Translations under genes and position numbers: made by a program
The notes under the pieces: model-generated
The model's input: the letters and a program-made list of their open reading frames with translations, nothing else
What the model was told of the DNA's origin: nothing
Database searches by the model: none
DNA from: a virus
IMG/VR virus record: IMGVR_UViG_3300028844_003870
DNA: 49,893 nucleotides
Reading direction: 5' to 3' (one strand)
In this document: positions 1 to 49,893 of the stretch, one piece after another
Numbering within the stretch: position 1 is the stretch's first letter
Layout: every line of letters begins with the position of its first letter

Positions 1-144
1 CACGAGCAAATCTATACTATCAATCAGTCAGGAAGTTTGGCGGCAAGGCATACTGGAGGGGCAAAAAATAGCAATAAATATTGATTTTGGTTATACTAGG
101 GGAAATCCTATTAACTAAAGAAATTTTTATGTCGCTAGATGTTC
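1..144. repeat. terminal direct repeat copy 1, identical to 49750-49893 (circular-closure overlap or physical terminal redundancy)
   Basis: Compared base by base: 144/144 identical to the window end. Contains the 3' end of the PLA2-like CDS (stop TAG 69-71) and the start of the 129-542 CDS. Confidence 0.95.
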
Positions 145-542
145 ACAATCCAAAAATAACCTGGGCTGTTTTATTTACTGTAGCAACGCTAGTGTTTTAC
201 TCTGGCGGCCTAACTTATCAAATCAATCAAAATGAAATGACTAATGTAACTCAATGGCGATACATCAATAAGAACGGTGATGGCGTTGAGGCGTTAGGTC
301 ATGACTCCGCAAAAATAGAGGCTTTATCTAACAGCCTCAATGAAATGAAAGCCTCAAATAACGCGCTAACCAGTGCAGTCACTCAACTAACCATTACGAT
401 GGGGTCGCGCGAAATGCAGGACTCTAGAGCAAAAGAGGATAGGGCAAAGCTTGATGCCTTCATGCTTAGGGTTAGTGCAGAGCTTAGTGACGTAAAAGTA
501 AAGGTAACTCGTATCGAGGCGACCCAAGCAAAAAAGCCCTAA
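129..542 (+). CDS. membrane-anchored coiled-coil protein (i-spanin-like topology, function unproven)
   Basis: ORF-track frame 81-542 trimmed to first ATG. N-terminal hydrophobic helix ITWAVLFTVATLVFYSGGL, then a long helical segment. No clear RBS. Confidence 0.5.
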   Translation: MSLDVHNPKITWAVLFTVATLVFYSGGLTYQINQNEMTNVTQWRYINKNGDGVEALGHDSAKIEALSNSLNEMKASNNALTSAVTQLTITMGSREMQDSRAKEDRAKLDAFMLRVSAELSDVKVKVTRIEATQAKKP

Positions 543-568
543 CACCATAACTAACAGGATAAACGACC

Positions 569-928
569 ATGGCTAAACGTGAATATTTTAAAAATGAAGG
601 TGAAATTGATTTGCCTATTGATGGGACTTTTTACACGGATGAATTCTCGCCCGATATGGAAGCTGGTATTGTTATCATTGCTCTTTATGATGCAAATGGT
701 GATATTGTTAGCGCGACTGCTGGGACTTGTACGCCGGAAGTTTCGCCAATTAGCGGCCAGTGGTTTAATGGCGTGTCGAGCGGTGATGAAGAAATAGATC
801 TCTCTGAAGCAGGTCCTGCTGCAACTTACAGTCCATCTACTTTTTTAGGTCCGCAGATGCAAGCTAGAATTACTTTGTCTAGTGTGTCTGGCGCATTGTA
901 TGCTCGCGCGTATTTGTGGAGAAAATAA
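569..928 (+). CDS. hypothetical protein (119 aa)
   Basis: ORF track; ATG with AGGA 9 nt upstream; no recognisable motif. Confidence 0.6.
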   Translation: MAKREYFKNEGEIDLPIDGTFYTDEFSPDMEAGIVIIALYDANGDIVSATAGTCTPEVSPISGQWFNGVSSGDEEIDLSEAGPAATYSPSTFLGPQMQARITLSSVSGALYARAYLWRK

Positions 929-929
929 G

Positions 930-1625
930 ATGTACCCATCAAAACTTACCCTTAGCAATATAATTAGCCTTGCATCAGGAGTTAAAGCTTTTGGTGGTGA
1001 CTCTGGCGGTGTTATTCCACCGGAGCCAGTTGAGCGTTGGTACTGGGACATGACAAGGCCCACCTACGTATTATTACCTGCCCCTGTTAATATTAATGGT
1101 GCGTTTTCTCACAAATTGACGGGCGTTTTTAACTCGAACAGTTTTTATTTACTTTCAAATAAAGACAGCGAAACATTTAGAGTTTTCTTATCTGGTACGT
1201 CTTATAACCTCTTCGCAGGGACAACTGCCAATTTAGTCAGTGTAGTAAGCCTTGGTGAAGAAAATAGGAGGATTCTAGAGTCAGGAGTTCATGCATTAGA
1301 ATACGGACGCGACGACCTAGGTGAGTGGTATGTGAAGATAGATGATGTCCGTGTTGGGACTACTCTGAGCCTTTACCCTGATTTTGTCTCCTATAATGCA
1401 TTTGGAAGAGAACTTGAAGGGTCCTCCGTTCCCGCTTTTGACGGATACCACTGGGATCACAAGATAACAGGGGCTAGTGCGGTCGAGTACCCAACTGGCG
1501 AGCTAGTCATGCCGTTTGATGAGGGTTACAATGATGAGCATGAGTCACTAGAAGAAAGTAACGGACTTACTATCTTAAAGGTTGGTGACACTCCAGGTAA
1601 ATACACGCAGACTATGCCAAGCTAG
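930..1625 (+). CDS. hypothetical protein (231 aa, beta-rich)
   Basis: ORF-track frame 882-1625 trimmed to the ATG at 930, 1 nt after the upstream stop (TAA 926-928); followed by a terminator. Confidence 0.6.
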   Translation: MYPSKLTLSNIISLASGVKAFGGDSGGVIPPEPVERWYWDMTRPTYVLLPAPVNINGAFSHKLTGVFNSNSFYLLSNKDSETFRVFLSGTSYNLFAGTTANLVSVVSLGEENRRILESGVHALEYGRDDLGEWYVKIDDVRVGTTLSLYPDFVSYNAFGRELEGSSVPAFDGYHWDHKITGASAVEYPTGELVMPFDEGYNDEHESLEESNGLTILKVGDTPGKYTQTMPS

Positions 1626-1643
1626 AATTTAACACTTCTTAAT

Positions 1644-1669
1644 AAAGCCTCTTAAGTGAGGTTTTTTTA
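1644..1669 (+). terminator. rho-independent terminator
   Basis: Hairpin AGCCTC-TTAAGT-GAGGTT followed by a T7 run. Confidence 0.7.
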
Positions 1670-1680
1670 TATCCAATGAA

Positions 1681-1730
1681 AAATAAAGTTTAAAAAAAGT
1701 TTACTTGTTATTTTAAGGTGTTAGTATACA
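1681..1730 (+). promoter_or_regulatory. early promoter candidate with tandem AAAGTTTA repeats
   Basis: 26-mer AAATAAAGTTTAAAAAAAGTTTACTT (1681-1706) recurs with 1 mismatch at 4868-4893. TTTACT (1701-1706) is -35-like; TATACA 18 nt downstream is -10-like. Confidence 0.5.
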
Positions 1731-1758
1731 CGCACTGAAACGAAATAAGGGCTTTGTT

Positions 1759-1866
1759 ATGGGAAACAAGATTTACGGTTTAATGGTTATCACTTTTGTT
1801 GCTTGCATGCTGTCAGGTGCGGGAATTATGATTCACGGTATATTATCTAGTAAAGGGGTGTTGTAA
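1759..1866 (+). CDS. small hydrophobic protein (35 aa)
   Basis: Hand-translated: MGNKIYGLMVITFVACMLSGAGIMIHGILSSKGVL. AAGGG 7 nt upstream; stop overlaps the next ATG (TAATG). Confidence 0.4.
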   Translation: MGNKIYGLMVITFVACMLSGAGIMIHGILSSKGVL

Positions 1867-1988
1867 TGTGGGACAAAGAAGGCAATTTAAATGGTAAGGC
1901 TTTGTTTGTAATGCTTTGTTGTACAGTGTTCACAGTTGGCTATATTGCTGTGGGCGCATATCAATTAATAAAGGGGTGGATGCAATGA
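1866..1988 (+). CDS. small hydrophobic protein (40 aa)
   Basis: Hand-translated: MWDKEGNLNGKALFVMLCCTVFTVGYIAVGAYQLIKGWMQ. Start and stop both overlap neighbours (TAATG, ATGA), suggesting translational coupling. Confidence 0.4.
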   Translation: MWDKEGNLNGKALFVMLCCTVFTVGYIAVGAYQLIKGWMQ

Positions 1989-2566
1989 TTAGCGAAAAAG
2001 ATAAAATGATAGTTGATGCGGTTAATTTTACAGAGGCATACGTTAGAAGTGATAATGTAATCTTGGAAACTGTAAGAGTTAGTCCTCAATACCCCGAGTT
2101 TAATGTTGGCTCTATTTGCGTTGGTTACAGCGGATTTAATGAAAAGTTCTACAAAGAGGCCTGCACAATGAAAGAATACAATCAATGCATTCGCGAAATG
2201 TCAGAAGGCGCTTTTGTGCCAGATGCAAAGACTGAGTTTGTTTATGGGCAAGAGGTTTATGTTGAAGATCCTCTATTTTCAAATAAAGAACTAAAGTTTG
2301 GATGTTTGACTCTAAAGGGAGATTGCGCAATATTGCTTACGGGTGGTGGTCACATGGTTTATCCGTTAGTTGGCATATCAAGCACCCCATTAAAAACAAA
2401 AGAAGAAATTGAACTTGAAGAGGCTAAGAAAAAGCAGGTTGATTTGATTTCCAATGCATACAGTCACTACTTTAAATCTAAAAGCGACGCTAAAGATTTG
2501 TTTTTATTTATGCAGAAGCGCGGCGACCTATCTGAAATTATCTTACCACTGGAGTCTAAGCAATGA
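1985..2566 (+). CDS. hypothetical protein (193 aa)
   Basis: ORF-track frame 1916-2566 trimmed to the ATG at 1985 that overlaps the upstream stop (ATGA). Confidence 0.6.
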   Translation: MISEKDKMIVDAVNFTEAYVRSDNVILETVRVSPQYPEFNVGSICVGYSGFNEKFYKEACTMKEYNQCIREMSEGAFVPDAKTEFVYGQEVYVEDPLFSNKELKFGCLTLKGDCAILLTGGGHMVYPLVGISSTPLKTKEEIELEEAKKKQVDLISNAYSHYFKSKSDAKDLFLFMQKRGDLSEIILPLESKQ

Positions 2567-2709
2567 AAAAGTATCCATACAAAGCAATTGAAAATCATTG
2601 GCACGTTATATTCATCATTCGCGCAGGTGTGCGTAGATTTGAATTAGGTGAGTTTGATAATTTAAAAGATGCACAAGATATGTGCGATTCATTAAATAAA
2701 GGGGAATAA
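2563..2709 (+). CDS. hypothetical protein (48 aa)
   Basis: Hand-translated MKKYPYKAIENHWHV...; ATGA overlap with the upstream gene. Confidence 0.4.
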   Translation: MKKYPYKAIENHWHVIFIIRAGVRRFELGEFDNLKDAQDMCDSLNKGE

Positions 2710-2710
2710 A

Positions 2711-2854
2711 ATGATTAGATACAAAGTAACAACGGGCGATAACTCAGTGCAAGTTGAATTTGAAAACATGGTTGAACTGTTTCAATACCTGGCCTATGAA
2801 AAAGGCATGGCAGAGCAGAAAGAACTCATTAGCTCTATGACTGCGCCAGAGTGA
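2711..2854 (+). CDS. hypothetical protein (47 aa)
   Basis: Hand-translated MIRYKVTTGDNSVQVEFENMVELF...; GGGGA RBS-like upstream. Confidence 0.4.
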   Translation: MIRYKVTTGDNSVQVEFENMVELFQYLAYEKGMAEQKELISSMTAPE

Positions 2855-2887
2855 AAAAAACACAATAGACTAACAAAAATTAGACAT

Positions 2888-2919
2888 GTAGCACGTTATC
2901 TAGTTTAATAACGCGCTAC
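2888..2919. promoter_or_regulatory. 32-bp near-perfect palindrome upstream of ssb
   Basis: GTAGCACGTTAT-N8-ATAACGCGCTAC: 12-bp arms with 1 mismatch, no U-tract, 33 nt before the ssb ATG. Confidence 0.5.
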
Positions 2920-2951
2920 TATGTTTGTTCATATTAAAAAAAGGAAATAAA

Positions 2952-3515
2952 ATGTTTAACAGAAGTGTAAATAAAGTTGTATTAGTTGGTAATGTAGGTA
3001 ATGACATTGAAATGAAATATGCAGCTAATGGAAATGCAATAGCTAACTTTTCAATCGCAACGTCTGAATCATGGAAAAACAAAGAAACTGGCGAGTACGA
3101 AAATAAGTCGGAATGGCACAACATATCAGTGTTTGGAAAGTTTGCCGAGCTAGTTGGTCAATACGTTAAAAAAGGCGGCAAGGTTTACGTAGAGGGGAAA
3201 TTACAAACTCGTAAATGGCAAGACCAAAGTGGAGCTGATAGATACAGCACAGGCATCATTGCAAGTGATATTCAGCTACTTGACTCTAAGCAAAGTGGTC
3301 AGAATCAAGGCCAACCACAACCACAACAAAACAATTACCAACAACAAGCGCCTGCACCACAACACCAACCTGCACCGCAAATGGCACCGCAACAACAAGC
3401 GCCACGCCCAACGCCTACACATGCGCCACAACAAACACCAGCGCAGAAGCGAGCGCAACAGCAACAAAGTCAACCTGCAAACATGGACTTCGACGACTCA
3501 GAAATACCGTTTTAA
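2952..3515 (+). CDS. ssb: single-stranded DNA-binding protein
   Basis: MFNRSVNKVVLVGNVGND... OB-fold N-terminus typical of bacterial SSB; long Q/P-rich linker; acidic tip DFDDSEIPF. ATG at 2952 with AAGGAAA RBS. Confidence 0.9.
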   Translation: MFNRSVNKVVLVGNVGNDIEMKYAANGNAIANFSIATSESWKNKETGEYENKSEWHNISVFGKFAELVGQYVKKGGKVYVEGKLQTRKWQDQSGADRYSTGIIASDIQLLDSKQSGQNQGQPQPQQNNYQQQAPAPQHQPAPQMAPQQQAPRPTPTHAPQQTPAQKRAQQQQSQPANMDFDDSEIPF

Positions 3516-3537
3516 ATAAATATATTTTCAAATCACA

Positions 3538-3561
3538 GTCCGTTAATTCGGGCTTTTTTAG
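3538..3561 (+). terminator. rho-independent terminator
   Basis: Hairpin AGTCCG-TTAATT-CGGGCT followed by a T-run. Confidence 0.6.
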
Positions 3562-3582
3562 ATCTTAATAAGGAAAGGCAAA

Positions 3583-4005
3583 ATGATGACATTAACAAGC
3601 GGTAAGCGTTACCACATAAAAACATTTGACGGGATAGAGGTTGTTTGTTCGTTTTATTTAATTGGTGCAAGTTCTTATTTTGAACTTGGATCATTGGGTC
3701 GCCTAGAAATTTCAGATGTGCATGTAATCAGAGAGGTTGATCCTGGGTCTAAATTGGAAATAGACAAAACATCAAAATCACCTTGGGATAGCCAAGTAGG
3801 AGGTAGTCACTACACAGACAAAGCAATACAACCATTGCAACGCACACTATTAAACAAAGGCTATGAGGCGTTCTCTGGAGCGTGTTATACCAAGATTGAC
3901 AAGTACACTACTCGCGTTAAAGATAACGAGGTTGAGCAGCTAAAGAAAGCTAAGCATGTGTTAGAGCTTTGGATTTACGAGGCTGAACAGCAAGCTAACA
4001 AATAA
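3583..4005 (+). CDS. hypothetical protein with DUF3310-like C-terminal region
   Basis: GGSHYTDKAIQPLQ...KIDKYTTR...LKKAKHVLELWI resembles the phage DUF3310 family (recalled from memory, unverified). Confidence 0.55.
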   Translation: MMTLTSGKRYHIKTFDGIEVVCSFYLIGASSYFELGSLGRLEISDVHVIREVDPGSKLEIDKTSKSPWDSQVGGSHYTDKAIQPLQRTLLNKGYEAFSGACYTKIDKYTTRVKDNEVEQLKKAKHVLELWIYEAEQQANK

Positions 4006-4010
4006 ACACA

Positions 4011-4040
4011 AAAAAGCCGCAATTAAGCGGCTTTATTTTT
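4011..4040. terminator. bidirectional terminator
   Basis: AAAGCCGC-AATTAA-GCGGCTTT flanked by A- and T-runs, between convergent genes. Confidence 0.7.
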
Positions 4041-4051
4041 ACCTGCATTAT

Positions 4052-4399
4052 TTAACACGTAACACCTAAAAACCTGTTGAGTAGTATGTCTGTGCTTGAT
4101 AATACGTTTTTGGTTATTACTTGCTTAGGGTTCTTTGTTGATATTATTTTACCGTTCTTACCAATGCGCTTTTTTAAGTCATTCAAATCATAATTGGAAA
4201 TATAAAATTGCGTCACCTTTGAATTTTTAGTTCCTGGCTTTGGTAACTTTCGAACTTGAAACTCTTTTATTCCTTTCAATCTAGATCTAATATTTGAATG
4301 TGAAATATCGACTTTAACCTCTGGCGCATCGAACCAAATTCCACCGGGTATTGCATTTAATAAGTCAGATATCACTACTACTTTTCTTTTGTCTATCAT
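4052..4399 (-). CDS. hypothetical protein (115 aa, basic)
   Basis: ORF-track 4052-4420 trimmed to the ATG at 4399, preceded by AAGGGA. Confidence 0.55.
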   Translation of the reverse strand: MIDKRKVVVISDLLNAIPGGIWFDAPEVKVDISHSNIRSRLKGIKEFQVRKLPKPGTKNSKVTQFYISNYDLNDLKKRIGKNGKIISTKNPKQVITKNVLSSTDILLNRFLGVTC

Positions 4400-4525
4400 G
4401 TTGATTCCCTTTACTTCCATCTACCGCATCGAACGCAGTAGGTAATTGATTTATATTTAATGCCAATGTTCGGCATTTCTTGCGTGTGAGTTACGTTGTC
4501 GTGCCCCTTAAAGAAGCACGCTATC

Positions 4526-4657
4526 CTACCAAATTGCAATGACCGCATAGACAGCTCCAATTGCTACGACGCAAGCGATACACGCGCAAACTATAGCGGC
4601 ACATGCGATTTCGATAAGCTCTCTTTCTTCTGACACTTGTTTTTTAAATTTACTCAT
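4526..4657 (-). CDS. small Cys-rich single-pass membrane peptide (43 aa)
   Basis: Hand-translated MSKFKKQVSEERELIEIACAAIVCACIACVVAIGAVYAVIAIW; start overlaps the upstream stop (TAATG). Confidence 0.4.
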   Translation of the reverse strand: MSKFKKQVSEERELIEIACAAIVCACIACVVAIGAVYAVIAIW

Positions 4658-4806
4658 TACTTACACTCCCTTTTGTGTTGACGCGCTACTAATTGCGCTA
4701 CGATGTTTTGCTTTGCCTTTACTGGGTCGCCTTTGGCTTCACGAACTTGCTTTATTTCGTCCAGTTGTTTATTTGTTTCTTCTGATAATTTAGTTTGCTT
4801 GCTCAA
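4657..4806 (-). CDS. small ribbon-helix-helix-like protein (49 aa, TTG start)
   Basis: Hand-translated LSKQTKLSEETNKQLDEIKQVREAKGDPVKAKQNIVAQLVARQHKRECK; GGAG 8 nt upstream of the TTG. Confidence 0.35.
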   Translation of the reverse strand: MSKQTKLSEETNKQLDEIKQVREAKGDPVKAKQNIVAQLVARQHKRECK

Positions 4807-4867
4807 TTTTTCTGCTCCGTTGTGTGTTTATATGCTCAAGTATATAGAAAGTTTAATTATGGTCAAC

Positions 4868-4930
4868 AAATAAAGTTTAAATAAAGTTTACTTTAATGCT
4901 TTACATTTAATTTAATAAGCGTAAAGTTCT
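4868..4930 (+). promoter_or_regulatory. early promoter candidate with tandem AAAGTTTA repeats
   Basis: 26-mer AAATAAAGTTTAAATAAAGTTTACTT (4868-4893) matches 1681-1706. TTTACA (4900-4905)-N16-TAAAGT (4922-4927) is a possible -35/-10 pair. Confidence 0.5.
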
Positions 4931-4963
4931 CCACATCGAAGCAACTTAACGAAAGGAATTAAC

Positions 4964-5143
4964 ATGGCCATTCATAATAAAGCGAAATTTAAATTAAACA
5001 ACGGATGCAAGATGCTAGTGATATTAGCGCTTGTTGCATTAGCTCAAACACTGGCTTATTCAGATGAAGTTGAGCAAGGTAAGGTTAGTTGCTCAAGTGT
5101 TACTTATGCAGTAGATAACCAAGGGGTATGTAATGGGAAATAA
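4964..5143 (+). CDS. small protein with signal-peptide-like segment (59 aa)
   Basis: Hand-translated MAIHNKAKFKLNNGCKMLVILALVALAQTLAYSDE...; GAAAGGAA RBS; 11-nt overlap with the next gene. Confidence 0.4.
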   Translation: MAIHNKAKFKLNNGCKMLVILALVALAQTLAYSDEVEQGKVSCSSVTYAVDNQGVCNGK

Positions 5144-5423
5144 AACTAAATTTACAAAAGGCAAATGGAATCAGTCGCACAGGCATGTTGGTGGTGGAAT
5201 GTACAGCACTCAAGTGTACGATAATACAGGCGAGACAATTTGCACCTTGGCTTGGCATGCAATCAACACGGAAAGCGGCATTCGCACTGACAGAAGCGCA
5301 AACGCAGACCTAATTAAAACAGCACCAAAACTTTATGAAGCACTACGAGCAATATCGGAAGGAGAGGGGTTGCAACCTGGAACAACCATAGAAAGGTTAC
5401 TAGCAGAAGCAAGAGGAGAATAA
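5133..5423 (+). CDS. hypothetical protein (96 aa)
   Basis: ORF track; tightly packed early operon. Confidence 0.6.
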   Translation: MGNKTKFTKGKWNQSHRHVGGGMYSTQVYDNTGETICTLAWHAINTESGIRTDRSANADLIKTAPKLYEALRAISEGEGLQPGTTIERLLAEARGE

Positions 5424-5424
5424 A

Positions 5425-5721
5425 ATGATTTGTAAAGTATCGAAAGACGAAGCGGATTACGCTGAAATGCTAGGTGCGCAAGACGTTAAAGATAGTGATA
5501 TTGAATCGCTAGCCACTCATTACTATGATGAATTAAAAGCAGGCAAGTTCATCACTGCAAATGGAAGTCAACACCATATAGACGATTTTATTTCAGACCT
5601 TGAGATTGACCCGTATTTATTAGCGGAAGTACTTAGAGGTAATCCTACAGGCTTAAGCTTGCTAATGATTGAGTCTCTAAATGATTTATGTTTTAAGCTT
5701 GCCAAAGAGGAGTTTCTATAA
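5425..5721 (+). CDS. acidic hypothetical protein (98 aa)
   Basis: ORF track; by my count 20 D/E versus 8 K/R. Confidence 0.6.
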   Translation: MICKVSKDEADYAEMLGAQDVKDSDIESLATHYYDELKAGKFITANGSQHHIDDFISDLEIDPYLLAEVLRGNPTGLSLLMIESLNDLCFKLAKEEFL

Positions 5722-5876
5722 TGACTATATCAACAACACTGCCGCCACCAAAAGAAAAGCCGTGGTTTACTTGCTCTAAAGCTAGTTGCGATAACAAATG
5801 GCAAGCTTACCACGGTAAAATTGGGTGCTTGTGTTATTCGTGTGACGATAAAACAGATAAGGATGATAGGAAATGA
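5721..5876 (+). CDS. small Cys-rich protein (51 aa)
   Basis: Hand-translated MTISTTLPPPKEKPWFTCSKASCDNKWQAYHGKIGCLCYSCDDK...; overlaps both neighbours (ATGA at the 3' end). Confidence 0.45.
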   Translation: MTISTTLPPPKEKPWFTCSKASCDNKWQAYHGKIGCLCYSCDDKTDKDDRK

Positions 5877-6193
5877 AAGAACTAGAAATGATTAAAGCCT
5901 TTGCGGAATTGGAAGGGTTTAAATTCTCAAGCAACAAACCAAGTTACAAAAAAGATCTGGGTTTATGGTGCTCTATTTACTCCGATAACTGTTATGGGTG
6001 GTACAACCCATTACTACCAAACGCCTTAAACTGCGCGGCGCGTGATAAGTACCAAGTTAAAGTTTGCTACAGGTACAGGGAATGCTTGATTTGGGTTGAG
6101 TCGACGTGGGTTAAAGCAAGCTTTAAAGACCAAAGTATTGATAAAGCCGTTATCGAATGCATCCTTAAATCAGAAGGGAAATGGATAGATTGA
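5873..6193 (+). CDS. hypothetical protein, NinX/DUF2591-like
   Basis: AELEGFKF...GWYNPLLPNALNCAA resembles the NinX-type family; a second member lies at 41545-41919 (from memory). Confidence 0.5.
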   Translation: MKELEMIKAFAELEGFKFSSNKPSYKKDLGLWCSIYSDNCYGWYNPLLPNALNCAARDKYQVKVCYRYRECLIWVESTWVKASFKDQSIDKAVIECILKSEGKWID

Positions 6194-6209
6194 TGTGATC
6201 TAAATCACA
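6194..6209. promoter_or_regulatory. perfect TGTGA-N6-TCACA dyad (CRP-consensus-like)
   Basis: TGTGATCTAAATCACA starts right after the stop at 6193. TATACT (-10-like) at 6235-6240; head gene ATG at 6277. Confidence 0.6.
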
Positions 6210-6276
6210 TTGTTGCACCATAGTGTTATCGTGGTATACTGTACTCATTGCATAAGCTTCGAGTACACAACACGCT

Positions 6277-7485
6277 ATGAAAGATAAATTAATAGTTTCA
6301 GAAACGTTCGACTTTAAACCGTCATCGAGACAATATCTTGATAACGGTTTTTTGCGTGTATCTGGAAAAGCTGCCCGCACTGGCGTCTATGAGTACTTAG
6401 CTTGTGAGCTAGGCATTGATAGCTTACCACCTACCGACATTGTAAGAGTTTACCGTCCAGAGCTAGAAGTATTTAATGCTGACTCGCTAGCTTCTTACAG
6501 TAACGTTGATGTAACTAACGACCATCCTAAGTCATTTGTTGATGCGGATACTTACAAAAACACTTCTGTCGGCCATGTTGTTTCAGCTACTCGCAATGGT
6601 GACTTTGTAGACGTTGACATTATCGTAAAAGACAAATCAGCTATTGCAGACGTAGAAAGCGGCAAGACGCAATTAAGCCCAGGATACACAGCGGTTTATG
6701 TTGCAGAAGATGGAGTGGCACCGTGCGGAACAGCTTACCAATTCAAACAAACAGCAATTGATGTGAATCACCTTGCAATAGTATCAAGAGGTCGCGGCGG
6801 CTCTCAAGTCCGATTAAATGATAAACAATCCACCAACCTACCGGAGAAAACAATGATTAAAGTTGTTTTAGATTCTGGTCGTTCTATTGATCTCGAGGAT
6901 GGTGCTACTGCTGCGCTGGTTCAAGACTCATTCGAGCGACTAACAAAACGAGCTGAAGATTCAGAAAGTAAAGTTGATACTTTGCAATCTACATCTGACG
7001 CACAAGCTGAAAAGATTACTGATTTAGAAGGCAAGTTAAAAGCTGCTAATGATGGTGAAGCACTTAAAGCTAAACTGATTGAACTTGCAAGCGTTAAAGA
7101 TTCAGCGGTTAACATCGCGGGTAAATCTTTCGAATGTGATTCTGTTGATTCGATGGTTATTAAGCGCGCCGCTCTCGCAATGGTTCGCGATTCTATCGAG
7201 TGGACTGATAAGTCAGATGGTTACGTTGACGCCGCTTTTGAATTTGCTGATATGGACAAAGACAAAAAAGACGACGACGAAGACGAAGAAAAAATGAAAG
7301 ATATGGAAAAAGCTACTGACGCACAACGTCGTCAATTAGCAACCGACGCGGCAGCAGTGAAAACTAAAACAGTTGATCACAGTGGCAAGCGTAATTTCTT
7401 AGATTCAAATACGTGGAAAGTGAATGCTGGTCAAATGACTAAAGCAGAACTTGAAGCACAAGCTAACGCACAATTCGGAGGTTAA
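6277..7485 (+). CDS. prohead protease/scaffold-like protein (DUF2213-like)
   Basis: First gene of the head block; N-terminal RQYLDNGFLRVSGKAARTGVYEY motif; coiled-coil and acidic C-terminal half typical of scaffolds. Confidence 0.6.
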   Translation: MKDKLIVSETFDFKPSSRQYLDNGFLRVSGKAARTGVYEYLACELGIDSLPPTDIVRVYRPELEVFNADSLASYSNVDVTNDHPKSFVDADTYKNTSVGHVVSATRNGDFVDVDIIVKDKSAIADVESGKTQLSPGYTAVYVAEDGVAPCGTAYQFKQTAIDVNHLAIVSRGRGGSQVRLNDKQSTNLPEKTMIKVVLDSGRSIDLEDGATAALVQDSFERLTKRAEDSESKVDTLQSTSDAQAEKITDLEGKLKAANDGEALKAKLIELASVKDSAVNIAGKSFECDSVDSMVIKRAALAMVRDSIEWTDKSDGYVDAAFEFADMDKDKKDDDEDEEKMKDMEKATDAQRRQLATDAAAVKTKTVDHSGKRNFLDSNTWKVNAGQMTKAELEAQANAQFGG

Positions 7486-7488
7486 CGA

Positions 7489-7974
7489 ATGGCTGTTCAA
7501 ACTACCTACAGTGTATATCACGCTGAAAAATACGCGGGCGCAGTCAACTCTGTTAACCCATACGGTACAGTTTCAAAACTAAACGCAAGTGACGCAGTTG
7601 TTCCTTACGGTTACGGTGTTGTAACTGACGGCAACGGTGGCATGGAATTACCAAGTGCATCTTCTACTGCATTAGAGTTTATCGGTATTGCAATGCGTGA
7701 AGTAAATCGTGCATACGCAGACGGCGAAGCATTCGGCGATCCAATCGGTCGTGATGGTACAGTTGTTACATTCGGTAAAGTTGCAGGTGTTGCAGGCATG
7801 GCAGTTGCAGAAAGCGAACAAGTCTTCTTAGGTGTTGGTTCTGCTGTTGCAGGTAAATTTATGTCAGAAGCAGGTACAGGCACTAGTGCTGCAATCTCAA
7901 TCACTGGCGCTAAATTCCTAGAGTCTGGCGTTGAAGATGGCGCAGTCTGGATTTCATTAAGCATTGGAGGTTAA
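7489..7974 (+). CDS. head structural/decoration-like protein
   Basis: Gly/Ala-rich 161 aa between the scaffold-like gene and the major capsid gene; GGAGG RBS. Confidence 0.5.
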   Translation: MAVQTTYSVYHAEKYAGAVNSVNPYGTVSKLNASDAVVPYGYGVVTDGNGGMELPSASSTALEFIGIAMREVNRAYADGEAFGDPIGRDGTVVTFGKVAGVAGMAVAESEQVFLGVGSAVAGKFMSEAGTGTSAAISITGAKFLESGVEDGAVWISLSIGG

Positions 7975-7978
7975 TACC

Positions 7979-8983
7979 ATGCAAAAGAACTTAGTAACAA
8001 AAGCTGTTGATTCAGCAATTCAAGAAAAATATGGCCTTACGATGGATAGCGTTTCATTCAATCCTGCAATGAAAACTGTTGATGATGGTATTGCCTTTAC
8101 TATTTCACAACTTAGCTCTGTTGAAGCAAAAATCTACGAAACGAAATATCAAAGTATTCGCTTCCAAGAGTTTGTTGCTCTAGACTCAAGCGATCCAGAG
8201 TGGGTTGATAACGTTACTTACATTTCATACGACGCAGTAACAATGGGTAAATTCATTGGCGCTAATGGTAAAGATTTGCCAGAGTCAGATTTGAATGCAA
8301 GTAAATCAACTATCCCTGTTTTCTACGGTGGCCTAGCTTCTCGCTGGTCTCTTGATGAGCTTCGCAAGTCTCAAGCAATGAATATGCCTATTGGCTCAAT
8401 CAAGTCACAAATGAACTACCGTGGCTACCTTGAACACAAGCAGCAAGTTGCATACTTCGGTGACGCAGAACGCGGCGTGACTGGTTTATTCAATGGTTCA
8501 AACGTATCTGAAACAGTGGCAACGGGTTTTACTCCTGCAACTGCAACGGGTACTGAATGGGTTGATATGTTAAACAAGCAAATTGAACTTGTTTACACTT
8601 CATCTGCAAATGTTCACGTTCCAAATGTTCAATTAATCCCGCAAACACTTTGGGGTTTCTTGTTGAAGCCAATGAACGAATACACGAACAAAACAATCTA
8701 TGAATACTACATGGAAAATAACTACGCTAAATCATTAGGCGTAAACCTTGTTTTGACTCCTGTGTTCCAGTTAAACACTGCTGGCGTGAATTCTACAGGT
8801 CGCATTATGACTTATGAATTAACACCAGAAAACTTGACGATGAAAGATCCAATGCCTTACCGCACGATCGCTCCTCAACCAGAAGGTTTAACTATTAAAG
8901 TGCCTGCTGAATACAAGTTTGGAGGCGTTGAGTTCCGTTACCCAGGTTGTGCAATCTACACGGATATGCCTGGACTAGTTTAA
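7979..8983 (+). CDS. major capsid protein (DUF2184-like)
   Basis: ORF-track 7964-8983 trimmed to the ATG at 7979 (GGAGG 9 nt upstream); position after the scaffold; strong terminator immediately downstream. Confidence 0.7.
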   Translation: MQKNLVTKAVDSAIQEKYGLTMDSVSFNPAMKTVDDGIAFTISQLSSVEAKIYETKYQSIRFQEFVALDSSDPEWVDNVTYISYDAVTMGKFIGANGKDLPESDLNASKSTIPVFYGGLASRWSLDELRKSQAMNMPIGSIKSQMNYRGYLEHKQQVAYFGDAERGVTGLFNGSNVSETVATGFTPATATGTEWVDMLNKQIELVYTSSANVHVPNVQLIPQTLWGFLLKPMNEYTNKTIYEYYMENNYAKSLGVNLVLTPVFQLNTAGVNSTGRIMTYELTPENLTMKDPMPYRTIAPQPEGLTIKVPAEYKFGGVEFRYPGCAIYTDMPGLV

Positions 8984-9014
8984 TTTGCAAAGCTAGTCAT
9001 TAAGTAACATAATA

Positions 9015-9043
9015 AAGGTCACTATTTAGTGGCCTTATTTTTT
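9015..9043 (+). terminator. rho-independent terminator after capsid gene
   Basis: AAGGTCAC-TATTTA-GTGGCCTT followed by a T-run. Confidence 0.7.
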
Positions 9044-9054
9044 GGAGTGATAAA

Positions 9055-9372
9055 ATGAAAGTAGAAAATTTAAGCGCAAAGCGTTACTTTGTTCAATGTA
9101 AAGATGAGTTGTTTGATGTTTTACCTGCACAAGGCGCTGTTGATTTACCAAAAGGCGCAGACGTTGATTATCTAAAAGCGTTAGAGGCTCAGGGTAAAGT
9201 TCGACTATCTCAAATGGTTGAAGCAGAAGATGCAGTAATTATTGAAGATAAACCAGACTTGAGCGGATTACGTGCTGAGTATAAAGAGTTGTCAGGCAAA
9301 AAAGCAGACTCTCGATGGTCAGAAGCTAAGCTAAAAGAAAAAATTGCAGAAGTACCAACCGAAGAAGAATAA
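9055..9372 (+). CDS. hypothetical protein (105 aa, acidic)
   Basis: ORF track; GGAG RBS. Confidence 0.6.
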   Translation: MKVENLSAKRYFVQCKDELFDVLPAQGAVDLPKGADVDYLKALEAQGKVRLSQMVEAEDAVIIEDKPDLSGLRAEYKELSGKKADSRWSEAKLKEKIAEVPTEEE

Positions 9373-9377
9373 AAAAT

Positions 9378-9400
9378 AAAGCCTCGTTATGAGGCTTTTT
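9378..9400. terminator. bidirectional terminator
   Basis: AAAGCCTC-GTTAT-GAGGCTTT between convergent genes; overlaps the methylase stop codon. Confidence 0.7.
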
Positions 9401-10301
9401 CTATCCTTTCTTTAGCAATATTAAAATACCCTTCATCCATTTCAATGCCTATAAATGATCGGCTTAGGTTTTTAGCTGCTACGCCCGTGCTGCCACTACC
9501 CATAGTCATATCAACTATTAAGTTACCTTCGTTGCTAAATGTCTTTATTAAGTCCTCAAGCAATAAGACAGGCTTTTGCGTTGGGTGGTATCCGTCATAA
9601 TCTTTTTTGTATTTTAGAATGTTTGATTTGAACTTTGCACCTTCTGGTAGGTTAAATACACTGTTAAATACACTGTTAATTTCTGACAGTTCGTCAAATG
9701 ATTTAAACCACACCTCAGCGTCTATACTGTACTTATCGATAAGCGACTTGTAAGCCTGTTCCGTGCATAAGCCAAATTGAGACGACTGACTATTCGCCTC
9801 CATAAAATGCTGTAAAGCACCACTGCCAAATTCAAAATAAAACCTCGACCTACTGTAATTCGTAAAATCCTTTACTTTTAGCGCATAATCTCGCAAAGGA
9901 TGAAGCCCTAAGTGGTCGTGATTTTTACTAAAAACCAAAATATCTTCGTAATAATTTAAAGGTGCTTTTTTTGCTGTTAGAGCATTTGCAAAGTGATCTT
10001 TCTCCCAGATCATTGAATAACTAAACGGCAAGTTGGGAATTGCATTTGTAATTAACTCGGTTGTAAAAGGTTGTTGTGCAAATAAGCACATTTTCCCATT
10101 CTTTCGTAATATTCTGTTTGTTTCATTCATTATAGTGTTAGTATCAATAACAACGTCCCAATTACTAATTCCTAGCTTCCTCCCTCCGTCAGTGTTCATA
10201 GTCCCATATGGCAAATCGCAGACAATTAAATCAACACTACCGCTTTCTATTTCTTTCATTGCAATTAAGCAATCATCATTTATTAATTTTATTTCTTGCA
10301 T
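9387..10301 (-). CDS. DNA methyltransferase (N6-adenine or N4-cytosine, beta-class order)
   Basis: DLIVCDLPYG (motif IV, D-PPY-like) near the N-terminus; MTMGSGSTGVAA...IGIEMD (AdoMet motif I) near the C-terminus. Confidence 0.85.
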   Translation of the reverse strand: MQEIKLINDDCLIAMKEIESGSVDLIVCDLPYGTMNTDGGRKLGISNWDVVIDTNTIMNETNRILRKNGKMCLFAQQPFTTELITNAIPNLPFSYSMIWEKDHFANALTAKKAPLNYYEDILVFSKNHDHLGLHPLRDYALKVKDFTNYSRSRFYFEFGSGALQHFMEANSQSSQFGLCTEQAYKSLIDKYSIDAEVWFKSFDELSEINSVFNSVFNLPEGAKFKSNILKYKKDYDGYHPTQKPVLLLEDLIKTFSNEGNLIVDMTMGSGSTGVAAKNLSRSFIGIEMDEGYFNIAKERIEKAS

Positions 10302-10797
10302 TTATCTCTCTTCCTTTCGGTTCTTTATAGTGGCATGGCTTGCATAGAGTCAGTCCATTGGATATGTCAAGTCTTAACTCTTTATGTGTAGCAAACGGCT
10401 TAATGTGATGGGCCTCAATTATTACGGCGTTTCCAGTTGAACTCCTTGCGTTGCACTTTTGGCAAGTCCAATTATCTCTAGAGAAAACTTTTTCACGCCA
10501 ATCTTTGTATTCTGGGGATCTTCTTATTCTCGCATTCTCGCCGCTAATCCCACCCTTCCAGTTGGGGTTATTCTTGCCAGATCTATCATATACTGCTGAC
10601 TGGACTTTTTTCTTCCCTTTTTGGTGGGACTGGTAACAAATCTTAGAGCAAAATTTATTTTGACCTTTTTCTATCGCTGATTTTTTACGCCAAAACTCAC
10701 CACCGCAAACCAAGCAGTTAAATGCTCCTCCTGTCCTCAGTGATTCTGATATTCTCCTTTTCCTTGCTTCGTTATCTGAAAAAACACCCTTTGCCAT
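10276..10797 (-). CDS. HNH endonuclease with N-terminal zinc-finger-like region
   Basis: CLVCGG...CSKIC then RDNWTCQKC...EAHHIKPF...NGLTLCKPCH. Trimmed to the ATG preceded by GAAGGAG; overlaps the methylase start by 26 nt. Confidence 0.85.
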   Translation of the reverse strand: MAKGVFSDNEARKRRISESLRTGGAFNCLVCGGEFWRKKSAIEKGQNKFCSKICYQSHQKGKKKVQSAVYDRSGKNNPNWKGGISGENARIRRSPEYKDWREKVFSRDNWTCQKCNARSSTGNAVIIEAHHIKPFATHKELRLDISNGLTLCKPCHYKEPKGREINARNKINK

Positions 10798-10932
10798 AAC
10801 AGCTCCTTCATTTTTAAGATTCATGCGCATTGTAACATTGATTTGATTTACTCTCTATGCAGTCGCCCAACATTAAATTTATCATCTTTCACCTCTTCAT
10901 TTAAGTTGCACTAACCATACCCCACAACAAAA

Positions 10933-10956
10933 TGCTATACTGTTAACTGTGTCACA
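10933..10956 (+). promoter_or_regulatory. extended -10-like TGCTATACT plus TGTTA-N6-TCACA dyad
   Basis: TGCTATACT 10933-10941; dyad 10941-10956; 13-mer GTCACACTTTAGG (10951-10963) recurs at 44796-44808. Confidence 0.5.
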
Positions 10957-10970
10957 CTTTAGGAATTACC

Positions 10971-11402
10971 ATGGCAAATTACACAACAATTAATGATGAG
11001 GTTATTGCTTTGTTTCGATCAGAAATGGCGGCTTTTACTGATGAATCAGCGTGGCCTGATGATATCGTCGAGCAAGCTTTATGTGAAGCAGATAGCGAAA
11101 CAGGCAGTAGAGGTTGGGGAAAGTTTAAAGCTGAATGTCGAAACTTTAAAAAGCGCGGTATGTTTTATTATGCGGCTCATTGGTTGGCTACTACTTATGT
11201 AGATCAAACTGCTGCAGACGCCTCCAATGTATCACCTAGCGCACGTTTAAATGTAGCGAGTAAATCAGTAGGGGATGAAAGCGTAACCTATAGAGTAGGG
11301 GCAATCCAAAGCACCGAGGACGACTATCTTTCATTAACAAACTACGGTGTCCAGTATTTGCGACTTCGCAAGCGCGCTGCAATGGGAGCTAGGATCGCAT
11401 GA
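10971..11402 (+). CDS. head-tail connector/adaptor-like protein
   Basis: First gene after the head block; size and position typical (DUF4054-like by recollection). Confidence 0.5.
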   Translation: MANYTTINDEVIALFRSEMAAFTDESAWPDDIVEQALCEADSETGSRGWGKFKAECRNFKKRGMFYYAAHWLATTYVDQTAADASNVSPSARLNVASKSVGDESVTYRVGAIQSTEDDYLSLTNYGVQYLRLRKRAAMGARIA

Positions 11403-11992
11403 TAAACGTATCAGTAACAGGATTACAAGAAGCACAAAGCGCACTAAGAAAAGAAATAGAGAAGCTTGTTGCTGATAAAAAATCTGTACTGGTTGGTATT
11501 CATGATGACGCTGGAGACGTTGATGGCGGCGACCTGACCATGGCAAAGCTAGGCGCTATACTTCACTTCGGAGCTGACATCGATCACCCGGGCGGCACGT
11601 CATACGGATATAAAACAAAAAAAGACCAAGAAACAGGGCGGGTATCATTCCTTAAAAAAGGGGCTGGTGTTCTTGAGATTGGCGTCACCAAACCTCATAA
11701 AATAAAAATACCTCCTAGACCTTGGCTTGATGTTGGGGTTAAAACTGGCGTGAAAGATTACGTTAGCATATTAAAAGATAACGGTGACGATTTAGATAAT
11801 GCGCTTAATTTAATTGGACTAACTGCAGTGGGAAAGGTTCAGCAATATATGACCGAGCTGAAGTCGCCCCCTAATGCAAAGAGCACGATAAGAAAGAAAA
11901 AATCGGCAAATCCTCTTATTAATAATGGCGCATTACGTCAATCAGTTACATATTCAATCACTAGCGAAGAAGTTAGAGAGGGGCTAGAATAA
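11399..11992 (+). CDS. neck/head-completion protein (putative)
   Basis: ATGA overlap with the upstream gene; position in the neck module. Confidence 0.5.
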   Translation: MINVSVTGLQEAQSALRKEIEKLVADKKSVLVGIHDDAGDVDGGDLTMAKLGAILHFGADIDHPGGTSYGYKTKKDQETGRVSFLKKGAGVLEIGVTKPHKIKIPPRPWLDVGVKTGVKDYVSILKDNGDDLDNALNLIGLTAVGKVQQYMTELKSPPNAKSTIRKKKSANPLINNGALRQSVTYSITSEEVREGLE

Positions 11993-12378
11993 TGGCTAGA
12001 CTAACAAGTATAGACATGGGTGGTCACATTGATGACGTTTTCCAGTCTGGAACAGGATTTCGTATAGCTAAATCGGGGGGCGGTTATGTATCTGGGATTT
12101 GGGAGGATGGCATTGAAACAGTCACGCCGCACAAAATAAACATCCAACCACTCAACCAGAAAGATATTAACTTCTTGCAATTAGGCGGTGAACGCATACA
12201 GGACACGCGAAAGATTTATGTGAACGATGGTGTTAGCCCGTCCATTAGCGAGGCTGATACGTGGACTTTGGTTGATGTAAACGGAAATTTAATTAACGGC
12301 ACGTTTAAGGTATATAGCTTAGACAATAGGCCGTGGCGAAACTACTGCCGATTTTATGCAGTGAGGTTAGATGTATGA
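11992..12378 (+). CDS. neck protein (putative)
   Basis: Start overlaps the upstream stop; position only. Confidence 0.5.
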   Translation: MARLTSIDMGGHIDDVFQSGTGFRIAKSGGGYVSGIWEDGIETVTPHKINIQPLNQKDINFLQLGGERIQDTRKIYVNDGVSPSISEADTWTLVDVNGNLINGTFKVYSLDNRPWRNYCRFYAVRLDV

Positions 12379-12977
12379 CACGCGAAGAATTATTTGAAAT
12401 TATGCGCCCTATCGTTATTGCAAAAACGGGCGTAACAGAATGCATATTGGCTGATCCAAATGCTACAGCTCCAAGTGGTGATTATGCTGCAATAGAGCCT
12501 TTTTCTAACATTAGCGAAGTCGGCACGGGCGGAACATCACAAGAAATTATTAATGCGACTGATGGCAGTGGATATAAAGATATTGAAGTGACCGTTAGAT
12601 CTAGCCAAGAAGTTACAGTGTCAGTTAATTTCTATCGTGGAGACGCAAGAAACTACGCATCAAAACTTATGCAAGCGGATAAATTCCCATCTACTCATGA
12701 AACCATGCTTATAAATGGTCTAGGCTGGATGCGTACTAGCGAGGTTAATAATTTAACAGCACTAAATCAGGGCAGACAAGAACCTCGGTCACAAATTTAT
12801 ATTTACTTGCGCAGGATGGAAGTTGCAAAAGAAGCGGTTAATCAAATCTACAGTGTTGAAGCTATTCTTTATGACGAGTTTGGAAGAGTGGTAAGCGAGG
12901 TTGGAACTACAGCATGCAATGCCGATACAAACGATCTCGAACAGGCAGTTCAAAACTATGCTAATTCAACGAAATAA
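12375..12977 (+). CDS. tail-completion/terminator-like protein (putative)
   Basis: ORF-track 12333-12977 trimmed to the ATG at 12375 (ATGA overlap); lies just before the sheath gene. Confidence 0.5.
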   Translation: MTREELFEIMRPIVIAKTGVTECILADPNATAPSGDYAAIEPFSNISEVGTGGTSQEIINATDGSGYKDIEVTVRSSQEVTVSVNFYRGDARNYASKLMQADKFPSTHETMLINGLGWMRTSEVNNLTALNQGRQEPRSQIYIYLRRMEVAKEAVNQIYSVEAILYDEFGRVVSEVGTTACNADTNDLEQAVQNYANSTK

Positions 12978-12991
12978 GGTAATATACAAGG

Positions 12992-13007
12992 TGTGATACA
13001 CTTCACA
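12992..13007. promoter_or_regulatory. perfect TGTGA-N6-TCACA dyad
   Basis: TGTGATACACTTCACA, 29 nt upstream of the sheath ATG. Confidence 0.55.
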
Positions 13008-13010
13008 CTT

Positions 13011-13024
13011 TTGATTGCAATCAA
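13011..13024. promoter_or_regulatory. perfect 14-bp palindrome TTGATTGCAATCAA
   Basis: Self-complementary when read on both strands; sits between the dyad and the sheath RBS. Confidence 0.5.
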
Positions 13025-13036
13025 TAGGAAAATACT

Positions 13037-14185
13037 ATGTCATTAGATATTAGCGAAATCATTCGCTTAACAAGTACAATCAGCTCCGCTGGACTGGGTA
13101 CGGCTAACTTTGGGAGTGGTATGTTCTTCTGCCCTCAAAGCGAAATGCCCGCAGGAGAGTCAGTTGATACGTACAAAACTTACAACCTAACAAGCGCAAA
13201 ATCCGCATTTGCTTCTGATTCAGAATCTTATGATGCCATTGTTAATCATTGGTTTACATCATCACCAAGCGGCCAATCAACTATTAAAGTTTGGTTTGTT
13301 AACAGCACAGATGCAAGTTTAACAGAGACTCTAAACAAAGCCCGCAACGCTACGTGGTGGTTTGTTTCAATGTTTGATGCTGATACTTATGCAGTGCAAG
13401 ATGACGTGCTAGAGATAGCTATTTGGTGTCTTGCAAACGAGTCTTACTTCCCAAACTGTCAAACAGGCGCTTCTGCTGCGGCAATTCGTGATGAAAATGA
13501 CGACACTGACATTGCGAGCTTGCTTGATGCTACGGGTAACCGATGGGCGCACACCATTGCACATGCAACTGACCCTTATGCAGGTATTGCACTAATGAAG
13601 TGGTATGTTCGCGTAGACTACTCGGGCACCAATACAACTATCACGGGTAACTTAAAAACTACTCCTGGTGTTGTATCTGAAGATTTAGATGCATCTGCTT
13701 ATGCTGCAATGAACGCTAAAAACGTAACATACTACACAACCGTTGCAACTAAAGGCGAGGAAGATGCCGGAAACTGGATTGTCAATAAAACTCATAGCTC
13801 ATTTGGTGAATATCCAGACGGCATTTTTGATATTGCTGCAATGTCAAACGCAGTTGAAGTTTACGCGTATAATTTCTTGCGCGGTCAAACAACTAAGGCG
13901 CCTCAAACAACTAAAGGCCAAGCAGGTTTATTACGTGCAGTAGAGCAAGCAGGAATCCAATTCTTTAACAATGGTTACCTTGGCGAGCGTGAATATGTTG
14001 ATCCAGATGATGGCCAAACAAAATACACGCGAACAGGTTTTGTTATGCTATCAACACCAGAAGATATCTTGTCTATCTCAGCGGTTGATCGAGCAGCTCG
14101 TAAATCAGCACAAATTCGTTATCGTTTATACCCTGCTGGAGCAATTCAGTTCGTGGAAATCGATCAAACAATTTACAACCAATAA
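13037..14185 (+). CDS. tail sheath protein (putative)
   Basis: 382 aa followed in order by a 136-aa tube-like gene, a frameshifted chaperone and the tape measure; DUF3383-like by recollection. Confidence 0.65.
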   Translation: MSLDISEIIRLTSTISSAGLGTANFGSGMFFCPQSEMPAGESVDTYKTYNLTSAKSAFASDSESYDAIVNHWFTSSPSGQSTIKVWFVNSTDASLTETLNKARNATWWFVSMFDADTYAVQDDVLEIAIWCLANESYFPNCQTGASAAAIRDENDDTDIASLLDATGNRWAHTIAHATDPYAGIALMKWYVRVDYSGTNTTITGNLKTTPGVVSEDLDASAYAAMNAKNVTYYTTVATKGEEDAGNWIVNKTHSSFGEYPDGIFDIAAMSNAVEVYAYNFLRGQTTKAPQTTKGQAGLLRAVEQAGIQFFNNGYLGEREYVDPDDGQTKYTRTGFVMLSTPEDILSISAVDRAARKSAQIRYRLYPAGAIQFVEIDQTIYNQ

Positions 14186-14195
14186 GGTGAAATAG

Positions 14196-14606
14196 ATGAA
14201 TAACTTTTCTCCAAGCAATACAGACTTTCGAATTAATGGTCGAGAGTTAACAAGCTGGGGCACGGGTTCGCCACCATTAAAAATAGAACCTATCGACCAA
14301 AGCGGCACGTTAATTCGTGGTGAAGGCGGCGGCGCATTGGCACTTTATCGTGACAACCCGGGTTACCGTGTAACAGTGAGCTTGTTACCGGGCACTGCAG
14401 ATAGTGGCTACCTATCTGGATTAAAAAACAGTCGAGCTAATTTAACGTTTTCACATACAGTGATCGGGACTTTAGAAGCGGGTGCGGGTGCTGAGGGTAT
14501 ATTTGTTAATGTAGGTGCTATGGATAGATCTGGAACAACTTCTGTTTCTGATGACGTTTACATCATGGAGTTTAACACCGCTGATTTAAGTAAAGGCGGC
14601 GCTTAA
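14196..14606 (+). CDS. tail tube protein (putative)
   Basis: Size and position directly after the sheath gene. Confidence 0.6.
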   Translation: MNNFSPSNTDFRINGRELTSWGTGSPPLKIEPIDQSGTLIRGEGGGALALYRDNPGYRVTVSLLPGTADSGYLSGLKNSRANLTFSHTVIGTLEAGAGAEGIFVNVGAMDRSGTTSVSDDVYIMEFNTADLSKGGA

Positions 14607-14611
14607 ATAAT

Positions 14612-14639
14612 AAAGCCCTCGTAATTGAGGGCTTTTTTT
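14612..14639. terminator. bidirectional terminator
   Basis: AAAGCCCTC-GTAATT-GAGGGCTTT followed by a T-run; convergent junction. Confidence 0.75.
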
Positions 14640-14844
14640 ATTGCTCTTCTAGATATATGCGCACCGAGTTAAACGCCTCTCCGCTTATCTCCACCCTTCC
14701 ATTTTTAGTTATAAGATCTTGCATTAAATCCTTCTTTTTTATGGCATAATCCTTGTTATAAGTAACCATAATATCCATTCTATTTAGAAGACCATAAGAA
14801 GACCAATCTTCAACCTTTACCACGTAGGCGTAATTATTTATCAT
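14638..14844 (-). CDS. hypothetical protein (68 aa)
   Basis: ORF track; overlaps the upstream Imm-like gene by 11 nt. Confidence 0.55.
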   Translation of the reverse strand: MINNYAYVVKVEDWSSYGLLNRMDIMVTYNKDYAIKKKDLMQDLITKNGRVEISGEAFNSVRIYLEEQ

Positions 14845-15019
14845 CCATTACACTCCAAACCAAAGCAATAAACCAAGGGATAATTGTAAAAAATCCGATG
14901 ATGTTGCAGATCATAATTGGCAATAAGTTTCTGTGATTGCGCTTACTTGCAATAATTGAAGGTAAAAACGCAATCCAAATGCCAATCGCTAAAAAAACTA
15001 AAAATATTAAAAATTCCAT
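14834..15019 (-). CDS. superinfection-immunity (Imm-family-like) membrane protein
   Basis: Two TM helices with FLPSIIASKRNHRN...FFTIIPWFIALVWSV, matching the Imm-type motif as I recall it. Confidence 0.65.
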   Translation of the reverse strand: MEFLIFLVFLAIGIWIAFLPSIIASKRNHRNLLPIMICNIIGFFTIIPWFIALVWSVMDDK

Positions 15020-15078
15020 AATGTTTCTCTCTCTTGATTTAAGTTGTGTTTACTATAGACTTATAAAACAAACAATAC

Positions 15079-15094
15079 CGTGACGGTTATCACA
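15079..15094. promoter_or_regulatory. CGTGA-N6-TCACA dyad plus extra ATCACA half-site
   Basis: CGTGACGGTTATCACA with ATCACA again at 15097-15102; 23 nt upstream of the 15118 ATG. Confidence 0.5.
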
Positions 15095-15117
15095 TTATCA
15101 CACAAGAGGTCTAAATA

Positions 15118-15513
15118 ATGTCAGTTAAACAAGTAAGCATCAACGGAACAAGTTATAACATTGCACAAGTTAACGCTGAAATTCAAAGCGATATGCTTGA
15201 TGATTTATATCAGCTAACTATTACAGCATTTAAATTTACAGACGATACAGAAATCAAGCCTCAAGAATTAAGCGACTTAATCGGCTGTTATGCGTCACAA
15301 GGGAAAAAAGAAGTTGCTAAGCGTTTGCGCAAGAACTCTATTTTAAAAACAGTTAAAAGCGGTGAAGATCGACCAGTTGATATTATGGACTTTGGCGGTC
15401 AGATTGACAGCTATAACTTACTAACTGCTCATGCGATTATGGAGAACCTATCTGATTTTTTTACGCGATTGGGCAAAGAAAGAGCCGCCCGACTCAGCAA
15501 TCAAGTGGAGTAA
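15118..15513 (+). CDS. tail assembly chaperone (short form)
   Basis: Position between the tube and tape measure genes; contains a slippery T7 run. Confidence 0.65.
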   Translation: MSVKQVSINGTSYNIAQVNAEIQSDMLDDLYQLTITAFKFTDDTEIKPQELSDLIGCYASQGKKEVAKRLRKNSILKTVKSGEDRPVDIMDFGGQIDSYNLLTAHAIMENLSDFFTRLGKERAARLSNQVE

Positions 15514-15695
15514 AGGGCGGAGTCAACTGGTATTTCATGAGGTGCTGTGTAGGGATTCCTGATGTGTGCCCGCCTTTGTGCTCAATGAATGAGATTAAAG
15601 ACGGTACATATACATTAGCAGATATAGAGCGTATGAATCAAACAATGCTTGAGGCACTAGATGCGCACAAGCAGGCGATGGAAAGCTCTAAATAA
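15118..15695 (+). CDS. tail assembly chaperone, -1 frameshift-extended form (join 15118..15462,15462..15695)
   Basis: Conserved G/GT-type arrangement in tailed phages. The extension ...MNEIKDGTYTLADIERMNQTMLEALDAHKQAMESSK ends just before the terminator. Confidence 0.55.
15456..15462 (+). promoter_or_regulatory. -1 programmed frameshift slippery heptamer T_TTT_TTT
   Basis: In zero frame as GAT TTT TTT ACG. I translated the -1 frame codon by codon and it is open from here to TAA 15693-15695. Confidence 0.6.
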
Positions 15696-15696
15696 A

Positions 15697-15909
15697 TTAA
15701 GCCTCTTTATGGGGCTTTGTTTTTTTGCAATAAATCCACTTGCCTCGACCAATTAAAAAAGCGCACGGCATATCCCAGTTTGGTGGTATTATTTCGACAA
15801 TATTCCCATAATCATTTGTTACAAACTCATCATCAATAAGTTTGTAAGCTTTTCCTTTGGTTAGGCTAGGAACCCTGCTTTCACATTCAAATTTTACATA
15901 TACATCCAT
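15697..15909 (-). CDS. hypothetical protein (70 aa)
   Basis: ORF track; AAGGAAG RBS. Confidence 0.55.
   Translation of the reverse strand: MDVYVKFECESRVPSLTKGKAYKLIDDEFVTNDYGNIVEIIPPNWDMPCAFLIGRGKWIYCKKTKPHKEA
15699..15727. terminator. bidirectional terminator
   Basis: GCCTC-TTTAT-GGGGC followed by a T-run; overlaps the 3' end of the minus-strand 15697-15909 gene. Confidence 0.65.
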
Positions 15910-15998
15910 TTCACTTCCTTAGTTATCGTTAAATTCACAGCGATTATAAACCATGCTATTATACAAACAGTGATACAACTCTCATTTTTAGGATTCTC
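15910..15998. repeat. divergent intergenic cassette, copy 1 (homologous to 17995-18084)
   Basis: Identical 16-mer GTTATCGTTAAATTCA (15922-15937 and 18001-18016); shared ATTATA..AACC; extended -10-like TGCTATTAT; AGTGA-N6-TCTCA (15969-15984); AGGATT RBS. Confidence 0.7.
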
Positions 15999-17354
15999 AT
16001 GGCAAACACTTTATCTAGCTTCCTCATTGGAATAGGGCTCGACTTCGACACAAAAGGCGCTAAAGAAGCTGAATCGTCTCTTAATTCAATAAAAAGTAGT
16101 GCGTTACAGGCGGCCACTGCTGTAGCTGGTGCGTTTGGCGTTAAGGCTGTAACTGCTGACGTGGCTAATCGCGTGCGAACTTATTCGTTACTTGCTGAGC
16201 AAATAGGTTCAACTGCTCAGGCTGTCGATGCTTTAGATAGGGTGTATCAACGCGCAGGAGGCGGTGCAGGTGAAGTTGTAGGGCAGTTACAGAGAATTAA
16301 AGACCTACAGGCTCAATTGCAAGTTGGCGGGTTTGAGTGGATAGCAGAAGCGGCTAGAGCAGGAATAAGCACAGGATCAATACAGGGAGAAGCCGATCCA
16401 GTAGATGCGTATAGAAATGTAATATCACAGCTTGCAAAGTTATCAGTTAATAGCCGCCGAAATGCAATCAAGGCGTTAGGCTTAGATCCCGCAGCAATCA
16501 ACCTTGCAATAGACGGCATCAAGGAATACGACAAACAGTTTGATAAAGCTATAGATAGAAATTCGTTCAGCAAAAAGCTTCAAAAAGACAGCGATATATA
16601 CTCCAAAAACTGGTTTGATATGTGGGATAATATAAACGGCATAACAACCCGAGCTGGTGCTCAGATAATACCAGAAGTGAATAAAATAACAGGTAGCGTA
16701 AACGAATTCTTTGAAGCAAATAGAAATGTTATAAACAGTGGCGCTGATGCAGTATTTGGAGAAATAGCTAAAAACTTAGATTTAGTGGCTATTGCTGCGG
16801 TGGCATTGTCCGCTTCAAGCATTGGATCTGTATTGGGTGTTATGTCTAAGCACATACCTATCATTGGCGGAACAGCAAGTAAGCTAGCAAGCGTGGCTAA
16901 GTCAATGGGCGCTATTGGGCTTGCTTATGGTGTCGCAAGTTACGCAGCAAGCAAGGCCGATCAAATAGGTCAAGGTAGCGAATGGTACAGAGAAAGTGAC
17001 AAGCAGCTAACAAAGTTTATATATGATGCTACAGGGTTCGATGTATCTCGCGGTGGTGTATATGATGGCGAAGATAGAGACAATCCACTATCAAGCGGAA
17101 GGTCACGCGCAAACAACCGAGGCACGGTCATATCACCAAGTGACGTTACAACGCCAGTTTCAGCAAGCAGTGGGAAGCAGTGGGGAAACAGGGTTAGAGG
17201 TGTTGATCAAAGATCTGTTGAAGCAAGGCAAAAGCGCCAAATAGTGGTAAATGTAAGCATTGGTGCACATGAGTTAAAACAGCAAATCCTTGAGATTCTT
17301 GATGATGAAGATGAACAAACATTAAAAGACTTGCGTAGCTCTGTTGATAGATAG
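15999..17354 (+). CDS. tail tape measure protein
   Basis: 451 aa, Ala/Gly-rich helical with hydrophobic segments; follows the chaperone pair. Confidence 0.7.
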   Translation: MANTLSSFLIGIGLDFDTKGAKEAESSLNSIKSSALQAATAVAGAFGVKAVTADVANRVRTYSLLAEQIGSTAQAVDALDRVYQRAGGGAGEVVGQLQRIKDLQAQLQVGGFEWIAEAARAGISTGSIQGEADPVDAYRNVISQLAKLSVNSRRNAIKALGLDPAAINLAIDGIKEYDKQFDKAIDRNSFSKKLQKDSDIYSKNWFDMWDNINGITTRAGAQIIPEVNKITGSVNEFFEANRNVINSGADAVFGEIAKNLDLVAIAAVALSASSIGSVLGVMSKHIPIIGGTASKLASVAKSMGAIGLAYGVASYAASKADQIGQGSEWYRESDKQLTKFIYDATGFDVSRGGVYDGEDRDNPLSSGRSRANNRGTVISPSDVTTPVSASSGKQWGNRVRGVDQRSVEARQKRQIVVNVSIGAHELKQQILEILDDEDEQTLKDLRSSVDR

Positions 17355-18020
17355 TTATTTAACCAGCGCCCAGTCTCCTACATGGCTGTATCTCCCAGAT
17401 TTTAAGTGAGATATGGCCCCTCTGCGCATCCCTGTCTTTCTTGCGATTTCATTCCCATTGTTGGCCTCTATAGTTTCACCTGTCTTAGTGTTTTTTAGTG
17501 TAAAGACTCCCATTCTATGCTTTGAGATCTCAATATTTCTTTCTTTGATAGTTACAATTCTTACTGTTTGTTTGCAGTATACGGTTGCATTGTTGTTTTT
17601 AACCATGAATAATTTTAAATCTGGGTTATTTTCTTCATACCATCGCTCGAAATTGGTGAAATTCAACCACTCACTGCAAACCCTAGCTCCTCCGCTAACG
17701 TAAGATTCTAGCATTGTTGCCCATGCGTTGTGTGTTTTTTTGTTTGTTTGTCCGTGCCTCCTTTCTCTACCCATGTATCCTATGCCGTATTTCAGCCTTG
17801 CGTATGGATCATTAACTTTTCCACGTCTAGCGTTTGCGTTGCTAGTCAATCTTTCATAACCAGTATTAATAAACTTAACTCGCACCTCTGCCAAAGTGTG
17901 ACCTATTTTTATGACTTTAAAGTCGCCGCATACTGTAGACGTAATAATCTCACCGACCCTTACAGGGTTTATCATCATTCTCATATCTTTTGTTTCCATT
18001 GTTATCGTTAAATTCAACAT
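17355..18020 (-). CDS. homing-endonuclease-like DNA-binding protein (start uncertain; 17999 possible)
   Basis: YGIGYMG...HNAWATML...VCSEWLNFTNFERWY block seen in free-standing phage endonuclease-like genes, plus a C-terminal NUMOD1-type HTH-like segment (ARKTGMRRGAISHLKSG). Opposite strand, wedged with 0 nt spacing after the tape measure gene. Confidence 0.5.
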   Translation of the reverse strand: MLNLTITMETKDMRMMINPVRVGEIITSTVCGDFKVIKIGHTLAEVRVKFINTGYERLTSNANARRGKVNDPYARLKYGIGYMGRERRHGQTNKKTHNAWATMLESYVSGGARVCSEWLNFTNFERWYEENNPDLKLFMVKNNNATVYCKQTVRIVTIKERNIEISKHRMGVFTLKNTKTGETIEANNGNEIARKTGMRRGAISHLKSGRYSHVGDWALVK

Positions 18021-18084
18021 TATAGTAACCTGTGATATGATATAAAACAGTGACGAACATCACAATTAACAAACAGGATTAAAA
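17995..18084. repeat. divergent intergenic cassette, copy 2
   Basis: Same 16-mer at 18001-18016; TGATATAAA extended -10-like (18038-18046); AGTGA-N6-TCACA dyad at 18049-18064; AGGATT RBS. Confidence 0.7.
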
Positions 18085-18744
18085 ATGTCTCTGCTTTCTT
18101 TATTAACAAAAAAACCGCCTAAGTTTGGTTATGGCGAAATGACAATTACATTTGATGCTGTGCTTGAGGATACCCTTGAGGCAGAGGTTCAGCTATCTGA
18201 TTACCCTATTGAAGTTGGCTCAGTATCAAACGACCACCGCATCAAACTTCCTATAAAATGGACTATTACGGGCGGCATATCAAATAACCCTGTAAAGATA
18301 TCTGCTACAGACTTCACCGGCGTACTCTCTGAAATATCAAGTGAAAACGGATTGCTATCACGAACTGCGGGTTATATGGCCGGATGGTTAAGCGGAGATA
18401 AAGAAACTAGAAACTCTGACGCACTCAGATCGCTATTAACTTTAATGTATCAGGGCGACCCGTTCACCGTTGATGCTGGTGATACTTCTTTGCCTAATAT
18501 GGTTATTCAAAGAATACGACGCACAAAAGACGCAAGTAACGAAAACGGTTTGGTGTTTATTGCTGAGTTGCGAGAGTGGCAGGATATTACAACCAGTCAA
18601 AGCTCAGTGTTAGACTTACCAACGAAAACAAATGAAACAGAAGAAGGCGCAAGTGCTATCTCTAACTATGTTAACAAAGGCTTAAAGCAAGTTAAAACAG
18701 CAGGCGCTACTGTTAATGACGCGGTTGCGGGGTGGTTTAAATGA
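18085..18744 (+). CDS. tail/baseplate hub-proximal protein (putative)
   Basis: First gene after the tape measure block; position only. Confidence 0.5.
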   Translation: MSLLSLLTKKPPKFGYGEMTITFDAVLEDTLEAEVQLSDYPIEVGSVSNDHRIKLPIKWTITGGISNNPVKISATDFTGVLSEISSENGLLSRTAGYMAGWLSGDKETRNSDALRSLLTLMYQGDPFTVDAGDTSLPNMVIQRIRRTKDASNENGLVFIAELREWQDITTSQSSVLDLPTKTNETEEGASAISNYVNKGLKQVKTAGATVNDAVAGWFK

Positions 18745-19094
18745 AGCAAGTAATACCTTTGTCGGGCGGCATTGCAAACTCTAGTTACTCTCAATATGTT
18801 TCTCTTGGTGATTTTTCATTGCAATTGAATATTAACTATCAACAAAACGGGCAGTGGTACATGGATATTGTTGCAGACGGTGATGTTGGAGAAGTGCCTG
18901 TAACTACCATTGATGATCTTGATTATATTGCACTGGGTGTCATGTTAGAAAGTGGCGTTGATATTGTTGGCATGTACGGTATATCAAAAACTTTCGGTCA
19001 ATTGTTTTTTGTTGGCGATGAAGCAACATTAAATAACCTAGGCAGTGATAACAGCTTGGTGTGGTATTCATCTGACGATGCGGTGGGATTCTAA
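18741..19094 (+). CDS. baseplate-associated protein (putative)
   Basis: ATGA overlap; position only. Confidence 0.5.
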   Translation: MKQVIPLSGGIANSSYSQYVSLGDFSLQLNINYQQNGQWYMDIVADGDVGEVPVTTIDDLDYIALGVMLESGVDIVGMYGISKTFGQLFFVGDEATLNNLGSDNSLVWYSSDDAVGF

Positions 19095-19957
19095 TGAGGC
19101 AACGCGTATACTCAGTGCTTATTGACGGAAAAGAACTGATAGAAATAAACCCGTCAGGCGTACAGGCTAGAATTCAATTTGAAGTGACCGTTGACGCGCT
19201 TGGATCAATTACACTTTGTGATATGACACTATCTAACCTTAAGAAAGAAACAACAAACTACGCATTTAGGCGTGGCGCTATCCTTGAACTAATAGCAGGT
19301 TACGAAGACAACTATGGATATATCTTCAAAGGTGCAATCAGGAATGTATTCAAAGGCAGAAGCGGAGCAACAACTACTATACAGGTTTTAGCCCGTGGTG
19401 GTGTTCTTGAGAAGGGCGTTGTTAACGTATCGCTTGGAGAGAATGCAAAGCTTAGTGATATATTAAAAGATGTTGTTTCTGCAGCAGGGTTTAAATTGGT
19501 TTTTAATGAAGCTGATTATGCGGATGTTTATACGACTGGATACTCTATAACAGCAGACCCTAGAATTGTTTTAAATCAATTGTCTAAAGCATGGCGGTTT
19601 AAATGGGCCATTGAAAACGATAGCATCATTATCTTTAGGCAGTCACAACCGCGCAGGTCACCAACTAAAGTAATTAATATGAAAAGCGGCATGGAAGGAA
19701 TTCCAGAAGTAACTGAAATAGGTATAAACTTTTCAGTAAGGTTAGATCCAAGTATTCGCATAGGCTCGCTTGTTACGCTTGATACTGAATATAAATCATT
19801 TAACTTTAGCGGTGTTTATTACCCTACAGGGCTTCAAGACGTACAAGGCACAGGTGAGTACACTGCAGCTAAAATCGTTTTCTCTGGTGATAACTACGGG
19901 TTAAACTGGAACACTAAAGTAGAAGGATGGCTACAGAATGCAGAGGAGATTAATTAA
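19094..19957 (+). CDS. baseplate hub protein (gpD / Mu gp44-like, putative)
   Basis: Size and order before a spike-like and a gp25-like gene. Confidence 0.5.
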   Translation: MRQRVYSVLIDGKELIEINPSGVQARIQFEVTVDALGSITLCDMTLSNLKKETTNYAFRRGAILELIAGYEDNYGYIFKGAIRNVFKGRSGATTTIQVLARGGVLEKGVVNVSLGENAKLSDILKDVVSAAGFKLVFNEADYADVYTTGYSITADPRIVLNQLSKAWRFKWAIENDSIIIFRQSQPRRSPTKVINMKSGMEGIPEVTEIGINFSVRLDPSIRIGSLVTLDTEYKSFNFSGVYYPTGLQDVQGTGEYTAAKIVFSGDNYGLNWNTKVEGWLQNAEEIN

Positions 19958-20707
19958 ATGAATGCAGGAAGAACACAAGAAATATTTAGAGAGCTATTAA
20001 AAGATGTAGGGACAAACATTACAGGTCATTTGCTTGCGTTTGATACTACAACTCAGCTTGCTCAAGTTCAGATTGGCGTACTTGCTTCAGATAGAAATGG
20101 CAATGTAATCACCCCATCGCCAATCATTCAATGTCCCGTTCATTTTTCGGGCGGTGCTGACTGGCAGTTTGAGCACAAAATAATGCCGGGTGATGAAGGC
20201 TTGATTGTATTCTCTCAGCGATGCATTGACGGATGGATACAAACAGGAGGAGTTGCCAACAATCCTATTGCACGGTTTCATGACAAACAAGACGCCTGCT
20301 TTATTCCTGGGTTTAGATCTAAATCAAAAGCGATTAGCGGCTTTGCAAATGATGGCGTTAAGCTAAGAAATAAAGACAACACTATTTACCATTGGATAAA
20401 AGACGATGGCACTATTGAATCTAAAAACCCACTGGCGACACACAACATAATGCCAACAGGCGCTATAAATTCAATTAATGCGGCAGGGTTTATCAGTTTG
20501 TTAGATAATGGAACCGTAAATATTAACGGCTTCACTATTACTCCAAACGGTGCAGCAGTAAGCCCTGTATCGGTAACGGCTGCAACATTAATTGCTGTCA
20601 CATCATTAACTGTTGCAGGTAAAGAGCAAAAAGGCCACGCGCACGCGCCGGGTACATATAAAGCAGGTAGCACAGACGTAGTCGGAATATCAGGGGTACA
20701 ACCATAA
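19958..20707 (+). CDS. baseplate spike / gpV-like protein (putative)
   Basis: Order hub, spike, wedge; C-terminal Gly/Ala/Thr-rich beta segment. Confidence 0.5.
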   Translation: MNAGRTQEIFRELLKDVGTNITGHLLAFDTTTQLAQVQIGVLASDRNGNVITPSPIIQCPVHFSGGADWQFEHKIMPGDEGLIVFSQRCIDGWIQTGGVANNPIARFHDKQDACFIPGFRSKSKAISGFANDGVKLRNKDNTIYHWIKDDGTIESKNPLATHNIMPTGAINSINAAGFISLLDNGTVNINGFTITPNGAAVSPVSVTAATLIAVTSLTVAGKEQKGHAHAPGTYKAGSTDVVGISGVQP

Positions 20708-21084
20708 TGAGCGTTGAAACAGGCAAGTATAAAACACGTAGATTAGATGCTAATGGTGATTTTGTTATTAGTGGAGAGGTGTGGATTTATGATATTGAAG
20801 CAATTCAGCAAACTATACAAACACGAATATATTTATTCTCGGCTGAATATTGGCGCGACGTGTCAGATGGTACACCGTGGATAAATAGTATTTTAGGTAA
20901 AAATAACTCGGTAAATACCATTCAATCTAAATCTTCTTTGCTAAAGAATAGAATTTTAAACACTGAAGGTGTAATAACAATACTGGAATGGTCGAGTGAT
21001 TTTGATTACAGCACTCGTAAATTTACCATTGTAGCGACCATATTAACTGAGTATGGTACTATTAGCGTGAGCGAAAGCGTTTAA
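20707..21084 (+). CDS. baseplate wedge protein (gp25/gpW-like, putative)
   Basis: 125 aa directly after the spike-like gene. Confidence 0.5.
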   Translation: MSVETGKYKTRRLDANGDFVISGEVWIYDIEAIQQTIQTRIYLFSAEYWRDVSDGTPWINSILGKNNSVNTIQSKSSLLKNRILNTEGVITILEWSSDFDYSTRKFTIVATILTEYGTISVSESV

Positions 21085-21107
21085 CCAACTTAAATATGGG
21101 GCTTTAA

Positions 21108-23609
21108 ATGGCTGATCTAGACAATGCAATAGAAAAAATAAATACCGCAGCAGAGAGAACAACTTTGTCATCTGAATTTATCGATGATGTTTCAACTGGT
21201 GGCGTTGAAGAAAGCTTCACTAATCCTAATAACAGCAAAACAGTTCCGAGCCTGCAAAAGCAAATCAAGGCGTTGTATGACGTAGATGGTAACTCTTTGT
21301 CTGTATATGCAGGTCAAGCAGAAGATGCCCGCGACGAGGCTGTTATCGCTAAGGACGCGGCGGTTAATGCTCAAGTTGAAAGTGAAGATGCTTTTGCAGC
21401 TGTTGAGGCCGCAAGTGATGCGGCGATTGATGCTCGCAATGAAGCGGTAGAGGCTCAAGGCATAAGCGAAACAGCACGAGACGAATCTGCTTCTTCTAGA
21501 GACAGTGCGATCGTAGCTAGCAATGAAGCTATTAATGCCAAGGAGTTGAGTGAGTCTGCAAGCCTTGCCAGTGCAGAAGCAAAATCATTAGCTTTGACAG
21601 CTCAATCAGAAAGCGAAAAAGCTAGAGATGAATCTGTAGTTGCAAAAGACGCATCTGAAACTGCACAGGCAGAAAGCCAAGCATCACGCGAAGCCTCGGA
21701 AACTGCTCAAATATCATCTGAAGAAGCGCGCGATGAATCAGTTGCAGCTAAAAACGAAGCTGAGGCGATAGCAAGCGACCTGCTATATCCGAAGAACGAC
21801 GTTCAATATTACGGCGCAACGGGAACGGGGGACGAGAGTGAAGAAGTTCAGAGTGCGATTGATTACGCAATGGATAACGGGCTTAATTTCGTCATTGTCA
21901 ACGTTGATTTTACCAGTAATTTAACACTAACAAATAGATCCAACGTAACCTTTATAGGTAACGGTTCTTTCCGATCATCAAACTTGGACACAGGGACATA
22001 TCGAAGACCTGTAGTTCCTTTTAATGCCACTGTTGCTCACCCTTATCTTGATGATAATACTTCAATTGAGTTAAATAAGATGGGTGACATAAAAATTGTT
22101 GTCACTGGGGATAGCTTAACAACTTTTTGGGCTAACGCATTAGGTTCATCTGACTGCTCGACTCAAATACTTATAAATAAGTTGACCAATGCCAACCCTG
22201 ATATCAACTTCACCTTTGTGGGTAGAGGTATTGGGGCAGAGGATTTTACAGGTCTTGATAGCGTAGCAACTTCTAGCCTTGAACGTTACGACTGGTATAC
22301 CGACCCCGACAGAGAATGGTTAGAGTATATATTCGATGAAGAGCCTGATGTTGTGATCATATCAATGGGAATAAATGACCAACAAAACTTAGATAGGGCG
22401 TCTGTTGAAAGCGTGGTTGCAAAAATAGAAGCTTATGGCGCACAGGTAATGTTTGCAACAAACTTAGGCGTTAATTTATCACCCGATGCCACATACTCAG
22501 GATTTGGAACCTACGCAGGACAAGAAGGTCGAGATTATTCCGCAGGTTGGATCAGAACATACTGCCTTTATCACGGGTACCCTTGTATAGACATAAACAG
22601 AACGTTTAATTTAATGAGAGATGGGCGTGACATCATAAACACTGAGTTGGTCGAGACCGATGAAGAGATTTACGAGTCAATGCAGGCTTACACAGCTCCA
22701 GACACTTATAGATGCAGGGATTATTCTTTACTGGCTACCATTGACCCTAGTGGTTGGGTAAACTCATCTCCTTTATCTGTGTCTTTGTCAGAGGGAGCAA
22801 GTAACGCCGTGTTTATCGAGGACGCCAGTGGGTTTCTAAGGTTTAAGTTTTATAGAGGTGACAGCGACGGACTGTATAAAACTGTTGTTTCAGATATAGA
22901 AACTCCGACCGCATCGGTTGAGGTTGAGATTGTATTAAAAAACAATATGTTTTCATTTAGAATTATCCCTGCGCCTGCGGGTTACTTGGCAGGTGTTCAG
23001 CCATTCACTGAGAAAGTCATTAGATACGGAGGCCTAATGATTCCGACTGTCGATTACTTTGGCGGAACGGGTGGCCCAGTTACAAAAGCAACTCTTTCTA
23101 TGGGTACTGAGAAGCTATACTTGCCAGCAATAACTGACATTGAGTTTTTTGGTGCTCCGGATGATGGCGCATCAACTAGACCTGTAACTGGAGGGAATGG
23201 ATTAAATCACCCTGCATCCAAAGGTATAGCAACGATATACAAAAATCACTGTGACGTTCAAAGCTTTAAGTGGTATAGAGGCGTTGAAACGGTAAGAGGT
23301 GATCAAGGTGTATGCTACCTTTACCCCGACGGTACGCAGCGTTGTGAGGCGACAATAACAGAAGCTAACGGGGCAACAATCCCTGATGGATCAATGTTTG
23401 TCGGAGATGGTGACTCATGGGTATATCCGACGCCATTCATATCAACTCCTGTTATCTTTGGGAGCGCCGCTGGAACGTTTGCAGTTGATGTGACGTTCAA
23501 TTCAGGTAGCGCAGTAGCAAACGGGATTAAAGCAAGATCTAACACTTCTTATTCTTCATCGGTTAACTTGAAAGTTGCGGCTGTAGGTAGATGGAAAAGC
23601 TTTGATTAA
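21108..23609 (+). CDS. tail spike/fibre with SGNH(GDSL)-type esterase-like domain
   Basis: aa 68-222 form an Ala/Glu/Ser-rich repeat; YYGATGTGDESEEVQSAIDYA...IGNG resembles the start of beta-helix tailspikes; VVTGDSLTT (GDS block) and ISMGINDQ (GxND block). Confidence 0.6.
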   Translation: MADLDNAIEKINTAAERTTLSSEFIDDVSTGGVEESFTNPNNSKTVPSLQKQIKALYDVDGNSLSVYAGQAEDARDEAVIAKDAAVNAQVESEDAFAAVEAASDAAIDARNEAVEAQGISETARDESASSRDSAIVASNEAINAKELSESASLASAEAKSLALTAQSESEKARDESVVAKDASETAQAESQASREASETAQISSEEARDESVAAKNEAEAIASDLLYPKNDVQYYGATGTGDESEEVQSAIDYAMDNGLNFVIVNVDFTSNLTLTNRSNVTFIGNGSFRSSNLDTGTYRRPVVPFNATVAHPYLDDNTSIELNKMGDIKIVVTGDSLTTFWANALGSSDCSTQILINKLTNANPDINFTFVGRGIGAEDFTGLDSVATSSLERYDWYTDPDREWLEYIFDEEPDVVIISMGINDQQNLDRASVESVVAKIEAYGAQVMFATNLGVNLSPDATYSGFGTYAGQEGRDYSAGWIRTYCLYHGYPCIDINRTFNLMRDGRDIINTELVETDEEIYESMQAYTAPDTYRCRDYSLLATIDPSGWVNSSPLSVSLSEGASNAVFIEDASGFLRFKFYRGDSDGLYKTVVSDIETPTASVEVEIVLKNNMFSFRIIPAPAGYLAGVQPFTEKVIRYGGLMIPTVDYFGGTGGPVTKATLSMGTEKLYLPAITDIEFFGAPDDGASTRPVTGGNGLNHPASKGIATIYKNHCDVQSFKWYRGVETVRGDQGVCYLYPDGTQRCEATITEANGATIPDGSMFVGDGDSWVYPTPFISTPVIFGSAAGTFAVDVTFNSGSAVANGIKARSNTSYSSSVNLKVAAVGRWKSFD

Positions 23610-23615
23610 TTAAAT

Positions 23616-23645
23616 AAAGCCCTTGCATAAAAAACAAGGGCTTTT
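23616..23645 (+). terminator. rho-independent terminator
   Basis: AAAGCCCTTG-N9-CAAGGGCTTT followed by T's. Confidence 0.7.
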
Positions 23646-23701
23646 ACCATTGATCTTATTGATGTGTTATTATTGATGAATAAATTTAAAAGTGAATAAA
23701 T

Positions 23702-24925
23702 ATGACTGATATTATACAAGTAACAGACGAGGGAATATTAACCCTTTCTGAAAATGAGATTTTCTCAGCTATTAATGAAAAGTGGCTTGAAATAGATCCA
23801 AACTTCAATACCGACCCATCTACCCCTGACGGATATATGAACGCTTGGCATGCTCAAAATTACAGAATATTAAATGAAGCTATACGCGAGGCTTGGAATT
23901 CTAAAGACCCTGCAAAGGCGCGCGATACTCAGCTTAGTATTATAGGGAGCTTAACAGGCGCAAGTTTTGAAGATGGAACGCCAACAAAAATACAGTGTAC
24001 TGCAACGGGAACAGAGGGTACTGTTATTTTATCTGGCTCTGTGATATCTGGAGGTAATTACGATTGGTTTATTGATAACGACGTAACAATCGGAGAAAAT
24101 GGAACAGCTCAGGTTGCAGCTACATGTGAAATAGACGGGGTGGTTGAGCCTAACGTTGGAACAGTAACCAATATTAAAACCACAATTGGCGGATGGACCG
24201 GTATCACTAACACGTCAGTCATACAGGTTGGCACGGACAAGCAAAGCAACGCATTATTTCGAGTAGCAAGAACAAGGGCTGTAGCTAGGCCTAGCAGCAA
24301 TCAGACCGACTCAACTATAGGTGAATTATTTGCTATAGATGATGTTTTGAGAGTGGCTGCTTATGAGAACCCAACTGGTGATTCTGCCGTTTCAGATGAA
24401 AATCCTTTTGGGCTACCAAAAAATAGCGAAACGTATTTGATTCAAGGCGGTGACAGTGATGAAATTGCAAAAGCTATTTACATCAAAAAGAATCCAGGCG
24501 TTTACTTGAATGGCGCAGGCGTTGTAGAAACTGTAACAGTCACGTCTGATTTGCATATAACAAACACAAAATTAATTAGGTTTGGACGTCCGACTCCTGT
24601 CGCAATGAATACTGTTATCGAGCTTGCAGACCCAAATGGGAAGTTACCAACGATAATAGAAACATTGATAGCTGAATCAATTATTAGTTATGCAAACGGG
24701 AGCTTGTTAGAAGGATCAACAGGGTTTGATCAAACAGGTTTTGATATTGGGGAAAATGTACCAATTAGGCGCATAGACACGCCAATAAATAACGTCATTG
24801 GTGAGTACGAAGGTGTTTATATTAACTCCTCTACAATAAACGGCGTCTCATCTGGAATTGCTGTTATTGATTTTGATGAGATCAGCTCATGGTCATCTGA
24901 CAATATTACTGTAACGGTGGTTTAA
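23702..24925 (+). CDS. baseplate J-like protein
   Basis: 407 aa; order and size typical of gpJ / Mu gp47-like wedge proteins. Confidence 0.6.
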   Translation: MTDIIQVTDEGILTLSENEIFSAINEKWLEIDPNFNTDPSTPDGYMNAWHAQNYRILNEAIREAWNSKDPAKARDTQLSIIGSLTGASFEDGTPTKIQCTATGTEGTVILSGSVISGGNYDWFIDNDVTIGENGTAQVAATCEIDGVVEPNVGTVTNIKTTIGGWTGITNTSVIQVGTDKQSNALFRVARTRAVARPSSNQTDSTIGELFAIDDVLRVAAYENPTGDSAVSDENPFGLPKNSETYLIQGGDSDEIAKAIYIKKNPGVYLNGAGVVETVTVTSDLHITNTKLIRFGRPTPVAMNTVIELADPNGKLPTIIETLIAESIISYANGSLLEGSTGFDQTGFDIGENVPIRRIDTPINNVIGEYEGVYINSSTINGVSSGIAVIDFDEISSWSSDNITVTVV

Positions 24926-24927
24926 GT

Positions 24928-25491
24928 ATGGCTAATAGGTTGTATGCTCAGTATCGAGATAAAACAAAGGCTTCAAAATTATCTGAAATACCTGTTTCAT
25001 TTAGGGGGCAGATGTTAAGCGTTGCCGAGTTTGTTCGTGATAGCTGGGATATAGATAGAAATTCGGGTGAAGCGCTGAATGTGATAGGTCGTATTGTTGA
25101 TGCTAATCGCTCTCTTCTGCAAACAAGCTATTTAACTGTTTATGAATGCAATAGTGACGGTGACTTTGAGTGTGGTGACGATTCTATACAGTTATCTACC
25201 CCATCCGTTGCAGACGACGCGAATCTTAGTGATGATTATTACCAGTATTTGCTAAAGGCCAAAATAGCAAAAAACAATAGTTCAGCAACAATCGATGAAA
25301 TACTTACGTCTGTCAACTTTATTATTGGCGACCAAAATGCAGTTGCTACACGATTAATAGATAATGAAGATATGACATTCTCCATCGTCATTGAGGGGGA
25401 TATAAATAACGTTGTTCGTGATTTGATGACCAACGGTGATATTATACCTAGACCGCAAGGCGTAACTTTTAGTGGTTTTGTTGAAATTTAA
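24928..25491 (+). CDS. baseplate wedge/tail-fibre-proximal protein (gpI/DUF2612-like, putative)
   Basis: Follows the J-like gene. Confidence 0.5.
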   Translation: MANRLYAQYRDKTKASKLSEIPVSFRGQMLSVAEFVRDSWDIDRNSGEALNVIGRIVDANRSLLQTSYLTVYECNSDGDFECGDDSIQLSTPSVADDANLSDDYYQYLLKAKIAKNNSSATIDEILTSVNFIIGDQNAVATRLIDNEDMTFSIVIEGDINNVVRDLMTNGDIIPRPQGVTFSGFVEI

Positions 25492-25508
25492 AACAGGAAA
25501 AAATTACC

Positions 25509-26597
25509 ATGGCAATAAATAAAGCAGTTAGGTATGAAGGAAGATGGGAATCATCAAGCGATGAGTTTCCAATGGGAAAACCTAAAAACAGAACGGCAGA
25601 AGCAGCAAGAGACGGGACTTACTTTGAAAAAGATTGGCTAATTGACTATGAAGCTTTTTTTGGCGCGGTGATGAATGAAAATGGATCATCCCCAAATGGA
25701 GTTTCAGATACAGCGACCAACAGCCAAATATTCGAGGCTATGATTGCTCAAAATGAAGTTGTTAATATGCTATCTCCAAATCAAAACTTTAATGTTGTTG
25801 AGAATGACGGTGACATTCTACCATCATCAACACCAAGAACTTACACAGTTGGAAGCTCTATAGCAAAGGATAGGCTTGCTATTTATAACGACCTTGTGAA
25901 CGCCACATACATAAACGGCGTATTTAGCGCTGACTCTGGATCCTATTACGCGAGGTATAGAGGTGGAGATTTCAGAGATTACTTTTATGGGGTGAAATTA
26001 GAAGACGGAACAATAACTACAGATGGCGTGACAGTTGGTTACCTTTCAGGATCTAACATTACGATCGTTATCGTTGACGTTGCAGTGGTTGGCCCTCACA
26101 AGTTTACAGGCCTAAGCATGACAAGAGGTGTATGGCCAGACATATCAAACAATGAGTCTCTTAGATTAACAGGTTATGGTCAGGTTTTTGTTTCTGACCA
26201 AGGTGGAGAACTAACACAATCACTACCTCAAGTTCAAACAATCCTAAACAATGCTGTTGAAACTACTACCACAACATTGTACACGGGTACGCTTGCTTCT
26301 GGTGATTCTGCTTCATTATCAGAAAGCATAAGAAACTTTCACATGATATCGGTTGTACTTGGTGACAATAGCGAAGACAGCGACGTTAAAACCATGCCGA
26401 CGGCCGCTTTAAGCTCGAGCTTGGTTGTCAACAGTTATGTTGTTGATGCCAGTGAGGGTGATACTCAGGCAAGTCAATTTGCCTTTCCTGATAACACTAC
26501 TATTTCACTGTACAGAACATATAGAGATAATCGACTACAGCCAGACGGAAATACCAATCACGCTATAAGACGTGTGTACGGTGTGACCAGATTATAA
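25509..26597 (+). CDS. tail fibre / receptor-binding protein (putative)
   Basis: Last gene of the late block before the convergent terminator. Confidence 0.5.
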   Translation: MAINKAVRYEGRWESSSDEFPMGKPKNRTAEAARDGTYFEKDWLIDYEAFFGAVMNENGSSPNGVSDTATNSQIFEAMIAQNEVVNMLSPNQNFNVVENDGDILPSSTPRTYTVGSSIAKDRLAIYNDLVNATYINGVFSADSGSYYARYRGGDFRDYFYGVKLEDGTITTDGVTVGYLSGSNITIVIVDVAVVGPHKFTGLSMTRGVWPDISNNESLRLTGYGQVFVSDQGGELTQSLPQVQTILNNAVETTTTTLYTGTLASGDSASLSESIRNFHMISVVLGDNSEDSDVKTMPTAALSSSLVVNSYVVDASEGDTQASQFAFPDNTTISLYRTYRDNRLQPDGNTNHAIRRVYGVTRL

Positions 26598-26599
26598 AA

Positions 26600-26629
26600 A
26601 AAGGGAGCTTAATTGCTCCCTTACTTTTT
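26600..26629. terminator. bidirectional terminator at the late/early convergence
   Basis: AAGGGAGC-TTAATT-GCTCCCTT with flanking A/T runs. Confidence 0.75.
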
Positions 26630-27218
26630 AGTGTTGATCTCCTTCGTCTGCGTCTAGCGGTCGCGAGTCTGAAAGCCGTTTAAGTTGTTCTTGTGTTAAC
26701 GTGCCGGTTTGTTGGCATCGGTGTATAATCGCTTCCAATGTCATTTTTCCGCTTTCCATTGCGGATACCATTGAAGGCAGCGCGTTATTAAACTGCTCTT
26801 CTGGATATGCAGGGGATTGCATTGTTAAGTGTGCAACAGGGAAAGGTACACGCTTAGAACGGTTAATTGACAACGTCGCCTTAATTCCGCGCTCTGGAAT
26901 ATCTGACATTGCTCGAATGTGTATGCCGCCTACTTCTTTACCAGCATAAACAACAGTTGGCTCGTTGAATATTTGAACTGATTTACCAATCCAATTATCC
27001 GACTCTGCACCCCATCCTGCCGATAGTATACGAACCATTCCAGTGCTTACACGCCACGGACGACCTTCGCCACCATGATAGTGAACCCACACAGTTGGCT
27101 TTCCTGATTCATTGGTAATATTTACACTTGCAATAGTGATTACAGGCTCAACACCTAAAATATCCATTGCATTAAGCTGATTGCTCTTTGCTTGCATTGC
27201 TCCGCTTACATCTGCCAT
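26628..27218 (-). CDS. hypothetical protein with acidic C-terminal tail (possible ssDNA-binding/annealing partner of the exonuclease)
   Basis: 196 aa ending LDADEGDQH; start overlaps the exonuclease stop; function inferred from context only. Confidence 0.55.
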   Translation of the reverse strand: MADVSGAMQAKSNQLNAMDILGVEPVITIASVNITNESGKPTVWVHYHGGEGRPWRVSTGMVRILSAGWGAESDNWIGKSVQIFNEPTVVYAGKEVGGIHIRAMSDIPERGIKATLSINRSKRVPFPVAHLTMQSPAYPEEQFNNALPSMVSAMESGKMTLEAIIHRCQQTGTLTQEQLKRLSDSRPLDADEGDQH

Positions 27219-28081
27219 TATGATAACGCCTCTTCAAATTGATTTAGAACCCAGTTAGGGAGTGAAATAATTGTACTTTGATTATTGTTATGTGCCTTTA
27301 CATTGCCTTTTTTATACTCGAGTAGTGAAAGCATATCTATCTTAACTTCATCTGATGCTATTTTCTGTGATAGGTCGCACAGTTCATATACTTCTACAAC
27401 ATGTGGGTAAACATCTTCTACCGCTATAAATTTAAACACAGTTAAATCTTTACCAGTTATCGCTTTAAAACCCATTTTATAAATGCAATCTTGAACATGG
27501 TATCGATAATCCCAGATTGATTTAGAGAATTTGTAATCATCTGCGCCTTGTGTTTTTTTAAGATCAACGCCTACCCATTCATTACCAATAAATGCCAACT
27601 TATCGAATCGGACACGCATTTGCAATCCACTAATAGGGCATAAGAAAAACCCTGACACTTCAAAATAGCCCGGTGCAGTAAGCAATACATTCGCATCATG
27701 ATTATTATGCACCGCTGTTTGCATGCCTGATATTTTTTCGCAGTCGTCATTTGTGAATACTTTTCCTTCGCCAAGCGCTTTAGCAGCTTGTTTGTATTCT
27801 GGTTGGCGGCGATCTTTAACCTCTGGCAATAACATATACTCCTGAGCAAATAAATCAGGCTCTAAACAAGCCGCATGGATTGCACTGCCTAATTCCATTG
27901 GTCGAGTTTGCTTGCGTTGTTTTCTGTTAAAATATTTGTATGGGTTTTCATGGAAAACGTCGATACTTGATTTACTGTCGCCCTTTGATGCGTGGTACAC
28001 GTCATTAGGCATGTTTAAATAAAAGTATCCGTTTTCTATTTCAAGACCTTCTTCATATATTTTTAATGGTAAGTTGTTCAT
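27218..28081 (-). CDS. PD-(D/E)XK family exonuclease (RecB/Cas4-like fold)
   Basis: GSAIHAACLEPDLF, ...VGVDLKKTQ... (D..(D/E)xK core), YRYHVQ. Confidence 0.65.
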   Translation of the reverse strand: MNNLPLKIYEEGLEIENGYFYLNMPNDVYHASKGDSKSSIDVFHENPYKYFNRKQRKQTRPMELGSAIHAACLEPDLFAQEYMLLPEVKDRRQPEYKQAAKALGEGKVFTNDDCEKISGMQTAVHNNHDANVLLTAPGYFEVSGFFLCPISGLQMRVRFDKLAFIGNEWVGVDLKKTQGADDYKFSKSIWDYRYHVQDCIYKMGFKAITGKDLTVFKFIAVEDVYPHVVEVYELCDLSQKIASDEVKIDMLSLLEYKKGNVKAHNNNQSTIISLPNWVLNQFEEALS

Positions 28082-28083
28082 TA

Positions 28084-28323
28084 TTATTCATCCTTAATTA
28101 TTCTTGAAAATCTTATTGTATTGTAATCACCAAACATGTTTTTAATTGTAGTGTCTGCATTACCGCTTTTCATAGTTGCAAGCTCTAACATCGGAGCGTA
28201 ATAGTGCAAGTAAATTGCTATTTCTTCATTTGTAACTCTGGCTGGTGCTGTAAATGTGTGTAGAGCCATGCCAGCATAGTATTCAGTTACAGCTTTTGTT
28301 ACACCTATATCAAATATATTCAT
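28084..28323 (-). CDS. hypothetical protein (79 aa)
   Basis: ORF track; packed operon. Confidence 0.55.
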   Translation of the reverse strand: MNIFDIGVTKAVTEYYAGMALHTFTAPARVTNEEIAIYLHYYAPMLELATMKSGNADTTIKNMFGDYNTIRFSRIIKDE

Positions 28324-28805
28324 TTGTACTCCTTAACGTATTCAGTGAATGCTTGTTTAACTGCGTCTAATCCAAGTGCAACAATAGCAATGTTTCCGTG
28401 TTGCTGTTGTGATGAAAGTCTCAGTAATTGATCTTCAAAATGAAATTTCATCTTTTTGCTTGCTAAAGACTTCGCTATGTTCTTTCTCTTTAGCTCGCAT
28501 ATAAACGCAGGAGCGCCTTTTGATATTGGCAGGCACACAATGTCAGCTAAACCATCTAAACGCCCCTTAGCTTTCGATTTGGCGTGGTATGCGTAAGAGC
28601 TACCACCTTGCGGGTTAAACTCTGTTTCAGCATGAAATATTAAATTGTAATATTCTTTATGTTCATAACGAACCCATGCAAAGAAACTAGCCAAGTCTGT
28701 ATCTTCTTTGGGGCAATCGCCACGGTATTTAATATCGCCAACAATTTTAATGCGTAAATCTTCCGCTAACTCAATTGATGATTTTAGTGTTTTATTCTTC
28801 TGCAT
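28320..28805 (-). CDS. PD-(D/E)XK nuclease, VRR-NUC-like
   Basis: GLADIVCLPISKGAPAFICELKRKN fits the G-x-PD...E-x-K core; trimmed to the ATG after AGAGG. Confidence 0.5.
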   Translation of the reverse strand: MQKNKTLKSSIELAEDLRIKIVGDIKYRGDCPKEDTDLASFFAWVRYEHKEYYNLIFHAETEFNPQGGSSYAYHAKSKAKGRLDGLADIVCLPISKGAPAFICELKRKNIAKSLASKKMKFHFEDQLLRLSSQQQHGNIAIVALGLDAVKQAFTEYVKEYK

Positions 28806-29022
28806 ATTCAACCTCTACCCTGACCTCGTTAAAATCAAACCCACGCTCTTCTTTTATAGTTATATAGTCATGCTTATCAATTATCGACTGCATATGCTCC
28901 CTCATTTTTATTGCTATATTTACATTAAAATACGACTTGTAAACATATTCTAAAGATACTTCACCATGCATGGTTTCAACTAAGATTAAGTTGAACTTTA
29001 ATTTTTTATTTTTGTTATTCAT
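28792..29022 (-). CDS. hypothetical protein (76 aa)
   Basis: ORF track; AGGAG RBS. Confidence 0.55.
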   Translation of the reverse strand: MNNKNKKLKFNLILVETMHGEVSLEYVYKSYFNVNIAIKMREHMQSIIDKHDYITIKEERGFDFNEVRVEVEYAEE

Positions 29023-29024
29023 AA

Positions 29025-30863
29025 TTACTCCTGGAATAGTTTGCGGGCTAGAATATCAAAGCCTTTTGCGTTTACTCTGTGCGTCACTCGCAACGGTGTT
29101 CTAATGGCCCCTTTAAACTGCAGCGCTTGTTTTGCATCGTAACATTTTGTTAGGGCTTTTTTTGCTTCAGAGTCTAAACAGTGATCCTTTAAAAACTTAT
29201 TCCATGCGCCCCTAATCCATTTATCTTTTTTGCTAATGTTAAATATTTCTCTTGCTGTTTTTCCGTTCTGAAGTTTATAAGCAACTAAAATTTTATCTCC
29301 TGAATTGGTAACACCGAAGCTAAAGCCGCCAACAGGAATCAAATCATTTTCAGTATAATGTTGACCGTTTAAGTTTTCGCTGGGATCGTCTAACCATTCC
29401 AGGCAGTTTCTACAAACTTTAGATCTAGTGTCGTTTTTTGTGCCGCAACCTTTTGATGCAATCATGCCGTTTGGGGACACTCTATCTACACACTCTTTAA
29501 ATGAAAAAAAGTGGTCGCATCTATCGCCATTCGAAACCCTTCCTATACATCTTCTTGCGCTTAGGCTGTTTTCAGTTTGGCACTCAGGGCATTGCACCGT
29601 TGGCTTATCATAAGCTTTATCTTCACGCGCTCTACATTCATCTAAAATTGGGTTTTCATACAACTCCATCATTTCGTCTAAAGTGCCAGAGTAATCAAGA
29701 ACAAGATGATCATCTTTAACCATACCCCTTTGCTCATGAACTTCTTTTAGCAGCCTCATTCCTCGCCCCATCAATTGAACAAGAAGAGTTAGAGAGCCAA
29801 TTCTTCGTAACAAAACACTAGTGTCAATGCATGGCTCATCGTAACCCGTTGTGAGACATCCCACTTGCAATAGGTACTTTGCACTACCATCGCTAATAGC
29901 TTTTAGTGAGTCGTCGTTAATTTGCTTTGACTGACCAGAATGAACGATTACAGATTGTCCAGCGGGTAAAAATTTTGCTACTTCTTTGCAGTGTTTGACC
30001 CCTGAGCACGTGAACATAACTGAGTTTCTATTGGCAGAAAGACGGACGACCTCGTCGCATATGCGCTGTAGCTTTGGAGTGTCTGCAACCATATCGCGCT
30101 CCATTCTTGATAGCTCTGCTTTCGTGTAGTCAGCAGTACCATTTTCAGACTTGATGCCGTATTTAGATAGATCGTAATCAAGGCTTTTATCATGACCAAC
30201 TTGCGCTCCGTAAATAGTTGGAACCAAAAAACCCATCCCCACTAAGGTAGCAGTGTCAATTGTATAAAGGCACTCTTTCCACATATCACCCATAATTGAT
30301 GTCGTGTGGCGGTATGGACTGCCTGTAAATCCCAGCAAAACTATTCTATGACCATATTTTTCAACGCAACGTCGGTTAAGCTCTATCAATATTTGCATGT
30401 ATTGAGCTTCGTCGTTATCAACCGGTATTTGGTGGCATTCGTCCGCAAGTATTGCACGTGGTGTGTAACTGTCCCAAGCAGTGCCGTTTATTGCTCTTGC
30501 CGCTGTAGCTTCGTTTGAGACTATAACGCCTACATCTTTATAAGTCATAGCCTTACTATAAGCAGCCGAATATATGCTGTTTTTTATTCTCATATCCCAA
30601 AAAGTTTTGCTATTTTGCTCAACCAGCTTTAGATCCCTAGCAATACAAAGTACTGGCCAACCCATTTTCACAAAACGGTCTAATATCGCGCCCATAACAG
30701 GCGTCTTTCCTGCTCCCACAGATGCTTCAACATAGGCACCAATAAGTTTATCTTTCTTTTCCGCCTTGAATCTAGACAAGGTTCTTATGTGATTTGCAAC
30801 TGAATCGTAACACTCAGCTTGATAAGGTCTTAACTCGTAACTTCCGTATTTATAATCGTTCAT
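29025..30863 (-). CDS. SF2 DEAD/DEAH-type helicase with C-terminal zinc-ribbon region
   Basis: SVGAGKTPV (Walker A), LADECHQ (motif II), TGYDEP...QLMGRGMR (motifs V/VI), CPECQ...C..C and C..C..C clusters. Trimmed to the ATG after GAGG. Confidence 0.85.
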   Translation of the reverse strand: MNDYKYGSYELRPYQAECYDSVANHIRTLSRFKAEKKDKLIGAYVEASVGAGKTPVMGAILDRFVKMGWPVLCIARDLKLVEQNSKTFWDMRIKNSIYSAAYSKAMTYKDVGVIVSNEATAARAINGTAWDSYTPRAILADECHQIPVDNDEAQYMQILIELNRRCVEKYGHRIVLLGFTGSPYRHTTSIMGDMWKECLYTIDTATLVGMGFLVPTIYGAQVGHDKSLDYDLSKYGIKSENGTADYTKAELSRMERDMVADTPKLQRICDEVVRLSANRNSVMFTCSGVKHCKEVAKFLPAGQSVIVHSGQSKQINDDSLKAISDGSAKYLLQVGCLTTGYDEPCIDTSVLLRRIGSLTLLVQLMGRGMRLLKEVHEQRGMVKDDHLVLDYSGTLDEMMELYENPILDECRAREDKAYDKPTVQCPECQTENSLSARRCIGRVSNGDRCDHFFSFKECVDRVSPNGMIASKGCGTKNDTRSKVCRNCLEWLDDPSENLNGQHYTENDLIPVGGFSFGVTNSGDKILVAYKLQNGKTAREIFNISKKDKWIRGAWNKFLKDHCLDSEAKKALTKCYDAKQALQFKGAIRTPLRVTHRVNAKGFDILARKLFQE

Positions 30864-31113
30864 CAGAAACCTCAAATATTTCACGAAGTATAGGCAACTC
30901 CTCGATTAGCTCATTAGACGTTTTTCCTAATAAGTCAGCCACATATTTAATTTCATTTTTTAGTGATTCAACACCGCGACCACTTAGGCAAGTAAAATGC
31001 GAATGAAAAATACCAAATCCACCTTCCTTGCTCCCTAATTGACAAACTGGCTCTTCACGCATCTCTAATTTTTTAGCGGCTGAAACCATATTTCTATAAG
31101 TAAATTCTTTCAT
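30850..31113 (-). CDS. hypothetical protein (87 aa)
   Basis: ORF track; GAGAGG RBS. Confidence 0.55.
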   Translation of the reverse strand: MKEFTYRNMVSAAKKLEMREEPVCQLGSKEGGFGIFHSHFTCLSGRGVESLKNEIKYVADLLGKTSNELIEELPILREIFEVSDERL

Positions 31114-31152
31114 TTTGCGCCTCTCATTTGTTAAGTTACGCTTACAATACCC

Positions 31153-32028
31153 TTATGCGTTACGCATTGCAACTATTTCACCAGGTAAATATATTTTTTT
31201 TCTAACTTTGTTTGTTTTTGAGTCGAATATCATTTGATTTAGATTAAGTGAATCTGCCTCTTCTGCTTCTGATTTGTTACTAACAATAACCAGCGCATCG
31301 GCAAATAAATTGGCAATGTCACAAATATTTTCTTCTTCCCATACGCAAAGCACTTGTTTTCCTGTAAATACGTGTGATTTAGATGCCACAAGAGGCGATA
31401 CAGTTAAATATGTATGATTACCCTTATCTGAGCCAAAAACGCTGTACAGGCCGTTTTGAATGATTGTGTTTCCATTGGTTGTTTCCCATCTACCATTAAT
31501 ATTGATCAAAGCAATGTCTGATTCTTTTCCATGTTCATTGATCAAAGGTATAGATGCCTTGTTTTGATAAGAATACATGTTAATCATTTGCAATCCGTTG
31601 ATGCGTTGCCACGAATTAACAACCTGTTCAGACTCGTTTTTTATCTTCTGATATTGATCTATATCAAACTTGTACCATTTTGAAAAAGTCGCTTTAACTT
31701 CAAAATCTCGTTTTATGACTTGCATTTGCTCTACTGGTATTTGACCTAAATGGTCTCCAACTGCGTTAATGGCTTCATTAAACCCTAACCCTGTACACTC
31801 CATTAGCATGTTTATACCGCTACGACTTCCGCAATTATTACAAAAGAACGGGGCTTCAAGACCTGCCGGTTGGTCTCGATATCTAAATCTAGTTTTCCCA
31901 CCACATACAGGGCAAGGATGTTCTTTTTTAGGGTTGAATATACTTGCATCAAGACTGGTCATTTGCAAAAGTATATTAACCCACATAGGAGCGGCGGCAG
32001 GTAATACGTCATCTTTGTTATGGATCAT
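31153..32028 (-). CDS. DNA primase (zinc-ribbon plus TOPRIM-like)
   Basis: CPVCGGKTRFRYRD...FFCNNCGSRSGINMLMECTGLGFNEAINAV matches the primase-helicase zinc-binding domain. Trimmed to the ATG after GAGGGG. Confidence 0.7.
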   Translation of the reverse strand: MIHNKDDVLPAAAPMWVNILLQMTSLDASIFNPKKEHPCPVCGGKTRFRYRDQPAGLEAPFFCNNCGSRSGINMLMECTGLGFNEAINAVGDHLGQIPVEQMQVIKRDFEVKATFSKWYKFDIDQYQKIKNESEQVVNSWQRINGLQMINMYSYQNKASIPLINEHGKESDIALININGRWETTNGNTIIQNGLYSVFGSDKGNHTYLTVSPLVASKSHVFTGKQVLCVWEEENICDIANLFADALVIVSNKSEAEEADSLNLNQMIFDSKTNKVRKKIYLPGEIVAMRNA

Positions 32029-32030
32029 AA

Positions 32031-32249
32031 CTACCCCTCGATAATTGACCACCAGTTTAATAATTCTTCTTCGGTGCAATCGGTGTCGTATAAGCATTCA
32101 ACAACATCACCATCAACACCATAATGCACGAATAACAAGCAAGACCTATCTGTTAAGCTAACCGATGATTGAATTCCTTTTCTTGCAAGCAAAACAGCAA
32201 TGCGAGACATCATGATAAATTTGTTTTCTAGTTCTGACATGTTAGTCAT
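32031..32249 (-). CDS. hypothetical protein
   Basis: ORF-track 32031-32288 trimmed to the ATG after AAAGGAA. Confidence 0.5.
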   Translation of the reverse strand: MTNMSELENKFIMMSRIAVLLARKGIQSSVSLTDRSCLLFVHYGVDGDVVECLYDTDCTEEELLNWWSIIEG

Positions 32250-32349
32250 GGTAATTCCTTTAAGTGGGTTTGTTTTAGATAGGTACATTAAACCCCATTA
32301 CAAAAATAATATCTGTGATGGGGTTCATGGTTTTGTGATTAGATAAAGG

Positions 32350-32922
32350 TTACTGGTTTAATTTTATTTCAATAGAGTTAGGGGCCTCATTTCCGAAAAC
32401 GTCCCAACCCTCCGAAGCATTTCTGGCGAACATTTCAAGCCTTGGGATGTCTCCGAATAAGCTTTCTATTCTAGTCATCACTTCTTTTGGCTTTCTGCTG
32501 TGCTTTGTTCTTTCTGCAATAACGAGTGACTCTATATTATTCGCTAACTTGTATTTTGACATCGCCCCTTTTGTAGCAAGAATGCAAACTTCACTGCTTT
32601 TCATTGTCCATGGGGCAACGTTTTTGCAATAATTCCCCTTGCTTGTGGTTTTAACCCAGTTGAAGGCAATTGTTTTGAACTTAAATCCCCACGCACTAAC
32701 TAACTCTAGCGCATCTGGAAGGTGTGAGTCGGTCACCCACATGAACAAAGCGCAGTCATCGTCGCTTATGGACTTAATGTCCATCATGGCAAGGTCTTTT
32801 GTTTTTGTTGTCATGTATTGCTCCGATAAGCTTTTAATCTCGTTTCCTTTAGAATTGTTAACTGCAGACTTACTTCCATAGTGCCATGGTGGATCAGCGT
32901 AAATTACTTTGTATTTTTTCAT
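32350..32922 (-). CDS. MT-A70-family DNA N6-adenine methyltransferase
   Basis: KVIYADPPWHYGS (DPPW catalytic motif) at the N-terminus; 190 aa. Confidence 0.85.
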   Translation of the reverse strand: MKKYKVIYADPPWHYGSKSAVNNSKGNEIKSLSEQYMTTKTKDLAMMDIKSISDDDCALFMWVTDSHLPDALELVSAWGFKFKTIAFNWVKTTSKGNYCKNVAPWTMKSSEVCILATKGAMSKYKLANNIESLVIAERTKHSRKPKEVMTRIESLFGDIPRLEMFARNASEGWDVFGNEAPNSIEIKLNQ

Positions 32923-32946
32923 TTTATTTTTTCCTTTTATTTAAAA

Positions 32947-34428
32947 TTAAAGTGCTCTATAAGTCACTTCTTTACGGTTGTTTAAAATTATCACGCTACC
33001 TTTGATAACGAGGCGGTCAACTGATTGTTGTATCTTGGCCTGAGCCTCACCACGCTCTCGGTAATAGCTGAATGGGTTGTCTTTAGTAACACGCTTAACG
33101 TTTCGTTTTAGTTGCTCATTTGTTTGGTCTCTGTGCTTGGTAATGTAATCAACAATAAAGTCATCTTCTACCTCGTCTCCGTATGTAGCATTGTCACCAG
33201 CTAAACTATCTACACCTTCAAATAGTGATTCAGCTATTTTGCATGCAATAGTTACTGCCTCGGAACTAATCACATTAGGAATTGCACCATTCATGCTTGC
33301 ATCTGATACGTGTATTGTTGCTGCAATACGCATAATTTGCATATCTATTTTTTGGAATAGAGAGCTTTTAAATGAGTTAGGCGTATTTTCACTCATGCGA
33401 TGGTAACGCAATTGCTCAGCGTGAATTTTTAGCCAGCCAAATTCTGATATTTTTAAGCGTGTTAAGTTGTGAAATTCCATGCTATGGCTTTCGTTCATCT
33501 GGCGGCGCATTGTTGCCATTCTTCGCATCATGGTTGCAAACTGGTCTGTGTATGGTGTTTCTACTTTCTTGCGAACTGTTCCTCCGATCAACTCGTCATA
33601 TGCTGACTCATCATTTGACACGATTATTTCACTAATTTGCTCGTTTGTTAGGTGTTTAAGTGGGCTATATTCACTTTTGTTTATTTTATCTTCCTTTAGC
33701 ATAAGAAAACGTTCAGCCATACCAGAACCATTTGCAGAGTTTAAAACGCTGCTTATTGTTCCTGCTTGAGACAAACAAAACACGCCGCCAAATGGATAGC
33801 CTGAGAATGTAACACGCTTGTCATTCGCACGGGCTGACTCAAAGTGTTCCGCATTAAATGCGCTGTTGATTAATCCTGGCACTGCTTTACCGTCACTGTA
33901 TAAACCGCCTAACAACGTGTCAGTAAGGTTTTGCTCAGTACTTAAAGCAATAAAGCACCCATCACTCATTGCAGCCTTACCTTCTAATCCTTGAGGCGTA
34001 GTGTCACTTACATTTGTTGGCAGTAATGAATAATTATTTGCTGCGGCCTCTTCATTTTCCGAAACTATTTCACCTTTTTTAACGCGCATTGTGATGTTTG
34101 TTGTTGCATCTTTCTTTAGCTTTGCAATTTCTTTGTTAATCTTTACCGCTTCAAAAGTGTATCCGTCATATAATCGACGAATCAACGGGCTTTTACCTGA
34201 TCCGGCAGGTTGTTCAGATAATCCGTAAAGCTGAATAGGTAGAATGCCTCCGTCACGATATGCAACAGAAAAAACCGTGCCAATTGCATGGCTAGCAGCT
34301 ACCAATGCAGATAAAGCAGACGTCTCTGGTGGAAAAATAATTACTTCTGATAATTCTCTAGCAGTTAACCCGATCAATGTTTTCTTAAGGTGCGGCGTTA
34401 TGTATGATGATGATTTGAATTCAGCCAT
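32947..34428 (-). CDS. P-loop helicase-like replication protein (DUF3987-like)
   Basis: EQPAGSGKSPL Walker A; size and neighbourhood with the primase resemble split P4-alpha/D5-type primase-helicases. Confidence 0.55.
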   Translation of the reverse strand: MAEFKSSSYITPHLKKTLIGLTARELSEVIIFPPETSALSALVAASHAIGTVFSVAYRDGGILPIQLYGLSEQPAGSGKSPLIRRLYDGYTFEAVKINKEIAKLKKDATTNITMRVKKGEIVSENEEAAANNYSLLPTNVSDTTPQGLEGKAAMSDGCFIALSTEQNLTDTLLGGLYSDGKAVPGLINSAFNAEHFESARANDKRVTFSGYPFGGVFCLSQAGTISSVLNSANGSGMAERFLMLKEDKINKSEYSPLKHLTNEQISEIIVSNDESAYDELIGGTVRKKVETPYTDQFATMMRRMATMRRQMNESHSMEFHNLTRLKISEFGWLKIHAEQLRYHRMSENTPNSFKSSLFQKIDMQIMRIAATIHVSDASMNGAIPNVISSEAVTIACKIAESLFEGVDSLAGDNATYGDEVEDDFIVDYITKHRDQTNEQLKRNVKRVTKDNPFSYYRERGEAQAKIQQSVDRLVIKGSVIILNNRKEVTYRAL

Positions 34429-34477
34429 TACTGGTCCCTTTTGTTTTTAATGGCTACATTGTGCCACGATTGGAAAA

Positions 34478-34627
34478 TTATTTTGTGATGGATATCGAAG
34501 TTTTTCTTTTTTTAACTGGAGCATAAATAACACCATCAACCAAAATAGCGCCTCGCTTGATTAAATCCGCTACTGTATTGCGGTGAAACCCTAGTGCTTC
34601 ACCTTTTTGTTTTGTTAGTTTTTGCAT
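34478..34627 (-). CDS. small HTH protein (AlpA/excisionase-like fold, 49 aa)
   Basis: Hand-translated MQKLTKQKGEALGFHRNTVADLIKRGAILVDGVIYAPVKKRKTSISITK. Confidence 0.45.
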   Translation of the reverse strand: MQKLTKQKGEALGFHRNTVADLIKRGAILVDGVIYAPVKKRKTSISITK

Positions 34628-34632
34628 GAGAT

Positions 34633-34866
34633 TTATTTTTTACCTCTATCTAATATTAATTGCATTTCCTTTGCTGAAACCCTAGTGCCGTCTAACTTTA
34701 AGTATGTTGCAGCGGTGTTTATGTAAACCTCAAGAGGAAAACTCTTTTTGTAGCCATCCATGTTCTTTAGGAATACGTGCACAGTAGTTGTGATTTCACG
34801 GCAATTAAGCGCTTCTCGTGTTAACTTTACAGCCTTCACTATATTCTTTATGTTAGATTCTCTCAT
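34633..34866 (-). CDS. hypothetical protein (77 aa)
   Basis: ORF track. Confidence 0.55.
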   Translation of the reverse strand: MRESNIKNIVKAVKLTREALNCREITTTVHVFLKNMDGYKKSFPLEVYINTAATYLKLDGTRVSAKEMQLILDRGKK

Positions 34867-34922
34867 GGTTTTTATCCTTTTATTGGTTTGGGCTTATCCC
34901 TTAACCTTGAAACCGAGTATAC

Positions 34923-34955
34923 GCACTTAATTAAGTAATGCAACTAATTAAGTGC
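34923..34955. promoter_or_regulatory. 33-bp palindrome (11-bp perfect arms)
   Basis: GCACTTAATTA-N11-TAATTAAGTGC between two minus-strand genes; on the minus strand it lies directly upstream of a TATACT -10-like hexamer. Confidence 0.5.
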
Positions 34956-34963
34956 AAATTATT

Positions 34964-35287
34964 TTATTTATTTCCAATATATCTGATTTCAACAGAAACT
35001 CCACGCTCTTCTGCTCGCTTTATTCCGTACTCCATGCCACTTGTGATACCACGGTCAGCATAAACAACTGAACCATGAGACACTTCGCGCCACGCTAAAC
35101 CAGCATCGATGCCCATTTTGCGCTCTAGTGGGTTTTCATCGTCTAATATTCCTTCTTGCGTGTAAAGCAAATGACTCGCAATTGGTGACTCACCTCTCAA
35201 TAAACTGTCTTTTACGCATTTACGGGCGTATTTGATGTTTGCTTCTACGTCACCCGCAAATGGGCTTTCCAATATTACTAGTTTCAT
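34964..35287 (-). CDS. small Rossmann-like protein (nucleoside 2-deoxyribosyltransferase-like? unverified)
   Basis: MKLVILESPFAGD...SPIASHLLY pattern; AAGGAG RBS. Confidence 0.55.
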   Translation of the reverse strand: MKLVILESPFAGDVEANIKYARKCVKDSLLRGESPIASHLLYTQEGILDDENPLERKMGIDAGLAWREVSHGSVVYADRGITSGMEYGIKRAEERGVSVEIRYIGNK

Positions 35288-35335
35288 GCTTTTCTCCTTA
35301 TTGGTGCAACAGGTTATTCCGCTGCACCTATTTAT

Positions 35336-36538
35336 TTAATATTTACCAAACATTCCAGCGTCGTCAGAGTTTCCGACTTCTTCCTGGTGTAGCATATAGT
35401 TTTGACGGCCAACTTCTTTGCCGCATACATGGTATTCAACCATGACGCACTCTAGCTCACTCAGATAGCCTTTTGATGCGTGCCATGCATCATTGGGAGC
35501 TAAGTTTGCAAAGCCTTCTACCTTGCCGCCTAGGGACTCAATGACTGATTTAGAGTGAAAGTGACCGTGTAATGCTCGACGCAAAATAGTATCGCCCCAC
35601 ATTTTAGGCTCTTTAGCAGACATATAAGGGATCATCTTTATTGGTGTGATGTTGTGACCATGAGTAGCCATGAGCATAACTTTACCGAACTGATAAAACC
35701 ATGTATCTGCTGGGGACATTTCTATTGATACCCGTGGTTCATTTCTCCAGTAGGCGTCCATTTGATAGCGCAAAGCCATTGCCAGCTCTAAGTCATGATT
35801 ACCTAACACGTTTCTCACAACTACTTTTTTGTGCTTCTGCAGTGCCATTTCTGTGATCTGGTTCATAACTTGGCATGTGATTCTAAATATCTTATCAACA
35901 CGACCATCTGCATCTAATGGGTTGCCACTTGCCTTGGTGGAATGTGTGTCATCATGAAAGTGAATTGCATCACCTAAGTTTAATATGATCGCTGTTTCTG
36001 AGTTGTTTGCACGTCCTATTAAGTCGGCCATTGAATTTATCATATCGCTTGTTGCAATCTTAAGATTGAAATCTACTCCTACCTCTTCATGCCAGGCGTG
36101 CATACCAAAGTGCATATCACCGATGTTGTAAACACTTAGCAAGTCTTTGTTATTTTTACGTGGCACTCGTATCTTTGGCGCTAAACCTTCGATCTGTTTA
36201 GTCATATCAGTAAGAACTCGGCTTACTGCTGCAATAGGATCGTTAGCTTTTGTCTTGATCCAACAAGGCTTACCCTCTGCATTGGTAACCATGTTAGAGA
36301 CTTCTTTAATATGAAACCCATCTGGAACCATGTCGCCAATACCTACATCATGAGGCTTGGTTAGTTGTTTATTTGCCTTGTTACGTACCGCTTTTAACTG
36401 TTGTGTAACGCAAGGCTGTGTAATGCCCAAGTGTTCAGCTACGGCTTTTTGCGTGCCTAATTTAACAAAAGCATCTACAATTTTTTTCTGCTTGTTAGTG
36501 CAAAACTGGTCTATATTTGGATCTGTGTAATCAAACAT
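35336..36538 (-). CDS. HTH domain fused to a calcineurin-like metallophosphoesterase
   Basis: N-terminal KIVDAFVKLGTQKAVAEHLGITQPCVTQQLKAVRNKA (sigma-r4/LuxR-like HTH), then IGDMHFG, LGDAIHFHD, LGNHD, THGH, HGHFH phosphoesterase blocks. Confidence 0.75.
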   Translation of the reverse strand: MFDYTDPNIDQFCTNKQKKIVDAFVKLGTQKAVAEHLGITQPCVTQQLKAVRNKANKQLTKPHDVGIGDMVPDGFHIKEVSNMVTNAEGKPCWIKTKANDPIAAVSRVLTDMTKQIEGLAPKIRVPRKNNKDLLSVYNIGDMHFGMHAWHEEVGVDFNLKIATSDMINSMADLIGRANNSETAIILNLGDAIHFHDDTHSTKASGNPLDADGRVDKIFRITCQVMNQITEMALQKHKKVVVRNVLGNHDLELAMALRYQMDAYWRNEPRVSIEMSPADTWFYQFGKVMLMATHGHNITPIKMIPYMSAKEPKMWGDTILRRALHGHFHSKSVIESLGGKVEGFANLAPNDAWHASKGYLSELECVMVEYHVCGKEVGRQNYMLHQEEVGNSDDAGMFGKY

Positions 36539-36572
36539 GGTGTTTCCTTATTTTGTGTTGAATTGATAAAAT

Positions 36573-37598
36573 TTAAAGTGCTTCGCATGATTCAGAGCAT
36601 CCGCCATCTTCATCTTCTGAAGACTTTCTCATGCTTCTAATTGTGCTTTCAAGTTCAGAACGACTCAGATGCTCGAACTTCTTGATGATTGAATCTATAT
36701 TATTATTTCCACGATAAATAATTCCGTGCTTTTGTAGCTCATGTATTTTTGGCAGGTCTTCTCTTAAGTTCGCTTTGTTTAAAGCTTCCTTCCATTTTTC
36801 AAATAACTCTGGCTCATCCCTAATTGCCAATGCAATTTTATTGACTGACTTTTTCACGCAGAAAACACAGTTTCCTAGGTGTTCTTTGATCTCTAAATCA
36901 AATGGCATCTTAGACCAAAACCTCAACACGTCAGATTTGTCAAAATCTGAAATCTCAGCAAGATAGTGTAAGTCTTCTTTTTTATCTCTAGCATCAAGGT
37001 AATTGAATGCGTTTTTAAATGCGATTGCGTGTTCAGCTCCGTTATAAAACATTTTCGCAAATGGCAATTCACCGCCTTCTGCCCAAGCTAAAAACATATC
37101 TGAAATATATTCCTTGTCGTAACCTAATGATGAAAGCTCCTTGTACGCTTCCTGTCCTATTAATCTTGATGGTTCATCTCGACGAATACCTAGCCACATC
37201 TCACTTCCGTTTTTCCCAAAGTTATCAACGCGCCACTTATCAGCAAGCGTTTTCTTTAACTCTCTAGTGCAAGAAGCAGCATTGAAGCTTGGCTTTCCGT
37301 ATTTCTCCATTACTTGTGTTATTGGTAGCATGTCACAACCAATCTCATCGATAGGTACGACTTTGTAATCGCTAGACTTACGCCCTGTTCTTACTATTGG
37401 TCTTAGACACGCCAAGTCTATTTCAAAGTGATTCACTACGTTCTTAATGAAGTCATAAGTTTTAGGGTGCTCGGCTCCAGTGTCTAGGTATAAGAATTTA
37501 ATATTATTCTTGCCAAACTTCTTAATCATCTCTGCAACGTTTACTGCGCTAGATCTTCCGCCGCTAAAGCTTGATACTATTTGCTTTGAATTGCTCAT
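36573..37598 (-). CDS. PAPS-reductase-family PP-loop ATP pyrophosphatase-like protein
   Basis: SFSGGRSSAV (PP-loop SGGxxS) and YLDTGAEHPKTYDF (PAPS_reduct-type block); CVFC and CSESC cysteine pairs. Trimmed to the ATG after GAGGAA. Confidence 0.75.
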   Translation of the reverse strand: MSNSKQIVSSFSGGRSSAVNVAEMIKKFGKNNIKFLYLDTGAEHPKTYDFIKNVVNHFEIDLACLRPIVRTGRKSSDYKVVPIDEIGCDMLPITQVMEKYGKPSFNAASCTRELKKTLADKWRVDNFGKNGSEMWLGIRRDEPSRLIGQEAYKELSSLGYDKEYISDMFLAWAEGGELPFAKMFYNGAEHAIAFKNAFNYLDARDKKEDLHYLAEISDFDKSDVLRFWSKMPFDLEIKEHLGNCVFCVKKSVNKIALAIRDEPELFEKWKEALNKANLREDLPKIHELQKHGIIYRGNNNIDSIIKKFEHLSRSELESTIRSMRKSSEDEDGGCSESCEAL

Positions 37599-37674
37599 TT
37601 TATTCCTCAATGGTGATTATAATGCTCATTGCCCCATGATTTTTAGTTGATGGGGAGTATAGTCGTCGGGTTAT

Positions 37675-37878
37675 TTAAGCAATGCGTTTAACAATTAATC
37701 GGCCAGATGATGTGACAGTGGAAAACTTCTTTCCTGACTGAGCACCGTAAACATGAACGTAACCCTGCAATCTTTTTTCCATTGTTGCTAAGTCTCCCAC
37801 TTCCATTTTTTTAAGTGGGTGTGACTCTCTAGGCTTGTGCTTGTCAAACTCTGCTTGCAACTCTTCTTGATTTGTCAT
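37675..37878 (-). CDS. hypothetical protein (67 aa)
   Basis: ORF track; GGAGACACC upstream. Confidence 0.55.
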   Translation of the reverse strand: MTNQEELQAEFDKHKPRESHPLKKMEVGDLATMEKRLQGYVHVYGAQSGKKFSTVTSSGRLIVKRIA

Positions 37879-37890
37879 TGTGGTGTCTCC

Positions 37891-37950
37891 TTATTATTTA
37901 ATATATATTTAATATATAGGTTATTATTTATATATGCAAATTATTATTTA
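37891..37950. repeat. AT-rich iteron-like cluster
   Basis: TTATTATTTA at 37891, 37921 and 37941; TTTAATATATA twice between 37897 and 37918. Confidence 0.6.
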
Positions 37951-38160
37951 AAATTTATTACTGACGAATGTGGTCACTGATACCGTTTTCTTTTTAAGAC
38001 CTAGATCAGCAAGCATTGCATCAGATGGTGGTTTATTCTTGTTAAGAACGGCATTAAGATACTGCCTAGATACACCCTTTCTTTCAGCATAAACGCTATT
38101 TCTGCCGCATTGAGCTTTAATGAATTTCTCTAGTTTTTTAATTACTTCATCTATTTCCAT
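37948..38160 (-). CDS. Cro/YdaS-like HTH regulator
   Basis: NSVYAERKGVSRQYLNAVLNKNKPPS; first gene of the minus-strand early block; trimmed to the ATG after GAGGAG. Confidence 0.6.
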   Translation of the reverse strand: MEIDEVIKKLEKFIKAQCGRNSVYAERKGVSRQYLNAVLNKNKPPSDAMLADLGLKKKTVSVTTFVSNKF

Positions 38161-38187
38161 GCTTTTCTCCTCTGTTGATTTACACAA

Positions 38188-38759
38188 ACAATATAATAGT
38201 AATATAGAGATGTCAACCTTATTTTGGCTTACAAGTTAAACCGTTTCTTGGTTGACAAAAATGGGGCTTTTTACCAATTTTCTTGAACATTGAAGGTGAT
38301 CCGCACGTAAAAAACAATGCAATCTGTCACTTTAAACGGGCTTGCAAGCCTTGGTATCACTAGCTTTATGTTTTTTAGATACCTCTATTTGCAAAAGTAC
38401 AGTGATATCCCCCACTACCAACCTAGCACCAGATAAAACTAGCCTCTCTAATCTAATAAAAAATAAATAATATAAGGGATTTATTGTATATATTATTATT
38501 ATAAGGAATTATTTAGCTAAAAAGCTTTATAAATCAATAGCTTACGTCATTTTCAAATGTGCAGGCGCTTGTGTACTTAGACTGTACTTATACAGAAAAT
38601 TTTTTTTGATGATGGTAAGTTGTTGATAAATAAGACTTTGATATATTTCTCAATGTGCACAGTAAATAAATCACGCCCATTCAATCAAAGCTATACCACC
38701 AAAGCCCCATAAGTGGTAAAGTTTAATCTCATTATTATTTGTTTTTTATAGGGGGATTT
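38188..38759. other. 570-bp noncoding control region (divergent early/packaging junction)
   Basis: No ORF of 60 aa or more. Palindrome GGCTTGCAAGCC 38339-38350; inverted repeat GTCAACC (38212)/GGTTGAC (38250); TGTACTTA motifs at 38395-38401 (rc), 38572-38579, 38583-38590. Confidence 0.6.
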
Positions 38760-39197
38760 ATGGCGAAGGAATTGTGGGAGGTTGTCAAAAGACCCGGGCA
38801 ACCTGCAATATTCAAATCATCGGATGAACTATGGGATAAAGCAGTTCAGTATTTTGATTGGTGTGGAGATAATGTCATGCTTGAAGAAAAGGTTGGGTTC
38901 TTCCAAGGCGATCCTACTTCTGCATTCGTAGCACACAAGCGACCAATGACTCAGAACGGGCTTTGTGTTTTTATAGGCATCAGTGAGCAGACGTATAGAA
39001 ACTACCGCGAGAAGCCCGAATTCTTTGAGGTCTGTAGTACCATAGATAGCATTATGTTCGAACAAAAGTTCTCTGGTGCTTCTGTTGGGTTGTTTAATGC
39101 AAATATCATTGCTCGTGATTTAGGGTTGTCTGATAAGCAGGAAGTTAAAGTTGATAACGGTAGCGTGACACCGTGGTCTGACATTGCGGAGGATTAA
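38760..39197 (+). CDS. terminase small subunit (putative)
   Basis: 145 aa directly upstream of and overlapping terL; ELWDKAVQYFDWC N-terminal motif; GGGGGA RBS. Confidence 0.6.
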   Translation: MAKELWEVVKRPGQPAIFKSSDELWDKAVQYFDWCGDNVMLEEKVGFFQGDPTSAFVAHKRPMTQNGLCVFIGISEQTYRNYREKPEFFEVCSTIDSIMFEQKFSGASVGLFNANIIARDLGLSDKQEVKVDNGSVTPWSDIAED

Positions 39198-40678
39198 TGG
39201 GTAAAAAATTAATATGGAATCCTCAAGATTCATTTAAGCCATTCTTCAACACTGCAAAAGAGGTTTTGAAATATAGATCTGTGTTCAAGGAAGGGATCCA
39301 ATATATGATCCCTTATGGCGGCCGTGGTAGCGGCAAAACTTGGACGTTTGCAGATGCAATAATTGTCGAGGCATCACTGCGACCAATACGCGTACTGGTA
39401 ACGAGGGAAATGCAGAACTCGATCGTTGAATCAATCAAGCAAGAGCTTGAGGACGCAATAAAAGGACGGGAGCTTGAAGGATTCTTTGACATACAAGAGC
39501 GAGTCATTAAAGGCATTAACGGATCTAGATTTATATTCAAAGGTATCAAGGCCAATATAAACAACTTAAAATCAATATCCAACGTTGATATTGTTCTTGC
39601 TGAGGAAAGCGAATCAATAACTCAAAACTCATGGGAAAAGCTTCTTCCGAGCATACGCCCAAAGAGTGGCAAAGATCCTTTGTTCATTATAATCTTCAAT
39701 CCTGGCTCAAGTCTAGATGATACATATCAAAGGTTTATTATAAACACCCCGCCCGGTTCAGTTTGCAAACTTATCAATTGGCGAGATAACGAATATTTCC
39801 CTGCTCACTTAGAAAAGCAAAGGAAACACGCGTTACTTACCTTACCAAAGAAACAATATGATCACATATGGGAAGGTGTGCCACTAGGCTCAGAAGATAA
39901 CGTAATCATTGATTTAGAGTGGGTTAAATCTGCTAGGTTCGCAAGCAAGTTGGATAGCTGGGTTGTTACTGGCAAAAAAGTTGTTGGTTACGATCCAAGT
40001 GGTCAAGGGCGAGATTACAATGCTGTTGCTGTTTTCGATGGTAACTGCTTAATTGAAGTTGATGAGTGGTTGCGCTCGTCAGACCTTCGTGAAGCTTCAG
40101 AGAGAGCATTTAGCTATGCAGTCAAGCACAACTCCAAGTTCTTTACATACGATGAATGTGGCGGCTTTGGGGATGGTGTAGACGTATTTGTTAAGGATGC
40201 AAAGATTGCTGTTAAAAATGAACTGCTAAAGGAAAAGAAAAAAGCACAGGCCGCAGACTTCATTAAAATGCGTATTAGTGGGTTTAATGCTGGTAACCAA
40301 GTTCATAATCCTGACTCACGCATCAAGGGAACCAAGAAAACTAATGGTGAAATGTATGCAAACCTTAAGGCTCAAACGTGGGCTATTGTGGCTCAACAGC
40401 TGTATAACACGTATCGTTACGTTGTACTTGGGGAGCGAGATATTGATATGCGTGACATGATCTCGATTGATATTGAAGATGACACGACTTTTAATAAGCT
40501 TGCTAAGGAATTATCTACTGGAATTTGGGAGAAATCAGAGGCTAACAGCAAGAAAAAAGTTGAGTCGAAAGATAAAATGTTTAAAAGAACGTCCCAACCA
40601 TCACCGAACATTGCAGATGCATTCGTGATGACCAGGACCCCCAAACTACCAAGCGGAAACATTAAGGATTTGCTTTAG
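39197..40678 (+). CDS. terL: terminase large subunit
   Basis: YGGRGSGKTW Walker A, VLAEES Walker B-like, C-terminal nuclease region; 493 aa. Confidence 0.9.
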   Translation: MGKKLIWNPQDSFKPFFNTAKEVLKYRSVFKEGIQYMIPYGGRGSGKTWTFADAIIVEASLRPIRVLVTREMQNSIVESIKQELEDAIKGRELEGFFDIQERVIKGINGSRFIFKGIKANINNLKSISNVDIVLAEESESITQNSWEKLLPSIRPKSGKDPLFIIIFNPGSSLDDTYQRFIINTPPGSVCKLINWRDNEYFPAHLEKQRKHALLTLPKKQYDHIWEGVPLGSEDNVIIDLEWVKSARFASKLDSWVVTGKKVVGYDPSGQGRDYNAVAVFDGNCLIEVDEWLRSSDLREASERAFSYAVKHNSKFFTYDECGGFGDGVDVFVKDAKIAVKNELLKEKKKAQAADFIKMRISGFNAGNQVHNPDSRIKGTKKTNGEMYANLKAQTWAIVAQQLYNTYRYVVLGERDIDMRDMISIDIEDDTTFNKLAKELSTGIWEKSEANSKKKVESKDKMFKRTSQPSPNIADAFVMTRTPKLPSGNIKDLL

Positions 40679-40683
40679 TTTTT

Positions 40684-40707
40684 AGCCCCTTAATTGGGGC
40701 TTTTGTT
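40684..40707. terminator. bidirectional terminator
   Basis: AGCCCC-TTAATT-GGGGCT followed by T's; near-identical to 43745-43762. Confidence 0.7.
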
Positions 40708-41035
40708 ATTCAAATGAAATTTTACCTAGTGATTCGCCTATTTTGTCGATACTATCTGGAGAAACTCCGTCAATATCACCCTCTTCTGCCACAAGATCTA
40801 CACCATCCCACATTTTGACGCTAACATATCCATCATCTAAGCAAGGATACCAATGCCCTATAATTAAATTGACCTTCTTAACTCTAATTTGCCTTTTACC
40901 GCGCATATCAGCAAGAACATCGTCAATATCAATAACGCCTGTAGCTATGTGGTCAAACTCTTCAGGTGCTGTATTGCGGTCGTCTAGCCATTTCTTGGTT
41001 AGCTCTGAGTGTGGGTGTTTATTCGGTGCTTTCAT
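40706..41035 (-). CDS. hypothetical protein, paralog A (109 aa)
   Basis: Shares MK..NKHPH, GHWYPCL and SLGKI.F with 43947-44306. Confidence 0.6.
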   Translation of the reverse strand: MKAPNKHPHSELTKKWLDDRNTAPEEFDHIATGVIDIDDVLADMRGKRQIRVKKVNLIIGHWYPCLDDGYVSVKMWDGVDLVAEEGDIDGVSPDSIDKIGESLGKISFE

Positions 41036-41092
41036 AATAACCTCTTAAATTATTGTTAGTTTTACTAGTATACGCGCCACTTAATATTTATC

Positions 41093-41108
41093 CGTGACGC
41101 GTTTCACA
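41093..41108. promoter_or_regulatory. CGTGA-N6-TCACA dyad
   Basis: CGTGACGCGTTTCACA followed by CTTTA, as at 10956 and 44801, but no plus-strand gene follows. Confidence 0.45.
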
Positions 41109-41110
41109 CT

Positions 41111-41392
41111 TTAATTAATATCAAGGTAAATAGACGAGCCGCGTGTAATTCCATACGTGGCCTCTATGTTTGATGTGAATATCACTTTGCACCCGAACAG
41201 TTCGATTGTTTTGTCTTTCATAACTGCTCGATATTCAATCCCTTCTGGTATTTGCTCAATGAACTGCTCCATACAGTAAATCGCATAGCTAGGATTATCA
41301 TAATAAGCGATAGTGACCTTTGATTTGCGCATACCTTCTTTGATTGAGTCTACGCGTGTGAATCTTGTTAGTAGGCTTTCTATGAATTGCAT
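41111..41392 (-). CDS. hypothetical protein (93 aa)
   Basis: ORF track. Confidence 0.55.
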   Translation of the reverse strand: MQFIESLLTRFTRVDSIKEGMRKSKVTIAYYDNPSYAIYCMEQFIEQIPEGIEYRAVMKDKTIELFGCKVIFTSNIEATYGITRGSSIYLDIN

Positions 41393-41395
41393 TGT

Positions 41396-41572
41396 TTAAT
41401 CCTTTTTATATACTGGCCGGAATTTCTGTTTTCCATTGGGGTGTGTGCAGTAATCATCCCTTATGCGCTTTGAAGCTGAAATTATTCCTCGAAGTGAAAA
41501 CAGGACAGCCCCAATCTTCCCGCTTGTGTAAACTCGATTGTACCCTATAACTTCTGGCTTAATTTGTTGCAT
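41396..41572 (-). CDS. hypothetical protein (58 aa)
   Basis: Hand-translated MQQIKPEVIGYNRVYTSGKIGAVLFSLRG...; GGAG RBS; fills an otherwise empty 150-nt gap. Confidence 0.35.
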   Translation of the reverse strand: MQQIKPEVIGYNRVYTSGKIGAVLFSLRGIISASKRIRDDYCTHPNGKQKFRPVYKKD

Positions 41573-41919
41573 GCTTGCTCCTGTTTAACTAAGATATAAA
41601 CGATTGTTACAGCGCGTTTAGGATTTTTGCCCATAGCCAGCATTTCATTGCTAAATTCAGTCCTTACAAACCACTCTACTTCACCTCCTAAATTAACAGG
41701 GTCAAGCCCTATTTTAAATTCATCAATCAAATCTCCGCAATTCGACCAACTACCGCAAGGGTTGTAGCTGCCATCCACAAACGCCCCGTTAACGTGAACC
41801 TGCACACCAAACTTTGCAGGGGATGTTGTTATTTCACCGCTGTCATAAAAATTATTAGCCGCGACCACGTTTAATTCAAAGTCGCTCATTGATTCTAATT
41901 GTTCTTGTGTAAATTCCAT
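41545..41919 (-). CDS. NinX/DUF2591-like protein
   Basis: MSDFELNVVAANNF...YNPCGSWSNCGDLIDEFKIGL resembles the NinX family (from memory). Confidence 0.55.
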   Translation of the reverse strand: MEFTQEQLESMSDFELNVVAANNFYDSGEITTSPAKFGVQVHVNGAFVDGSYNPCGSWSNCGDLIDEFKIGLDPVNLGGEVEWFVRTEFSNEMLAMGKNPKRAVTIVYILVKQEQACNKLSQKL

Positions 41920-41933
41920 TGTTAACTCCTTAG

Positions 41934-42278
41934 TTACATTAAACCGGCTTTCTTTAGGATAGCCTCTGCGTCAGTTATGGTGCTTGTGATTACTTGCTCG
42001 ACTGGCTTTCTACGCTTGCCCTGCATGCTTCTTTTTATGTTACCCTTTATTATCATGGCCTCTTGTTGCGCCTCGCTAATAAAATAAAGAACACTTCTAT
42101 TTTTGCCAGGCTTTTGACTGATTAGCTTTTCTTTTCTTGATAGCATCCACAACCTAGTATTGGCTATGTGCAAATCCATCCCAGTAGCCTCTGCAAACTC
42201 GTATTTATTAAACCATCTATCAACGGGCGCTGTTTGTGCTATCTGCTTAAGCGTTGTTGTTACTTGTTTCTTTTTCAT
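41934..42278 (-). CDS. hypothetical protein, possible winged-helix DNA-binding
   Basis: ORF track; basic; FAEATGMDLHIANTRLWMLSRKEKL. Confidence 0.5.
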   Translation of the reverse strand: MKKKQVTTTLKQIAQTAPVDRWFNKYEFAEATGMDLHIANTRLWMLSRKEKLISQKPGKNRSVLYFISEAQQEAMIIKGNIKRSMQGKRRKPVEQVITSTITDAEAILKKAGLM

Positions 42279-42341
42279 TGGATGAGCCTTAATTATCTGT
42301 TTAAATTACCCATCTATAATAACTAATTTATTTAATGTACA

Positions 42342-42357
42342 ATGTGAGGACTATCAC
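42342..42357. promoter_or_regulatory. perfect TGTGA-N6-TCACA dyad
   Basis: TGTGAGGACTATCACA, 26 nt upstream of the portal ATG; closely resembles 18049-18067. Confidence 0.55.
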
Positions 42358-42383
42358 AATTTGCAAATTGATGAGTAAAATAA

Positions 42384-43739
42384 ATGAAATATAAACAATT
42401 AGATTCTGGAATACTGGTCCAGTATAGCGGTAAAGATTACGCAAAAGATGGGCTAATTAATATAGCTAGTGGCCTTGGCACATCTAAAGCCAAGTCATCT
42501 CACAACACCTGGGCGCATGAGGCTACAAACTGGCCTGAGCTGTCAGCTATGTATCAATCAAACTGGATTGCTCGTGCTATCGTTGATGAGTGGGCTGCTG
42601 ATGCTGTTCGTGAATGGCGATCTATTAAGTCTGAAGGTGCAGAGGAAGTCGAGCAATTAGAGGATGAGTTGTGCCTGCCTCAGATTGTTGAGGAAGCTAT
42701 TGCGTGGTCTCGCTTATATGGCGGCGCTGGTGTTGTGATGATTACGAACCAAGACTTAGAAAAACCTTTAAACGTTAACAACATCAAAAAAGGCGACTTA
42801 GAAAAGTTTTTGGTGTTTGACCGCTACGATTTAACTCCATACGGTGATATCAATACGTGGGACTTGTTGGCCGATAATTACATGCGACCAGAGTTTTACA
42901 ATGTATCCGGTGGCTCTCAGCGCATACATCACTCGCACATTGCACTGTTTAATGGCGCTAGACTTCCAAAGCGTGAAGCTCGTATAAACTTTGGCTGGGG
43001 TGACAGTGAGTTGCGCCGCTGTATCACTGAAATCAACGATATGGTTTCATCTAAGGGCGGTATTGCTGAGCTTATGCAAGAGGCCAATCTTGATGTTATT
43101 ACTCGCAATGGCTTAATCGACGAACTTGCAACAGACCAAGACGATGCCATTATGCAACGTTATGAAGTGTTTTCTATGATGAAGTCAGTCATTAACATGG
43201 CTCTGCTTGATGGCGAGGAGAAACTGGATCGTCAAACTCTACAGTTAGGAGGTGTTGCTCCTATACTTGATACGTTCATGACGTGGATTTGTGGTGCGGC
43301 TCGTATGCCTGAGTCTAAAGTATTTGGTAAAGCTGCAGCAGGATTGTCTAACACTGGCGAGCAGGATTCTAAAAACTATTACGACTCTATCCGTAGCAAG
43401 CAGAAAGGCGACATATCCAGAGCAATGCGCACGATAGATGAAGTGCTAGTCCGCTCTGCCATGGGTAGCTTTCCAACTGGATACAGTTACGAATGGAATC
43501 CACTTGCGCAATTAAACGGTGTTGAAGTGGCTCAAGCTGAACTGTTGCAAGCGCAGAAAGATCAAATCTACCTAGGTATGAGTATTGCCACGCGCTCGCA
43601 AGTTATGCGCAATAAGCAGTCAAATGAAGAGTATCAATATAAAGCCGATGAAATAGATAAGCTTGAAGAACTGGAGGAAGGTAATTTGTTTGATGAGGTT
43701 GATATTGAACCAACCGAAGAAGTAGATATAACTGAGTAG
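42384..43739 (+). CDS. portal protein
   Basis: 451 aa near terL; acidic C-terminus; DUF1073-type portal by recollection. Confidence 0.8.
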   Translation: MKYKQLDSGILVQYSGKDYAKDGLINIASGLGTSKAKSSHNTWAHEATNWPELSAMYQSNWIARAIVDEWAADAVREWRSIKSEGAEEVEQLEDELCLPQIVEEAIAWSRLYGGAGVVMITNQDLEKPLNVNNIKKGDLEKFLVFDRYDLTPYGDINTWDLLADNYMRPEFYNVSGGSQRIHHSHIALFNGARLPKREARINFGWGDSELRRCITEINDMVSSKGGIAELMQEANLDVITRNGLIDELATDQDDAIMQRYEVFSMMKSVINMALLDGEEKLDRQTLQLGGVAPILDTFMTWICGAARMPESKVFGKAAAGLSNTGEQDSKNYYDSIRSKQKGDISRAMRTIDEVLVRSAMGSFPTGYSYEWNPLAQLNGVEVAQAELLQAQKDQIYLGMSIATRSQVMRNKQSNEEYQYKADEIDKLEELEEGNLFDEVDIEPTEEVDITE

Positions 43740-43741
43740 TA

Positions 43742-43769
43742 AAAAGCCCCGTGATTGGGGCTTTGTTTT
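43742..43769. terminator. bidirectional terminator
   Basis: AAAGCCCC-GTGATT-GGGGCTTT followed by T's. Confidence 0.75.
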
Positions 43770-43950
43770 ATATAAGCGATAGGCTTGTGATTGTTAAGTT
43801 AAAAGCCCACTCGCTATTAATTAGCATTTTTAGATCTCGATAGTCTTCAGTCGATTTTACTTTTGTCTTTAGCGTGACTACGCCATCCATGTAACCCATT
43901 TCACCGGGTGCAATTTGACACTTAGCGCAATAGTGATATGTAAACATCAC
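43768..43950 (-). CDS. hypothetical protein (60 aa)
   Basis: ORF track; ATGA-type overlap with the upstream gene. Confidence 0.5.
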   Translation of the reverse strand: MMFTYHYCAKCQIAPGEMGYMDGVVTLKTKVKSTEDYRDLKMLINSEWAFNLTITSLSLI

Positions 43951-44306
43951 TCACCCCCAAACTCAATTTTACCTAGTGATTTGCCTACAATCATACCGTA
44001 TGTGCTAGGGCAATCCCATATTATGGAGCTAACACGGTGATTAGAATTGATAGGCTCCTTTAAAAATTCCCCAGTGTAATAACAGATGAACTCACGCCCT
44101 TCAAATAGGCAAGGGTACCAATGCCCTTTAATGAATTCGCGCGGTTTGATTCTGAATTTGTAAAGACCTTCTGTGTCAGCTATAACATTAGGAGCTTCCA
44201 CGTAAACTACCGAATTTGAGCCAGTTATCATTTCAACCTGTTTTGATGTGTCACCAATCAATTCAACTATCAAATCATGGTGTGGGTGTTTGTTGTTATT
44301 TTTCAT
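43947..44306 (-). CDS. hypothetical protein, paralog B (119 aa)
   Basis: Paralog of 40706-41035. Confidence 0.6.
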   Translation of the reverse strand: MKNNNKHPHHDLIVELIGDTSKQVEMITGSNSVVYVEAPNVIADTEGLYKFRIKPREFIKGHWYPCLFEGREFICYYTGEFLKEPINSNHRVSSIIWDCPSTYGMIVGKSLGKIEFGGE

Positions 44307-44384
44307 TGTTACTTCCTTAATTACTTGTTAGTTTACATAATAATGTATCAAGTGATATTATAAACCGTGATGTAACTCATGCTT

Positions 44385-44726
44385 TTACATAACACCCATA
44401 TGAACATCAACATCATTAAATGATATAAAGTGATTTGCTATACCGCTTATAGAGCTCATTTGATGTCCAGTTGCCTTTCCAGTGCATCTATAATTAACAC
44501 CATTAATAATGATTACAGAATCTGATGCACCGCTGTAAACAAGATCAACCAGCAGGTCTGACTCTTTTGATCCAGATTCGCAAGTTACTCTTATCGCAAT
44601 TGACCACGATGCGCATCCATTTGATGGGCTTGTCAGCTCCCCAGTCACATTTTTAATTGAATGCCCTGCCCATATAAACTCCATGACTGCATTTTTAATC
44701 AAACGTCCTCCCCATATGAATTCCAT
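44385..44726 (-). CDS. hypothetical protein with duplicated N-terminus
   Basis: MEFIWGGRLIKNAV / MEFIWAGHSIKNVT: a 42-nt tandem duplication at the 5' end. Confidence 0.5.
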   Translation of the reverse strand: MEFIWGGRLIKNAVMEFIWAGHSIKNVTGELTSPSNGCASWSIAIRVTCESGSKESDLLVDLVYSGASDSVIIINGVNYRCTGKATGHQMSSISGIANHFISFNDVDVHMGVM

Positions 44727-44785
44727 AACTTACCCCGTATATTTATTTGTGTTAAAGTATAATAATCTAAACAGAAAACATTTAA

Positions 44786-44801
44786 TGTTAACCACGTCAC
44801 A
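44786..44801. promoter_or_regulatory. TGTTA-N6-TCACA dyad
   Basis: TGTTAACCACGTCACA, 13 nt upstream of the 44815 ATG; leader 13-mer shared with 10951-10963. Confidence 0.5.
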
Positions 44802-44814
44802 CTTTAGGTAACTC

Positions 44815-45711
44815 ATGGCTATATTATCAAGTAAAGATTTATTGCAACAACAACTGGCAGAAATTAGCGAGTTACAAGCAGCTAAAACAAAGCCTGTGGA
44901 ACTGCCGAAAGATATAGGTGTGCAATACAATGCTTCACTGCAAAAACTTGTTAGGGCTATGAATAAGGATATTAACAAAGCCATCTTGCCGCAGGTTAAG
45001 GCGTTGAAGTTTGAATACACTGCAGATAGCTGGGTTGATGTTATTGAAGTGACTATTGCAGCATTAAAAGCACGATGGAATGGCGAACGGTTTAATCAAT
45101 GGGCTAGTCGAACAGCTTCGACGTTTATTAATTCAGTAAATCAAAGTAACCAGGAAAAATTAAACAAGCAATTTAAAAGCTTTGGTATTAATGTTTTCGG
45201 TAATAATACGGCTGTAAGTGATTACCTTGATGCTTCAGTGAAAGATAACGTGCGATTAATAACGTCCATACAAGAGCAGTATTTAACGCAAGTTGAAAGC
45301 ATAGTGTTGGGTGGCATGCGTCAGGGCTCAATGCCTAGTGCAATTACAGAGCAGCTACAAGCGCAGTTTGGCATTACTAAGCGCAGGGCTAGGGTAATAT
45401 CGAGAGATCAGACTTCTAAGGCTGCAAATGGACTAGCCAAAAAAAGAATGGAGTCGGCAGGTGTTAAATACTTTCAGTGGCTAGATAGCAATGACCAAAG
45501 AGTAAGAACTCGTCATCGTCACATTGCCAACAATGTGACCAAATATGGAAAGGGTATTTATTCTTTTGATGATTTACCTATAGGTGAGCAAGGTGTGCCT
45601 GTGGCTCCAGGAGATCCAATACAATGTCGCTGTGTAATGAGGCCAGTGCTAGAAAGTGAAATAAAGGCCAACATAAAAGCTGGCCGTATTGATAAGGGTG
45701 TTAGGCGTTAA
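44815..45711 (+). CDS. head morphogenesis protein (Mu F / SPP1 gp7-like)
   Basis: ...WLDSNDQRVRTRHRHIAN...PGDPIQCRCV typical of the Mu F family. Confidence 0.75.
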   Translation: MAILSSKDLLQQQLAEISELQAAKTKPVELPKDIGVQYNASLQKLVRAMNKDINKAILPQVKALKFEYTADSWVDVIEVTIAALKARWNGERFNQWASRTASTFINSVNQSNQEKLNKQFKSFGINVFGNNTAVSDYLDASVKDNVRLITSIQEQYLTQVESIVLGGMRQGSMPSAITEQLQAQFGITKRRARVISRDQTSKAANGLAKKRMESAGVKYFQWLDSNDQRVRTRHRHIANNVTKYGKGIYSFDDLPIGEQGVPVAPGDPIQCRCVMRPVLESEIKANIKAGRIDKGVRR

Positions 45712-45948
45712 CTACACCTTACTTAATTTTTCATCAATCTTTAGCAGCATGTAGCTCAGCCTGTTAGAGATTATATCAATTCTGCACATGTGTGCTGTTT
45801 GAAAGTCTATTCTAATGGTCATAGACACATTGTCTTTCTCGATGCGTATTTCGTAAAAGTTCTTTTTAGTGTCGATTACTATCTCATAATAAAGATCATT
45901 AGACCTCGCAAACTCTTTAACTTTCCTTTTTACGGCTGAGTGATCCAC
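45712..45948 (-). CDS. hypothetical protein (78 aa)
   Basis: ORF track. Confidence 0.5.
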   Translation of the reverse strand: MDHSAVKRKVKEFARSNDLYYEIVIDTKKNFYEIRIEKDNVSMTIRIDFQTAHMCRIDIISNRLSYMLLKIDEKLSKV

Positions 45949-46154
45949 TACTTCCCCTCCAATTCATTTATCTTATCATGTAGCAACCTAACGCGCGCTT
46001 TGAGAGATCTTTGATTCATCTTTAGTGAGTTAATAGCTAAAAACAAAGTCTCCGCTGTGTGCGTTATGCTGTCCGTATGAAGCAATTCAGCTTTAGACTC
46101 TTTTATTGCTTCTTCGATTTTCTTTGTGCTTAGGATGTTTAGCTTTGAACTCAT
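45948..46154 (-). CDS. hypothetical coiled-coil protein (68 aa)
   Basis: ORF track. Confidence 0.5.
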   Translation of the reverse strand: MSSKLNILSTKKIEEAIKESKAELLHTDSITHTAETLFLAINSLKMNQRSLKARVRLLHDKINELEGK

Positions 46155-46226
46155 ACATCACACCCCCATTTGTTAGCTCGATTTGATTTATAAAAGAATA
46201 GCCATTGCTGCAATTTGAATTTCATT

Positions 46227-46502
46227 TTAATAATCCTTAATGATAATTGTTCCGACTGGCTTGTCGGTAATTCCGACTAACTCAATGTTTACGTTTTCTT
46301 GCATCTCTGCAACAGATAAAGGGGCGCCAGTTGATATTACAAATGGAAAGGTTTTACCATCTGAATGCCCTTTGTTTTTATTGTCAGGCCACATGCGCAA
46401 TGCTGATACGTAATTACTAGCCACTACTAGCATATTATTTAACTGGTCGTAGTCTTTCTCTTTTGCTTCTAGGTGATATAAATTATTCATTTGCCACTCC
46501 AT
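46227..46502 (-). CDS. hypothetical protein (91 aa)
   Basis: ORF track. Confidence 0.55.
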   Translation of the reverse strand: MEWQMNNLYHLEAKEKDYDQLNNMLVVASNYVSALRMWPDNKNKGHSDGKTFPFVISTGAPLSVAEMQENVNIELVGITDKPVGTIIIKDY

Positions 46503-46731
46503 TGTTATTAACCTTACTTAGCAAGCAGAAAGCTGTATCTCTTGCTTCTTCCTCATTTATTTCAAAATCACTACCCATAACGATTTTGGTTATCGCTTCT
46601 AAATTTTCCGTGTCAGAAGCAGTTAGGGTGAAGTGAACACCGTTTTTACATAGTCCGATTGACTTTCCAGTGTTGAATTTTGATGGCTTATCAATTGTTC
46701 CGGTTACTCGCTTAAAGTTAATTGCTTTCAT
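46483..46731 (-). CDS. hypothetical protein (82 aa)
   Basis: ORF-track 46483-46755 (TTG) trimmed to the ATG after AAGAGG. Confidence 0.55.
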   Translation of the reverse strand: MKAINFKRVTGTIDKPSKFNTGKSIGLCKNGVHFTLTASDTENLEAITKIVMGSDFEINEEEARDTAFCLLSKVNNNGVANE

Positions 46732-46755
46732 TGCTATACCTCTTGTTAATTTCAA

Positions 46756-47259
46756 TATCCAAATAATACCCTAAACACCTAGGGCATGTTGTGATGGGTG
46801 TCACGATTATTTAACAGGGTTACTTTTTATCATTCAACCTCCTAAGTAAAGAGTCAATAAATAGCGCTAAATTGTGGTGATTATTGCCATTTTCCTGCAC
46901 CAATCCACCAAAGTGCAATTGTCTGTCGAAATGGATTTGCTTGCAGGCTATTGATATTAATAAGGAATCGGGATTCTCTGGACTTAGTACAGTAAGTACA
47001 CGCCCTAACGCACTAACTATAAATTTATCTCTAAATAATATTTAATAAAAAATATTATATATAATATATTGTATAATTGTACTTATAAGCTTTTTTAGAG
47101 TCTAAGTGTTTGATATTAAAAGGAAATCAAAAGTACAGTTCGACTGTTTTTTATGTGCACTTGTACAATTTGTTCGTTTTTTAACCAGTAAAGCTTTGTT
47201 TTATTATCTTTACTTGCCTAGGGAGGGTGTTAATATTTAGTTTTTAATCGAGGTGAAAA
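46756..47259. other. 500-bp noncoding control region
   Basis: No ORF of 60 aa or more. TGTACTTA motifs at 46993-47000 (rc), 47078-47085, 47131-47137 (rc); AGTAAAGAGT at 46847-46856; very AT-rich core 47030-47075. Confidence 0.6.
46790..46805. promoter_or_regulatory. TGTGA-N6-TCACG dyad
   Basis: TGTGATGGGTGTCACG, upstream of the minus-strand 46731 start. Confidence 0.45.
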
Positions 47260-47661
47260 ATGAAATTCGAACACGTAACAAGTAAAATTATCCAGTGGCA
47301 TCATGACCGCAACTTGATTGATGGTGCAACAGACTGGACGCAAACAGAAAAGATGATGGAAGAACTGTTAGAGTTGATTGCATCACAGCTACCAGGTGAA
47401 TATGAGCCGTCGGATATAGCCTTTGCAGGGAATCAGATTATTAATGACCTTTTGCTTAAGGGTAGAATTAAGTCTGTCGCAGAAGAAGATAAGGCAAAAG
47501 CAAAGTTAGATGCTTTAGGTGATATGACCGTTGTTGCTATCAACATCGCAGAACGTAATAGCTCATCATTAGATACATGCATGAACCTTGCGTGGAATGA
47601 AATTAAAGATCGTAAAGGTCAAATGATTAATGGTACTTTTATTAAGGAGTCGGATTTATGA
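47260..47661 (+). CDS. MazG-like nucleotide pyrophosphohydrolase
   Basis: IIQWHHDRNLIDGATDWTQTEKMMEELLEL typical of the MazG/NTP-PPase fold. Confidence 0.7.
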   Translation: MKFEHVTSKIIQWHHDRNLIDGATDWTQTEKMMEELLELIASQLPGEYEPSDIAFAGNQIINDLLLKGRIKSVAEEDKAKAKLDALGDMTVVAINIAERNSSSLDTCMNLAWNEIKDRKGQMINGTFIKESDL

Positions 47662-48113
47662 ACATATTAAAATTGCTAGAGTTTGAAGAGGGTTATCGCG
47701 AAAAGCCATACATTGATAGCCTTGGTTACCCAACGGTTGCCATAGGTAAGCGTATAGGCCCAAAAGGCGCATCAATTGACCTGTACCAGTTTAAGGTGTC
47801 AAAGCTAATGGCTTCTTTGTGGCTAGAGGAAGAAGTTGCTCATACCGTTCGCGTTGCTAATGCGCAGGAATGGTTTAAGCCTTTAAGCGATGATCGAAAG
47901 GTAATTATCCTATCGATGATTTATCAAATGGGCTTGGTTGGCGTGCTTAAGTTTAAAAATATGATTAAAGCTTTAGAGTCTCGCAACTGGAAAGAAGCAG
48001 AGAAGCAAGCTTTAGATAGTTTGTGGGCGCGACAAACCCCTGAGCGAGCATTGCGCCATGCTAAGGCGTTAGGTGGTGATAAACTGGCGGATGTGTACAA
48101 AGGTTTAATTTGA
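47658..48113 (+). CDS. endolysin, T4-type lysozyme (GH24)
   Basis: LLEFEEGYREKPYIDSLGYPTVAIG carries the E-D-T catalytic triad spacing. Confidence 0.85.
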   Translation: MNILKLLEFEEGYREKPYIDSLGYPTVAIGKRIGPKGASIDLYQFKVSKLMASLWLEEEVAHTVRVANAQEWFKPLSDDRKVIILSMIYQMGLVGVLKFKNMIKALESRNWKEAEKQALDSLWARQTPERALRHAKALGGDKLADVYKGLI

Positions 48114-48130
48114 TGCAATTAGCATAACTA

Positions 48131-48166
48131 AGCATTGACCATCATATCAATGCTTGGTATTGTTTA
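48131..48166 (+). terminator. terminator-like hairpin after endolysin gene
   Basis: AGCATTGA-N8-TCAATGCT followed by a T-rich tail. Confidence 0.5.
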
Positions 48167-48194
48167 TCTCGTTGAGCGGAAACGCTTACCCGAC

Positions 48195-48213
48195 ACTCAG
48201 TAAAGAGTAAATC
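48195..48213 (+). repeat. 19-bp direct repeat, copy 1
   Basis: ACTCAGTAAAGAGTAAATC, identical to 48314-48332. Confidence 0.9.
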
Positions 48214-48310
48214 AATGCGCGGATCTGGAAATTGGTACGCATTGGCAACAAGCGGACGGATCAGATGGTGCGCAAAGTCGCATTACTGTTTCGATTCCAG
48301 CCCGCGCATT
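48214..48310 (+). ncRNA. structured element with tRNA T-loop-like motif (alternatively a 35-aa ORF 48215-48322)
   Basis: 9-bp closing stem AATGCGCGG/CCGCGCATT; GTTTCGATTCC at 48288-48298; GC-richer than its surroundings; I could not fold a cloverleaf. Confidence 0.35.
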
Positions 48311-48313
48311 TAT

Positions 48314-48332
48314 ACTCAGTAAAGAGTAAATC
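48314..48332 (+). repeat. 19-bp direct repeat, copy 2
   Basis: Identical 19-mer, followed by hairpin TTCAATG-N18-CATTGAA (48333-48364). Confidence 0.9.
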
Positions 48333-48566
48333 TTCAATGTAAGCGAACCGAATAGCGCATTGAATACCTTTCGGAGTTACTGGTGTGTTAACGCTGACTA
48401 ATAGGAAAGACTATTATTGATAGAAAGCTTCTTACTAAAAATAAGGTAGATGATTTATCTACCGCGCAGGTTTAAGCGCATAAGTGATGAAACAAGGCTC
48501 TAGTTAGATGCGATACTCAAGCACCCTATATCACAGGCAAGTGGCTTGCATGACGCGAGCAACCAA

Positions 48567-48648
48567 GGTGAATTAGCTCAGTTGGTAGAGCGCATAGGCG
48601 ACTAGTTAAGCCATGAGGCCATAGGTTCAAGTCCTATATTCACCGCCA
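48567..48648 (+). tRNA. tRNA-like gene with over-long anticodon arm (identity unassigned)
   Basis: Acceptor GGTGAAT/ATTCACC, D arm GCTC-AGTTGGTA-GAGC, T arm ATAGG-TTCAAGT-CCTAT, encoded GCCA tail. The anticodon arm is CAT(A)GGC-GACTAGTTAA-GCCATG (23 nt instead of 17). Confidence 0.6.
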
Positions 48649-48650
48649 AT

Positions 48651-48724
48651 GCGTTATTAGCTCATCGGTAGAGCAGCCGACTTTTAATCGGAAGTGGCAG
48701 GTTCAATTCCTGCATAGCGCTCCA
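48651..48724 (+). tRNA. tRNA-Lys: tRNA-Lys (anticodon UUU)
   Basis: Hand-folded cloverleaf: GCGTTAT-TA-GCTC-ATCGGTA-GAGC-A-GCCGA-CTTTTAA-TCGGA-AGTG-GCAGG-TTCAATT-CCTGC-ATAGCGC-T-CCA. Confidence 0.85.
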
Positions 48725-48820
48725 AATTAAAAATAAACTTCCTATCGTGTTGTCGATTTAAAGAAGAGAGGAGAATATCCTTTTTCAGGGAGACCAAATT
48801 CAAAACAAACAGGAATTGTC

Positions 48821-49294
48821 ATGCAAAAGTTTAAAGTGTTTATCTTATCAGCTATCATCGGAACGTCTTTGTCAGGGTGCCAGTTGCTAACGTCATCTGT
48901 TGATTTAGCTGCTGATACGATCCTAGCGTCTGTAGAAGTCGACGCAATGCAAACAGATTTGGGTAATTACGTTGATAATCAAACTGCACTGGACGAAGTT
49001 GATGCACTGCAAGCGGATATCTTAGAAACTTTAACTACTGGCAATGGCGCTGAATATTTATTTAGCTATCAAGGCCGCGCATTGATCGCTTATGCAACTT
49101 TACGAGATGAAGCTTTAAGTCGTTGGGACGAGTTATCAGCAGAGCAACAAACCAACCTGGTTGATTTAGATAATCAGTTAATTGCACTGAATGATGAATT
49201 TAACTCAATGAAAGACTCAACATCGTTCACGACTGAGATTTTAGATATTCTTTATCGCGCAGCTATCCTTATGAGTTATTACAAAGCAATCTAA
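48821..49294 (+). CDS. lipoprotein (157 aa)
   Basis: Signal peptide with lipobox LSGC (MQKFKVFILSAIIGTSLSGCQ); helical mature part. Confidence 0.7.
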   Translation: MQKFKVFILSAIIGTSLSGCQLLTSSVDLAADTILASVEVDAMQTDLGNYVDNQTALDEVDALQADILETLTTGNGAEYLFSYQGRALIAYATLRDEALSRWDELSAEQQTNLVDLDNQLIALNDEFNSMKDSTSFTTEILDILYRAAILMSYYKAI

Positions 49295-49296
49295 TT

Positions 49297-49416
49297 ATGG
49301 GCGAAGCGATGGTTGTTTTTCTTTGTGGTGTTGTCGCAATAACGTCAGTTGTTGGATTTGTTTTTGCAGGTCTAGGGATTTGTTTGTTATTTAATTTTAA
49401 AGGCATTCGTCGATAA
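49297..49416 (+). CDS. small single-pass membrane protein (39 aa)
   Basis: Hand-translated MGEAMVVFLCGVVAITSVVGFVFAGLGICLLFNFKGIRR; stop overlaps the next ATG. Confidence 0.4.
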   Translation: MGEAMVVFLCGVVAITSVVGFVFAGLGICLLFNFKGIRR

Positions 49417-49820
49417 TGGCCAAATACTCACTATTCAAATTGTTAAAGGCTCAAGATATGGCGCGTAAAGGCGTCATTTCTGGATCTAAAAGTTTTAAGA
49501 ATGCGAGTATTTTACAGCTAGTCGAGTATTGCAATGGATGTGGCGCTGCTGGTTCGTGGTTTCGCCCTCCTGCTTACATCTGGGGCACTTGGATAGGTGC
49601 GGCTTGCATTCCTCATGATTGGGATTACTCATTTGGCACAACTGAGTGGGGAAAGCTTAAAGCAGATCGCCGCATGTACAAAAACATAATAAAGTTAGTC
49701 ACTGCAGATGAAGCCGTTAACTGGTGGAAGCCTTTGATTCTGCAAAAGTCACGAGCAAATCTATACTATCAATCAGTCAGGAAGTTTGGCGGCAAGGCAT
49801 ACTGGAGGGGCAAAAAATAG
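49416..49820 (+). CDS. prokaryotic secreted-PLA2-like protein
   Basis: YCNGCGAAGS (Gly-rich loop), AACIPHDWDY (C-x-x-HD-x-x-Y) and C-terminal YYQSVRKFGG resemble the bacterial/fungal secreted phospholipase A2 family. Confidence 0.65.
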   Translation: MAKYSLFKLLKAQDMARKGVISGSKSFKNASILQLVEYCNGCGAAGSWFRPPAYIWGTWIGAACIPHDWDYSFGTTEWGKLKADRRMYKNIIKLVTADEAVNWWKPLILQKSRANLYYQSVRKFGGKAYWRGKK

Positions 49821-49893
49821 CAATAAATATTGATTTTGGTTATACTAGGGGAAATCCTATTAACTAAAGAAATTTTTATGTCGCTAGATGTTC
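49750..49893. repeat. terminal direct repeat copy 2 (identical to 1-144)
   Basis: 144/144 identity. Confidence 0.95.

Follow-up and report, generated by a model that had tools for sequence, protein, structure and literature searches.

The window analysed here (49,893 nucleotides; IMG/VR record IMGVR_UViG_3300028844_003870) derives from a roughly 50-kb Vibrio myophage and contains a dispersed family of TGTGA-N6-TCACA dyads, which raises the question of what these dyads are and which promoters they serve. The plus-strand structural operons of this phage are broken up by small minus-strand gene cassettes, with Imm, two HNH endonucleases, a DNA methylase and NinX among the leftward genes. Since the cassettes are closed by bidirectional terminators, the late operons must restart in the same short intergenic regions, and due to the terminators after the large terminase and portal genes (Table 1) plus-strand transcription must restart at the dyad junctions. 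As described in the first-pass annotation, nearly every plus-strand restart of late transcription has a dyad, often just 3' of a -10-like element. A sigma-70 scan needing both hexamers showed no excess of promoters, and a single canonical CRP-independent promoter was found (TTGACA-17-TATTGT, 38188-38216).

The 16-bp core of class II CRP sites, TGTGA-N6-TCACA, occurs in three perfect copies (6194, 12992 and 42343) compared to 0.07 expected, and nine one-mismatch copies raise the number in the whole window to 12, compared to 2.04 expected. None of 100 shuffles reached either number, so the shuffled control for which the annotation had asked supports a real, non-random family and rules out chance palindromes. 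Eight to nine of these 12 dyads lie in the intergenic share of the window, which amounts to 8-13% (binomial p about 1e-6). The dyads therefore concentrate in intergenic DNA, and an equal density in coding DNA, named beforehand as an argument against the family, was not seen; three more one-mismatch dyads in coding DNA (27366, 28408 and 35852) are close to the chance number. In the position weight matrix (PWM), the information lies mainly in GTGA and TCAC. On re-check, the dyad coordinates and sequences reported before were correct except for the portal dyad, which is a perfect match as claimed, but starts at 42343 instead of 42342 and lies 25 nt, not 26 nt, before the portal ATG. Also correct were GTCACACTTTAGG, which follows the dyad at both 10941 and 44786, and the extra ATCACA half-site after dyad 15079. 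The dyads described as weaker comprise two mismatches (15969, 32314) or three (44366). Related phage genomes, in which conservation was to be checked, contain dyads as well; in phage 1.286.O and one IMG/VR relative they are found at the same junctions as in the window, and Vibrio phage 120E34-1 has 16 dyads with at most one mismatch compared to 1.9 expected. Altogether, the dyads are, as judged from the sequences, a real, non-random, intergenic and conserved family of predicted protein-binding sites on DNA and not chance palindromes.

The spacing of the dyads to -10 elements and gene starts and their strand bias were likewise read directly. When the positions of TAnnnT 3' of the dyads were plotted as a histogram, one sharp peak appeared at exactly 21 nt. 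At this distance, TAnnnT was found for 9 of 12 window sites (eight of them leftward), 11 of 16 sites in the relative L001 and 11 of 17 in the relative L006, with about 0.5 expected, and two further window sites (15969 and 41093) have a gap of 20 nt between dyad and leftward -10. Thus, the distance of 21 +/-1 nt from the 16-mer to the -10 that characterizes class II promoters is present in the window and both relatives. The same holds true for a weak or absent -35 with reliance on the -10 or extended -10: the leftward promoters comprise a TAnnnT -10, a G at -14 and a G at -33 without a -35 hexamer, and in the PWM this G at -33 is the only conserved position of the -35 region, and the G at -14 is conserved as well. 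When a dyad PWM trained on relatives only (24 sites) was run on the window and 20 shuffles, seven window sites outscored the best shuffle, all of them on the minus strand. If the predicted +1 is placed 7 nt from the -10, as is usual, the dyad centre lies at -41.5, since 8 + 21 + 6 + 6 = 41, and nine sites show leaders of 24-31 nt from the predicted +1 to the Shine-Dalgarno sequence and ATG. With the starts so predicted, the minus-strand spacing is the class II CRP/FNR geometry, with the dyad centred at -41.5 at about ten sites.

The coding-region dyad 28408 with its TATTGT is likely an internal promoter, and dyad 27366 is a possible one for 26628-27218. The many near-consensus sites per genome (12-17) could also be regarded as elements without any promoter role, either high-affinity decoys sequestering host CRP or chance palindromes. 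However, decoys need no fixed 21-nt spacing, strand bias or leaders of 24-31 nt, and chance is excluded by the shuffles, which leaves this reading with a probability close to nil.

Table 1. Dyads, -10 elements and terminators in the window (positions are those of the whole stretch; promoter functions are predicted).
Feature	Position	Strand	Remarks
Dyad TGTTAACTGTGTCACA, 1 mismatch	10941..10956	.	PWM 35.0, minus strand; centre -41.5 leftward; near +1 (about) of rightward head-completion promoter
Leftward -10 TATGGT	10914..10919	-	21 nt from dyad 10941; predicted to drive HNH (10276-10830) and methylase (9387-10301) genes
Rightward -10 TATACT, TGc-extended	10936..10941	+	final T is position 1 of dyad 10941
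Dyad CGTGACGGTTATCACA, 1 mismatch	15079..15094	.	PWM 34.6
Leftward -10 TATAGT	15052..15057	-	21 nt from dyad 15079; 26-nt leader to ATG 15019, the start of the Imm superinfection-immunity gene
Dyad AGTGATACAACTCTCA, 2 mismatches	15969..15984	.	predicted rightward +1 at dyad edge
Leftward -10 TATAAT	15943..15948	-	20 nt from dyad 15969; 27-nt leader to ATG 15909
Rightward extended -10 TGcTATTAT	15957..15962	+	6 nt before dyad 15969; -35 TTCACA at 15934
Dyad AGTGACGAACATCACA, 1 mismatch	18049..18064	.	PWM 34.5
Leftward -10 TACTAT	18022..18027	-	21 nt from dyad 18049; overlapping TATAAT 18019-18024; predicted to drive HNH/homing endonuclease gene 17355-18020
Rightward extended -10 candidates TGaTATGAT, TGaTATAAA	18036..18046	+	just 5' of dyad 18049
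Coding-region dyad TGTGATAGGTCGCACA	27366..27381	.	leftward TAAGAT 27339-27344 at 21 nt; orthologues in L001 (35355) and L006 (36782)
Coding-region dyad TGTGATGAAAGTCTCA	28408..28423	.	leftward TATTGT 28381-28386 at 21 nt; ATG 28323 51 nt beyond; position kept in L001 (36336) and L006 (37998)
Weak dyad TGTGATGGGGTTCATG, 2 mismatches	32314..32329	.	PWM 15.2, slightly over best shuffle
Leftward -10 TTTAAT	32287..32292	-	21 nt from dyad 32314; 31-nt leader to ATG 32249
Dyad CGTGACGCGTTTCACA, 1 mismatch	41093..41108	.	between two leftward genes
Leftward -10 TATACT	41067..41072	-	20 nt from dyad 41093; 25-nt leader to ATG 41035
Perfect dyad TGTGAGGACTATCACA	42343..42358	.	portal junction; PWM 26.5
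Leftward -10 TATTAT	42316..42321	-	21 nt from dyad 42343; 31-nt leader to ATG 42278
Rightward -10 TACAAT	42338..42343	+	ends on position 1 of dyad 42343; portal gene restart
Dyad TGTTAACCACGTCACA, 1 mismatch	44786..44801	.	PWM 19.5
Leftward -10 TATTAT	44759..44764	-	21 nt from dyad 44786; predicted to drive gene 44385-44726
Rightward -10-like TTTAAT	44781..44786	+	ends on position 1 of dyad 44786; head-morphogenesis restart
Dyad TGTGATGGGTGTCACG, 1 mismatch	46790..46805	.	PWM 21.9
Leftward -10 TATTAT	46763..46768	-	21 nt from dyad 46790; 25-nt leader to ATG 46731
Perfect dyad	6194..6209	.	directly after stop codon of 5873-6193
Perfect dyad	12992..13007	.	29 nt before sheath ATG; palindrome reaches past dyad, 8-9 predicted pairs
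Perfect FNR-consensus palindrome TTGATTGCAATCAA	13011..13024	.	3 nt past the sheath dyad; unchanged in L001 and L006
Degenerate dyad CGTGATGTAACTCATG, 3 mismatches	44366..44381	.	leftward TATTAT 44337-44342 at 23 nt
Bidirectional terminator hairpin	14612..14635	.	meeting point of plus-strand tail-tube operon and leftward cassette
Terminator hairpins similar to 14612..14635	9378-9398; 15699-15717		
Terminator	40684..40701	+	after large terminase gene
Terminator	43743-43764		after portal gene

The rightward late promoters are connected to the dyads in a different manner. A rightward TAnnnT ending on dyad position 1 was found at 12 of the 19 sites with a rightward gene compared to 1 of 29 without one, and in a second register TGcTATCAT lies 7 nt upstream of the dyad at five of these 19 sites. 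By position, the dyads therefore show the overlap with a rightward -10 and +1 in fixed register that is typical of a repressor operator, and with the rightward -10 either overlapping the dyad or adjoining it, the +1 of the rightward promoter would be covered by a bound dimer. To this extent the earlier proposals, which tied the dyads to rightward late genes and suggested DNA operators over the transcription start, hold, as the dyads overlap the predicted rightward starts. The promoters predicted to be served, however, point leftward into the cassettes, and the dominant regularity, the leftward -10 at 21 nt, had been missed. Repressor operators on the late +1 as the sole function, with an incidental leftward spacing, would agree with these counts of rightward -10 elements and with the sheath site, which has a rightward context only. 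Nonetheless, this is very unlikely, because sites without a rightward gene (41093, 46790 and 28408 in the window; 2098, 6741 and 41359 in L001) keep the dyad and the leftward -10 at 20-21 nt. Moreover, relative to the rightward -10 the dyad is found in two registers, 8 nt apart, while the leftward spacing is fixed, and the dyads of phage 1.276.O lie ahead of genes oriented like the -10 and lack a divergent partner.

Not all sites follow this architecture, since, of the three perfect dyads, 6194 and the conserved sheath dyad 12992 show no class II spacing on either side. For the sheath dyad, neither side has a -10 at 20-22 nt, and it lies at or just past the predicted +1 of a weak rightward -10 (TAATAT, 12980-12985). 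For the neighbouring FNR palindrome (TTGAT-N4-ATCAA), inspection of the sequences on its two sides revealed no -10-like hexamer at the distance expected for class II. At dyad 6194, the rightward TGgTATACT (6232-6240) is 25 nt off, which results in a centre of about -45.5. Site 44366, whose leftward TATTAT has its own TTTATA -35-like hexamer, is a weak or uncertain member of the family.

Two neighbouring hairpins, conserved in the relatives, are predicted for the sheath leader (-12.3 kcal/mol, z = -2.6), and transcription from a -10 placed 6-7 nt ahead of the dyad would start at the dyad itself. Both observations would agree with the dyads being 5'-leader RNA hairpins with a 5-bp stem and a 6-nt loop, similar to T4 promoter-stem-loop cassettes, as had been considered. 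As a general explanation this fails, however: predicted energies lie between 0.0 and -8.4 kcal/mol, no hairpin forms at 10941 and 44786, mismatches to the consensus always disrupt pairing without a compensatory change, and the stem stays TGTGA/TCACA at every paralogous site. In the TATAC|T register the rightward +1 would be inside the loop, and the dyad, being upstream of the predicted leftward +1, is excluded from leftward transcripts. Hairpins are accordingly an extremely improbable explanation.

In the alignment of the portal junction (L001, L006 and L002), the half-sites and the leftward -10 are kept, whereas the dyad spacer and the remaining intergenic DNA diverge. Distant relatives without the leftward inserts also lack the dyad upstream of the portal gene, and from this pattern the dyads are seen to travel with the leftward cassettes. 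Lineages not related to the window have the same composite promoter in 3-6 copies per contig, namely the Vibrio phage 1.276.O group, the 1.060.A/ZQ26 group, Listonella phage phiHSIC, a 34%-GC contig and a 63%-GC contig with an rIIA-like gene. These unrelated lineages share with the window only endolysin, SSB, HNH and terminase homologues.

With regard to the binding protein, about 40 proteins of the window, with all unannotated ones of 180-250 aa among them, gave no Pfam match to a cNMP-binding or HTH_Crp domain. No window protein is homologous to the winged-HTH proteins of the relatives, the 35 proteins common to both relatives have structural or replication functions, apart from Imm, and no conserved HTH regulator was found in the window phage. 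Since neither a CRP-like nor a conserved HTH phage regulator was found, host cAMP-CRP is the most likely binder, and the earlier naming of CRP as a candidate was sensible. We infer that the dyads are probably DNA sites for a dimeric CRP-type activator, most likely the cAMP-CRP of the Vibrio host; the hosts of the relatives are Vibrio cyclitrophicus and V. crassostreae. A phage-encoded early dimeric protein with CRP-like specificity, acting in the same -41.5 architecture and making the leftward promoters a 'middle' class, is unlikely, though a less remote prospect than the other alternatives. The promoter at 38188-38216 could supply such an early protein of unknown fold. It lies at the head of an operon, and the first gene of this operon (37948-38160) shows a Cro/YdaS-like HTH motif by eye; many small window proteins have no family match. 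In addition, the dyad spacer is nearly invariant in contig L014, and this may point to a protein of narrower specificity there. On the other hand, motif and geometry are identical to the CRP consensus and to CRP class II, respectively, the same promoter type is found in the lineages sharing just the four homologues named above, the small early proteins are not conserved even in the closest dyad-keeping relatives, and the sole core protein with an HTH-like match is an SbcD-like exonuclease.

NtcA is a member of the CRP family. T4-like cyanophages contain 1-16 NtcA sites per genome (mean 8.9), which were found by a motif model alone, are thought to link phage genes to the host nutrient state, and are not described as overlapping divergent late promoters (PMC3037559). 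As proposed for the window, several sites for a host global regulator are present in a phage genome, although regulator, signal and host differ. Direct action of host cAMP-CRP is supported by experiments for the phage T1 promoters of pir, dam and recE (PMC6737242); there CRP represses and no class II activating array is described, while the window sites are proposed to be activating. In the lytic phages phi29 and Nf, boxes for the host master regulator Spo0A couple early and late promoters to host physiology, but Spo0A represses and blocks replication, in a Gram-positive host and with another site architecture (PMC2731898). In view of these three precedents, the earlier statement that no such phage regulon is known was too strong. 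With T4-type promoter-stem-loop (PeSL) mobile cassettes (PMC2839356), the window shares repeated promoter modules at the borders of variable small-gene insertions; its repeat is a putative activator site upstream of the -10 instead of a transcribed stem-loop, and its 21-nt spacers are not homologous between copies. In architecture, the dyads resemble class II CRP promoters such as E. coli galP1 and V. cholerae murQP (PMC10328515), in which a site at -41.5 replaces the -35. Unlike these, about ten copies are found in one 50-kb phage, mostly near-consensus and many overlapping a divergent promoter, as known here from sequence. The reliance on the -10 with a G at -14 resembles the extended -10 of galP1.

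In the proposed model, a CRP-type dimer at -41.5 would activate the minus-strand promoters without a -35, and the same dimer on the dyad would occlude the rightward +1 of the late-gene restart promoters. In the gal P1/P2 switch, one CRP dimer likewise activates one promoter and excludes RNA polymerase from an overlapping second one; both promoters have the same direction and lie 5 bp apart. The dimer proposed here would act in a comparable way on a leftward and an overlapping rightward promoter. In contrast to gal, the window promoters are divergent, with about 41 bp between the predicted starts, and the genes that they serve would fall into different temporal or functional classes. The activated leftward promoters would drive the small cassettes and parts of the leftward replication module, and the position of the bound protein on the late-restart +1 suggests that it may function as a direction switch.

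The window contains three perfect TGTGA-N6-TCACA dyads (6194, 12992 and 42343) compared to 0.07 in dinucleotide-preserving shuffles, and 12 dyads with at most one mismatch compared to 2.04 expected, a number reached in none of 100 shuffles. Although intergenic DNA makes up 8-13% of the window, 8-9 of the 12 one-mismatch sites are intergenic (p ~1e-6). The density in coding DNA, named in the first-pass annotation as a check, was at about the chance level, with three additional one-mismatch dyads. The positions and sequences of the dyads in that annotation were correct except for the portal gene site, which is perfect as claimed and lies one base further on (42343-42358, not 42342-42357). The 13-mer common to the sites 10941 and 44786 is likewise present, as is an extra ATCACA half-site 2 nt beyond the dyad at 15079 (15097-15102), for which no partner half-site was found.

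The genome is that of a ~50-kb Vibrio myophage; among 240 phage records from seawater at Nahant and from oysters, the best identity is ~73%. As in its annotated relatives, the + strand carries the structural genes, which are repeatedly broken up by minus-strand clusters of small genes; the replication module (26.6-38.2 kb) is encoded by the minus strand as well. Hairpin terminators are located at the points where + strand operons run into the ends of leftward clusters (see table), so that + strand transcription must restart after each cluster, which is where the dyads were seen. Among the cassette genes, the superinfection-immunity gene (Imm) alone is kept in Vibrio phage 120E34-1 (L001) and phage 1.286.O (L006), which makes the cassettes look moron-like and exchangeable. 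In more distant relatives (portal protein 53% identical), the terminase, portal and head-morphogenesis genes are contiguous on one strand, without the leftward inserts and also without the dyad, indicating that the dyads come with the leftward cassettes. The portal-gene search of IMG/VR returned only four loci, and no sheath-gene relatives were found there.

Some further features of the window were observed. Rfam reported two tRNA genes (48567-48645 and 48651-48724) and nothing beyond them, while ARAGORN calls the second alone (tRNA-Lys, anticodon UUU). Both large intergenic regions contain very AT-rich stretches of low complexity (47035-47085 and 38450-38510) with TATATAATATAT/AATAATATAAGG-type runs; an origin, a site for packaging or a region of strong promoter activity could be located there. 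In L001 (8032-8090) and L006 (8652-8710), tandem iteron-like words of the ATTACACGGA/ATTACACAGA type stand beside the dyad heading a winged-HTH operon; no obvious counterpart was found in the window at 46806-47259.

Features of the window, its relatives and further dyad-bearing loci (window positions unless another record is named)
Feature	Coordinates or loci	Strand	Details
Hairpin terminators	14612-14635, 9378-9398, 15699-15717, 40684-40701, 43743-43764		Meeting points of + operons and leftward cluster ends
N6/N4 methylase + HNH endonuclease	9387-10830	minus	Leftward cassette
Superinfection-immunity (Imm) protein	14834-15019	minus	
HNH/homing endonuclease	17355-18020	minus	
MT-A70 methylase	32350-32922	minus	
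NinX	41545-41919	minus	
Leader words AACTTAAA/GAATTTAA, examples	10900-10908, 15038-15046	minus	In L001: 18425-18433, 20327-20335, 10221-10229
Composite-promoter group	Vibrio phage 1.276.O group		358 records
Composite-promoter group	1.060.A/ZQ26 group		
Composite-promoter group	L044/L055/L074		Listonella (Vibrio) phage phiHSIC, AY772740
Composite-promoter group	34%-GC contig		
Composite-promoter group	L014		63%-GC contig with rIIA-like protein
Composite-promoter loci	L109/L025/L042, L037/L113, L034/L089/L052, L044/L055/L074, L011, L043, L048		3-6 per contig
Dyads of L014 (IMGVR_UViG_3300005438_000006)	5127, 5734, 7982, 8520, 9147, 12526		-10 at 21 nt in 6/6
-10 of L127, TAGACT		leftward	21 nt; RecT
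-10 of L127, TATAAT		rightward	20 nt; DUF968 gene

On the leftward side, the dyads have a fixed relation to a -10 element. In the window, L001, L006 and the IMG/VR relative L002, the 16-mer is followed after exactly 21 nt by TAnnnT (TATAGT, TATTAT, TATGGT or TATTGT) reading leftward. The histogram of TAnnnT positions showed a single sharp peak at this spacing, which accounts for 9 of the 12 window sites, 11 of the 16 sites in L001 and 11 of the 17 sites in L006, compared to ~0.5 expected per spacing. Eight of the window's nine sites are leftward; the ninth, with TAATGT overlapping a start codon, is probably due to chance, and a spacing of 20 was determined for two more sites (15969 and 41093). 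With a weight matrix trained on the relatives' sites alone, seven window sites, each of them on the minus strand, scored higher than the best match in 20 shuffled genomes. Two G's are conserved in this matrix, one immediately past the dyad and one two bases ahead of the hexamer. If the start site is taken 7 nt past the hexamer, the sum of 8 + 21 + 6 + 6 bases places the dyad centre at -41.5 and the two G's at -33, the position of the G of TTGACA, and at -14, that of the G of an extended -10. Besides the G at -33, no other resemblance to a -35 was found in the dyad promoters. At nine sites, a leader of 24-31 nt leads from the predicted start to a Shine-Dalgarno sequence and ATG, and the coding-region dyads at 28408 and 27366 show the same geometry, have orthologous copies in L001 and L006 and are aimed at the next leftward gene start. 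Judged by sequence, the dyad and its leftward -10 are built like a class II CRP/FNR-type promoter and agree with the class II CRP type in every sequence feature tested. In Vibrio, TGTGA-N6-TCACA is the consensus for CRP, whose activation is described as commonly involving a site placed 41.5 bp upstream of the start (PMC10328515).

The genes served by the leftward promoters include Imm, an N6/N4 DNA methylase, two HNH/homing endonucleases, NinX and many small proteins without assigned function, and are accessory or early-type. The predicted leftward transcripts often begin with (C)AACTTAAA(T/C) or GAATTTAA(C/G), just ahead of the Shine-Dalgarno sequence, and these words also occur downstream of dyad promoters in the unrelated L109 group. 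For the leader motif CAACTTAAA, no genome-wide enrichment was found. Beyond the promoter driven from site 10941, the first Shine-Dalgarno sequence and ATG (10883-10885) open a very short frame before the HNH gene (minus strand, 10861-10885), perhaps a small upstream ORF, perhaps a misplaced gene start.

The same design was found outside the window family. A scan of IMG/VR with the composite pattern (dyad, G, 18 nt, G, n, TAnnnT) matched at least 120 loci. The matches listed include 13 loci from outside the window family in which three to six dyads are each followed by a -10 at 21 nt; by BLAST these form about seven groups, comprising those named in the table and further unassigned ones. In phage 1.276.O, the dyads stand ahead of annotated genes, and one of them is flanked by divergent -10 elements at 21 and 20 nt. 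The spacers of L014 are nearly identical (TGTGACCAACGTCACA) and its -10 elements read TGnTAGnnT. Since this contig has a GC content of 63% and the nearest matches of its rIIA-like protein come from Streptomyces phages (33-37% identity), the design may also exist in phages of high-GC hosts. In L127 (MG592644, 31595-43396), one perfect dyad (2906-2921) lies between two divergent -10 hexamers and could support class II activation both leftward and rightward.

Regarding the protein that binds, no cNMP-binding or Crp-type HTH domain was found in the window proteins scanned. A binder common to all dyad-bearing contigs was rejected, since the homologues shared by the window and the unrelated lineages comprise only endolysin, SSB, HNH and terminase (a non-exhaustive comparison, as the contigs are fragments). 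The winged-HTH proteins of the relatives, which stand at the head of one dyad-driven operon, have no window homologue and were also discarded. The Metallophos-type protein at 35336-36538 had been proposed as an HTH protein in the first-pass annotation; it matches PHROG 704 'DNA repair exonuclease' (1e-89), its HTH_1 match is below threshold and no relative was found in PDB, so that a role as cAMP phosphodiesterase or regulator was rejected. Among the core proteins, an HTH-like match was obtained for an SbcD-like exonuclease only. A second proposed HTH candidate (41934-42278) gave no match in Pfam, PHROGs, NCBIfam or PDB and is not conserved in the relatives. For the third, the 70-aa protein at 37948-38160, a Cro/YdaS-like helix-turn-helix motif is discernible by eye (GVSRQYLNAVLNK), but neither a family match nor conservation in the relatives was obtained. 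This small protein opens an operon headed by a canonical sigma-70 promoter (TTGACA-17-TATTGT, 38188-38216, minus strand), which probably serves the leftward replication module as its immediate-early promoter, independent of CRP. This arrangement would suit a phage early protein of unknown fold as the binder, an explanation which we consider improbable. Since the phage offers no Crp-type candidate and few homologues are shared among the dyad lineages, a host factor common to these hosts, namely CRP and its homologues, appears to be the most economical binder.

It had also been suggested that the dyads act as RNA hairpins in 5' leaders. As a general role, this does not hold: the folding of the dyad RNA ranges from none (10941 and 44786) up to -8.4 kcal/mol, departures from the consensus disrupt stem pairs without a single compensation, the stem sequence is alike in all copies, and the predicted leftward transcripts exclude the dyad.

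Three sites deviate from the general pattern. The sheath dyad (12992) is perfect and has hardly changed between the window and its relatives. Neither side of it has a -10 at class II spacing, and no leftward gene is present; the dyad lies at or just past the predicted +1 of a weak rightward -10. At 13011-13024, 3 nt past this dyad and 12 nt ahead of the sheath ATG, a perfect FNR-consensus palindrome (TTGATTGCAATCAA) is identical in L001 (20984) and L006 (22813), despite coding DNA that is only ~75% identical. It is not positioned at -41.5 of any recognisable promoter. FNR-like motifs as a second family were rejected, since the 10 sites with at most one mismatch compared to 4.1 expected are borderline and only the sheath copy stands out. 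As RNA, the sheath leader is predicted to fold into a pair of neighbouring hairpins (z = -2.6, no covariation). The sheath site may function as an operator or, in this case, as a genuine leader structure. Site 6194 adjoins a stop codon and has TGgTATACT 25 nt downstream, which gives a centre of ~-45.5, a predicted position that does not share the helical face of class II sites. At the degenerate site 44366, the promoter comes with a -35-like hexamer of its own.

The proposed association of the dyads with restarts of late + strand transcription is real, as reflected by the register of rightward -10 elements. At 12 of 19 sites with a rightward gene within ~40 nt, the last T of a TAnnnT (TATACT, TACAAT) is position 1 of the dyad, and another five of the 19 have the extended -10 TGcTATCAT 7 nt upstream of it; at sites without a rightward gene, a TAnnnT ends on position 1 in just 1 of 29. 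These registers place the predicted rightward +1 in the middle of the dyad or at its 5' edge. Since the divergent -10 elements are 16 nt apart, each lies within the -35 region of the other. Given this observed overlap, a bound dimer should favour leftward transcription and occlude the rightward promoter.

With host CRP as the binder, one dimer would bring RNA polymerase to the accessory or early promoter on the leftward side while covering the rightward late +1, and the opposing promoters would be mutually exclusive. Late structural transcription would then begin only once the dyads are empty. This could be achieved by replicating phage DNA, which with 12-17 near-consensus sites per genome copy would titrate the CRP pool and act as a replication-coupled timer, or by a drop in host cAMP, which would gate virion production by the nutrient state. 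That the divergent junctions are such a one-protein direction switch, with late onset by CRP titration or cAMP fall, is a tentative and rather unlikely proposal. Nutrient-gated virion production, if it occurs, would be comparable to pseudolysogeny; phiHSIC, which has the same promoter type, is described in the literature as pseudotemperate.

The use of host global regulators by phages has precedents. T4-like cyanophages carry NtcA promoters with 1-16 sites per genome (PMC3037559), the pir, dam and recE promoters of phage T1 are repressed by cAMP-CRP (PMC6737242), and phi29 and Nf contain Spo0A boxes (PMC2731898). Described sets of CRP sites in phage genomes or CRP promoter arrays in Vibrio phages were not found in the searchable literature. 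While the class II CRP type and the phage use of host regulators are known, the possibility of a CRP direction switch or replication-coupled timer at the junctions is newer. The switch model, in which the bound dimer chooses between the early leftward and the overlapping late rightward promoter, can now be tested with standard methods. The rule of dyad, 21 nt and G-n-TAnnnT is searchable in phage genomes that have no promoter annotation or only generic predictions. Since the cassette content varies among the relatives and the promoter design is constant, it is suggested that the dyad promoter belongs to the way in which these phages incorporate new genes. A large group of marine Vibrio phages is concerned, with 240 related records in the phage collection and the same design in at least three unrelated Vibrio phage lineages. 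If their promoters are indeed driven by host cAMP-CRP, the accessory genes of this group, among them those for superinfection immunity, DNA methylases and homing endonucleases, would be tied to the host's carbon and energy state.

Follow-up and report, generated by a model that had tools for sequence, protein, structure and literature searches.

The window, which here means the whole stretch of viral DNA that we analysed (49,893 nt), carries the three genes under study consecutively on its minus strand (Table 1). Its ORF list places all three at the coordinates that the first-pass annotation had assigned to them, and the ribosome-binding sites it had described are present, with a Shine-Dalgarno site in front of each gene (GAGGA 5 nt upstream of ATG 37598 for gene 1, AGGAA for gene 2, and AGGAG for gene 3). 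The intergenic gaps measure 34 and 48 nt and a consensus scan detected no terminator-like site between the genes on their own strand, so the three genes are likely to be co-transcribed here. The public call for gene 1 (P0001, 318 aa), which begins past the PP-loop, probably falls short of the full gene.

Table 1. Features of the locus and the two DNA methylases of the window
Feature	Position	Strand	Size, match or remark
Gene 1, NinC-family PP-loop protein (PAPS-reductase superfamily)	36573-37598 (ATG 37598; alternative 37610)	-	341-345 aa
Gene 2, calcineurin-type metallophosphoesterase with N-terminal HTH	35336-36538	-	400 aa; phrog_704
Gene 3, small single-domain DUF7768 protein	34964-35287	-	107 aa; PF24963
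11-bp perfect inverted repeat, GCACTTAATTA ... TAATTAAGTGC	34923-34955	-	just past the DUF7768 stop codon; read by eye
77-aa ORF, next downstream gene in the operon of genes 1-3	34633-34866	-	ORF list
MT-A70-family N6-adenine DNA methyltransferase, DPPW intact	32350-32922	-	PF05063, E 8e-31; operon of genes 1-3
N6_N4 methylase	9387-10301		domain scan of ORFs

The neighbours of the three genes were scanned against Pfam and PHROGs, and the PADLOC scan covered the three genes themselves. The operon also encodes a primase, helicases including an SNF2 helicase, and a RecE-like exonuclease, and a further neighbour is a DUF3987 protein (phrog_2373, labelled 'DNA helicase'). The 77-aa ORF had no family match in Pfam or PHROGs. 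The inverted repeat downstream of gene 3 was not among the consensus-scan results; it overlaps promoter-like hexamers (TTGCAT-16-TATACT, by eye) and could serve as an operator or as an internal promoter. The two DNA methylases reported earlier from elsewhere in the window were both recovered. Compared with known phages at the nucleotide level, the window gave only a 43-nt match, within the NinC motif region, and no paralogues of the three genes were found elsewhere in it. Overall, we regard the region as a mosaic stretch at the head of an early operon for replication and recombination in a Vibrio-type siphophage.

Gene 1, lambda NinC and DNA adenine methyltransferases

Gene 1 had been called a PP-loop protein of the PAPS-reductase family, and this call held: the motifs SFSGGRSS, YLDTGAEHPKTYDF, NCVFC and CSESC are present, together with a Pfam PAPS_reduct match that covers only residues 10-82 (E 1e-8). 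The protein also matched phrog_33262 (E 2e-75) and phrog_424 (E 1e-54), both labelled 'PAPS reductase', and its GenBank homologues are annotated NinC. BLASTP aligned it end to end with lambda NinC (30% identity, E 9e-44, residues 8-339), with which it shares every motif, namely SFSGGRTSA, DTGxEHP, CT, GIRxDEP, PFDL, HLGNCxFCxKK and GxCSESCE. Judged by sequence, gene 1 is a member of the lambda NinC family. The early replication/recombination accessory-gene location of this family is also that of gene 1 in the window operon, and lambda NinC likewise lies among such genes; neighbours in NinC-related loci include repressor, O, DnaB, NinB, NinG and RusA (named by eye from cluster representatives, NinG alone with a Pfam match). 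The two proteins differ in an extra helical insert of ~55 aa in gene 1. Moreover, gene 1 heads a leftward early operon whereas the lambda gene lies between ninB and ninD, and the window phage encodes two methylases whereas lambda has no phage methylase. Lambda can do without NinC, whose function is unknown (PMC10695390; PMC3224144).

The loop of gene 1 is a near-canonical SGGxxS, and its conserved cysteines are Cys110, Cys244/247 (a CxxC pair) and Cys334/338 (alignment A1), a pattern that suggests an Fe-S centre. In the AF2 model (pLDDT 87), the C-terminal tail falls below 50 from residue 329, which places Cys334/338 on a disordered tail. The top Foldseek matches, APS reductase and the TtuA [4Fe-4S] thiolase, superposed on the PP-loop core only (TM 0.28-0.35). 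Thiolases of the TtuA/TtcA type, which are [4Fe-4S] tRNA enzymes, share with gene 1 a PP-loop, a CxxC and one more Cys (Foldseek E about 1e-3), but their TM-scores are low (0.25-0.30) and gene 1 has no zinc-finger domains; this likeness does not go beyond the superfamily. Among solved structures, the closest relative of NinC by sequence is PDB 21fy, 'PptA'. A literature search found no paper on it, and the MT-A70 protein as a PDB query revealed no partner chains.

We found that a NinC-like domain is fused to an N6-adenine DNA methyltransferase in 15 of 82 loci, with phage Dam, D12 and MT-A70 as partners and both domain orders represented, and that a methylase lies within 1.5 kb of NinC in 21 of the 82. 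Such fusions or proximity occurred in none of 78 phosphoesterase loci, which served as the control. The nearest viral relative (L001) carries a NinC-like domain 57% identical to that of the window and an MT-A70 domain 44% identical in a single ORF (638-2266). The MT-A70 protein of the window is thus a likely functional associate of the NinC-like protein, and the repeated fusions to DNA adenine methyltransferases make a DNA-directed role for NinC plausible. If NinC does act on or beside methylation sites in DNA, its fusion with methylases of three families would offer a first hint at what the long-unexplained ninC of lambda does. The fusions also open a concrete and testable approach to this gene, which has had no known function for decades.

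The HTH-phosphoesterase and the DUF7768 protein

The earlier assignment of gene 2 to the calcineurin-type metallophosphoesterases was borne out by a strong match to phrog_704 (E 1e-89; labelled 'DNA repair exonuclease') and by five metal-binding motifs (GDMH, GDAIH, GNHD, THGH and GHFH), the corresponding GDxH, GDxxH, GNHD, THG[HD] and GHxH being invariant or nearly so in a 32-sequence alignment (A2). Pfam matches were weak and consisted of an HTH and Metallophos, the latter (PF00149) scoring 17.5 against a gathering cut-off of 21.5. Phrog_704 occurs in 2,074 phage records, T1-like ones included, and the members from T1-like (Rtp, Jk06), Webervirus, Jersey-like and Vibrio phages have the same HTH-plus-MPE architecture, although identity between gene 2 and the listed members from GenBank phages is only 27-35%. 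A single-sequence search of viral contigs with gene 2 returned nothing, and the viral-contig relatives used here were gathered by an alignment-based search. In a PDB profile search, the match to Mre11/SbcD was weak (E 0.0035 over 80 residues). Foldseek returned the PolD DP1 exonuclease, LpxH, SbcD, Mre11 and Rv0805 (TM 0.3-0.37), with Mre11/SbcD at 0.33-0.36 and no better than LpxH or Vps29. The likeness to Mre11/SbcD is therefore marginal, and no SbcC/Rad50-like partner gene was seen in the window operon by Pfam and PHROG scans. Lambda NinI was considered as a relative of gene 2 and rejected, as it has no significant similarity.

The 107-aa product of gene 3 matched Pfam DUF7768 (PF24963; E 2e-31) and phrog_355 (E 1e-22), the latter labelled 'nucleoside 2-deoxyribosyltransferase' (NDT). 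The ESPFAG pattern noticed earlier is part of an invariant motif, ESPFAGD, which stands beside SH.L.TQ, ER..GI and Y.D.G in alignment A3. DUF7768 comprises at least 7,996 protein clusters, and its members from unrelated phages share 50-79% identity; the best 120 matches listed were 64-79% identical and all about 105-130 aa long. Few small phage proteins in our analysis were as conserved. We found no relative of gene 3 in the PDB with either a single sequence or a profile (the latter to E 10), and no paper on DUF7768 in a literature search. An NDT/Rcl (DNPH1) fold is named in the PHROG label and in some GenBank annotations, but DUF7768 is much shorter, at about 107 aa. In addition, residue 86 (..SGMEYG..), which we take, on the basis of the NDT motif and not of an alignment, to be the position of the catalytic Glu, is not an invariant or near-invariant column in A3 (position by eye), the Glu in ..GME.G.. 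being variable. The NDT-like label of DUF7768 appears to come from the PHROG name only. Methylases adjoin DUF7768 in 7 of 29 loci, and its company includes phosphoesterases of two PHROG families, DNA methylases and a dUTPase or dCMP-deaminase-like protein (the last by eye). This company points to a role of DUF7768 in deoxynucleotide handling.

Linkage of the three genes and competing readings

The first-pass annotation had proposed a single candidate modification module made up of the three genes and matching no known pathway, and had named conservation of the gene neighbourhood as a check on this proposal. We counted linkage in IMG/VR loci of ±6 kb, using profile HMMs, and the trio did not co-occur as neighbours. 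Among 84 NinC loci, a phosphoesterase was detected once, 4 kb away on the opposite strand, and DUF7768 never; PAPS-like genes were present in two of 80 phosphoesterase loci, both distant, and DUF7768 in none; neither NinC nor a phrog_704 phosphoesterase was present in any of 29 DUF7768 loci. Close relatives of each of the three genes have different neighbours; for example, in a phage with a 58% identical TerL, NinC is followed by a MazG-like gene (by eye). Phages with a 79-80% identical capsid protein carry the phosphoesterase-DUF7768 pair beside endolysin and head genes, and in these capsid-related Vibrio phages NinC either lies 3.7 kb off on the opposite strand or does not occur in the sequence available around the pair. 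Their three proteins are 38%, 30% and 58% identical to those of the window. Members of each of the three families are numerous among Vibrio phages (340, 254 and 263 records), from which high genome-level co-occurrence in this heavily sampled lineage follows.

Only the phosphoesterase followed by DUF7768 behaves as a small cassette. In several phage backgrounds the gene directly upstream of DUF7768 encodes a phosphoesterase, which belongs to one of two families: phrog_704 in the window and the Vibrio siphophages, and phrog_221 in podophages GY3 and phi-A318 and in L091. The pairing is not obligate, since no phosphoesterase lies within 6 kb of DUF7768 in 26 of the 29 metagenomic loci.

These results suggest that the locus is probably a mosaic region of three accessory genes, each with an evolutionary history of its own, and not one pathway. 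The locus would accordingly be ordinary, with three widespread genes that are neighbours by chance. As for what they do, the NinC homologue is a PP-loop enzyme that would most likely adenylate a substrate with ATP, with a Cys-rich centre and a mobile two-cysteine C-terminal tail. Its most likely substrate would be phage DNA, which here it would most likely protect or mark alongside the MT-A70 of the operon. The HTH-phosphoesterase, which shares the operon with the RecE-like exonuclease, the SNF2 helicase and the primase, would most likely act on DNA ends in replication/recombination, as a metal-dependent nuclease or phosphodiesterase. DUF7768 would most likely handle a (deoxy)nucleotide; it might, for example, remove or convert nucleotides that the phosphoesterase sets free.

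A joint reading, to which we give a small chance, combines a NinC family, gene 1 included, of DNA-directed PP-loop/Fe-S enzymes acting on or beside N6-adenine methylation sites with a separate nucleotide-processing cassette made up of the phosphoesterase and DUF7768. The NinC part would install an undescribed DNA mark (thio- or adenylate-derived) or process m6A-DNA as an anti-restriction device.

The phosphoesterase and DUF7768 could also be a counter-defence pair that destroys a nucleotide alarm signal (a cyclic oligonucleotide, an ADPR-derived molecule or m6-dAMP) by phosphodiester and then N-glycosidic cleavage. The recurrence of the adjacency with two different phosphoesterase families fits this idea, as do the cNMP phosphodiesterase Rv0805 among the Foldseek matches of gene 2 and the adenine methylases that also adjoin DUF7768, and the extreme conservation of DUF7768 in unrelated phages suggests a universal small-molecule ligand. 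A preprint reports m6-dAMP as a defence trigger (bioRxiv 10.64898/2026.01.15.699771). Several results speak against the idea: nucleases are the nearest neighbours of gene 2 in structure and sequence, and gene 2 carries an HTH of the DNA-binding kind; a phosphoesterase is missing from the majority of DUF7768 loci; there was no match to a PADLOC or anti-defence family; and the presumed catalytic Glu of DUF7768 is not conserved. We thus consider such a pair unlikely.

It is quite unlikely that the NinC-like protein writes phosphorothioate (PT) into phage DNA in the manner of DndC, SspD or BrxP. Such a writer would draw on a host cysteine desulfurase and perhaps on host Ssp/Dnd partners, and would mimic host marks and evade PT-dependent restriction, a form of restriction common in Vibrio. 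The PP-loop, the conserved cysteines and the two-Cys tail of gene 1 agree with this, the methylase fusions imply a DNA substrate, and SspD was its best match in the PADLOC defence library (E 1e-8, 33 bits, residues 8-145 only), followed by BrxP. The host IscS is able to replace DndA (PMC10853773). Nevertheless, 33 bits for SspD, 17 bits for BrxP and no match for DndC are far from family level. All established PT systems require a paired NTPase of the DndD/SspC/BrxC type, and isolates with a lone PAPS-reductase gene show no PT (PMC12914056). Pfam and PHROG scans of the neighbours of gene 1 identified neither such an NTPase nor a nickase. Compared with Dnd, Ssp and BREX type 4, gene 1 shares the PP-loop superfamily, the conserved cysteines and, presumably, a DNA substrate with DndC, SspD and BrxP, but it is without the DUF4007 domain, the paired NTPase, the nickase and the desulfurase. 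Consistent with the earlier annotation, no cysteine desulfurase, DndD/E, TGT/DpdA or QueC/D/E was detected among the scanned ORFs, which lie outside about 1-9, 11-26 and 45.7-47.2 kb. Lambda itself carries NinC, and we know of no report of PT in lambda DNA, a heavily used standard. The analogy to Dnd, Ssp and BREX type 4 drawn earlier is thus weak, and phosphorothioation by gene 1 is not supported. A dedicated PT module at the locus was rejected, given the scores below family level and the missing paired NTPase. The Dnd reappraisal from the Aravind laboratory holds nothing on phage NinC-like proteins.

Cooperation of all three proteins as one new DNA- or nucleotide-modification module, in which an adenylating/sulfur-transfer enzyme, a phosphoesterase and an NDT-like transferase would act together, is very unlikely. 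The genes are adjacent on one strand and probably co-transcribed, all three have nucleotide-related folds (Pfam/PHROG matches), and each family has many members in the same lineage of Vibrio phages. Against this stand the lack of conserved adjacency in the 84, 80 and 29 related loci, the differing neighbours among close relatives of each gene, and the capsid-related phages, which keep the gene 2-3 pair with NinC unlinked or absent from the sequenced stretch. Nor are the families new, gene 1 belonging to the lambda NinC family and gene 2 to phrog_704 with its 2,074 phage records. Of the original DNA-modification reading, a nucleic-acid-directed role of gene 1 draws support from the methyltransferase fusions, and the three-gene module falls with the lack of co-occurrence. 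Given the co-expression, a lineage-specific cooperation of the three proteins is conceivable.

An auxiliary metabolic gene of the CysH type, that is, a PAPS/APS reductase boosting host sulfate assimilation, is highly improbable for gene 1, although this is the usual database label and interpretation in virome papers (PMC13369170). The N-terminal 70 residues do align to CysH and APS reductase, with the PP-loop core and the DTG motif in common, a flexible C-terminal tail with conserved Cys is present in both, and APS reductase/CysH structures (2goy, 6vpu and 1sur) are the top Foldseek/PDB matches of gene 1. However, only the PP-loop core superposes (TM 0.28-0.33), and the scores were 26.2 bits for the NCBIfam CysH model NF002537 (cut-off 154), 17 bits for TIGR00434 (cut-off 165) and 19.9 bits for TIGR02055 (cut-off 235). 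Sulfonucleotide reductases have the C-terminal catalytic motif ECG[LI]H. In gene 1, whose C-terminal half is unlike theirs, ECGLH of CysH is replaced by GGCSESCEAL (family consensus GxCxESCE), an additional invariant CxxC is present, and the near-canonical, ATP-type SGGxxS differs from the degenerate loop of CysH (alignments). Gene 1 is surrounded by replication/recombination genes, and fusions to DNA methylases occur in its family. Virome studies tally phage genes labelled 'PAPS reductase / cysH' as auxiliary genes of sulfur metabolism; for the family of gene 1 at least, this label denotes NinC homologues that fall outside CysH by every test of membership. Together with the fusions to DNA adenine methyltransferases in many phages, this argues against a metabolic reading of the 'cysH' label.

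Setting and distribution of the three genes

The ORF listing contained three consecutive minus-strand genes, each with a Shine-Dalgarno-like site, at the positions given in the first-pass annotation. They encode a NinC-like PP-loop protein (gene 1), an HTH-phosphoesterase (gene 2), and a DUF7768 protein (gene 3). The gaps between them are 34 and 48 nt, and a consensus scan of their own strand detected no terminator-like site between the genes. Upstream of the trio are a small HTH gene (37948-38187) and an ORF of 67 aa, and the terminase genes lie divergently on the opposite strand from 38739. From the neighbouring genes and the divergent terminase, the trio therefore stands at the head of a tailed phage's early replication/recombination operon. 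Judged by the sequences of its capsid protein (79-80% identical to Vibrio crassostreae/V. cyclitrophicus siphophages K0139, 1220 g2, and 1.286.O) and head protease (57-70% identical to the same phages), the window is a phage of this siphophage lineage. At window positions 34923-34955, 9 nt past the DUF7768 stop codon, lies a perfect inverted repeat of 11 bp (GCACTTAATTA / TAATTAAGTGC). Promoter-like hexamers (TTGCAT-16 nt-TATACT) overlap it, and the 77-aa ORF follows shortly downstream; the site is a possible operator or internal promoter.

Features of the trio, its operon, and related loci (L, fetched viral loci or contigs; P, proteins)
Feature	Position	Strand	Remarks
Gene 1	36573-37610	minus	better start ATG 37598; GAGGA 5 nt before ATG
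Gene 2	35336-36538	minus	upstream AGGAA
Gene 3	34964-35287	minus	upstream AGGAG
77-aa ORF		as trio	downstream of trio
DUF3987 protein		as trio	downstream; phrog_2373 label 'DNA helicase'
MT-A70 adenine methylase	32350-32922	as trio	downstream
Primase zinc-ribbon protein		as trio	downstream
SNF2/ResIII helicase		as trio	downstream
phrog_824 protein	28320-28811	as trio	downstream; function not assigned
RecE-like PD-(D/E)XK exonuclease		as trio	downstream
phrog_11517 protein		as trio	downstream
NinC-methylase fusions (examples)	L001:638-2266		also P0024, P0091, P0100, P0106
Phosphoesterase-DUF7768 pairs	L194:5757-7336; L195:5198-7330; L201:4080-6336; L198:1727-3324; L200:1919-3336		
DUF7768-methylase loci	L090, L097, L098, L102, L104, L105, L107		

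We searched the ORFs of ±6 kb loci from viral contigs (84 NinC, 80 phosphoesterase, and 29 DUF7768 relatives) with profile HMMs of all three families. A phosphoesterase was found in one of the 84 NinC loci (4 kb off, opposite strand) and distant PAPS-like genes in two of the 80 phosphoesterase loci; DUF7768 was detected in none of these NinC or phosphoesterase loci, and neither NinC nor a phrog_704 phosphoesterase in any of the 29 DUF7768 loci. Close relatives have other neighbours: a NinC relative is followed by an SNF2 helicase (L076) or, in a phage whose terminase is 58% identical, by a MazG-like protein (assigned by eye), and phosphoesterases 63-70% identical to gene 2 stand alone (L114-L116). 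Thus, the three genes do not co-occur in related genomes at the gene-neighbourhood level, and the single DNA/nucleotide-modification module proposed in the first-pass annotation is not borne out. The region is a mosaic of accessory genes of known kinds with independent distributions.

The NinC family and adenine methylases

Gene 1 is covered by Pfam PAPS_reduct at residues 10-82 only, matches PHROGs 424 and 33262 ('PAPS reductase') strongly, and has homologues named 'NinC' in GenBank phage records. Direct comparison with lambda NinC gave 30% identity end to end (E = 9e-44); the lambda protein has all the motifs of gene 1 but lacks its ~55-residue insert. Lambda itself can dispense with ninC, a gene described as 'poorly understood' (PMC10695390; PMC3224144). 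The family comprises 811 clusters at E < 1e-5 and 528 phage records, and its alignment revealed an invariant near-canonical PP-loop (SFSGGR[ST]S), DTGAEHPKTY, a Cys-Thr, GxRxDEPxR, HLGNCVFCxKK, and a C-terminal GxCxESCE, whose tail is disordered in the AlphaFold model of gene 1. The public gene call (P0001, 318 aa) begins downstream of the PP-loop; from the better start, gene 1 encodes 341 aa, including the SFSGGRSS loop. NinC typically occurs in a lambdoid nin-like region, alongside repressor, O, DnaB, NinB, NinG, and RusA genes that were named by eye from cluster representatives. At the nucleotide level, the trio region matched sequenced phages only across 43 nt (37442-37484; 95% identical to Vibrio phages 1.039.O and 1.061.O), inside the DTGAEHPKTY-coding part.

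Foldseek recovered only the PP-loop core of gene 1, in APS reductase, the [4Fe-4S] tRNA thiolase TtuA, GMP synthase, and LarE (TM 0.25-0.35). Among solved structures, the nearest relative of the family by sequence is PDB 21fy chain C ('PptA', 270 aa; profile E = 3e-5), which has FSxGxxSA, EHP, a Cys-Thr, and NCVxCVK in common with it, and for which our literature search found no describing publication. Participation in DNA phosphorothioation is conceivable but improbable: at family level gene 1 is not DndC (no match in the defence-family profile search), SspD (33 bits), or BrxP (17 bits), and it lacks beside it the paired NTPase needed by all established systems (PMC12914056). The cysH auxiliary-metabolism reading, common in virome papers (PMC13369170), is poorly supported for the NinC family; gene 1 scored 26 bits against the CysH cut-off of 154, lacks the ECGLH motif, and carries an ATP-pyrophosphatase-type loop, whereas that of CysH is degenerate.

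Of 82 viral loci, 15 encode the NinC-like domain and an N6-adenine DNA methyltransferase as one fused protein, in either domain order, with intact catalytic [DN]PP[YW] motifs and with three methylase families represented (phage Dam PF05869, D12 PF02086, and MT-A70). Such a methylase lies within 1.5 kb of NinC in 21/82 loci and within 6 kb in 28/82, compared with 0/78 phosphoesterase loci as control. In L001, the locus of the nearest viral relative of gene 1, a single ORF joins a NinC part 57% identical to gene 1 directly to MT-A70, whereas the homologous MT-A70 of the window is separate, four genes downstream. No other result points as clearly to NinC-family proteins acting on DNA, or at least in concert with DNA methylation. 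The fusions offer a worthwhile lead on the old open question of ninC, as a trait of the family rather than of the window. We infer that ATP bound at the PP-loop would adenylate a target, and that a centre formed by the CxxC and a further Cys, probably Fe-S, would perform group or sulfur transfer together with the two-Cys tail. Most likely the target would be DNA, at or close to the sites that the associated methylase recognises, with an anti-restriction or marking role as the outcome.

The phosphoesterase and DUF7768

Gene 2 belongs to phrog_704 (E = 1e-89), a family with 2,074 phage records that span T1-like, Webervirus, Jersey-like, and Vibrio phages among others, and combines a conserved N-terminal HTH of ~60 residues with all five calcineurin metal-binding motifs. 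Its likeness to solved proteins is generic (Mre11/SbcD at E = 0.0035; Foldseek TM ~0.3-0.37 to PolD DP1 exonuclease, LpxH, Vps29, SbcD, Mre11, and Rv0805). Lambda NinI was rejected as a relative, being unrelated at sequence level. Within the recombination/replication module, gene 2 would most likely serve as a nuclease or phosphodiesterase acting on DNA ends.

Gene 3 is a single DUF7768 domain (E = 2e-31; ~107 aa) from a family of at least 7,996 clusters, with identities of 64-79% among the best matches listed and still 50-69% in T4-like Yersinia, jumbo Pectobacterium/Erwinia, Gordonia actinophage, and Cellulophaga phages. PHROG 355 and some GenBank records are the source of its 'nucleoside deoxyribosyltransferase' label; neither single-sequence nor profile searches matched a solved structure, and the Glu at the presumed catalytic position of that enzyme varies among homologues. 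Its neighbours include DNA methylase genes (N6_N4 or MT-A70 type), abutting or overlapping in 7 of 29 metagenomic loci, a dUTPase in a T4-like Yersinia phage, a dCMP-deaminase-like protein (by eye) in five loci, and DNA ligase. DUF7768 would most likely deal with a deoxynucleotide product.

In the window, as in capsid-related Vibrio siphophages, the gene directly upstream of DUF7768 encodes a calcineurin-type phosphoesterase (phrog_704). In those siphophages the pair occupies another genome position beside endolysin and head genes, is sometimes interrupted by an HNH gene, and has a phosphoesterase only 30% identical. The same arrangement with a phrog_221 phosphoesterase occurs in contig L091 and in the podophages Cronobacter GY3 and Vibrio phi-A318 (Autographiviridae). 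These results suggest a small two-gene cassette, but one in which pairing is not obligate: 26 of 29 metagenomic DUF7768 loci had no phosphoesterase within 6 kb.

In the window, a MazG-like nucleotide pyrophosphohydrolase gene adjoins the endolysin gene (47260-48113); the matching region of capsid-related Vibrio phages carries the phosphoesterase-DUF7768 pair in its place. A minus-strand N6_N4 DNA methylase (9387-10301) and HNH endonuclease (10276-10830) within the plus-strand structural module look like a mobile insertion.

Follow-up and report, generated by a model that had tools for sequence, protein, structure and literature searches.

Phage T4 produces two small stable RNAs of unknown function, species 1 and species 2 (rnaC and rnaD), which lie in the tRNA cluster of the phage and are co-transcribed with it. 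Their maturation is generally attributed to the enzymes that process tRNAs, and they are specific to T4. In YrlA and tmRNA, a tRNA-like module is combined with a long helix that occupies the position of the anticodon stem. Phage tRNA genes themselves are now seen, in at least part of the literature, as counter-measures against host defences that cut tRNAs. Non-canonical tRNAs termed allo-tRNAs have also been reported, some of them in phage tRNA clusters; their acceptor/T branch is of the 8/4 or 9/3 type, their D stem and variable arm are long, and they carry standard anticodons that decode (PMC5389517). At the level of genome organization, T4-type phages contain many copies per genome of the PeSL, which consists of a strong sigma-70 promoter and a terminator stem-loop. 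PeSLs are short repeated motifs at the boundaries of the insertions, deletions and replacements that distinguish close relatives in hyperplastic regions, and a role in modular shuffling has been proposed for them (PMC2839356, PMC4122927).

tRNA-like RNAs are already known in phages, and the family of elements described here is an unannotated addition to them: it is absent from Rfam 15, was not found in the literature searched, and is un- or mis-annotated in GenBank. The member studied here lies in a stretch of viral DNA of 49,893 nucleotides, referred to below as the window. Positions 48216–48309 on its plus strand are probably the gene for a tRNA-shaped, non-decoding small RNA of a rare family found in a handful of unrelated phages, and the repeats around the gene would mark the entry of the cassette that carries it.

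Genome Setting of the Element

The window represents a phage genome of about 50 kb, which encodes terminase, a portal protein, a Mu-F-like head protein, a Baseplate_J-domain protein and a DUF3383 protein; its closest isolates are Vibrio phages of 47–48 kb, with a portal identity of 67%. The element is located in a non-coding island of 707 nt between a lysozyme gene (47658–48113) and a gene for a 157-aa lipoprotein-like protein (48821–49294), and the features of the locus are collected in Table 1. A promoter-like site at 48135–48163 (TTGACC-17-TATTGT, preceded by TG; a consensus match only) overlaps the terminator-like hairpin behind the lysozyme gene. In more distant relatives, the 157-aa gene directly follows the endolysin gene, so the island has been inserted into the lysis cassette. 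In a related Vibrio phage, tRNA-Gly and tRNA-Arg lie just upstream of an endolysin-like (DD-peptidase) gene, a comparable position that is likewise beside lysis genes.

Table 1. Coordinates and properties of the features at the locus
Feature	Position	Strand	Remark
Degenerate repeat copy 3 (CCTAAGTAAAGAGTCAATA)	46841–46859	+	Left breakpoint of a non-coding block of ~400 nt common to L012 and L013
Terminator-like hairpin 3' of the lysozyme gene	48127–48163	+	Overlapped by promoter-like site
19-bp direct repeat, copy 1	48195–48213	+	Left edge is the exact stop of homology with L012 and L013
tRNA-like small RNA gene (probable)	48216–48309	+	Full-length match to covariance model R1
Acceptor stem, 5' strand TGCGCGG	48216–48222	+	Partner CCGCGCA at 48302–48308
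D-loop-like block GGAAATTGGTA	48227–48237	+	Same letters in AAM22 and Magnus
Core of the oversized "anticodon" loop, AAGCGGACGGATCAGATGG	48250–48268	+	AAGCGGACGACTCAGATGA in other members; from alignment
T arm ACTGT-TTCGATT-CCAGC	48285–48301	+	T loop intact, 3 of 5 stem pairs
19-bp direct repeat, copy 2	48314–48332	+	Its ACTC is able to pair with the GAGT in copy 1
Short hairpin after copy 2 (TCAATG...CATTGA)	48333–48364	+	Predicted fold
Atypical tRNA	48567–48645	+	Downstream of the element
tRNA-Lys(UUU)	48651–48724	+	Downstream of the element

The closest relatives are the contigs L012, L013 and L017, whose lysozyme or 157-aa protein is 95–96% identical to that of the window. The hairpin/promoter-like sequence is conserved in all three, the tRNA-like element is absent from all three, and their islands differ. 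L012 and L013 keep the terminator hairpin and ...CTTACCCGACAC, followed by 28 unrelated bases; the island of L013 contains tRNA-Lys only and that of L012 no tRNA. In L017, which comes from the same sample as one of the contigs identical to the window, the terminator is joined to GCTTGCCCGACGCGAGCAACCAA, followed by tRNA-Trp(CCA) and then tRNA-Lys. This tRNA island within the lysis cassette is hypervariable, and the element is an accessory cassette in it.

Related Elements in Other Phages

A sensitive blastn search of GenBank phages with 48195–48400 showed that 48227–48298 matches Pantoea phage AAM22 and, in the Ackermannviridae, Klebsiella phage Magnus. The two loci are annotated with tiny hypothetical ORFs only, placed on one strand in the one record and on the opposite strand in the other. 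The element is also carried by Klebsiella phage Madison, whose sequence in this region is near-identical to that of Magnus, and one more copy was found in the IMG/VR contig L029 by a scan with a pattern taken from the common core. Between AAM22, a 50-kb Pantoea phage, and the 158-kb Klebsiella phages, the element is about 86% identical.

The covariance model R1 was built only from L029, AAM22, Magnus and Madison, with the window left out. It matched 48216–48309 of the window over its entire length (model positions 1–94 of 94) with 50.1 bits and an E value of 1.2e-11, while ordinary tRNAs of the window and of other loci scored 17–28 bits and the other members, being training sequences of the model, scored 101–119 bits. 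Five blocks occur in order in the window copy, namely GGAAATTGGTA, AAGCGGACG, TCAGATG, GTCGCATT and TTCGATTCC; the blocks of L029 are slightly different (GGAAGTGGTA, GTCGCGTT and TTCGAATCC). The stretch 48216–48309 is a member of this family and shares its cloverleaf-like fold.

The family appears to be rare, since the patterns and searches applied across the databases scanned returned no further copies. In IMG/VR, the five core patterns yielded L029 as the only additional real member, and contigs L023–L027 were rejected as chance matches or ordinary tRNAs. Only the window's own contig was returned from the JGI metagenomes, and two matches to the core among one genome per GTDB species were both judged to be chance. 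No copy was found in E. coli genomes and plasmids or in the related Vibrio phage genome. A protein search with the spurious Magnus ORF, aimed at mis-called copies, returned only the query itself.

The surroundings of the members can also be compared. Magnus carries the element at the head of a cluster of five tRNA genes that share its strand, and in the window two tRNAs follow downstream, likewise on its strand. In AAM22, an intrinsic terminator is present just downstream on the same strand, and in L029 the sequence reads as a hairpin followed by a T-run after the element. The acceptor stem of AAM22 and Magnus is extended to a stalk of about 22–23 bp, whose sequence differs between the two, so that these RNAs need not have a free tRNA-like end. 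A stalk is missing from L029, and the window has two extra pairs together with GAGTA/TACTC contributed by the two repeat copies. The window, AAM22 and Magnus encode no 3' CCA, and in L029 the acceptor stem is followed by A-CCC. In tRNA-style numbering, position 73 is A in L029 and U in all other members.

Neither the canonical tRNA model nor the remainder of Rfam recognizes the element. RF00005 gave no match at E ≤ 10 over 48185–48570 and none at E ≤ 1 at the Magnus and AAM22 loci; the Rfam scan that the initial annotation had put forward, applied to the element and the island, returned no family for the element either at the gathering threshold or at E ≤ 10. ARAGORN at default settings reported no tRNA over the element. 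With relaxed settings, ARAGORN draws a cloverleaf with a 13–18 nt "intron" in the anticodon loop in all four lineages and assigns a different anticodon to each member. A canonical tRNA was rejected as an identity, as there is no 7-nt anticodon loop.

Predicted Fold and Compensatory Changes

The family layout comprises a 7-bp acceptor stem, a Leu-type D loop, a short anticodon-like stem and a canonical T arm, with no variable-arm hairpin. The D loop, GGAAAUUGGUA(GA), is one that we take to resemble the D loop of bacterial tRNA-Leu. The 7-nt anticodon loop is replaced by a conserved loop of 21–23 nt, and no anticodon can be assigned because of this replacement. The nearly invariant core of the loop is AAGCGGACGNNUCAGAUG; written across the members it is AAGCGGACG(AC/GA)UCAGAUG, almost invariant, and a variable stretch of 10–12 nt contains GUCGCAUU. 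The loop core is unique in the window, where no complementary site with up to three mismatches was found. In the window copy, two further pairs, A48214 and A48215 with T48309 and T48310, extend the acceptor stem to the 9-bp closing stem AATGCGCGG/CCGCGCATT at 48214–48222 and 48302–48310, which had been noticed in the initial annotation together with the T-loop-like string GTTTCGATTCC, located at 48288–48298; both are present. The 97-nt segment between the repeats has a predicted folding energy of −40.3 kcal/mol (z = −3.6 against shuffles), and the minimum-energy fold of the window copy favours CUGGAA/UUCCAG over the cloverleaf.

Counted over four independent lineages only and in an alignment fitted to the model, 90.4% of the cells in the five-sequence alignment are paired, compared with 66.4% in shuffles, and 13 of the 19 pairs change on both sides, a number reached by none of 500 shuffles. 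When the pairing partners were slid as a control, pairing fell to 32–43%. The acceptor stem has changes on both sides at all seven pairs across the family, and the window copy accounts for 4–5 unpaired cells. RNAalifold independently recovers the acceptor stem, the T arm and a 4-bp anticodon-like stem, for which it displays the variants GGGA/UCCC, GCCA/UGGC and GGCA/UGCC. Pairing of the D stem is ambiguous by both the pair counts and RNAalifold, and a candidate pseudoknot of GCG(G)AC with GUCGC is invariant in all members, hence it offers no covariation to read. On the evidence of this alignment, the acceptor stem, the T arm and the anticodon-like stem are kept by compensatory changes. The idea of a tRNA-derived small RNA, one of three candidates offered by the initial annotation, is borne out in essence by the tRNA-like fold, the phage homologs and the compensatory stem changes. 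The same annotation proposed to compare relatives for covariation (RNA) or synonymous-site patterns (peptide), and took absence from close relatives without compensatory changes as evidence against the element. The outcome is divided: the element is indeed missing from close relatives, but distant homologs display compensatory changes.

The window copy is the weakest member of the family. Its T stem has 3 of 5 pairs, with U53/C61 in place of the G53-C61 pair, its D stem has 2 of 3 pairs and its anticodon-like stem 2–3 of 4. The inner stems are thus weak and the minimum-energy fold is not a cloverleaf, and the window copy could therefore be decaying, that is, a non-functional pseudo-tRNA relic retained as a recent arrival in a junk-tolerant island; its score of about 50 bits, set against the scores of training sequences, and its absence from the three closest relatives agree with this reading. 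However, the five blocks, 44 nt in all, are identical to those of the enterobacterial phages in an otherwise diverged sequence, the stem pairs that remain differ by changes on both sides, among them two of the three T-stem pairs, and the acceptor stem is perfect, with its seven pairs and two more. Identical blocks together with two-sided changes form a pattern of constraint rather than of uniform decay, and we regard a relic as unlikely, preferring a maintained tRNA-like RNA.

The segment could also be read as a peptide gene. A 35-codon ORF (48215–48322) with a plausibly spaced AAGAG in the repeat as its ribosome-binding site does exist, as does the ATGTAA at 48337–48342, both just as the initial annotation had described them. 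Nevertheless, the homologous frame is interrupted by two stops each in AAM22 and Magnus and by a single stop in L029. Indels of 1 nt, located in the D loop of L029 and, in the window, behind the loop core, put every reading frame out of register inside conserved blocks. Copy 2 of the repeat gives ATG-TAA only, copy 3 has no ATG, and the annotated ORFs over the element run on opposite strands in Magnus and AAM22. As judged from the homologs, the family has no conserved reading frame, and the small peptide gene suggested earlier is highly improbable beside the RNA gene.

The 19-bp Repeat and the Boundaries of the Cassette

The 19-mer ACTCAGTAAAGAGTAAATC occurs twice without a mismatch at a spacing of 119 bp, in agreement with the initial annotation; two matches were obtained in none of 100 shuffles of the window. 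A degenerate third copy with 79% identity contains the related string AGTAAAGAGTCAAT, which had been noticed earlier with its position given as 46847; the string is real and occupies 46845–46858. Beyond the two exact copies, no match with up to three mismatches exists in the window; with the degenerate copy, there are three in about 50 kb. The arrangement over both repeats is 100% identical in three independent assemblies (ENA ERZ27295583, Logan SRR5204266 and JGI 3300004097), and an assembly artefact is excluded because all three span both repeats identically; the identical contigs L006–L011 show no variation among themselves. In IMG/VR, the exact 19-mer gave two matches, both in coding sequence (..DLLFTE) and both judged to be chance.

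The 19-mer contains the half-repeats AGTAAAG/AGTAAAT and the self-complement ACTC...GAGT. In the predicted fold, the closing stem of the RNA is lengthened by pairs between GAGT(A) in copy 1 and (T)ACTC in copy 2. This pairing between the repeat copies is a faint echo of the stalks of AAM22 and Magnus and a by-product. A consensus scan found no sigma-70-type promoter or terminator inside the 19-mers on the plus strand, and copy 3 alone overlaps a minus-strand TTGACT −35-like hexamer. By eye, the 19-mer presumably bears some likeness to a T3 promoter. This likeness was dropped, as no RNA polymerase was found among the larger proteins scanned and the phage resembles a myovirus of about 50 kb.

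Comparison with the close relatives places the repeats at boundaries of homology. L012 and L013 cease to be homologous to the window exactly at the left edge of copy 1. Another break falls within copy 3, to the right of which the non-coding block is mostly identical in L012 and L013 and to the left of which the sequence is unrelated, so these two copies do stand at boundaries of indels or replacements. Two of the three copies are located at mosaic breakpoints, and the 19-mer is therefore read as a short boundary motif, which most likely marks the recombination or insertion boundary of an RNA cassette of about 120 bp. The locus would in this way display the rebuilding of a phage tRNA island at base resolution, with cargo swapped exactly at conserved leaders and short repeats. 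At the corresponding site of the close relatives not even one copy of the 19-mer is present, nor was an "empty site" allele with a single 19-mer (CCCGACACTCAGTAAAGAGTAAATCTTCAATG) recovered, and for this reason we can only infer the history of the insertion. The 19-mer is specific to this locus and no part of the RNA family: no direct repeats flank the other members, and its similarity to the 5' leaders of the AAM22 and Magnus elements is not significant (p = 0.22 and 0.76, respectively).

The initial annotation had also considered a processing or promoter signal duplicated with its cargo. According to this explanation, the 19-mer would be a functional signal (a leader, a processing site or a protein-binding site) that was duplicated in tandem together with what follows it, most of the second cargo being deleted later. 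Full identity over 19 of 19 positions beside diverged flanks (a TTC insertion and different trailers) suggests selection or gene conversion, the motif contains the half-repeats and the ACTC...GAGT self-complement that helps close the RNA stem, and both cargos start with AATG and end with GCGCATT. The sequences after copy 2 and copy 3 have TCAAT and AATAGCGC in common. However, the likeness between the segments after copy 1 and copy 2 beyond the 19-mer is at chance level (shuffle p = 0.13–0.19). The earlier observation that the same frame closes a shorter hairpin after copy 2 is correct in that the hairpin forms, but the sameness rests only on AATG...GCGCATT. Taken with the lack of a plus-strand sigma-70-type promoter or terminator in the motif, with homologs that have neither motif nor flanking repeats, and with only three copies in about 50 kb, these results leave the duplicated signal distinctly unlikely, more so than the relic. 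Identical copies beside diverged flanks are compatible with recent recombination inside the motif as well as with selection acting on it.

The layout of direct repeat, 9-bp inverted ends and direct repeat, with an insert that is absent from close relatives, also resembles that of a mobile element. The segment of 100 bp could be a miniature mobile element whose terminal inverted repeats lie between target-site duplications of 19 bp, or a tRNA-like RNA that was retro-inserted in the manner of a SINE; eukaryotes are known to contain retroposons derived from tRNAs, with long target duplications on either side. Against this, the inverted ends are the acceptor stem of the RNA and covary in the homologs, the genome contains a single copy, the homologs have no flanking repeats, the relatives do not carry the 19-mer at the site and hence show no empty target, and neither a transposase nor a reverse transcriptase was found among the proteins scanned. 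A MITE or insertion sequence was rejected on the first three of these grounds, and a mobile element of either kind is very unlikely.

Another possibility concerns site-specific integration. Phage att sites often hold the 3' halves of tRNAs, and an identical core of 19 bp is of typical size, so that the element might be taken for a leftover of integration in which part of a host tRNA gene is present as an attP-type copy. In contrast to this expectation, the conserved core is unmatched in the genomes representing GTDB species apart from the two chance matches, the element is a complete cloverleaf-like unit rather than a 3' half, no integrase is encoded nearby, and the same RNA is present in Magnus, an Ackermannviridae member. 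An integration leftover is scarcely credible, and the boundary motif around a cassette remains our preferred reading of the repeats.

Proposed Mechanism and Function

Transcription of the island probably starts at the promoter-like site or arrives by read-through, and the tRNA-like RNA would be transcribed together with the two downstream tRNAs. Host tRNA-processing enzymes would then release it. The RNA has no anticodon loop and therefore cannot decode, and we infer that it functions as a non-decoding tRNA mimic in which the conserved loop is likely to be the working part. Such a mimic could titrate or evade a tRNA-recognising factor, or it could base-pair with a target; we favour a mimic that would bind such a factor or divert it, although no partner protein is evident. 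The cassette of about 120 bp may have entered by recombination or insertion at a short motif that is also found at another mosaic junction.

A more specific proposal, tentative and on balance improbable, would describe the element as a mobile non-decoding tRNA mimic with a 19-nt loop, carried on a cassette of about 100–120 bp that is exchanged among unrelated phages, and acting as a decoy or inhibitor of a tRNA-recognising host factor. The anticodon nuclease of an anti-phage defence may serve as an example of a decoy's target, and bona fide "spare" tRNAs are found in the same islands. A conserved, tRNA-shaped RNA that does not decode would point to a second use of the tRNA fold in phages, as an RNA mimic. 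The element is present in Pantoea and Klebsiella phages and is recognisable also in a marine phage, and the idea is directly testable, AAM22 and Magnus being cultivable.

Comparison with Known Systems

Compared with a canonical tRNA, the element has the same 7-bp acceptor stem, a UUCGAUU T loop, a D loop with GG and the four-arm layout, and differs in its oversized loop and in the lack of an encoded CCA, which applies to three of the four lineages. Like the phage tRNAs, it sits inside a phage tRNA gene cluster. An allo-tRNA was rejected on architecture, as the branch of the element is 7/5 and both a variable-arm hairpin and an anticodon loop are missing.

The resemblance to species 1 and 2 of T4 is that of a small RNA among phage tRNA genes, likened by description only; we know of no motif common to these RNAs and the element. 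Similarly, the 19-mer is like a PeSL in role, as it is located at two breakpoints between close relatives, and unlike a PeSL in composition, with no plus-strand promoter or terminator and only three copies.

tmRNA was rejected as an identity, since ARAGORN and Rfam reported none in the window, no tag frame is present there, and the G3-U70 pair is missing; at 3-70 the window copy has C-G, and the remaining members have A-U, G-C or U-A. The YrlA model of Rfam gave no match to the element at E ≤ 10 in the window or at E ≤ 1 at the Magnus and AAM22 loci. In general form, the tRNA-like module of YrlA and tmRNA, with its T arm and D-loop mimic on a long helix, is nevertheless comparable to the module of AAM22 and Magnus on its stalk of about 22 bp, with the difference that the long helix of the present family continues the acceptor stem, unlike that of YrlA and tmRNA at the anticodon-stem position.

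Variable tRNA Cargo in the Island

Upstream of a tRNA, the window and its close relatives L013 and L017 carry a conserved leader, GACGCGAGCAACCAA, and the tRNA that follows it differs by variant, being an atypical tRNA, tRNA-Trp or tRNA-Lys. When the three variants are compared, the point at which the cargo behind the leader is swapped falls exactly at the tRNA 5' end. L017 has tRNA-Trp(CCA) in the slot that the atypical tRNA fills in the window, and L013 has nothing there. In the atypical tRNA, the acceptor stem, D arm and T arm are all perfect and the CCA is encoded, while the anticodon arm is abnormal, with a loop of 10–17 nt that includes GACTAGTTAA on a stem of 3 bp (6 bp if a bulge is allowed); ARAGORN at default settings did not detect this gene. 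With its oversized anticodon loop, it is the second such tRNA-shaped gene in the island.

Positions of the features described in this section
Feature	Sequence	Position	Strand	Remarks
Atypical tRNA	Window	48567-48645	+	55 bits on Rfam tRNA
tRNA-Lys(UUU)	Window	48651-48724	+	
Conserved leader	Window; L017; L013	48545-48566; ~385-414; ~1985-2012		Upstream of tRNA
Hairpin AGCG-GAAA-CGCT	Window	48172-48186		Directly before copy 1 of the 19-bp repeat
Non-coding block, ~400 nt	Window	46850-47259		Mostly identical in L012 and L013
tmRNA-like region	L019 (Klebsiella phage Magnus)	1235-1436		Tag reading frame at 1352-1387
Irregular tRNA-shaped genes	L033; L034; L035 (Vibrio phages, ~60 kb)	1153-1227; 1153-1227; 1148-1223		

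Neighboring Non-Coding Elements

The small hairpin recurs in the close relatives L012 and L013, where the loop changes (GAAA, AAAG, AAAA) and the stem is retained. Further upstream, the non-coding block contains an AT-rich palindromic stretch at ~47040-47075, and its left flank is unrelated in the same two relatives. At the exact RBS/ATG that serves the lysozyme gene in these relatives, the window has an inserted MazG-like gene (47260-47661). The block possibly serves as a late promoter or in regulation; Rfam gave no match over it.

tmRNA-Like and tRNA-Shaped Sequences in Other Phages

Magnus carries a copy of the tRNA-like RNA, and ~100 nt upstream of it lies a reading frame resembling a tmRNA tag (ANDDVVLMAA, then two stops). 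The surrounding region matches the Rfam families tmRNA_permuted (26.5 bits) and alpha_tmRNA (24.7 bits) weakly, and ARAGORN called no tmRNA at this locus; the region possibly encodes a phage tmRNA-like RNA that is missing from the annotation.

The Vibrio phage genes are annotated as "tRNA-OTHER", "tRNA-Und" or not at all. Their T arm and acceptor stem (GGTTACT/AGTAACC) nearly match those of the family copy in the IMG/VR contig L029, but their inner parts differ. This suggests that marine Vibrio phages have a broader group of irregular tRNA-shaped genes built on one common backbone. The 3' trailer ACCCAAATT is common to the L035 gene and the L029 copy.

Co-Occurring Variants and the Retained tRNA-Lys(UUU)

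ENA sample ERZ27295583 is the source of L006 and L010, which are identical to the window, and also of L017. The window type of island, which includes the RNA cassette, and the tRNA-Trp type, two variants from one phage group, are present together in this sample; the island polymorphism is therefore segregating within one population. tRNA-Lys(UUU) is the only tRNA that as many as three of the four variants have kept: the window, L013 and L017 all carry it. Because known anticodon nucleases target tRNA-Lys(UUU), its retention is consistent with the island having a role in counter-defence.

Follow-up and report, generated by a model that had tools for sequence, protein, structure and literature searches.

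A tRNA-like gene with a tRNA-Asn-type body and an enlarged anticodon arm in a variable slot of a marine Vibrio-type phage

Introduction

What is a gene that has the complete body of a tRNA but an anticodon arm in which no anticodon can be placed? This question is raised by a small gene, here called gene T, in the tRNA island of a marine Vibrio-type phage. A preliminary description of the locus, which was made from the DNA letters and a list of open reading frames, reported a tRNA-like gene with an anticodon arm that is 6 nt longer than expected, and offered three readings, i.e. a suppressor or frameshift-type tRNA with an expanded loop, a tRNA-mimic decoy directed, for example, against host anticodon nucleases, and a decayed pseudogene. 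Here, we examine the structure of gene T, its ancestry, its distribution among close relatives and its relation to a decayed paralogue in the same island, and we weigh these readings against each other.

Results

Gene T combines a canonical tRNA body with a 23-nt anticodon arm

The window, i.e. the whole stretch of DNA that was analysed (49,893 nucleotides), is the complete, circularly assembled genome of the phage, with a terminal overlap of 144 nt and 49,749 bp of unique sequence. The large terminase shares 82% protein identity with that of ~48-kb Vibrio myoviruses, e.g. BUCT_X002 and 1.149.O, and the copies of the phage from ENA, JGI and Logan assemblies match the window with 100% identity. 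According to the list of open reading frames, 707 nt (48114..48820; no strand assigned) form a non-coding tRNA island, which is bordered on its 5′ side by the gene for the endolysin, a T4-type lysozyme (47658-48113), and on its 3′ side by the gene for a 157-aa lysis-cassette protein (48821-49294).

Gene T occupies positions 48567..48648 on the plus strand, comprises 82 nt including the encoded CCA, and has the order GGTGAAT-TA-GCTC-AGTTGGTA-GAGC-G-CATAGGCGACTAGTTAAGCCATG-AGGCC-ATAGG-TTCAAGT-CCTAT-ATTCACC-G-CCA. The acceptor stem, D arm, T arm, discriminator and encoded CCA had all been described as canonical, and the sequence reads accordingly. The 7-bp acceptor stem GGTGAAT/ATTCACC consists of Watson-Crick pairs at 7 of 7 positions and is followed by U8 and A9, by the D arm GCTC-AGTTGGTA-GAGC, which has a 4-bp stem as well as G18 and G19, and by G26. 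On the other side of the anticodon arm are the variable loop AGGCC, the T arm ATAGG-TTCAAGT-CCTAT with a 5-bp stem and a TTCRA loop, G73, and the CCA at 48646-48648. Moreover, the tertiary partners U8, A14, R15-Y48, A21 and G46 are all present, as judged from the sequence, the cmscan alignment and the ARAGORN drawings. Against the Rfam model RF00005, gene T scores 55.2 bits and thereby passes the gathering score of 29, with an E-value of 1.4e-10 in a 2.4-kb search and of 5.8e-9 in a 98-kb search. We conclude that a tRNA-likeness of gene T far beyond chance is confirmed.

The anticodon-arm region CATAGGCGACTAGTTAAGCCATG (48593..48615, plus strand), read directly, is 23 nt long compared with 17 nt in a normal tRNA, and in the RF00005 alignment the core of the arm is 17 nt compared with 11 in the model, in agreement with the reported excess of 6 nt. 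ARAGORN in default mode made no call for gene T and in the same run reported a tRNA-Lys alone; gene T was found by this program only at -ps95 or with -i.

The neighbouring tRNA-Lys(UUU), which had been noted before, is canonical according to ARAGORN and Rfam (62.9 bits; 48651..48724, plus strand). The gap between the CCA of gene T and position +1 of tRNA-Lys is 2 nt, and no terminator was found between the two genes. Further upstream, the T/Lys junction has two complementary stretches of 10-12 nt.

At least three folds compete for the anticodon arm

In the preliminary description, the arm was folded into a 6-bp stem with one bulged A closing a 10-nt loop. This fold, in which the stem CAU-A-GGC/GCC-AUG closes the loop GACUAGUUAA (in the gene, GACTAGTTAA, 48600..48609, plus strand), is legitimate and has a predicted energy of -22.3 kcal/mol in the full molecule, but it is not uniquely the best. 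A second fold, which combines a GCGA-tetraloop hairpin with a GCC-AUGA-GGC mini-hairpin that uses the variable loop, reaches -22.7 kcal/mol in the full molecule, and its mini-hairpin (GCC/GGC) dominates the ensemble with a pair probability of 0.73. A third fold, drawn by ARAGORN at -ps95, has the stem CAUAG/UUAAG, an 8-nt loop, the 'anticodon' GACU and a long variable region. Thus, at least three nearly equal folds compete for the arm. In isolation, the arm folds with -4.0 kcal/mol, and 15% of shuffles fold as well.

The statement that no 7-nt loop with U33 and a purine at 37 can be drawn withstood a brute-force search, in which none of the contiguous 6-nt deletions yielded a 5-bp stem together with a canonical U33/R37 loop. 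The best deletion, GACTAG, gives the loop GCUUAAG with C33 and an A·C mismatch in the stem. When run with -i, ARAGORN excises the same 6 nt as an 'intron' at 33/34 and calls tRNA-Leu(UAA) or 'tRNA-Stop(UUA)', with C33 and a mismatched stem. The relaxed ARAGORN runs, which had been proposed as a check, give in total three mutually incompatible anticodons (gact, taa and tta). Altogether, the anticodon region of gene T is abnormal and structurally ill-defined, it contains no 5-bp stem with a 7-nt loop carrying U33 and a purine at 37, and the programs disagree on the anticodon.

An intron-bearing tRNA gene was considered and rejected: a group I intron would be far longer than the 6-nt GACTAG, the excision of which leaves C33 and the mismatched stem. 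A Pfam scan of 30 of the 78 predicted proteins detected no splicing enzyme, and we know of no 6-nt tRNA introns in bacteria or phages. In a search for an antisense target, the complement of the gene T loop was not enriched anywhere in the genome. The frequency of CTAG and ACTAGT in this genome is not unusual.

Gene T resembles phage tRNA-Asn(GUU) genes outside the anticodon arm

The body of gene T is nearest to tRNA-Asn genes and has the discriminator G73. The best local alignment was obtained with the tRNA-Asn(GUU) gene of the Alishewanella phage vB_AspM_Slicko01 (OQ508956.1, 19294-19369), with a score of 87.5 and a z of 17.6, compared with scores of 60 or less for the nine other isoacceptors of Slicko01. 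Relative to the tRNA-Asn(GUU) gene of Vibrio phage vB_VmeM-32 (KU160494.1, 28049-28124), the acceptor stem differs in one compensated pair and G73-CCA is identical. Gene T is like these phage genes in the acceptor stem GGTGRAT/ATYCACC, G73, CCA, the D arm, the variable loop and the T arm, and the loop motif ..GACU.GUUAA is common to all of them; in Slicko01, the tRNA-Asn gene also precedes a tRNA-Lys gene, as gene T does.

Unlike the phage tRNA-Asn(GUU) genes, gene T is without the 5-bp stem and the 7-nt loop. In its loop ..GA-CU-A-GUUAA, the Asn loop CUGUUAA is interrupted by an additional A between U33 and G34, and GUU is thereby displaced within a 10-nt loop that sits on a longer stem. The 5′ strand of the arm has 9 nt compared with 5 in tRNA-Asn, and the 3′ strand 6 nt compared with 5; therefore, several indels are required rather than a single insertion. 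At least four indels separate gene T from tRNA-Asn; they are all located within the 23-nt arm, and the remaining 59 nt are free of them. In total, these comparisons show that gene T is derived from a tRNA-Asn(GUU) gene of phage type.

The triplets CTA and TTA, on which the suggestion of a suppressor had been based, are present in the loop, but they are never at positions 34-36 behind U33. Because the GUUAA context, G73 and the similarity of the body point to tRNA-Asn(GUU), both triplets are by-products of CU-A-GUUAA. The stop codons of the phage are ordinary (TAA 59, TGA 11, TAG 8), no gene requires read-through, and in-frame extensions past stops run into adjacent genes only.

The slot that holds gene T has different contents in close relatives

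Close relatives were defined as contigs with a 95-96% identical lysozyme or 157-aa protein, and their DNA flanks are 88-93% identical. The upstream border of the slot is a conserved leader (..GCTTGC..GACGCGAGCAACCAA), which is predicted to form the hairpin GTGGCTTGCATGACGCGAGCAACCAA (48541..48566, plus strand) and ends at the 5′ end of gene T; the downstream border is the conserved tRNA-Lys(UUU), which differs in 1 nt from the copies in the relatives L166 and L170 (flanks 88-92% identical).

In L166, the leader is followed by a canonical tRNA-Trp(CCA), which is unrelated to gene T and scores 48.7 bits in Rfam compared with 55.2 for gene T. L170 has no tRNA in the slot, and its leader lies directly 5′ of tRNA-Lys. 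In L171, both tRNAs are lost and a scar joins GCGTTAT to CCA. At the syntenic junction, the more distant BUCT_X002 has a different array of four tRNAs and 1.149.O has none; in remoter homologues of the 157-aa gene, an endolysin gene or another small gene lies directly 5′ and there is no island.

It had been considered that relatives might carry a normal tRNA at this position, of which gene T would be a copy with an insertion. A canonical tRNA does occupy the slot in L166, but it is not related to gene T, and the slot of L170 contains none; therefore, gene T is not that tRNA plus an insertion, and the slot contents in the relatives argue that it is not a mutated form of the relatives' tRNA. Moreover, the direct junction of leader and tRNA-Lys in L170 implies that tRNA-Lys needs no upstream tRNA, the differences in the slot among ~90%-identical flanks imply a fast turnover of the locus, and the absence of gene T from the three closest relatives implies that it is dispensable there. 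Its presence and absence among near-identical phages looks like that of an accessory gene.

A decayed paralogue has taken up the changes that gene T lacks

Upstream of the leader lies U (48451..48540, plus strand), an indel-rich and decayed paralogue that is collinear with gene T in local alignment. With gap-tolerant scoring, the T/U local score is 50-55 compared with 24-29 ± 4-5 in shuffles and genomic windows, and 0 of 400-500 controls reach it; when gaps are penalised strictly, significance is lost (43/400 controls). U has no resemblance to ordinary tRNAs. It shares with gene T the T-specific AGCGCATAgGcGA and CTAGTTA, the latter with the inserted A of the loop, as well as AGCGCATA[A/G]G[T/C]GA, which includes the extra bases of the 5′ strand (GCGCATArGyGA). 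In L171, U is present with 92% identity over 137 nt, its 12-nt insert included, and in L170 it is truncated. Its conservation in L171 argues that U arose before these lineages separated.

The differences between gene T and U were polarised with two tRNA-Asn outgroups. In the tRNA body, 8 of 8 substitutions and 7 of 7 indels fall on U and none on gene T, and at all 8 differing body positions gene T agrees with both outgroups; an estimated ~69% of random body substitutions would show as stem breaks or lost universal bases. Given that the odd arm features are shared, these data suggest that the arm was already abnormal when T and U split. They also suggest, on a T/U alignment that is significant with gap-tolerant scoring only, that the body of gene T may have been kept after the arm had turned abnormal, while U decayed. 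The earlier reading of gene T as a decayed pseudogene agrees with the abnormal arm but not with the remainder of the gene, in that the other 59 nt are free of defects and U took all the damage.

Alternatively, an old gene-conversion patch from U into a once-normal tRNA-Asn gene could give the same picture. In that case, only the time since the L171 split would count, for which ~3 neutral events per 82 nt would be expected; a body free of changes would then be no great surprise (P roughly 0.1), and the argument for constraint would be weak. The 12-nt insert in the arm of U predates the L171 split and, therefore, any conversion would not have been recent.

Two further candidates were rejected. 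A tRNA-Lys remnant after U was not significant (474/2000 shuffles), and neither was element A as a decayed tRNA-Tyr, tRNA-Ser or tRNA-Trp; ARAGORN called element A only at -ps70, a setting at which shuffles give 2.4 matches.

Homologues with the arm of gene T were not detected in four sequence collections

Searches of IMG/VR, JGI metagenomes, GTDB genomes and GenBank phages returned no homologue of gene T with this arm. In IMG/VR, the loop 16-mer of gene T had 0 matches, as had the combination of D arm, CTAGTTAA and T loop; the combination of acceptor and D arm with T arm and acceptor matched only one unrelated tRNA-Phe; CTNGTTAA matched solely normal tRNA-Asn genes or tRNAs with 8-nt loops; and the 3′ half of gene T matched tRNA-Ser genes in which the acceptor stem is identical by coincidence. 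The matches in the JGI metagenomes were limited to the contig of the phage itself and one degenerate tRNA-like locus that is unrelated (L120), those in the 185,579 species genomes of GTDB were limited to two 8-nt-loop tRNAs, and blastn with gene T against GenBank phages returned generic tRNA similarity only. As no homologue with the arm was found in these collections, the arm has no support from conservation or covariation.

A broad scan of IMG/VR for a spacing of 30-36 nt between D arm and T loop yielded 93 heterogeneous loci. They were not taken as a wider class of long-arm tRNA-like genes: most are tRNAs with a long variable arm or an intron according to ARAGORN, and none is related to gene T. 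A 19-nt direct repeat had only chance 16-mers in IMG/VR.

The nearest structural analogues of gene T are rare Asn-like tRNAs with the 8-nt loop CUUGUUAA, which were found in large IMG/VR phage contigs (L113 and L116-118, ARAGORN 'tgtt') and in two alphaproteobacterial MAGs.

Discussion

We tentatively favour the possibility that gene T is a selected, non-decoding tRNA mimic, which might serve as bait for an anticodon-loop nuclease. The basis for this reading is the asymmetry in rate relative to a single paralogue in one lineage. In the mechanism that we propose, the anticodon arm of a tRNA-Asn(GUU) ancestor would have been rebuilt from 17 to 23 nt and the rest of the molecule left whole. Gene T would be co-transcribed with tRNA-Lys, and RNase P and 3′ exonucleases would produce its mature ends, as is suggested by the missing terminator, the 2-nt gap and the perfect body. 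The product would be no normal decoder, with GUU in an enlarged loop, on a longer and ambiguous stem, and out of register with the acceptor end; because of this loop and this stem, it should misfit the ribosome and AsnRS. The tRNA-shaped RNA would nevertheless be retained by selection.

The specific role of such an RNA is a matter of greater doubt. PrrC-type enzymes cut the anticodon loop at the 33/34 junction, and tRNA-Lys(UUU) is the isoacceptor attacked by PrrC and PARIS. Gene T would present an Asn/Lys-type loop (..CU-N-UUAA..) with an extra A at precisely the 33/34 junction; this loop could bind an anticodon nuclease or another reader as a poor-substrate bait, and tRNA-Lys(UUU) would restore decoding. 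Because counter-defence tRNAs are known, tRNA-Lys(UUU) is a classic target, and the extra base lies at the cut junction, a role as bait appears to be the most plausible specific function. Taken by itself, the proposition that a host anticodon nuclease, or a different reader of the loop, is bound by gene T and thereby blocked or diverted, with a replacement tRNA-Lys(UUU) working alongside, is unlikely. To be effective against a catalytic enzyme, a decoy would have to be bound tightly or expressed at a high level. The Pfam scan of 30 of the 78 proteins revealed no candidate partner, be it an RNA ligase, a kinase/phosphatase or a tRNA enzyme; the functions detected were DNA metabolism, methylase, HNH and lysis only. 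Also, the arm is thermodynamically unremarkable and structurally ambiguous, both of which count against a mimic.

The strongest alternative, which we regard as credible but doubtful, is that gene T is a functionless relic, i.e. a tRNA-Asn gene disabled by indels in the arm, perhaps via conversion from U, that owes its persistence only to its place inside the tRNA-Lys transcription unit and to the lack, so far, of a deletion. The distribution of gene T agrees with this alternative, as the gene is confined to one lineage; the closest relatives have nothing or a different tRNA in the slot or, in the case of L171, have lost the two tRNAs altogether. Moreover, the island tolerates decayed DNA, i.e. 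U plus ~350 nt of extra non-coding sequence, the stability of the arm is ordinary in that 15% of shuffles match it, and the original 5-bp stem may be recognised in CAT-GG/CC-ATG, if one A has been inserted into it and the loop has grown by insertions. Partial or aberrant tRNA genes are reportedly frequent in prokaryotic annotation (PMC9897764). A relic does not readily account for the confinement of at least four indels to the 23-nt arm with 0 in the other 59 nt, or for the accumulation of 8 substitutions and 7 indels in the body of U and 0 in that of gene T since their split, as read from the gap-tolerant alignment; and with the 12-nt insert in the arm of U being older than the L171 split, a conversion could not be recent.

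It is improbable that gene T is a cis module of the tRNA-Lys precursor, which would act in RNase P processing, 5′ protection or the stability of tRNA-Lys or upstream small RNAs and would have no function in trans. The spacing of 2 nt between its CCA and tRNA-Lys +1, the lack of a terminator between the genes and the two 10-12-nt upstream stretches complementary to their junction would suit such a module; however, in L170 tRNA-Lys directly follows the leader with a slot devoid of tRNA, L166 uses an unrelated tRNA-Trp, and the RNase P cut at tRNA-Lys +1 generally requires the fold of tRNA-Lys only.

Finally, the reading of gene T as an expanded-loop decoder, whether a +1 frameshift or quadruplet tRNA (AGUU or UAGU) or the suppressor of stop codons (CUA or UUA) suggested in the preliminary description, is the most improbable and we do not maintain it, since, although natural Asn-like 8-nt-loop CUUGUUAA tRNAs carry an extra base at the same 33/34 junction and ARAGORN -i can force UUA or UAA by excising GACTAG, the 8-nt CUAGUUAA of gene T lacks the closing stem of the true 8-nt-loop tRNAs in L113, L116-118, L159 and L160 (the preceding G and A are unpaired, which gives a 10-nt loop, and the stem has three more pairs and a bulge), no U33/R37 frame exists for CUA or UUA, the anticodons called in relaxed mode contradict each other, 6-nt introns are not known in bacteria or phages, and the stops are standard with no gene that needs read-through.

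If gene T is indeed kept as a mimic and acts as such a bait, it would be the first tRNA-shaped phage RNA decoy against tRNA-targeting immunity: the known counter-defence phage tRNAs are all working decoders, and a non-decoding gene T that is kept would add an RNA-decoy layer to them. It would also offer a means of tracking down its cognate nuclease in marine vibrios. If, on the other hand, gene T is a relic, the locus is a clear and small example of fast tRNA-cassette turnover within one phage lineage, with a slot that, between ~90%-identical flanks, contains gene T, contains a tRNA-Trp, is empty, or has lost both tRNAs.

Among known systems, phage tRNAs that counteract host defence invite the first comparison. 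The tRNA-Lys of T5 counters AriB of PARIS (PMC11464382), the tRNA-Tyr of T5 counters PtuAB of retron Eco7 (PMC11555353), amplification of tRNA-Tyr in T6 counters Septu (PMC13096335), and mutation of the anticodon loop has been put forward as a hypothesis for phage counter-defence tRNAs (PMC10264068). The locus described here is like these systems in being an accessory phage tRNA locus with a neighbouring tRNA-Lys(UUU), and U, as the likely trace of a past duplication, is reminiscent of the amplification of tRNA segments. The difference is that counter-defence tRNAs can decode and carry point changes in the anticodon stem-loop, whereas gene T is no normal decoder. By sequence, the neighbouring tRNA-Lys(UUU) would fit the type of the T5 counter-defence tRNA-Lys, and gene T itself, judged from its arm, would not fit among decoders. 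Our literature search returned no described phage tRNA-like decoy and no phage tRNA with an expanded arm.

The 8-nt-loop CUUGUUAA tRNAs ('tgtt') are like gene T in carrying an extra nucleotide at 33/34 in an Asn-type loop, but they have a regular 5-bp stem and are found by ARAGORN in default mode, whereas in gene T a longer, bulged stem carries an open loop of 10 nt, and the gene is missed. Anticodon loops of 8 nt are also known from classical +1 frameshift suppressor tRNAs, e.g. sufD and sufB.

Phage RNA mimics of other kinds are the pseudo-ToxI repeats, which act against ToxIN. Racr RNA anti-CRISPRs are reportedly phage RNA mimics against RNA-guided defence (PMC10651486). Both share with the reading of gene T as a mimic the concept of a non-coding phage RNA made in the likeness of the natural RNA to which a defence protein binds or on which it acts, and both differ from gene T in the class of RNA and in the target.

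Lastly, gene T is like the tRNA pseudogenes and fragments of tRNA arrays in phages and bacteria (PMC9897764), in that it is aberrant and located in a tRNA island together with the decayed copy U. Typical tRNA pseudogenes have scattered mismatches or truncations; the defects of gene T, by contrast, are in the anticodon arm alone, and, unlike typical pseudogenes, its Rfam score (55.2) is above that of the bona fide tRNA-Trp of L166 (48.7). Aberrant tRNA-derived genes in phage tRNA islands are already known, and gene T is a variant of them with a rebuilt arm.

Genome-wide features

The window begins and ends with the same 144 nt (1-144 and 49750-49893), which shows it to be a complete circular assembly with 49,749 unique bp. 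In codon usage over the whole window, ATA (Ile) accounts for 24.9 and AAA (Lys) for 46.1 of every 1000 codons; the window has no gene for tRNA-Ile2. Four genes on the minus strand, i.e. those for a PAPS-reductase-domain protein (36573-37610), an MT-A70 methyltransferase (32350-32922), an N6/N4 DNA methylase (9387-10301) and an HNH endonuclease (10276-10830), look like DNA-modification or anti-restriction equipment, and none of them has an RNA-related function.

A repeat-flanked element in the tRNA island

Upstream of the tRNA genes, a 94-nt element with a strong predicted fold (48217-48310; -38.4 kcal/mol, z -3.4) lies between two perfect copies of a 19-nt direct repeat, ACTCAGTAAAGAGTAAATC (48195-48213 and 48314-48332). 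Because the entire module (48195-48332) is missing in the close relatives L166, L170 and L171, it looks like an inserted unit. The folded element has no match in Rfam. We also considered that it could be tRNA-like; however, despite a T-loop-like TTCGATTCC and a closing stem GCGCGG/CCGCGC, the likeness was not significant.

Separately, we observed that two upstream segments, 48237-48246 (10 nt) and 48351-48362 (12 nt), are complementary to 48645-48658, i.e. the junction from the CCA of the tRNA-like gene T (48567-48648) to the first bases of tRNA-Lys. This complementarity could be due to chance or could have an effect on the folding of the precursor.

tRNA-Lys(UUU) and loss of the tRNA pair

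At the top of its anticodon stem, the tRNA-Lys(UUU) gene (48651-48724) carries the mismatch G27.A43; its discriminator is U73. Only 1 nt of this gene differs among relatives, compared to a divergence of 8-12% in the flanks. In L171 (ENA ERZ23498598 scaffold_185688), positions 1400-1470 contain the scar of a deletion, GCGTTAT|CCATTAAAT, in which the first 7 nt of tRNA-Lys are kept together with CCA and the trailer. This close relative shows the loss of the entire tRNA pair, yet it retains U, the decayed copy of T.

tRNA genes in other phages

At the syntenic junction of the more distant relative Vibrio phage BUCT_X002 (L162; PQ166232.1), the minus strand carries tRNAs Gly-UCC, Ser-GCU, Ser-UGA and Arg-UCU (38138-38483). 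In the GenBank record, only three of these four are annotated, on the plus strand, and Ser-UGA, for which the sole Rfam score is tRNA-Sec-like (40.5 bits), is left unannotated.

The IMG/VR contig L107 (IMGVR_UViG_3300010365_000341) contains, at about 590-670 on the minus strand, a tRNA-like gene in which the acceptor stem and the D and T arms are intact and the anticodon region is ~40 nt longer. This gene was not called by ARAGORN and is part of an array with tRNA-Leu, tRNA-Phe and tRNA-Asn. The large phage contigs L113, L116, L117 and L118 (IMG/VR 3300045988/3300045591; 14-29 tRNAs) all contain an Asn-like tRNA with the 8-nt loop CUUGUUAA (ARAGORN 'tgtt') and a further tRNA, 'taaa'; a CUA-anticodon suppressor adjoins these tRNAs, and L117 also has a tmRNA.
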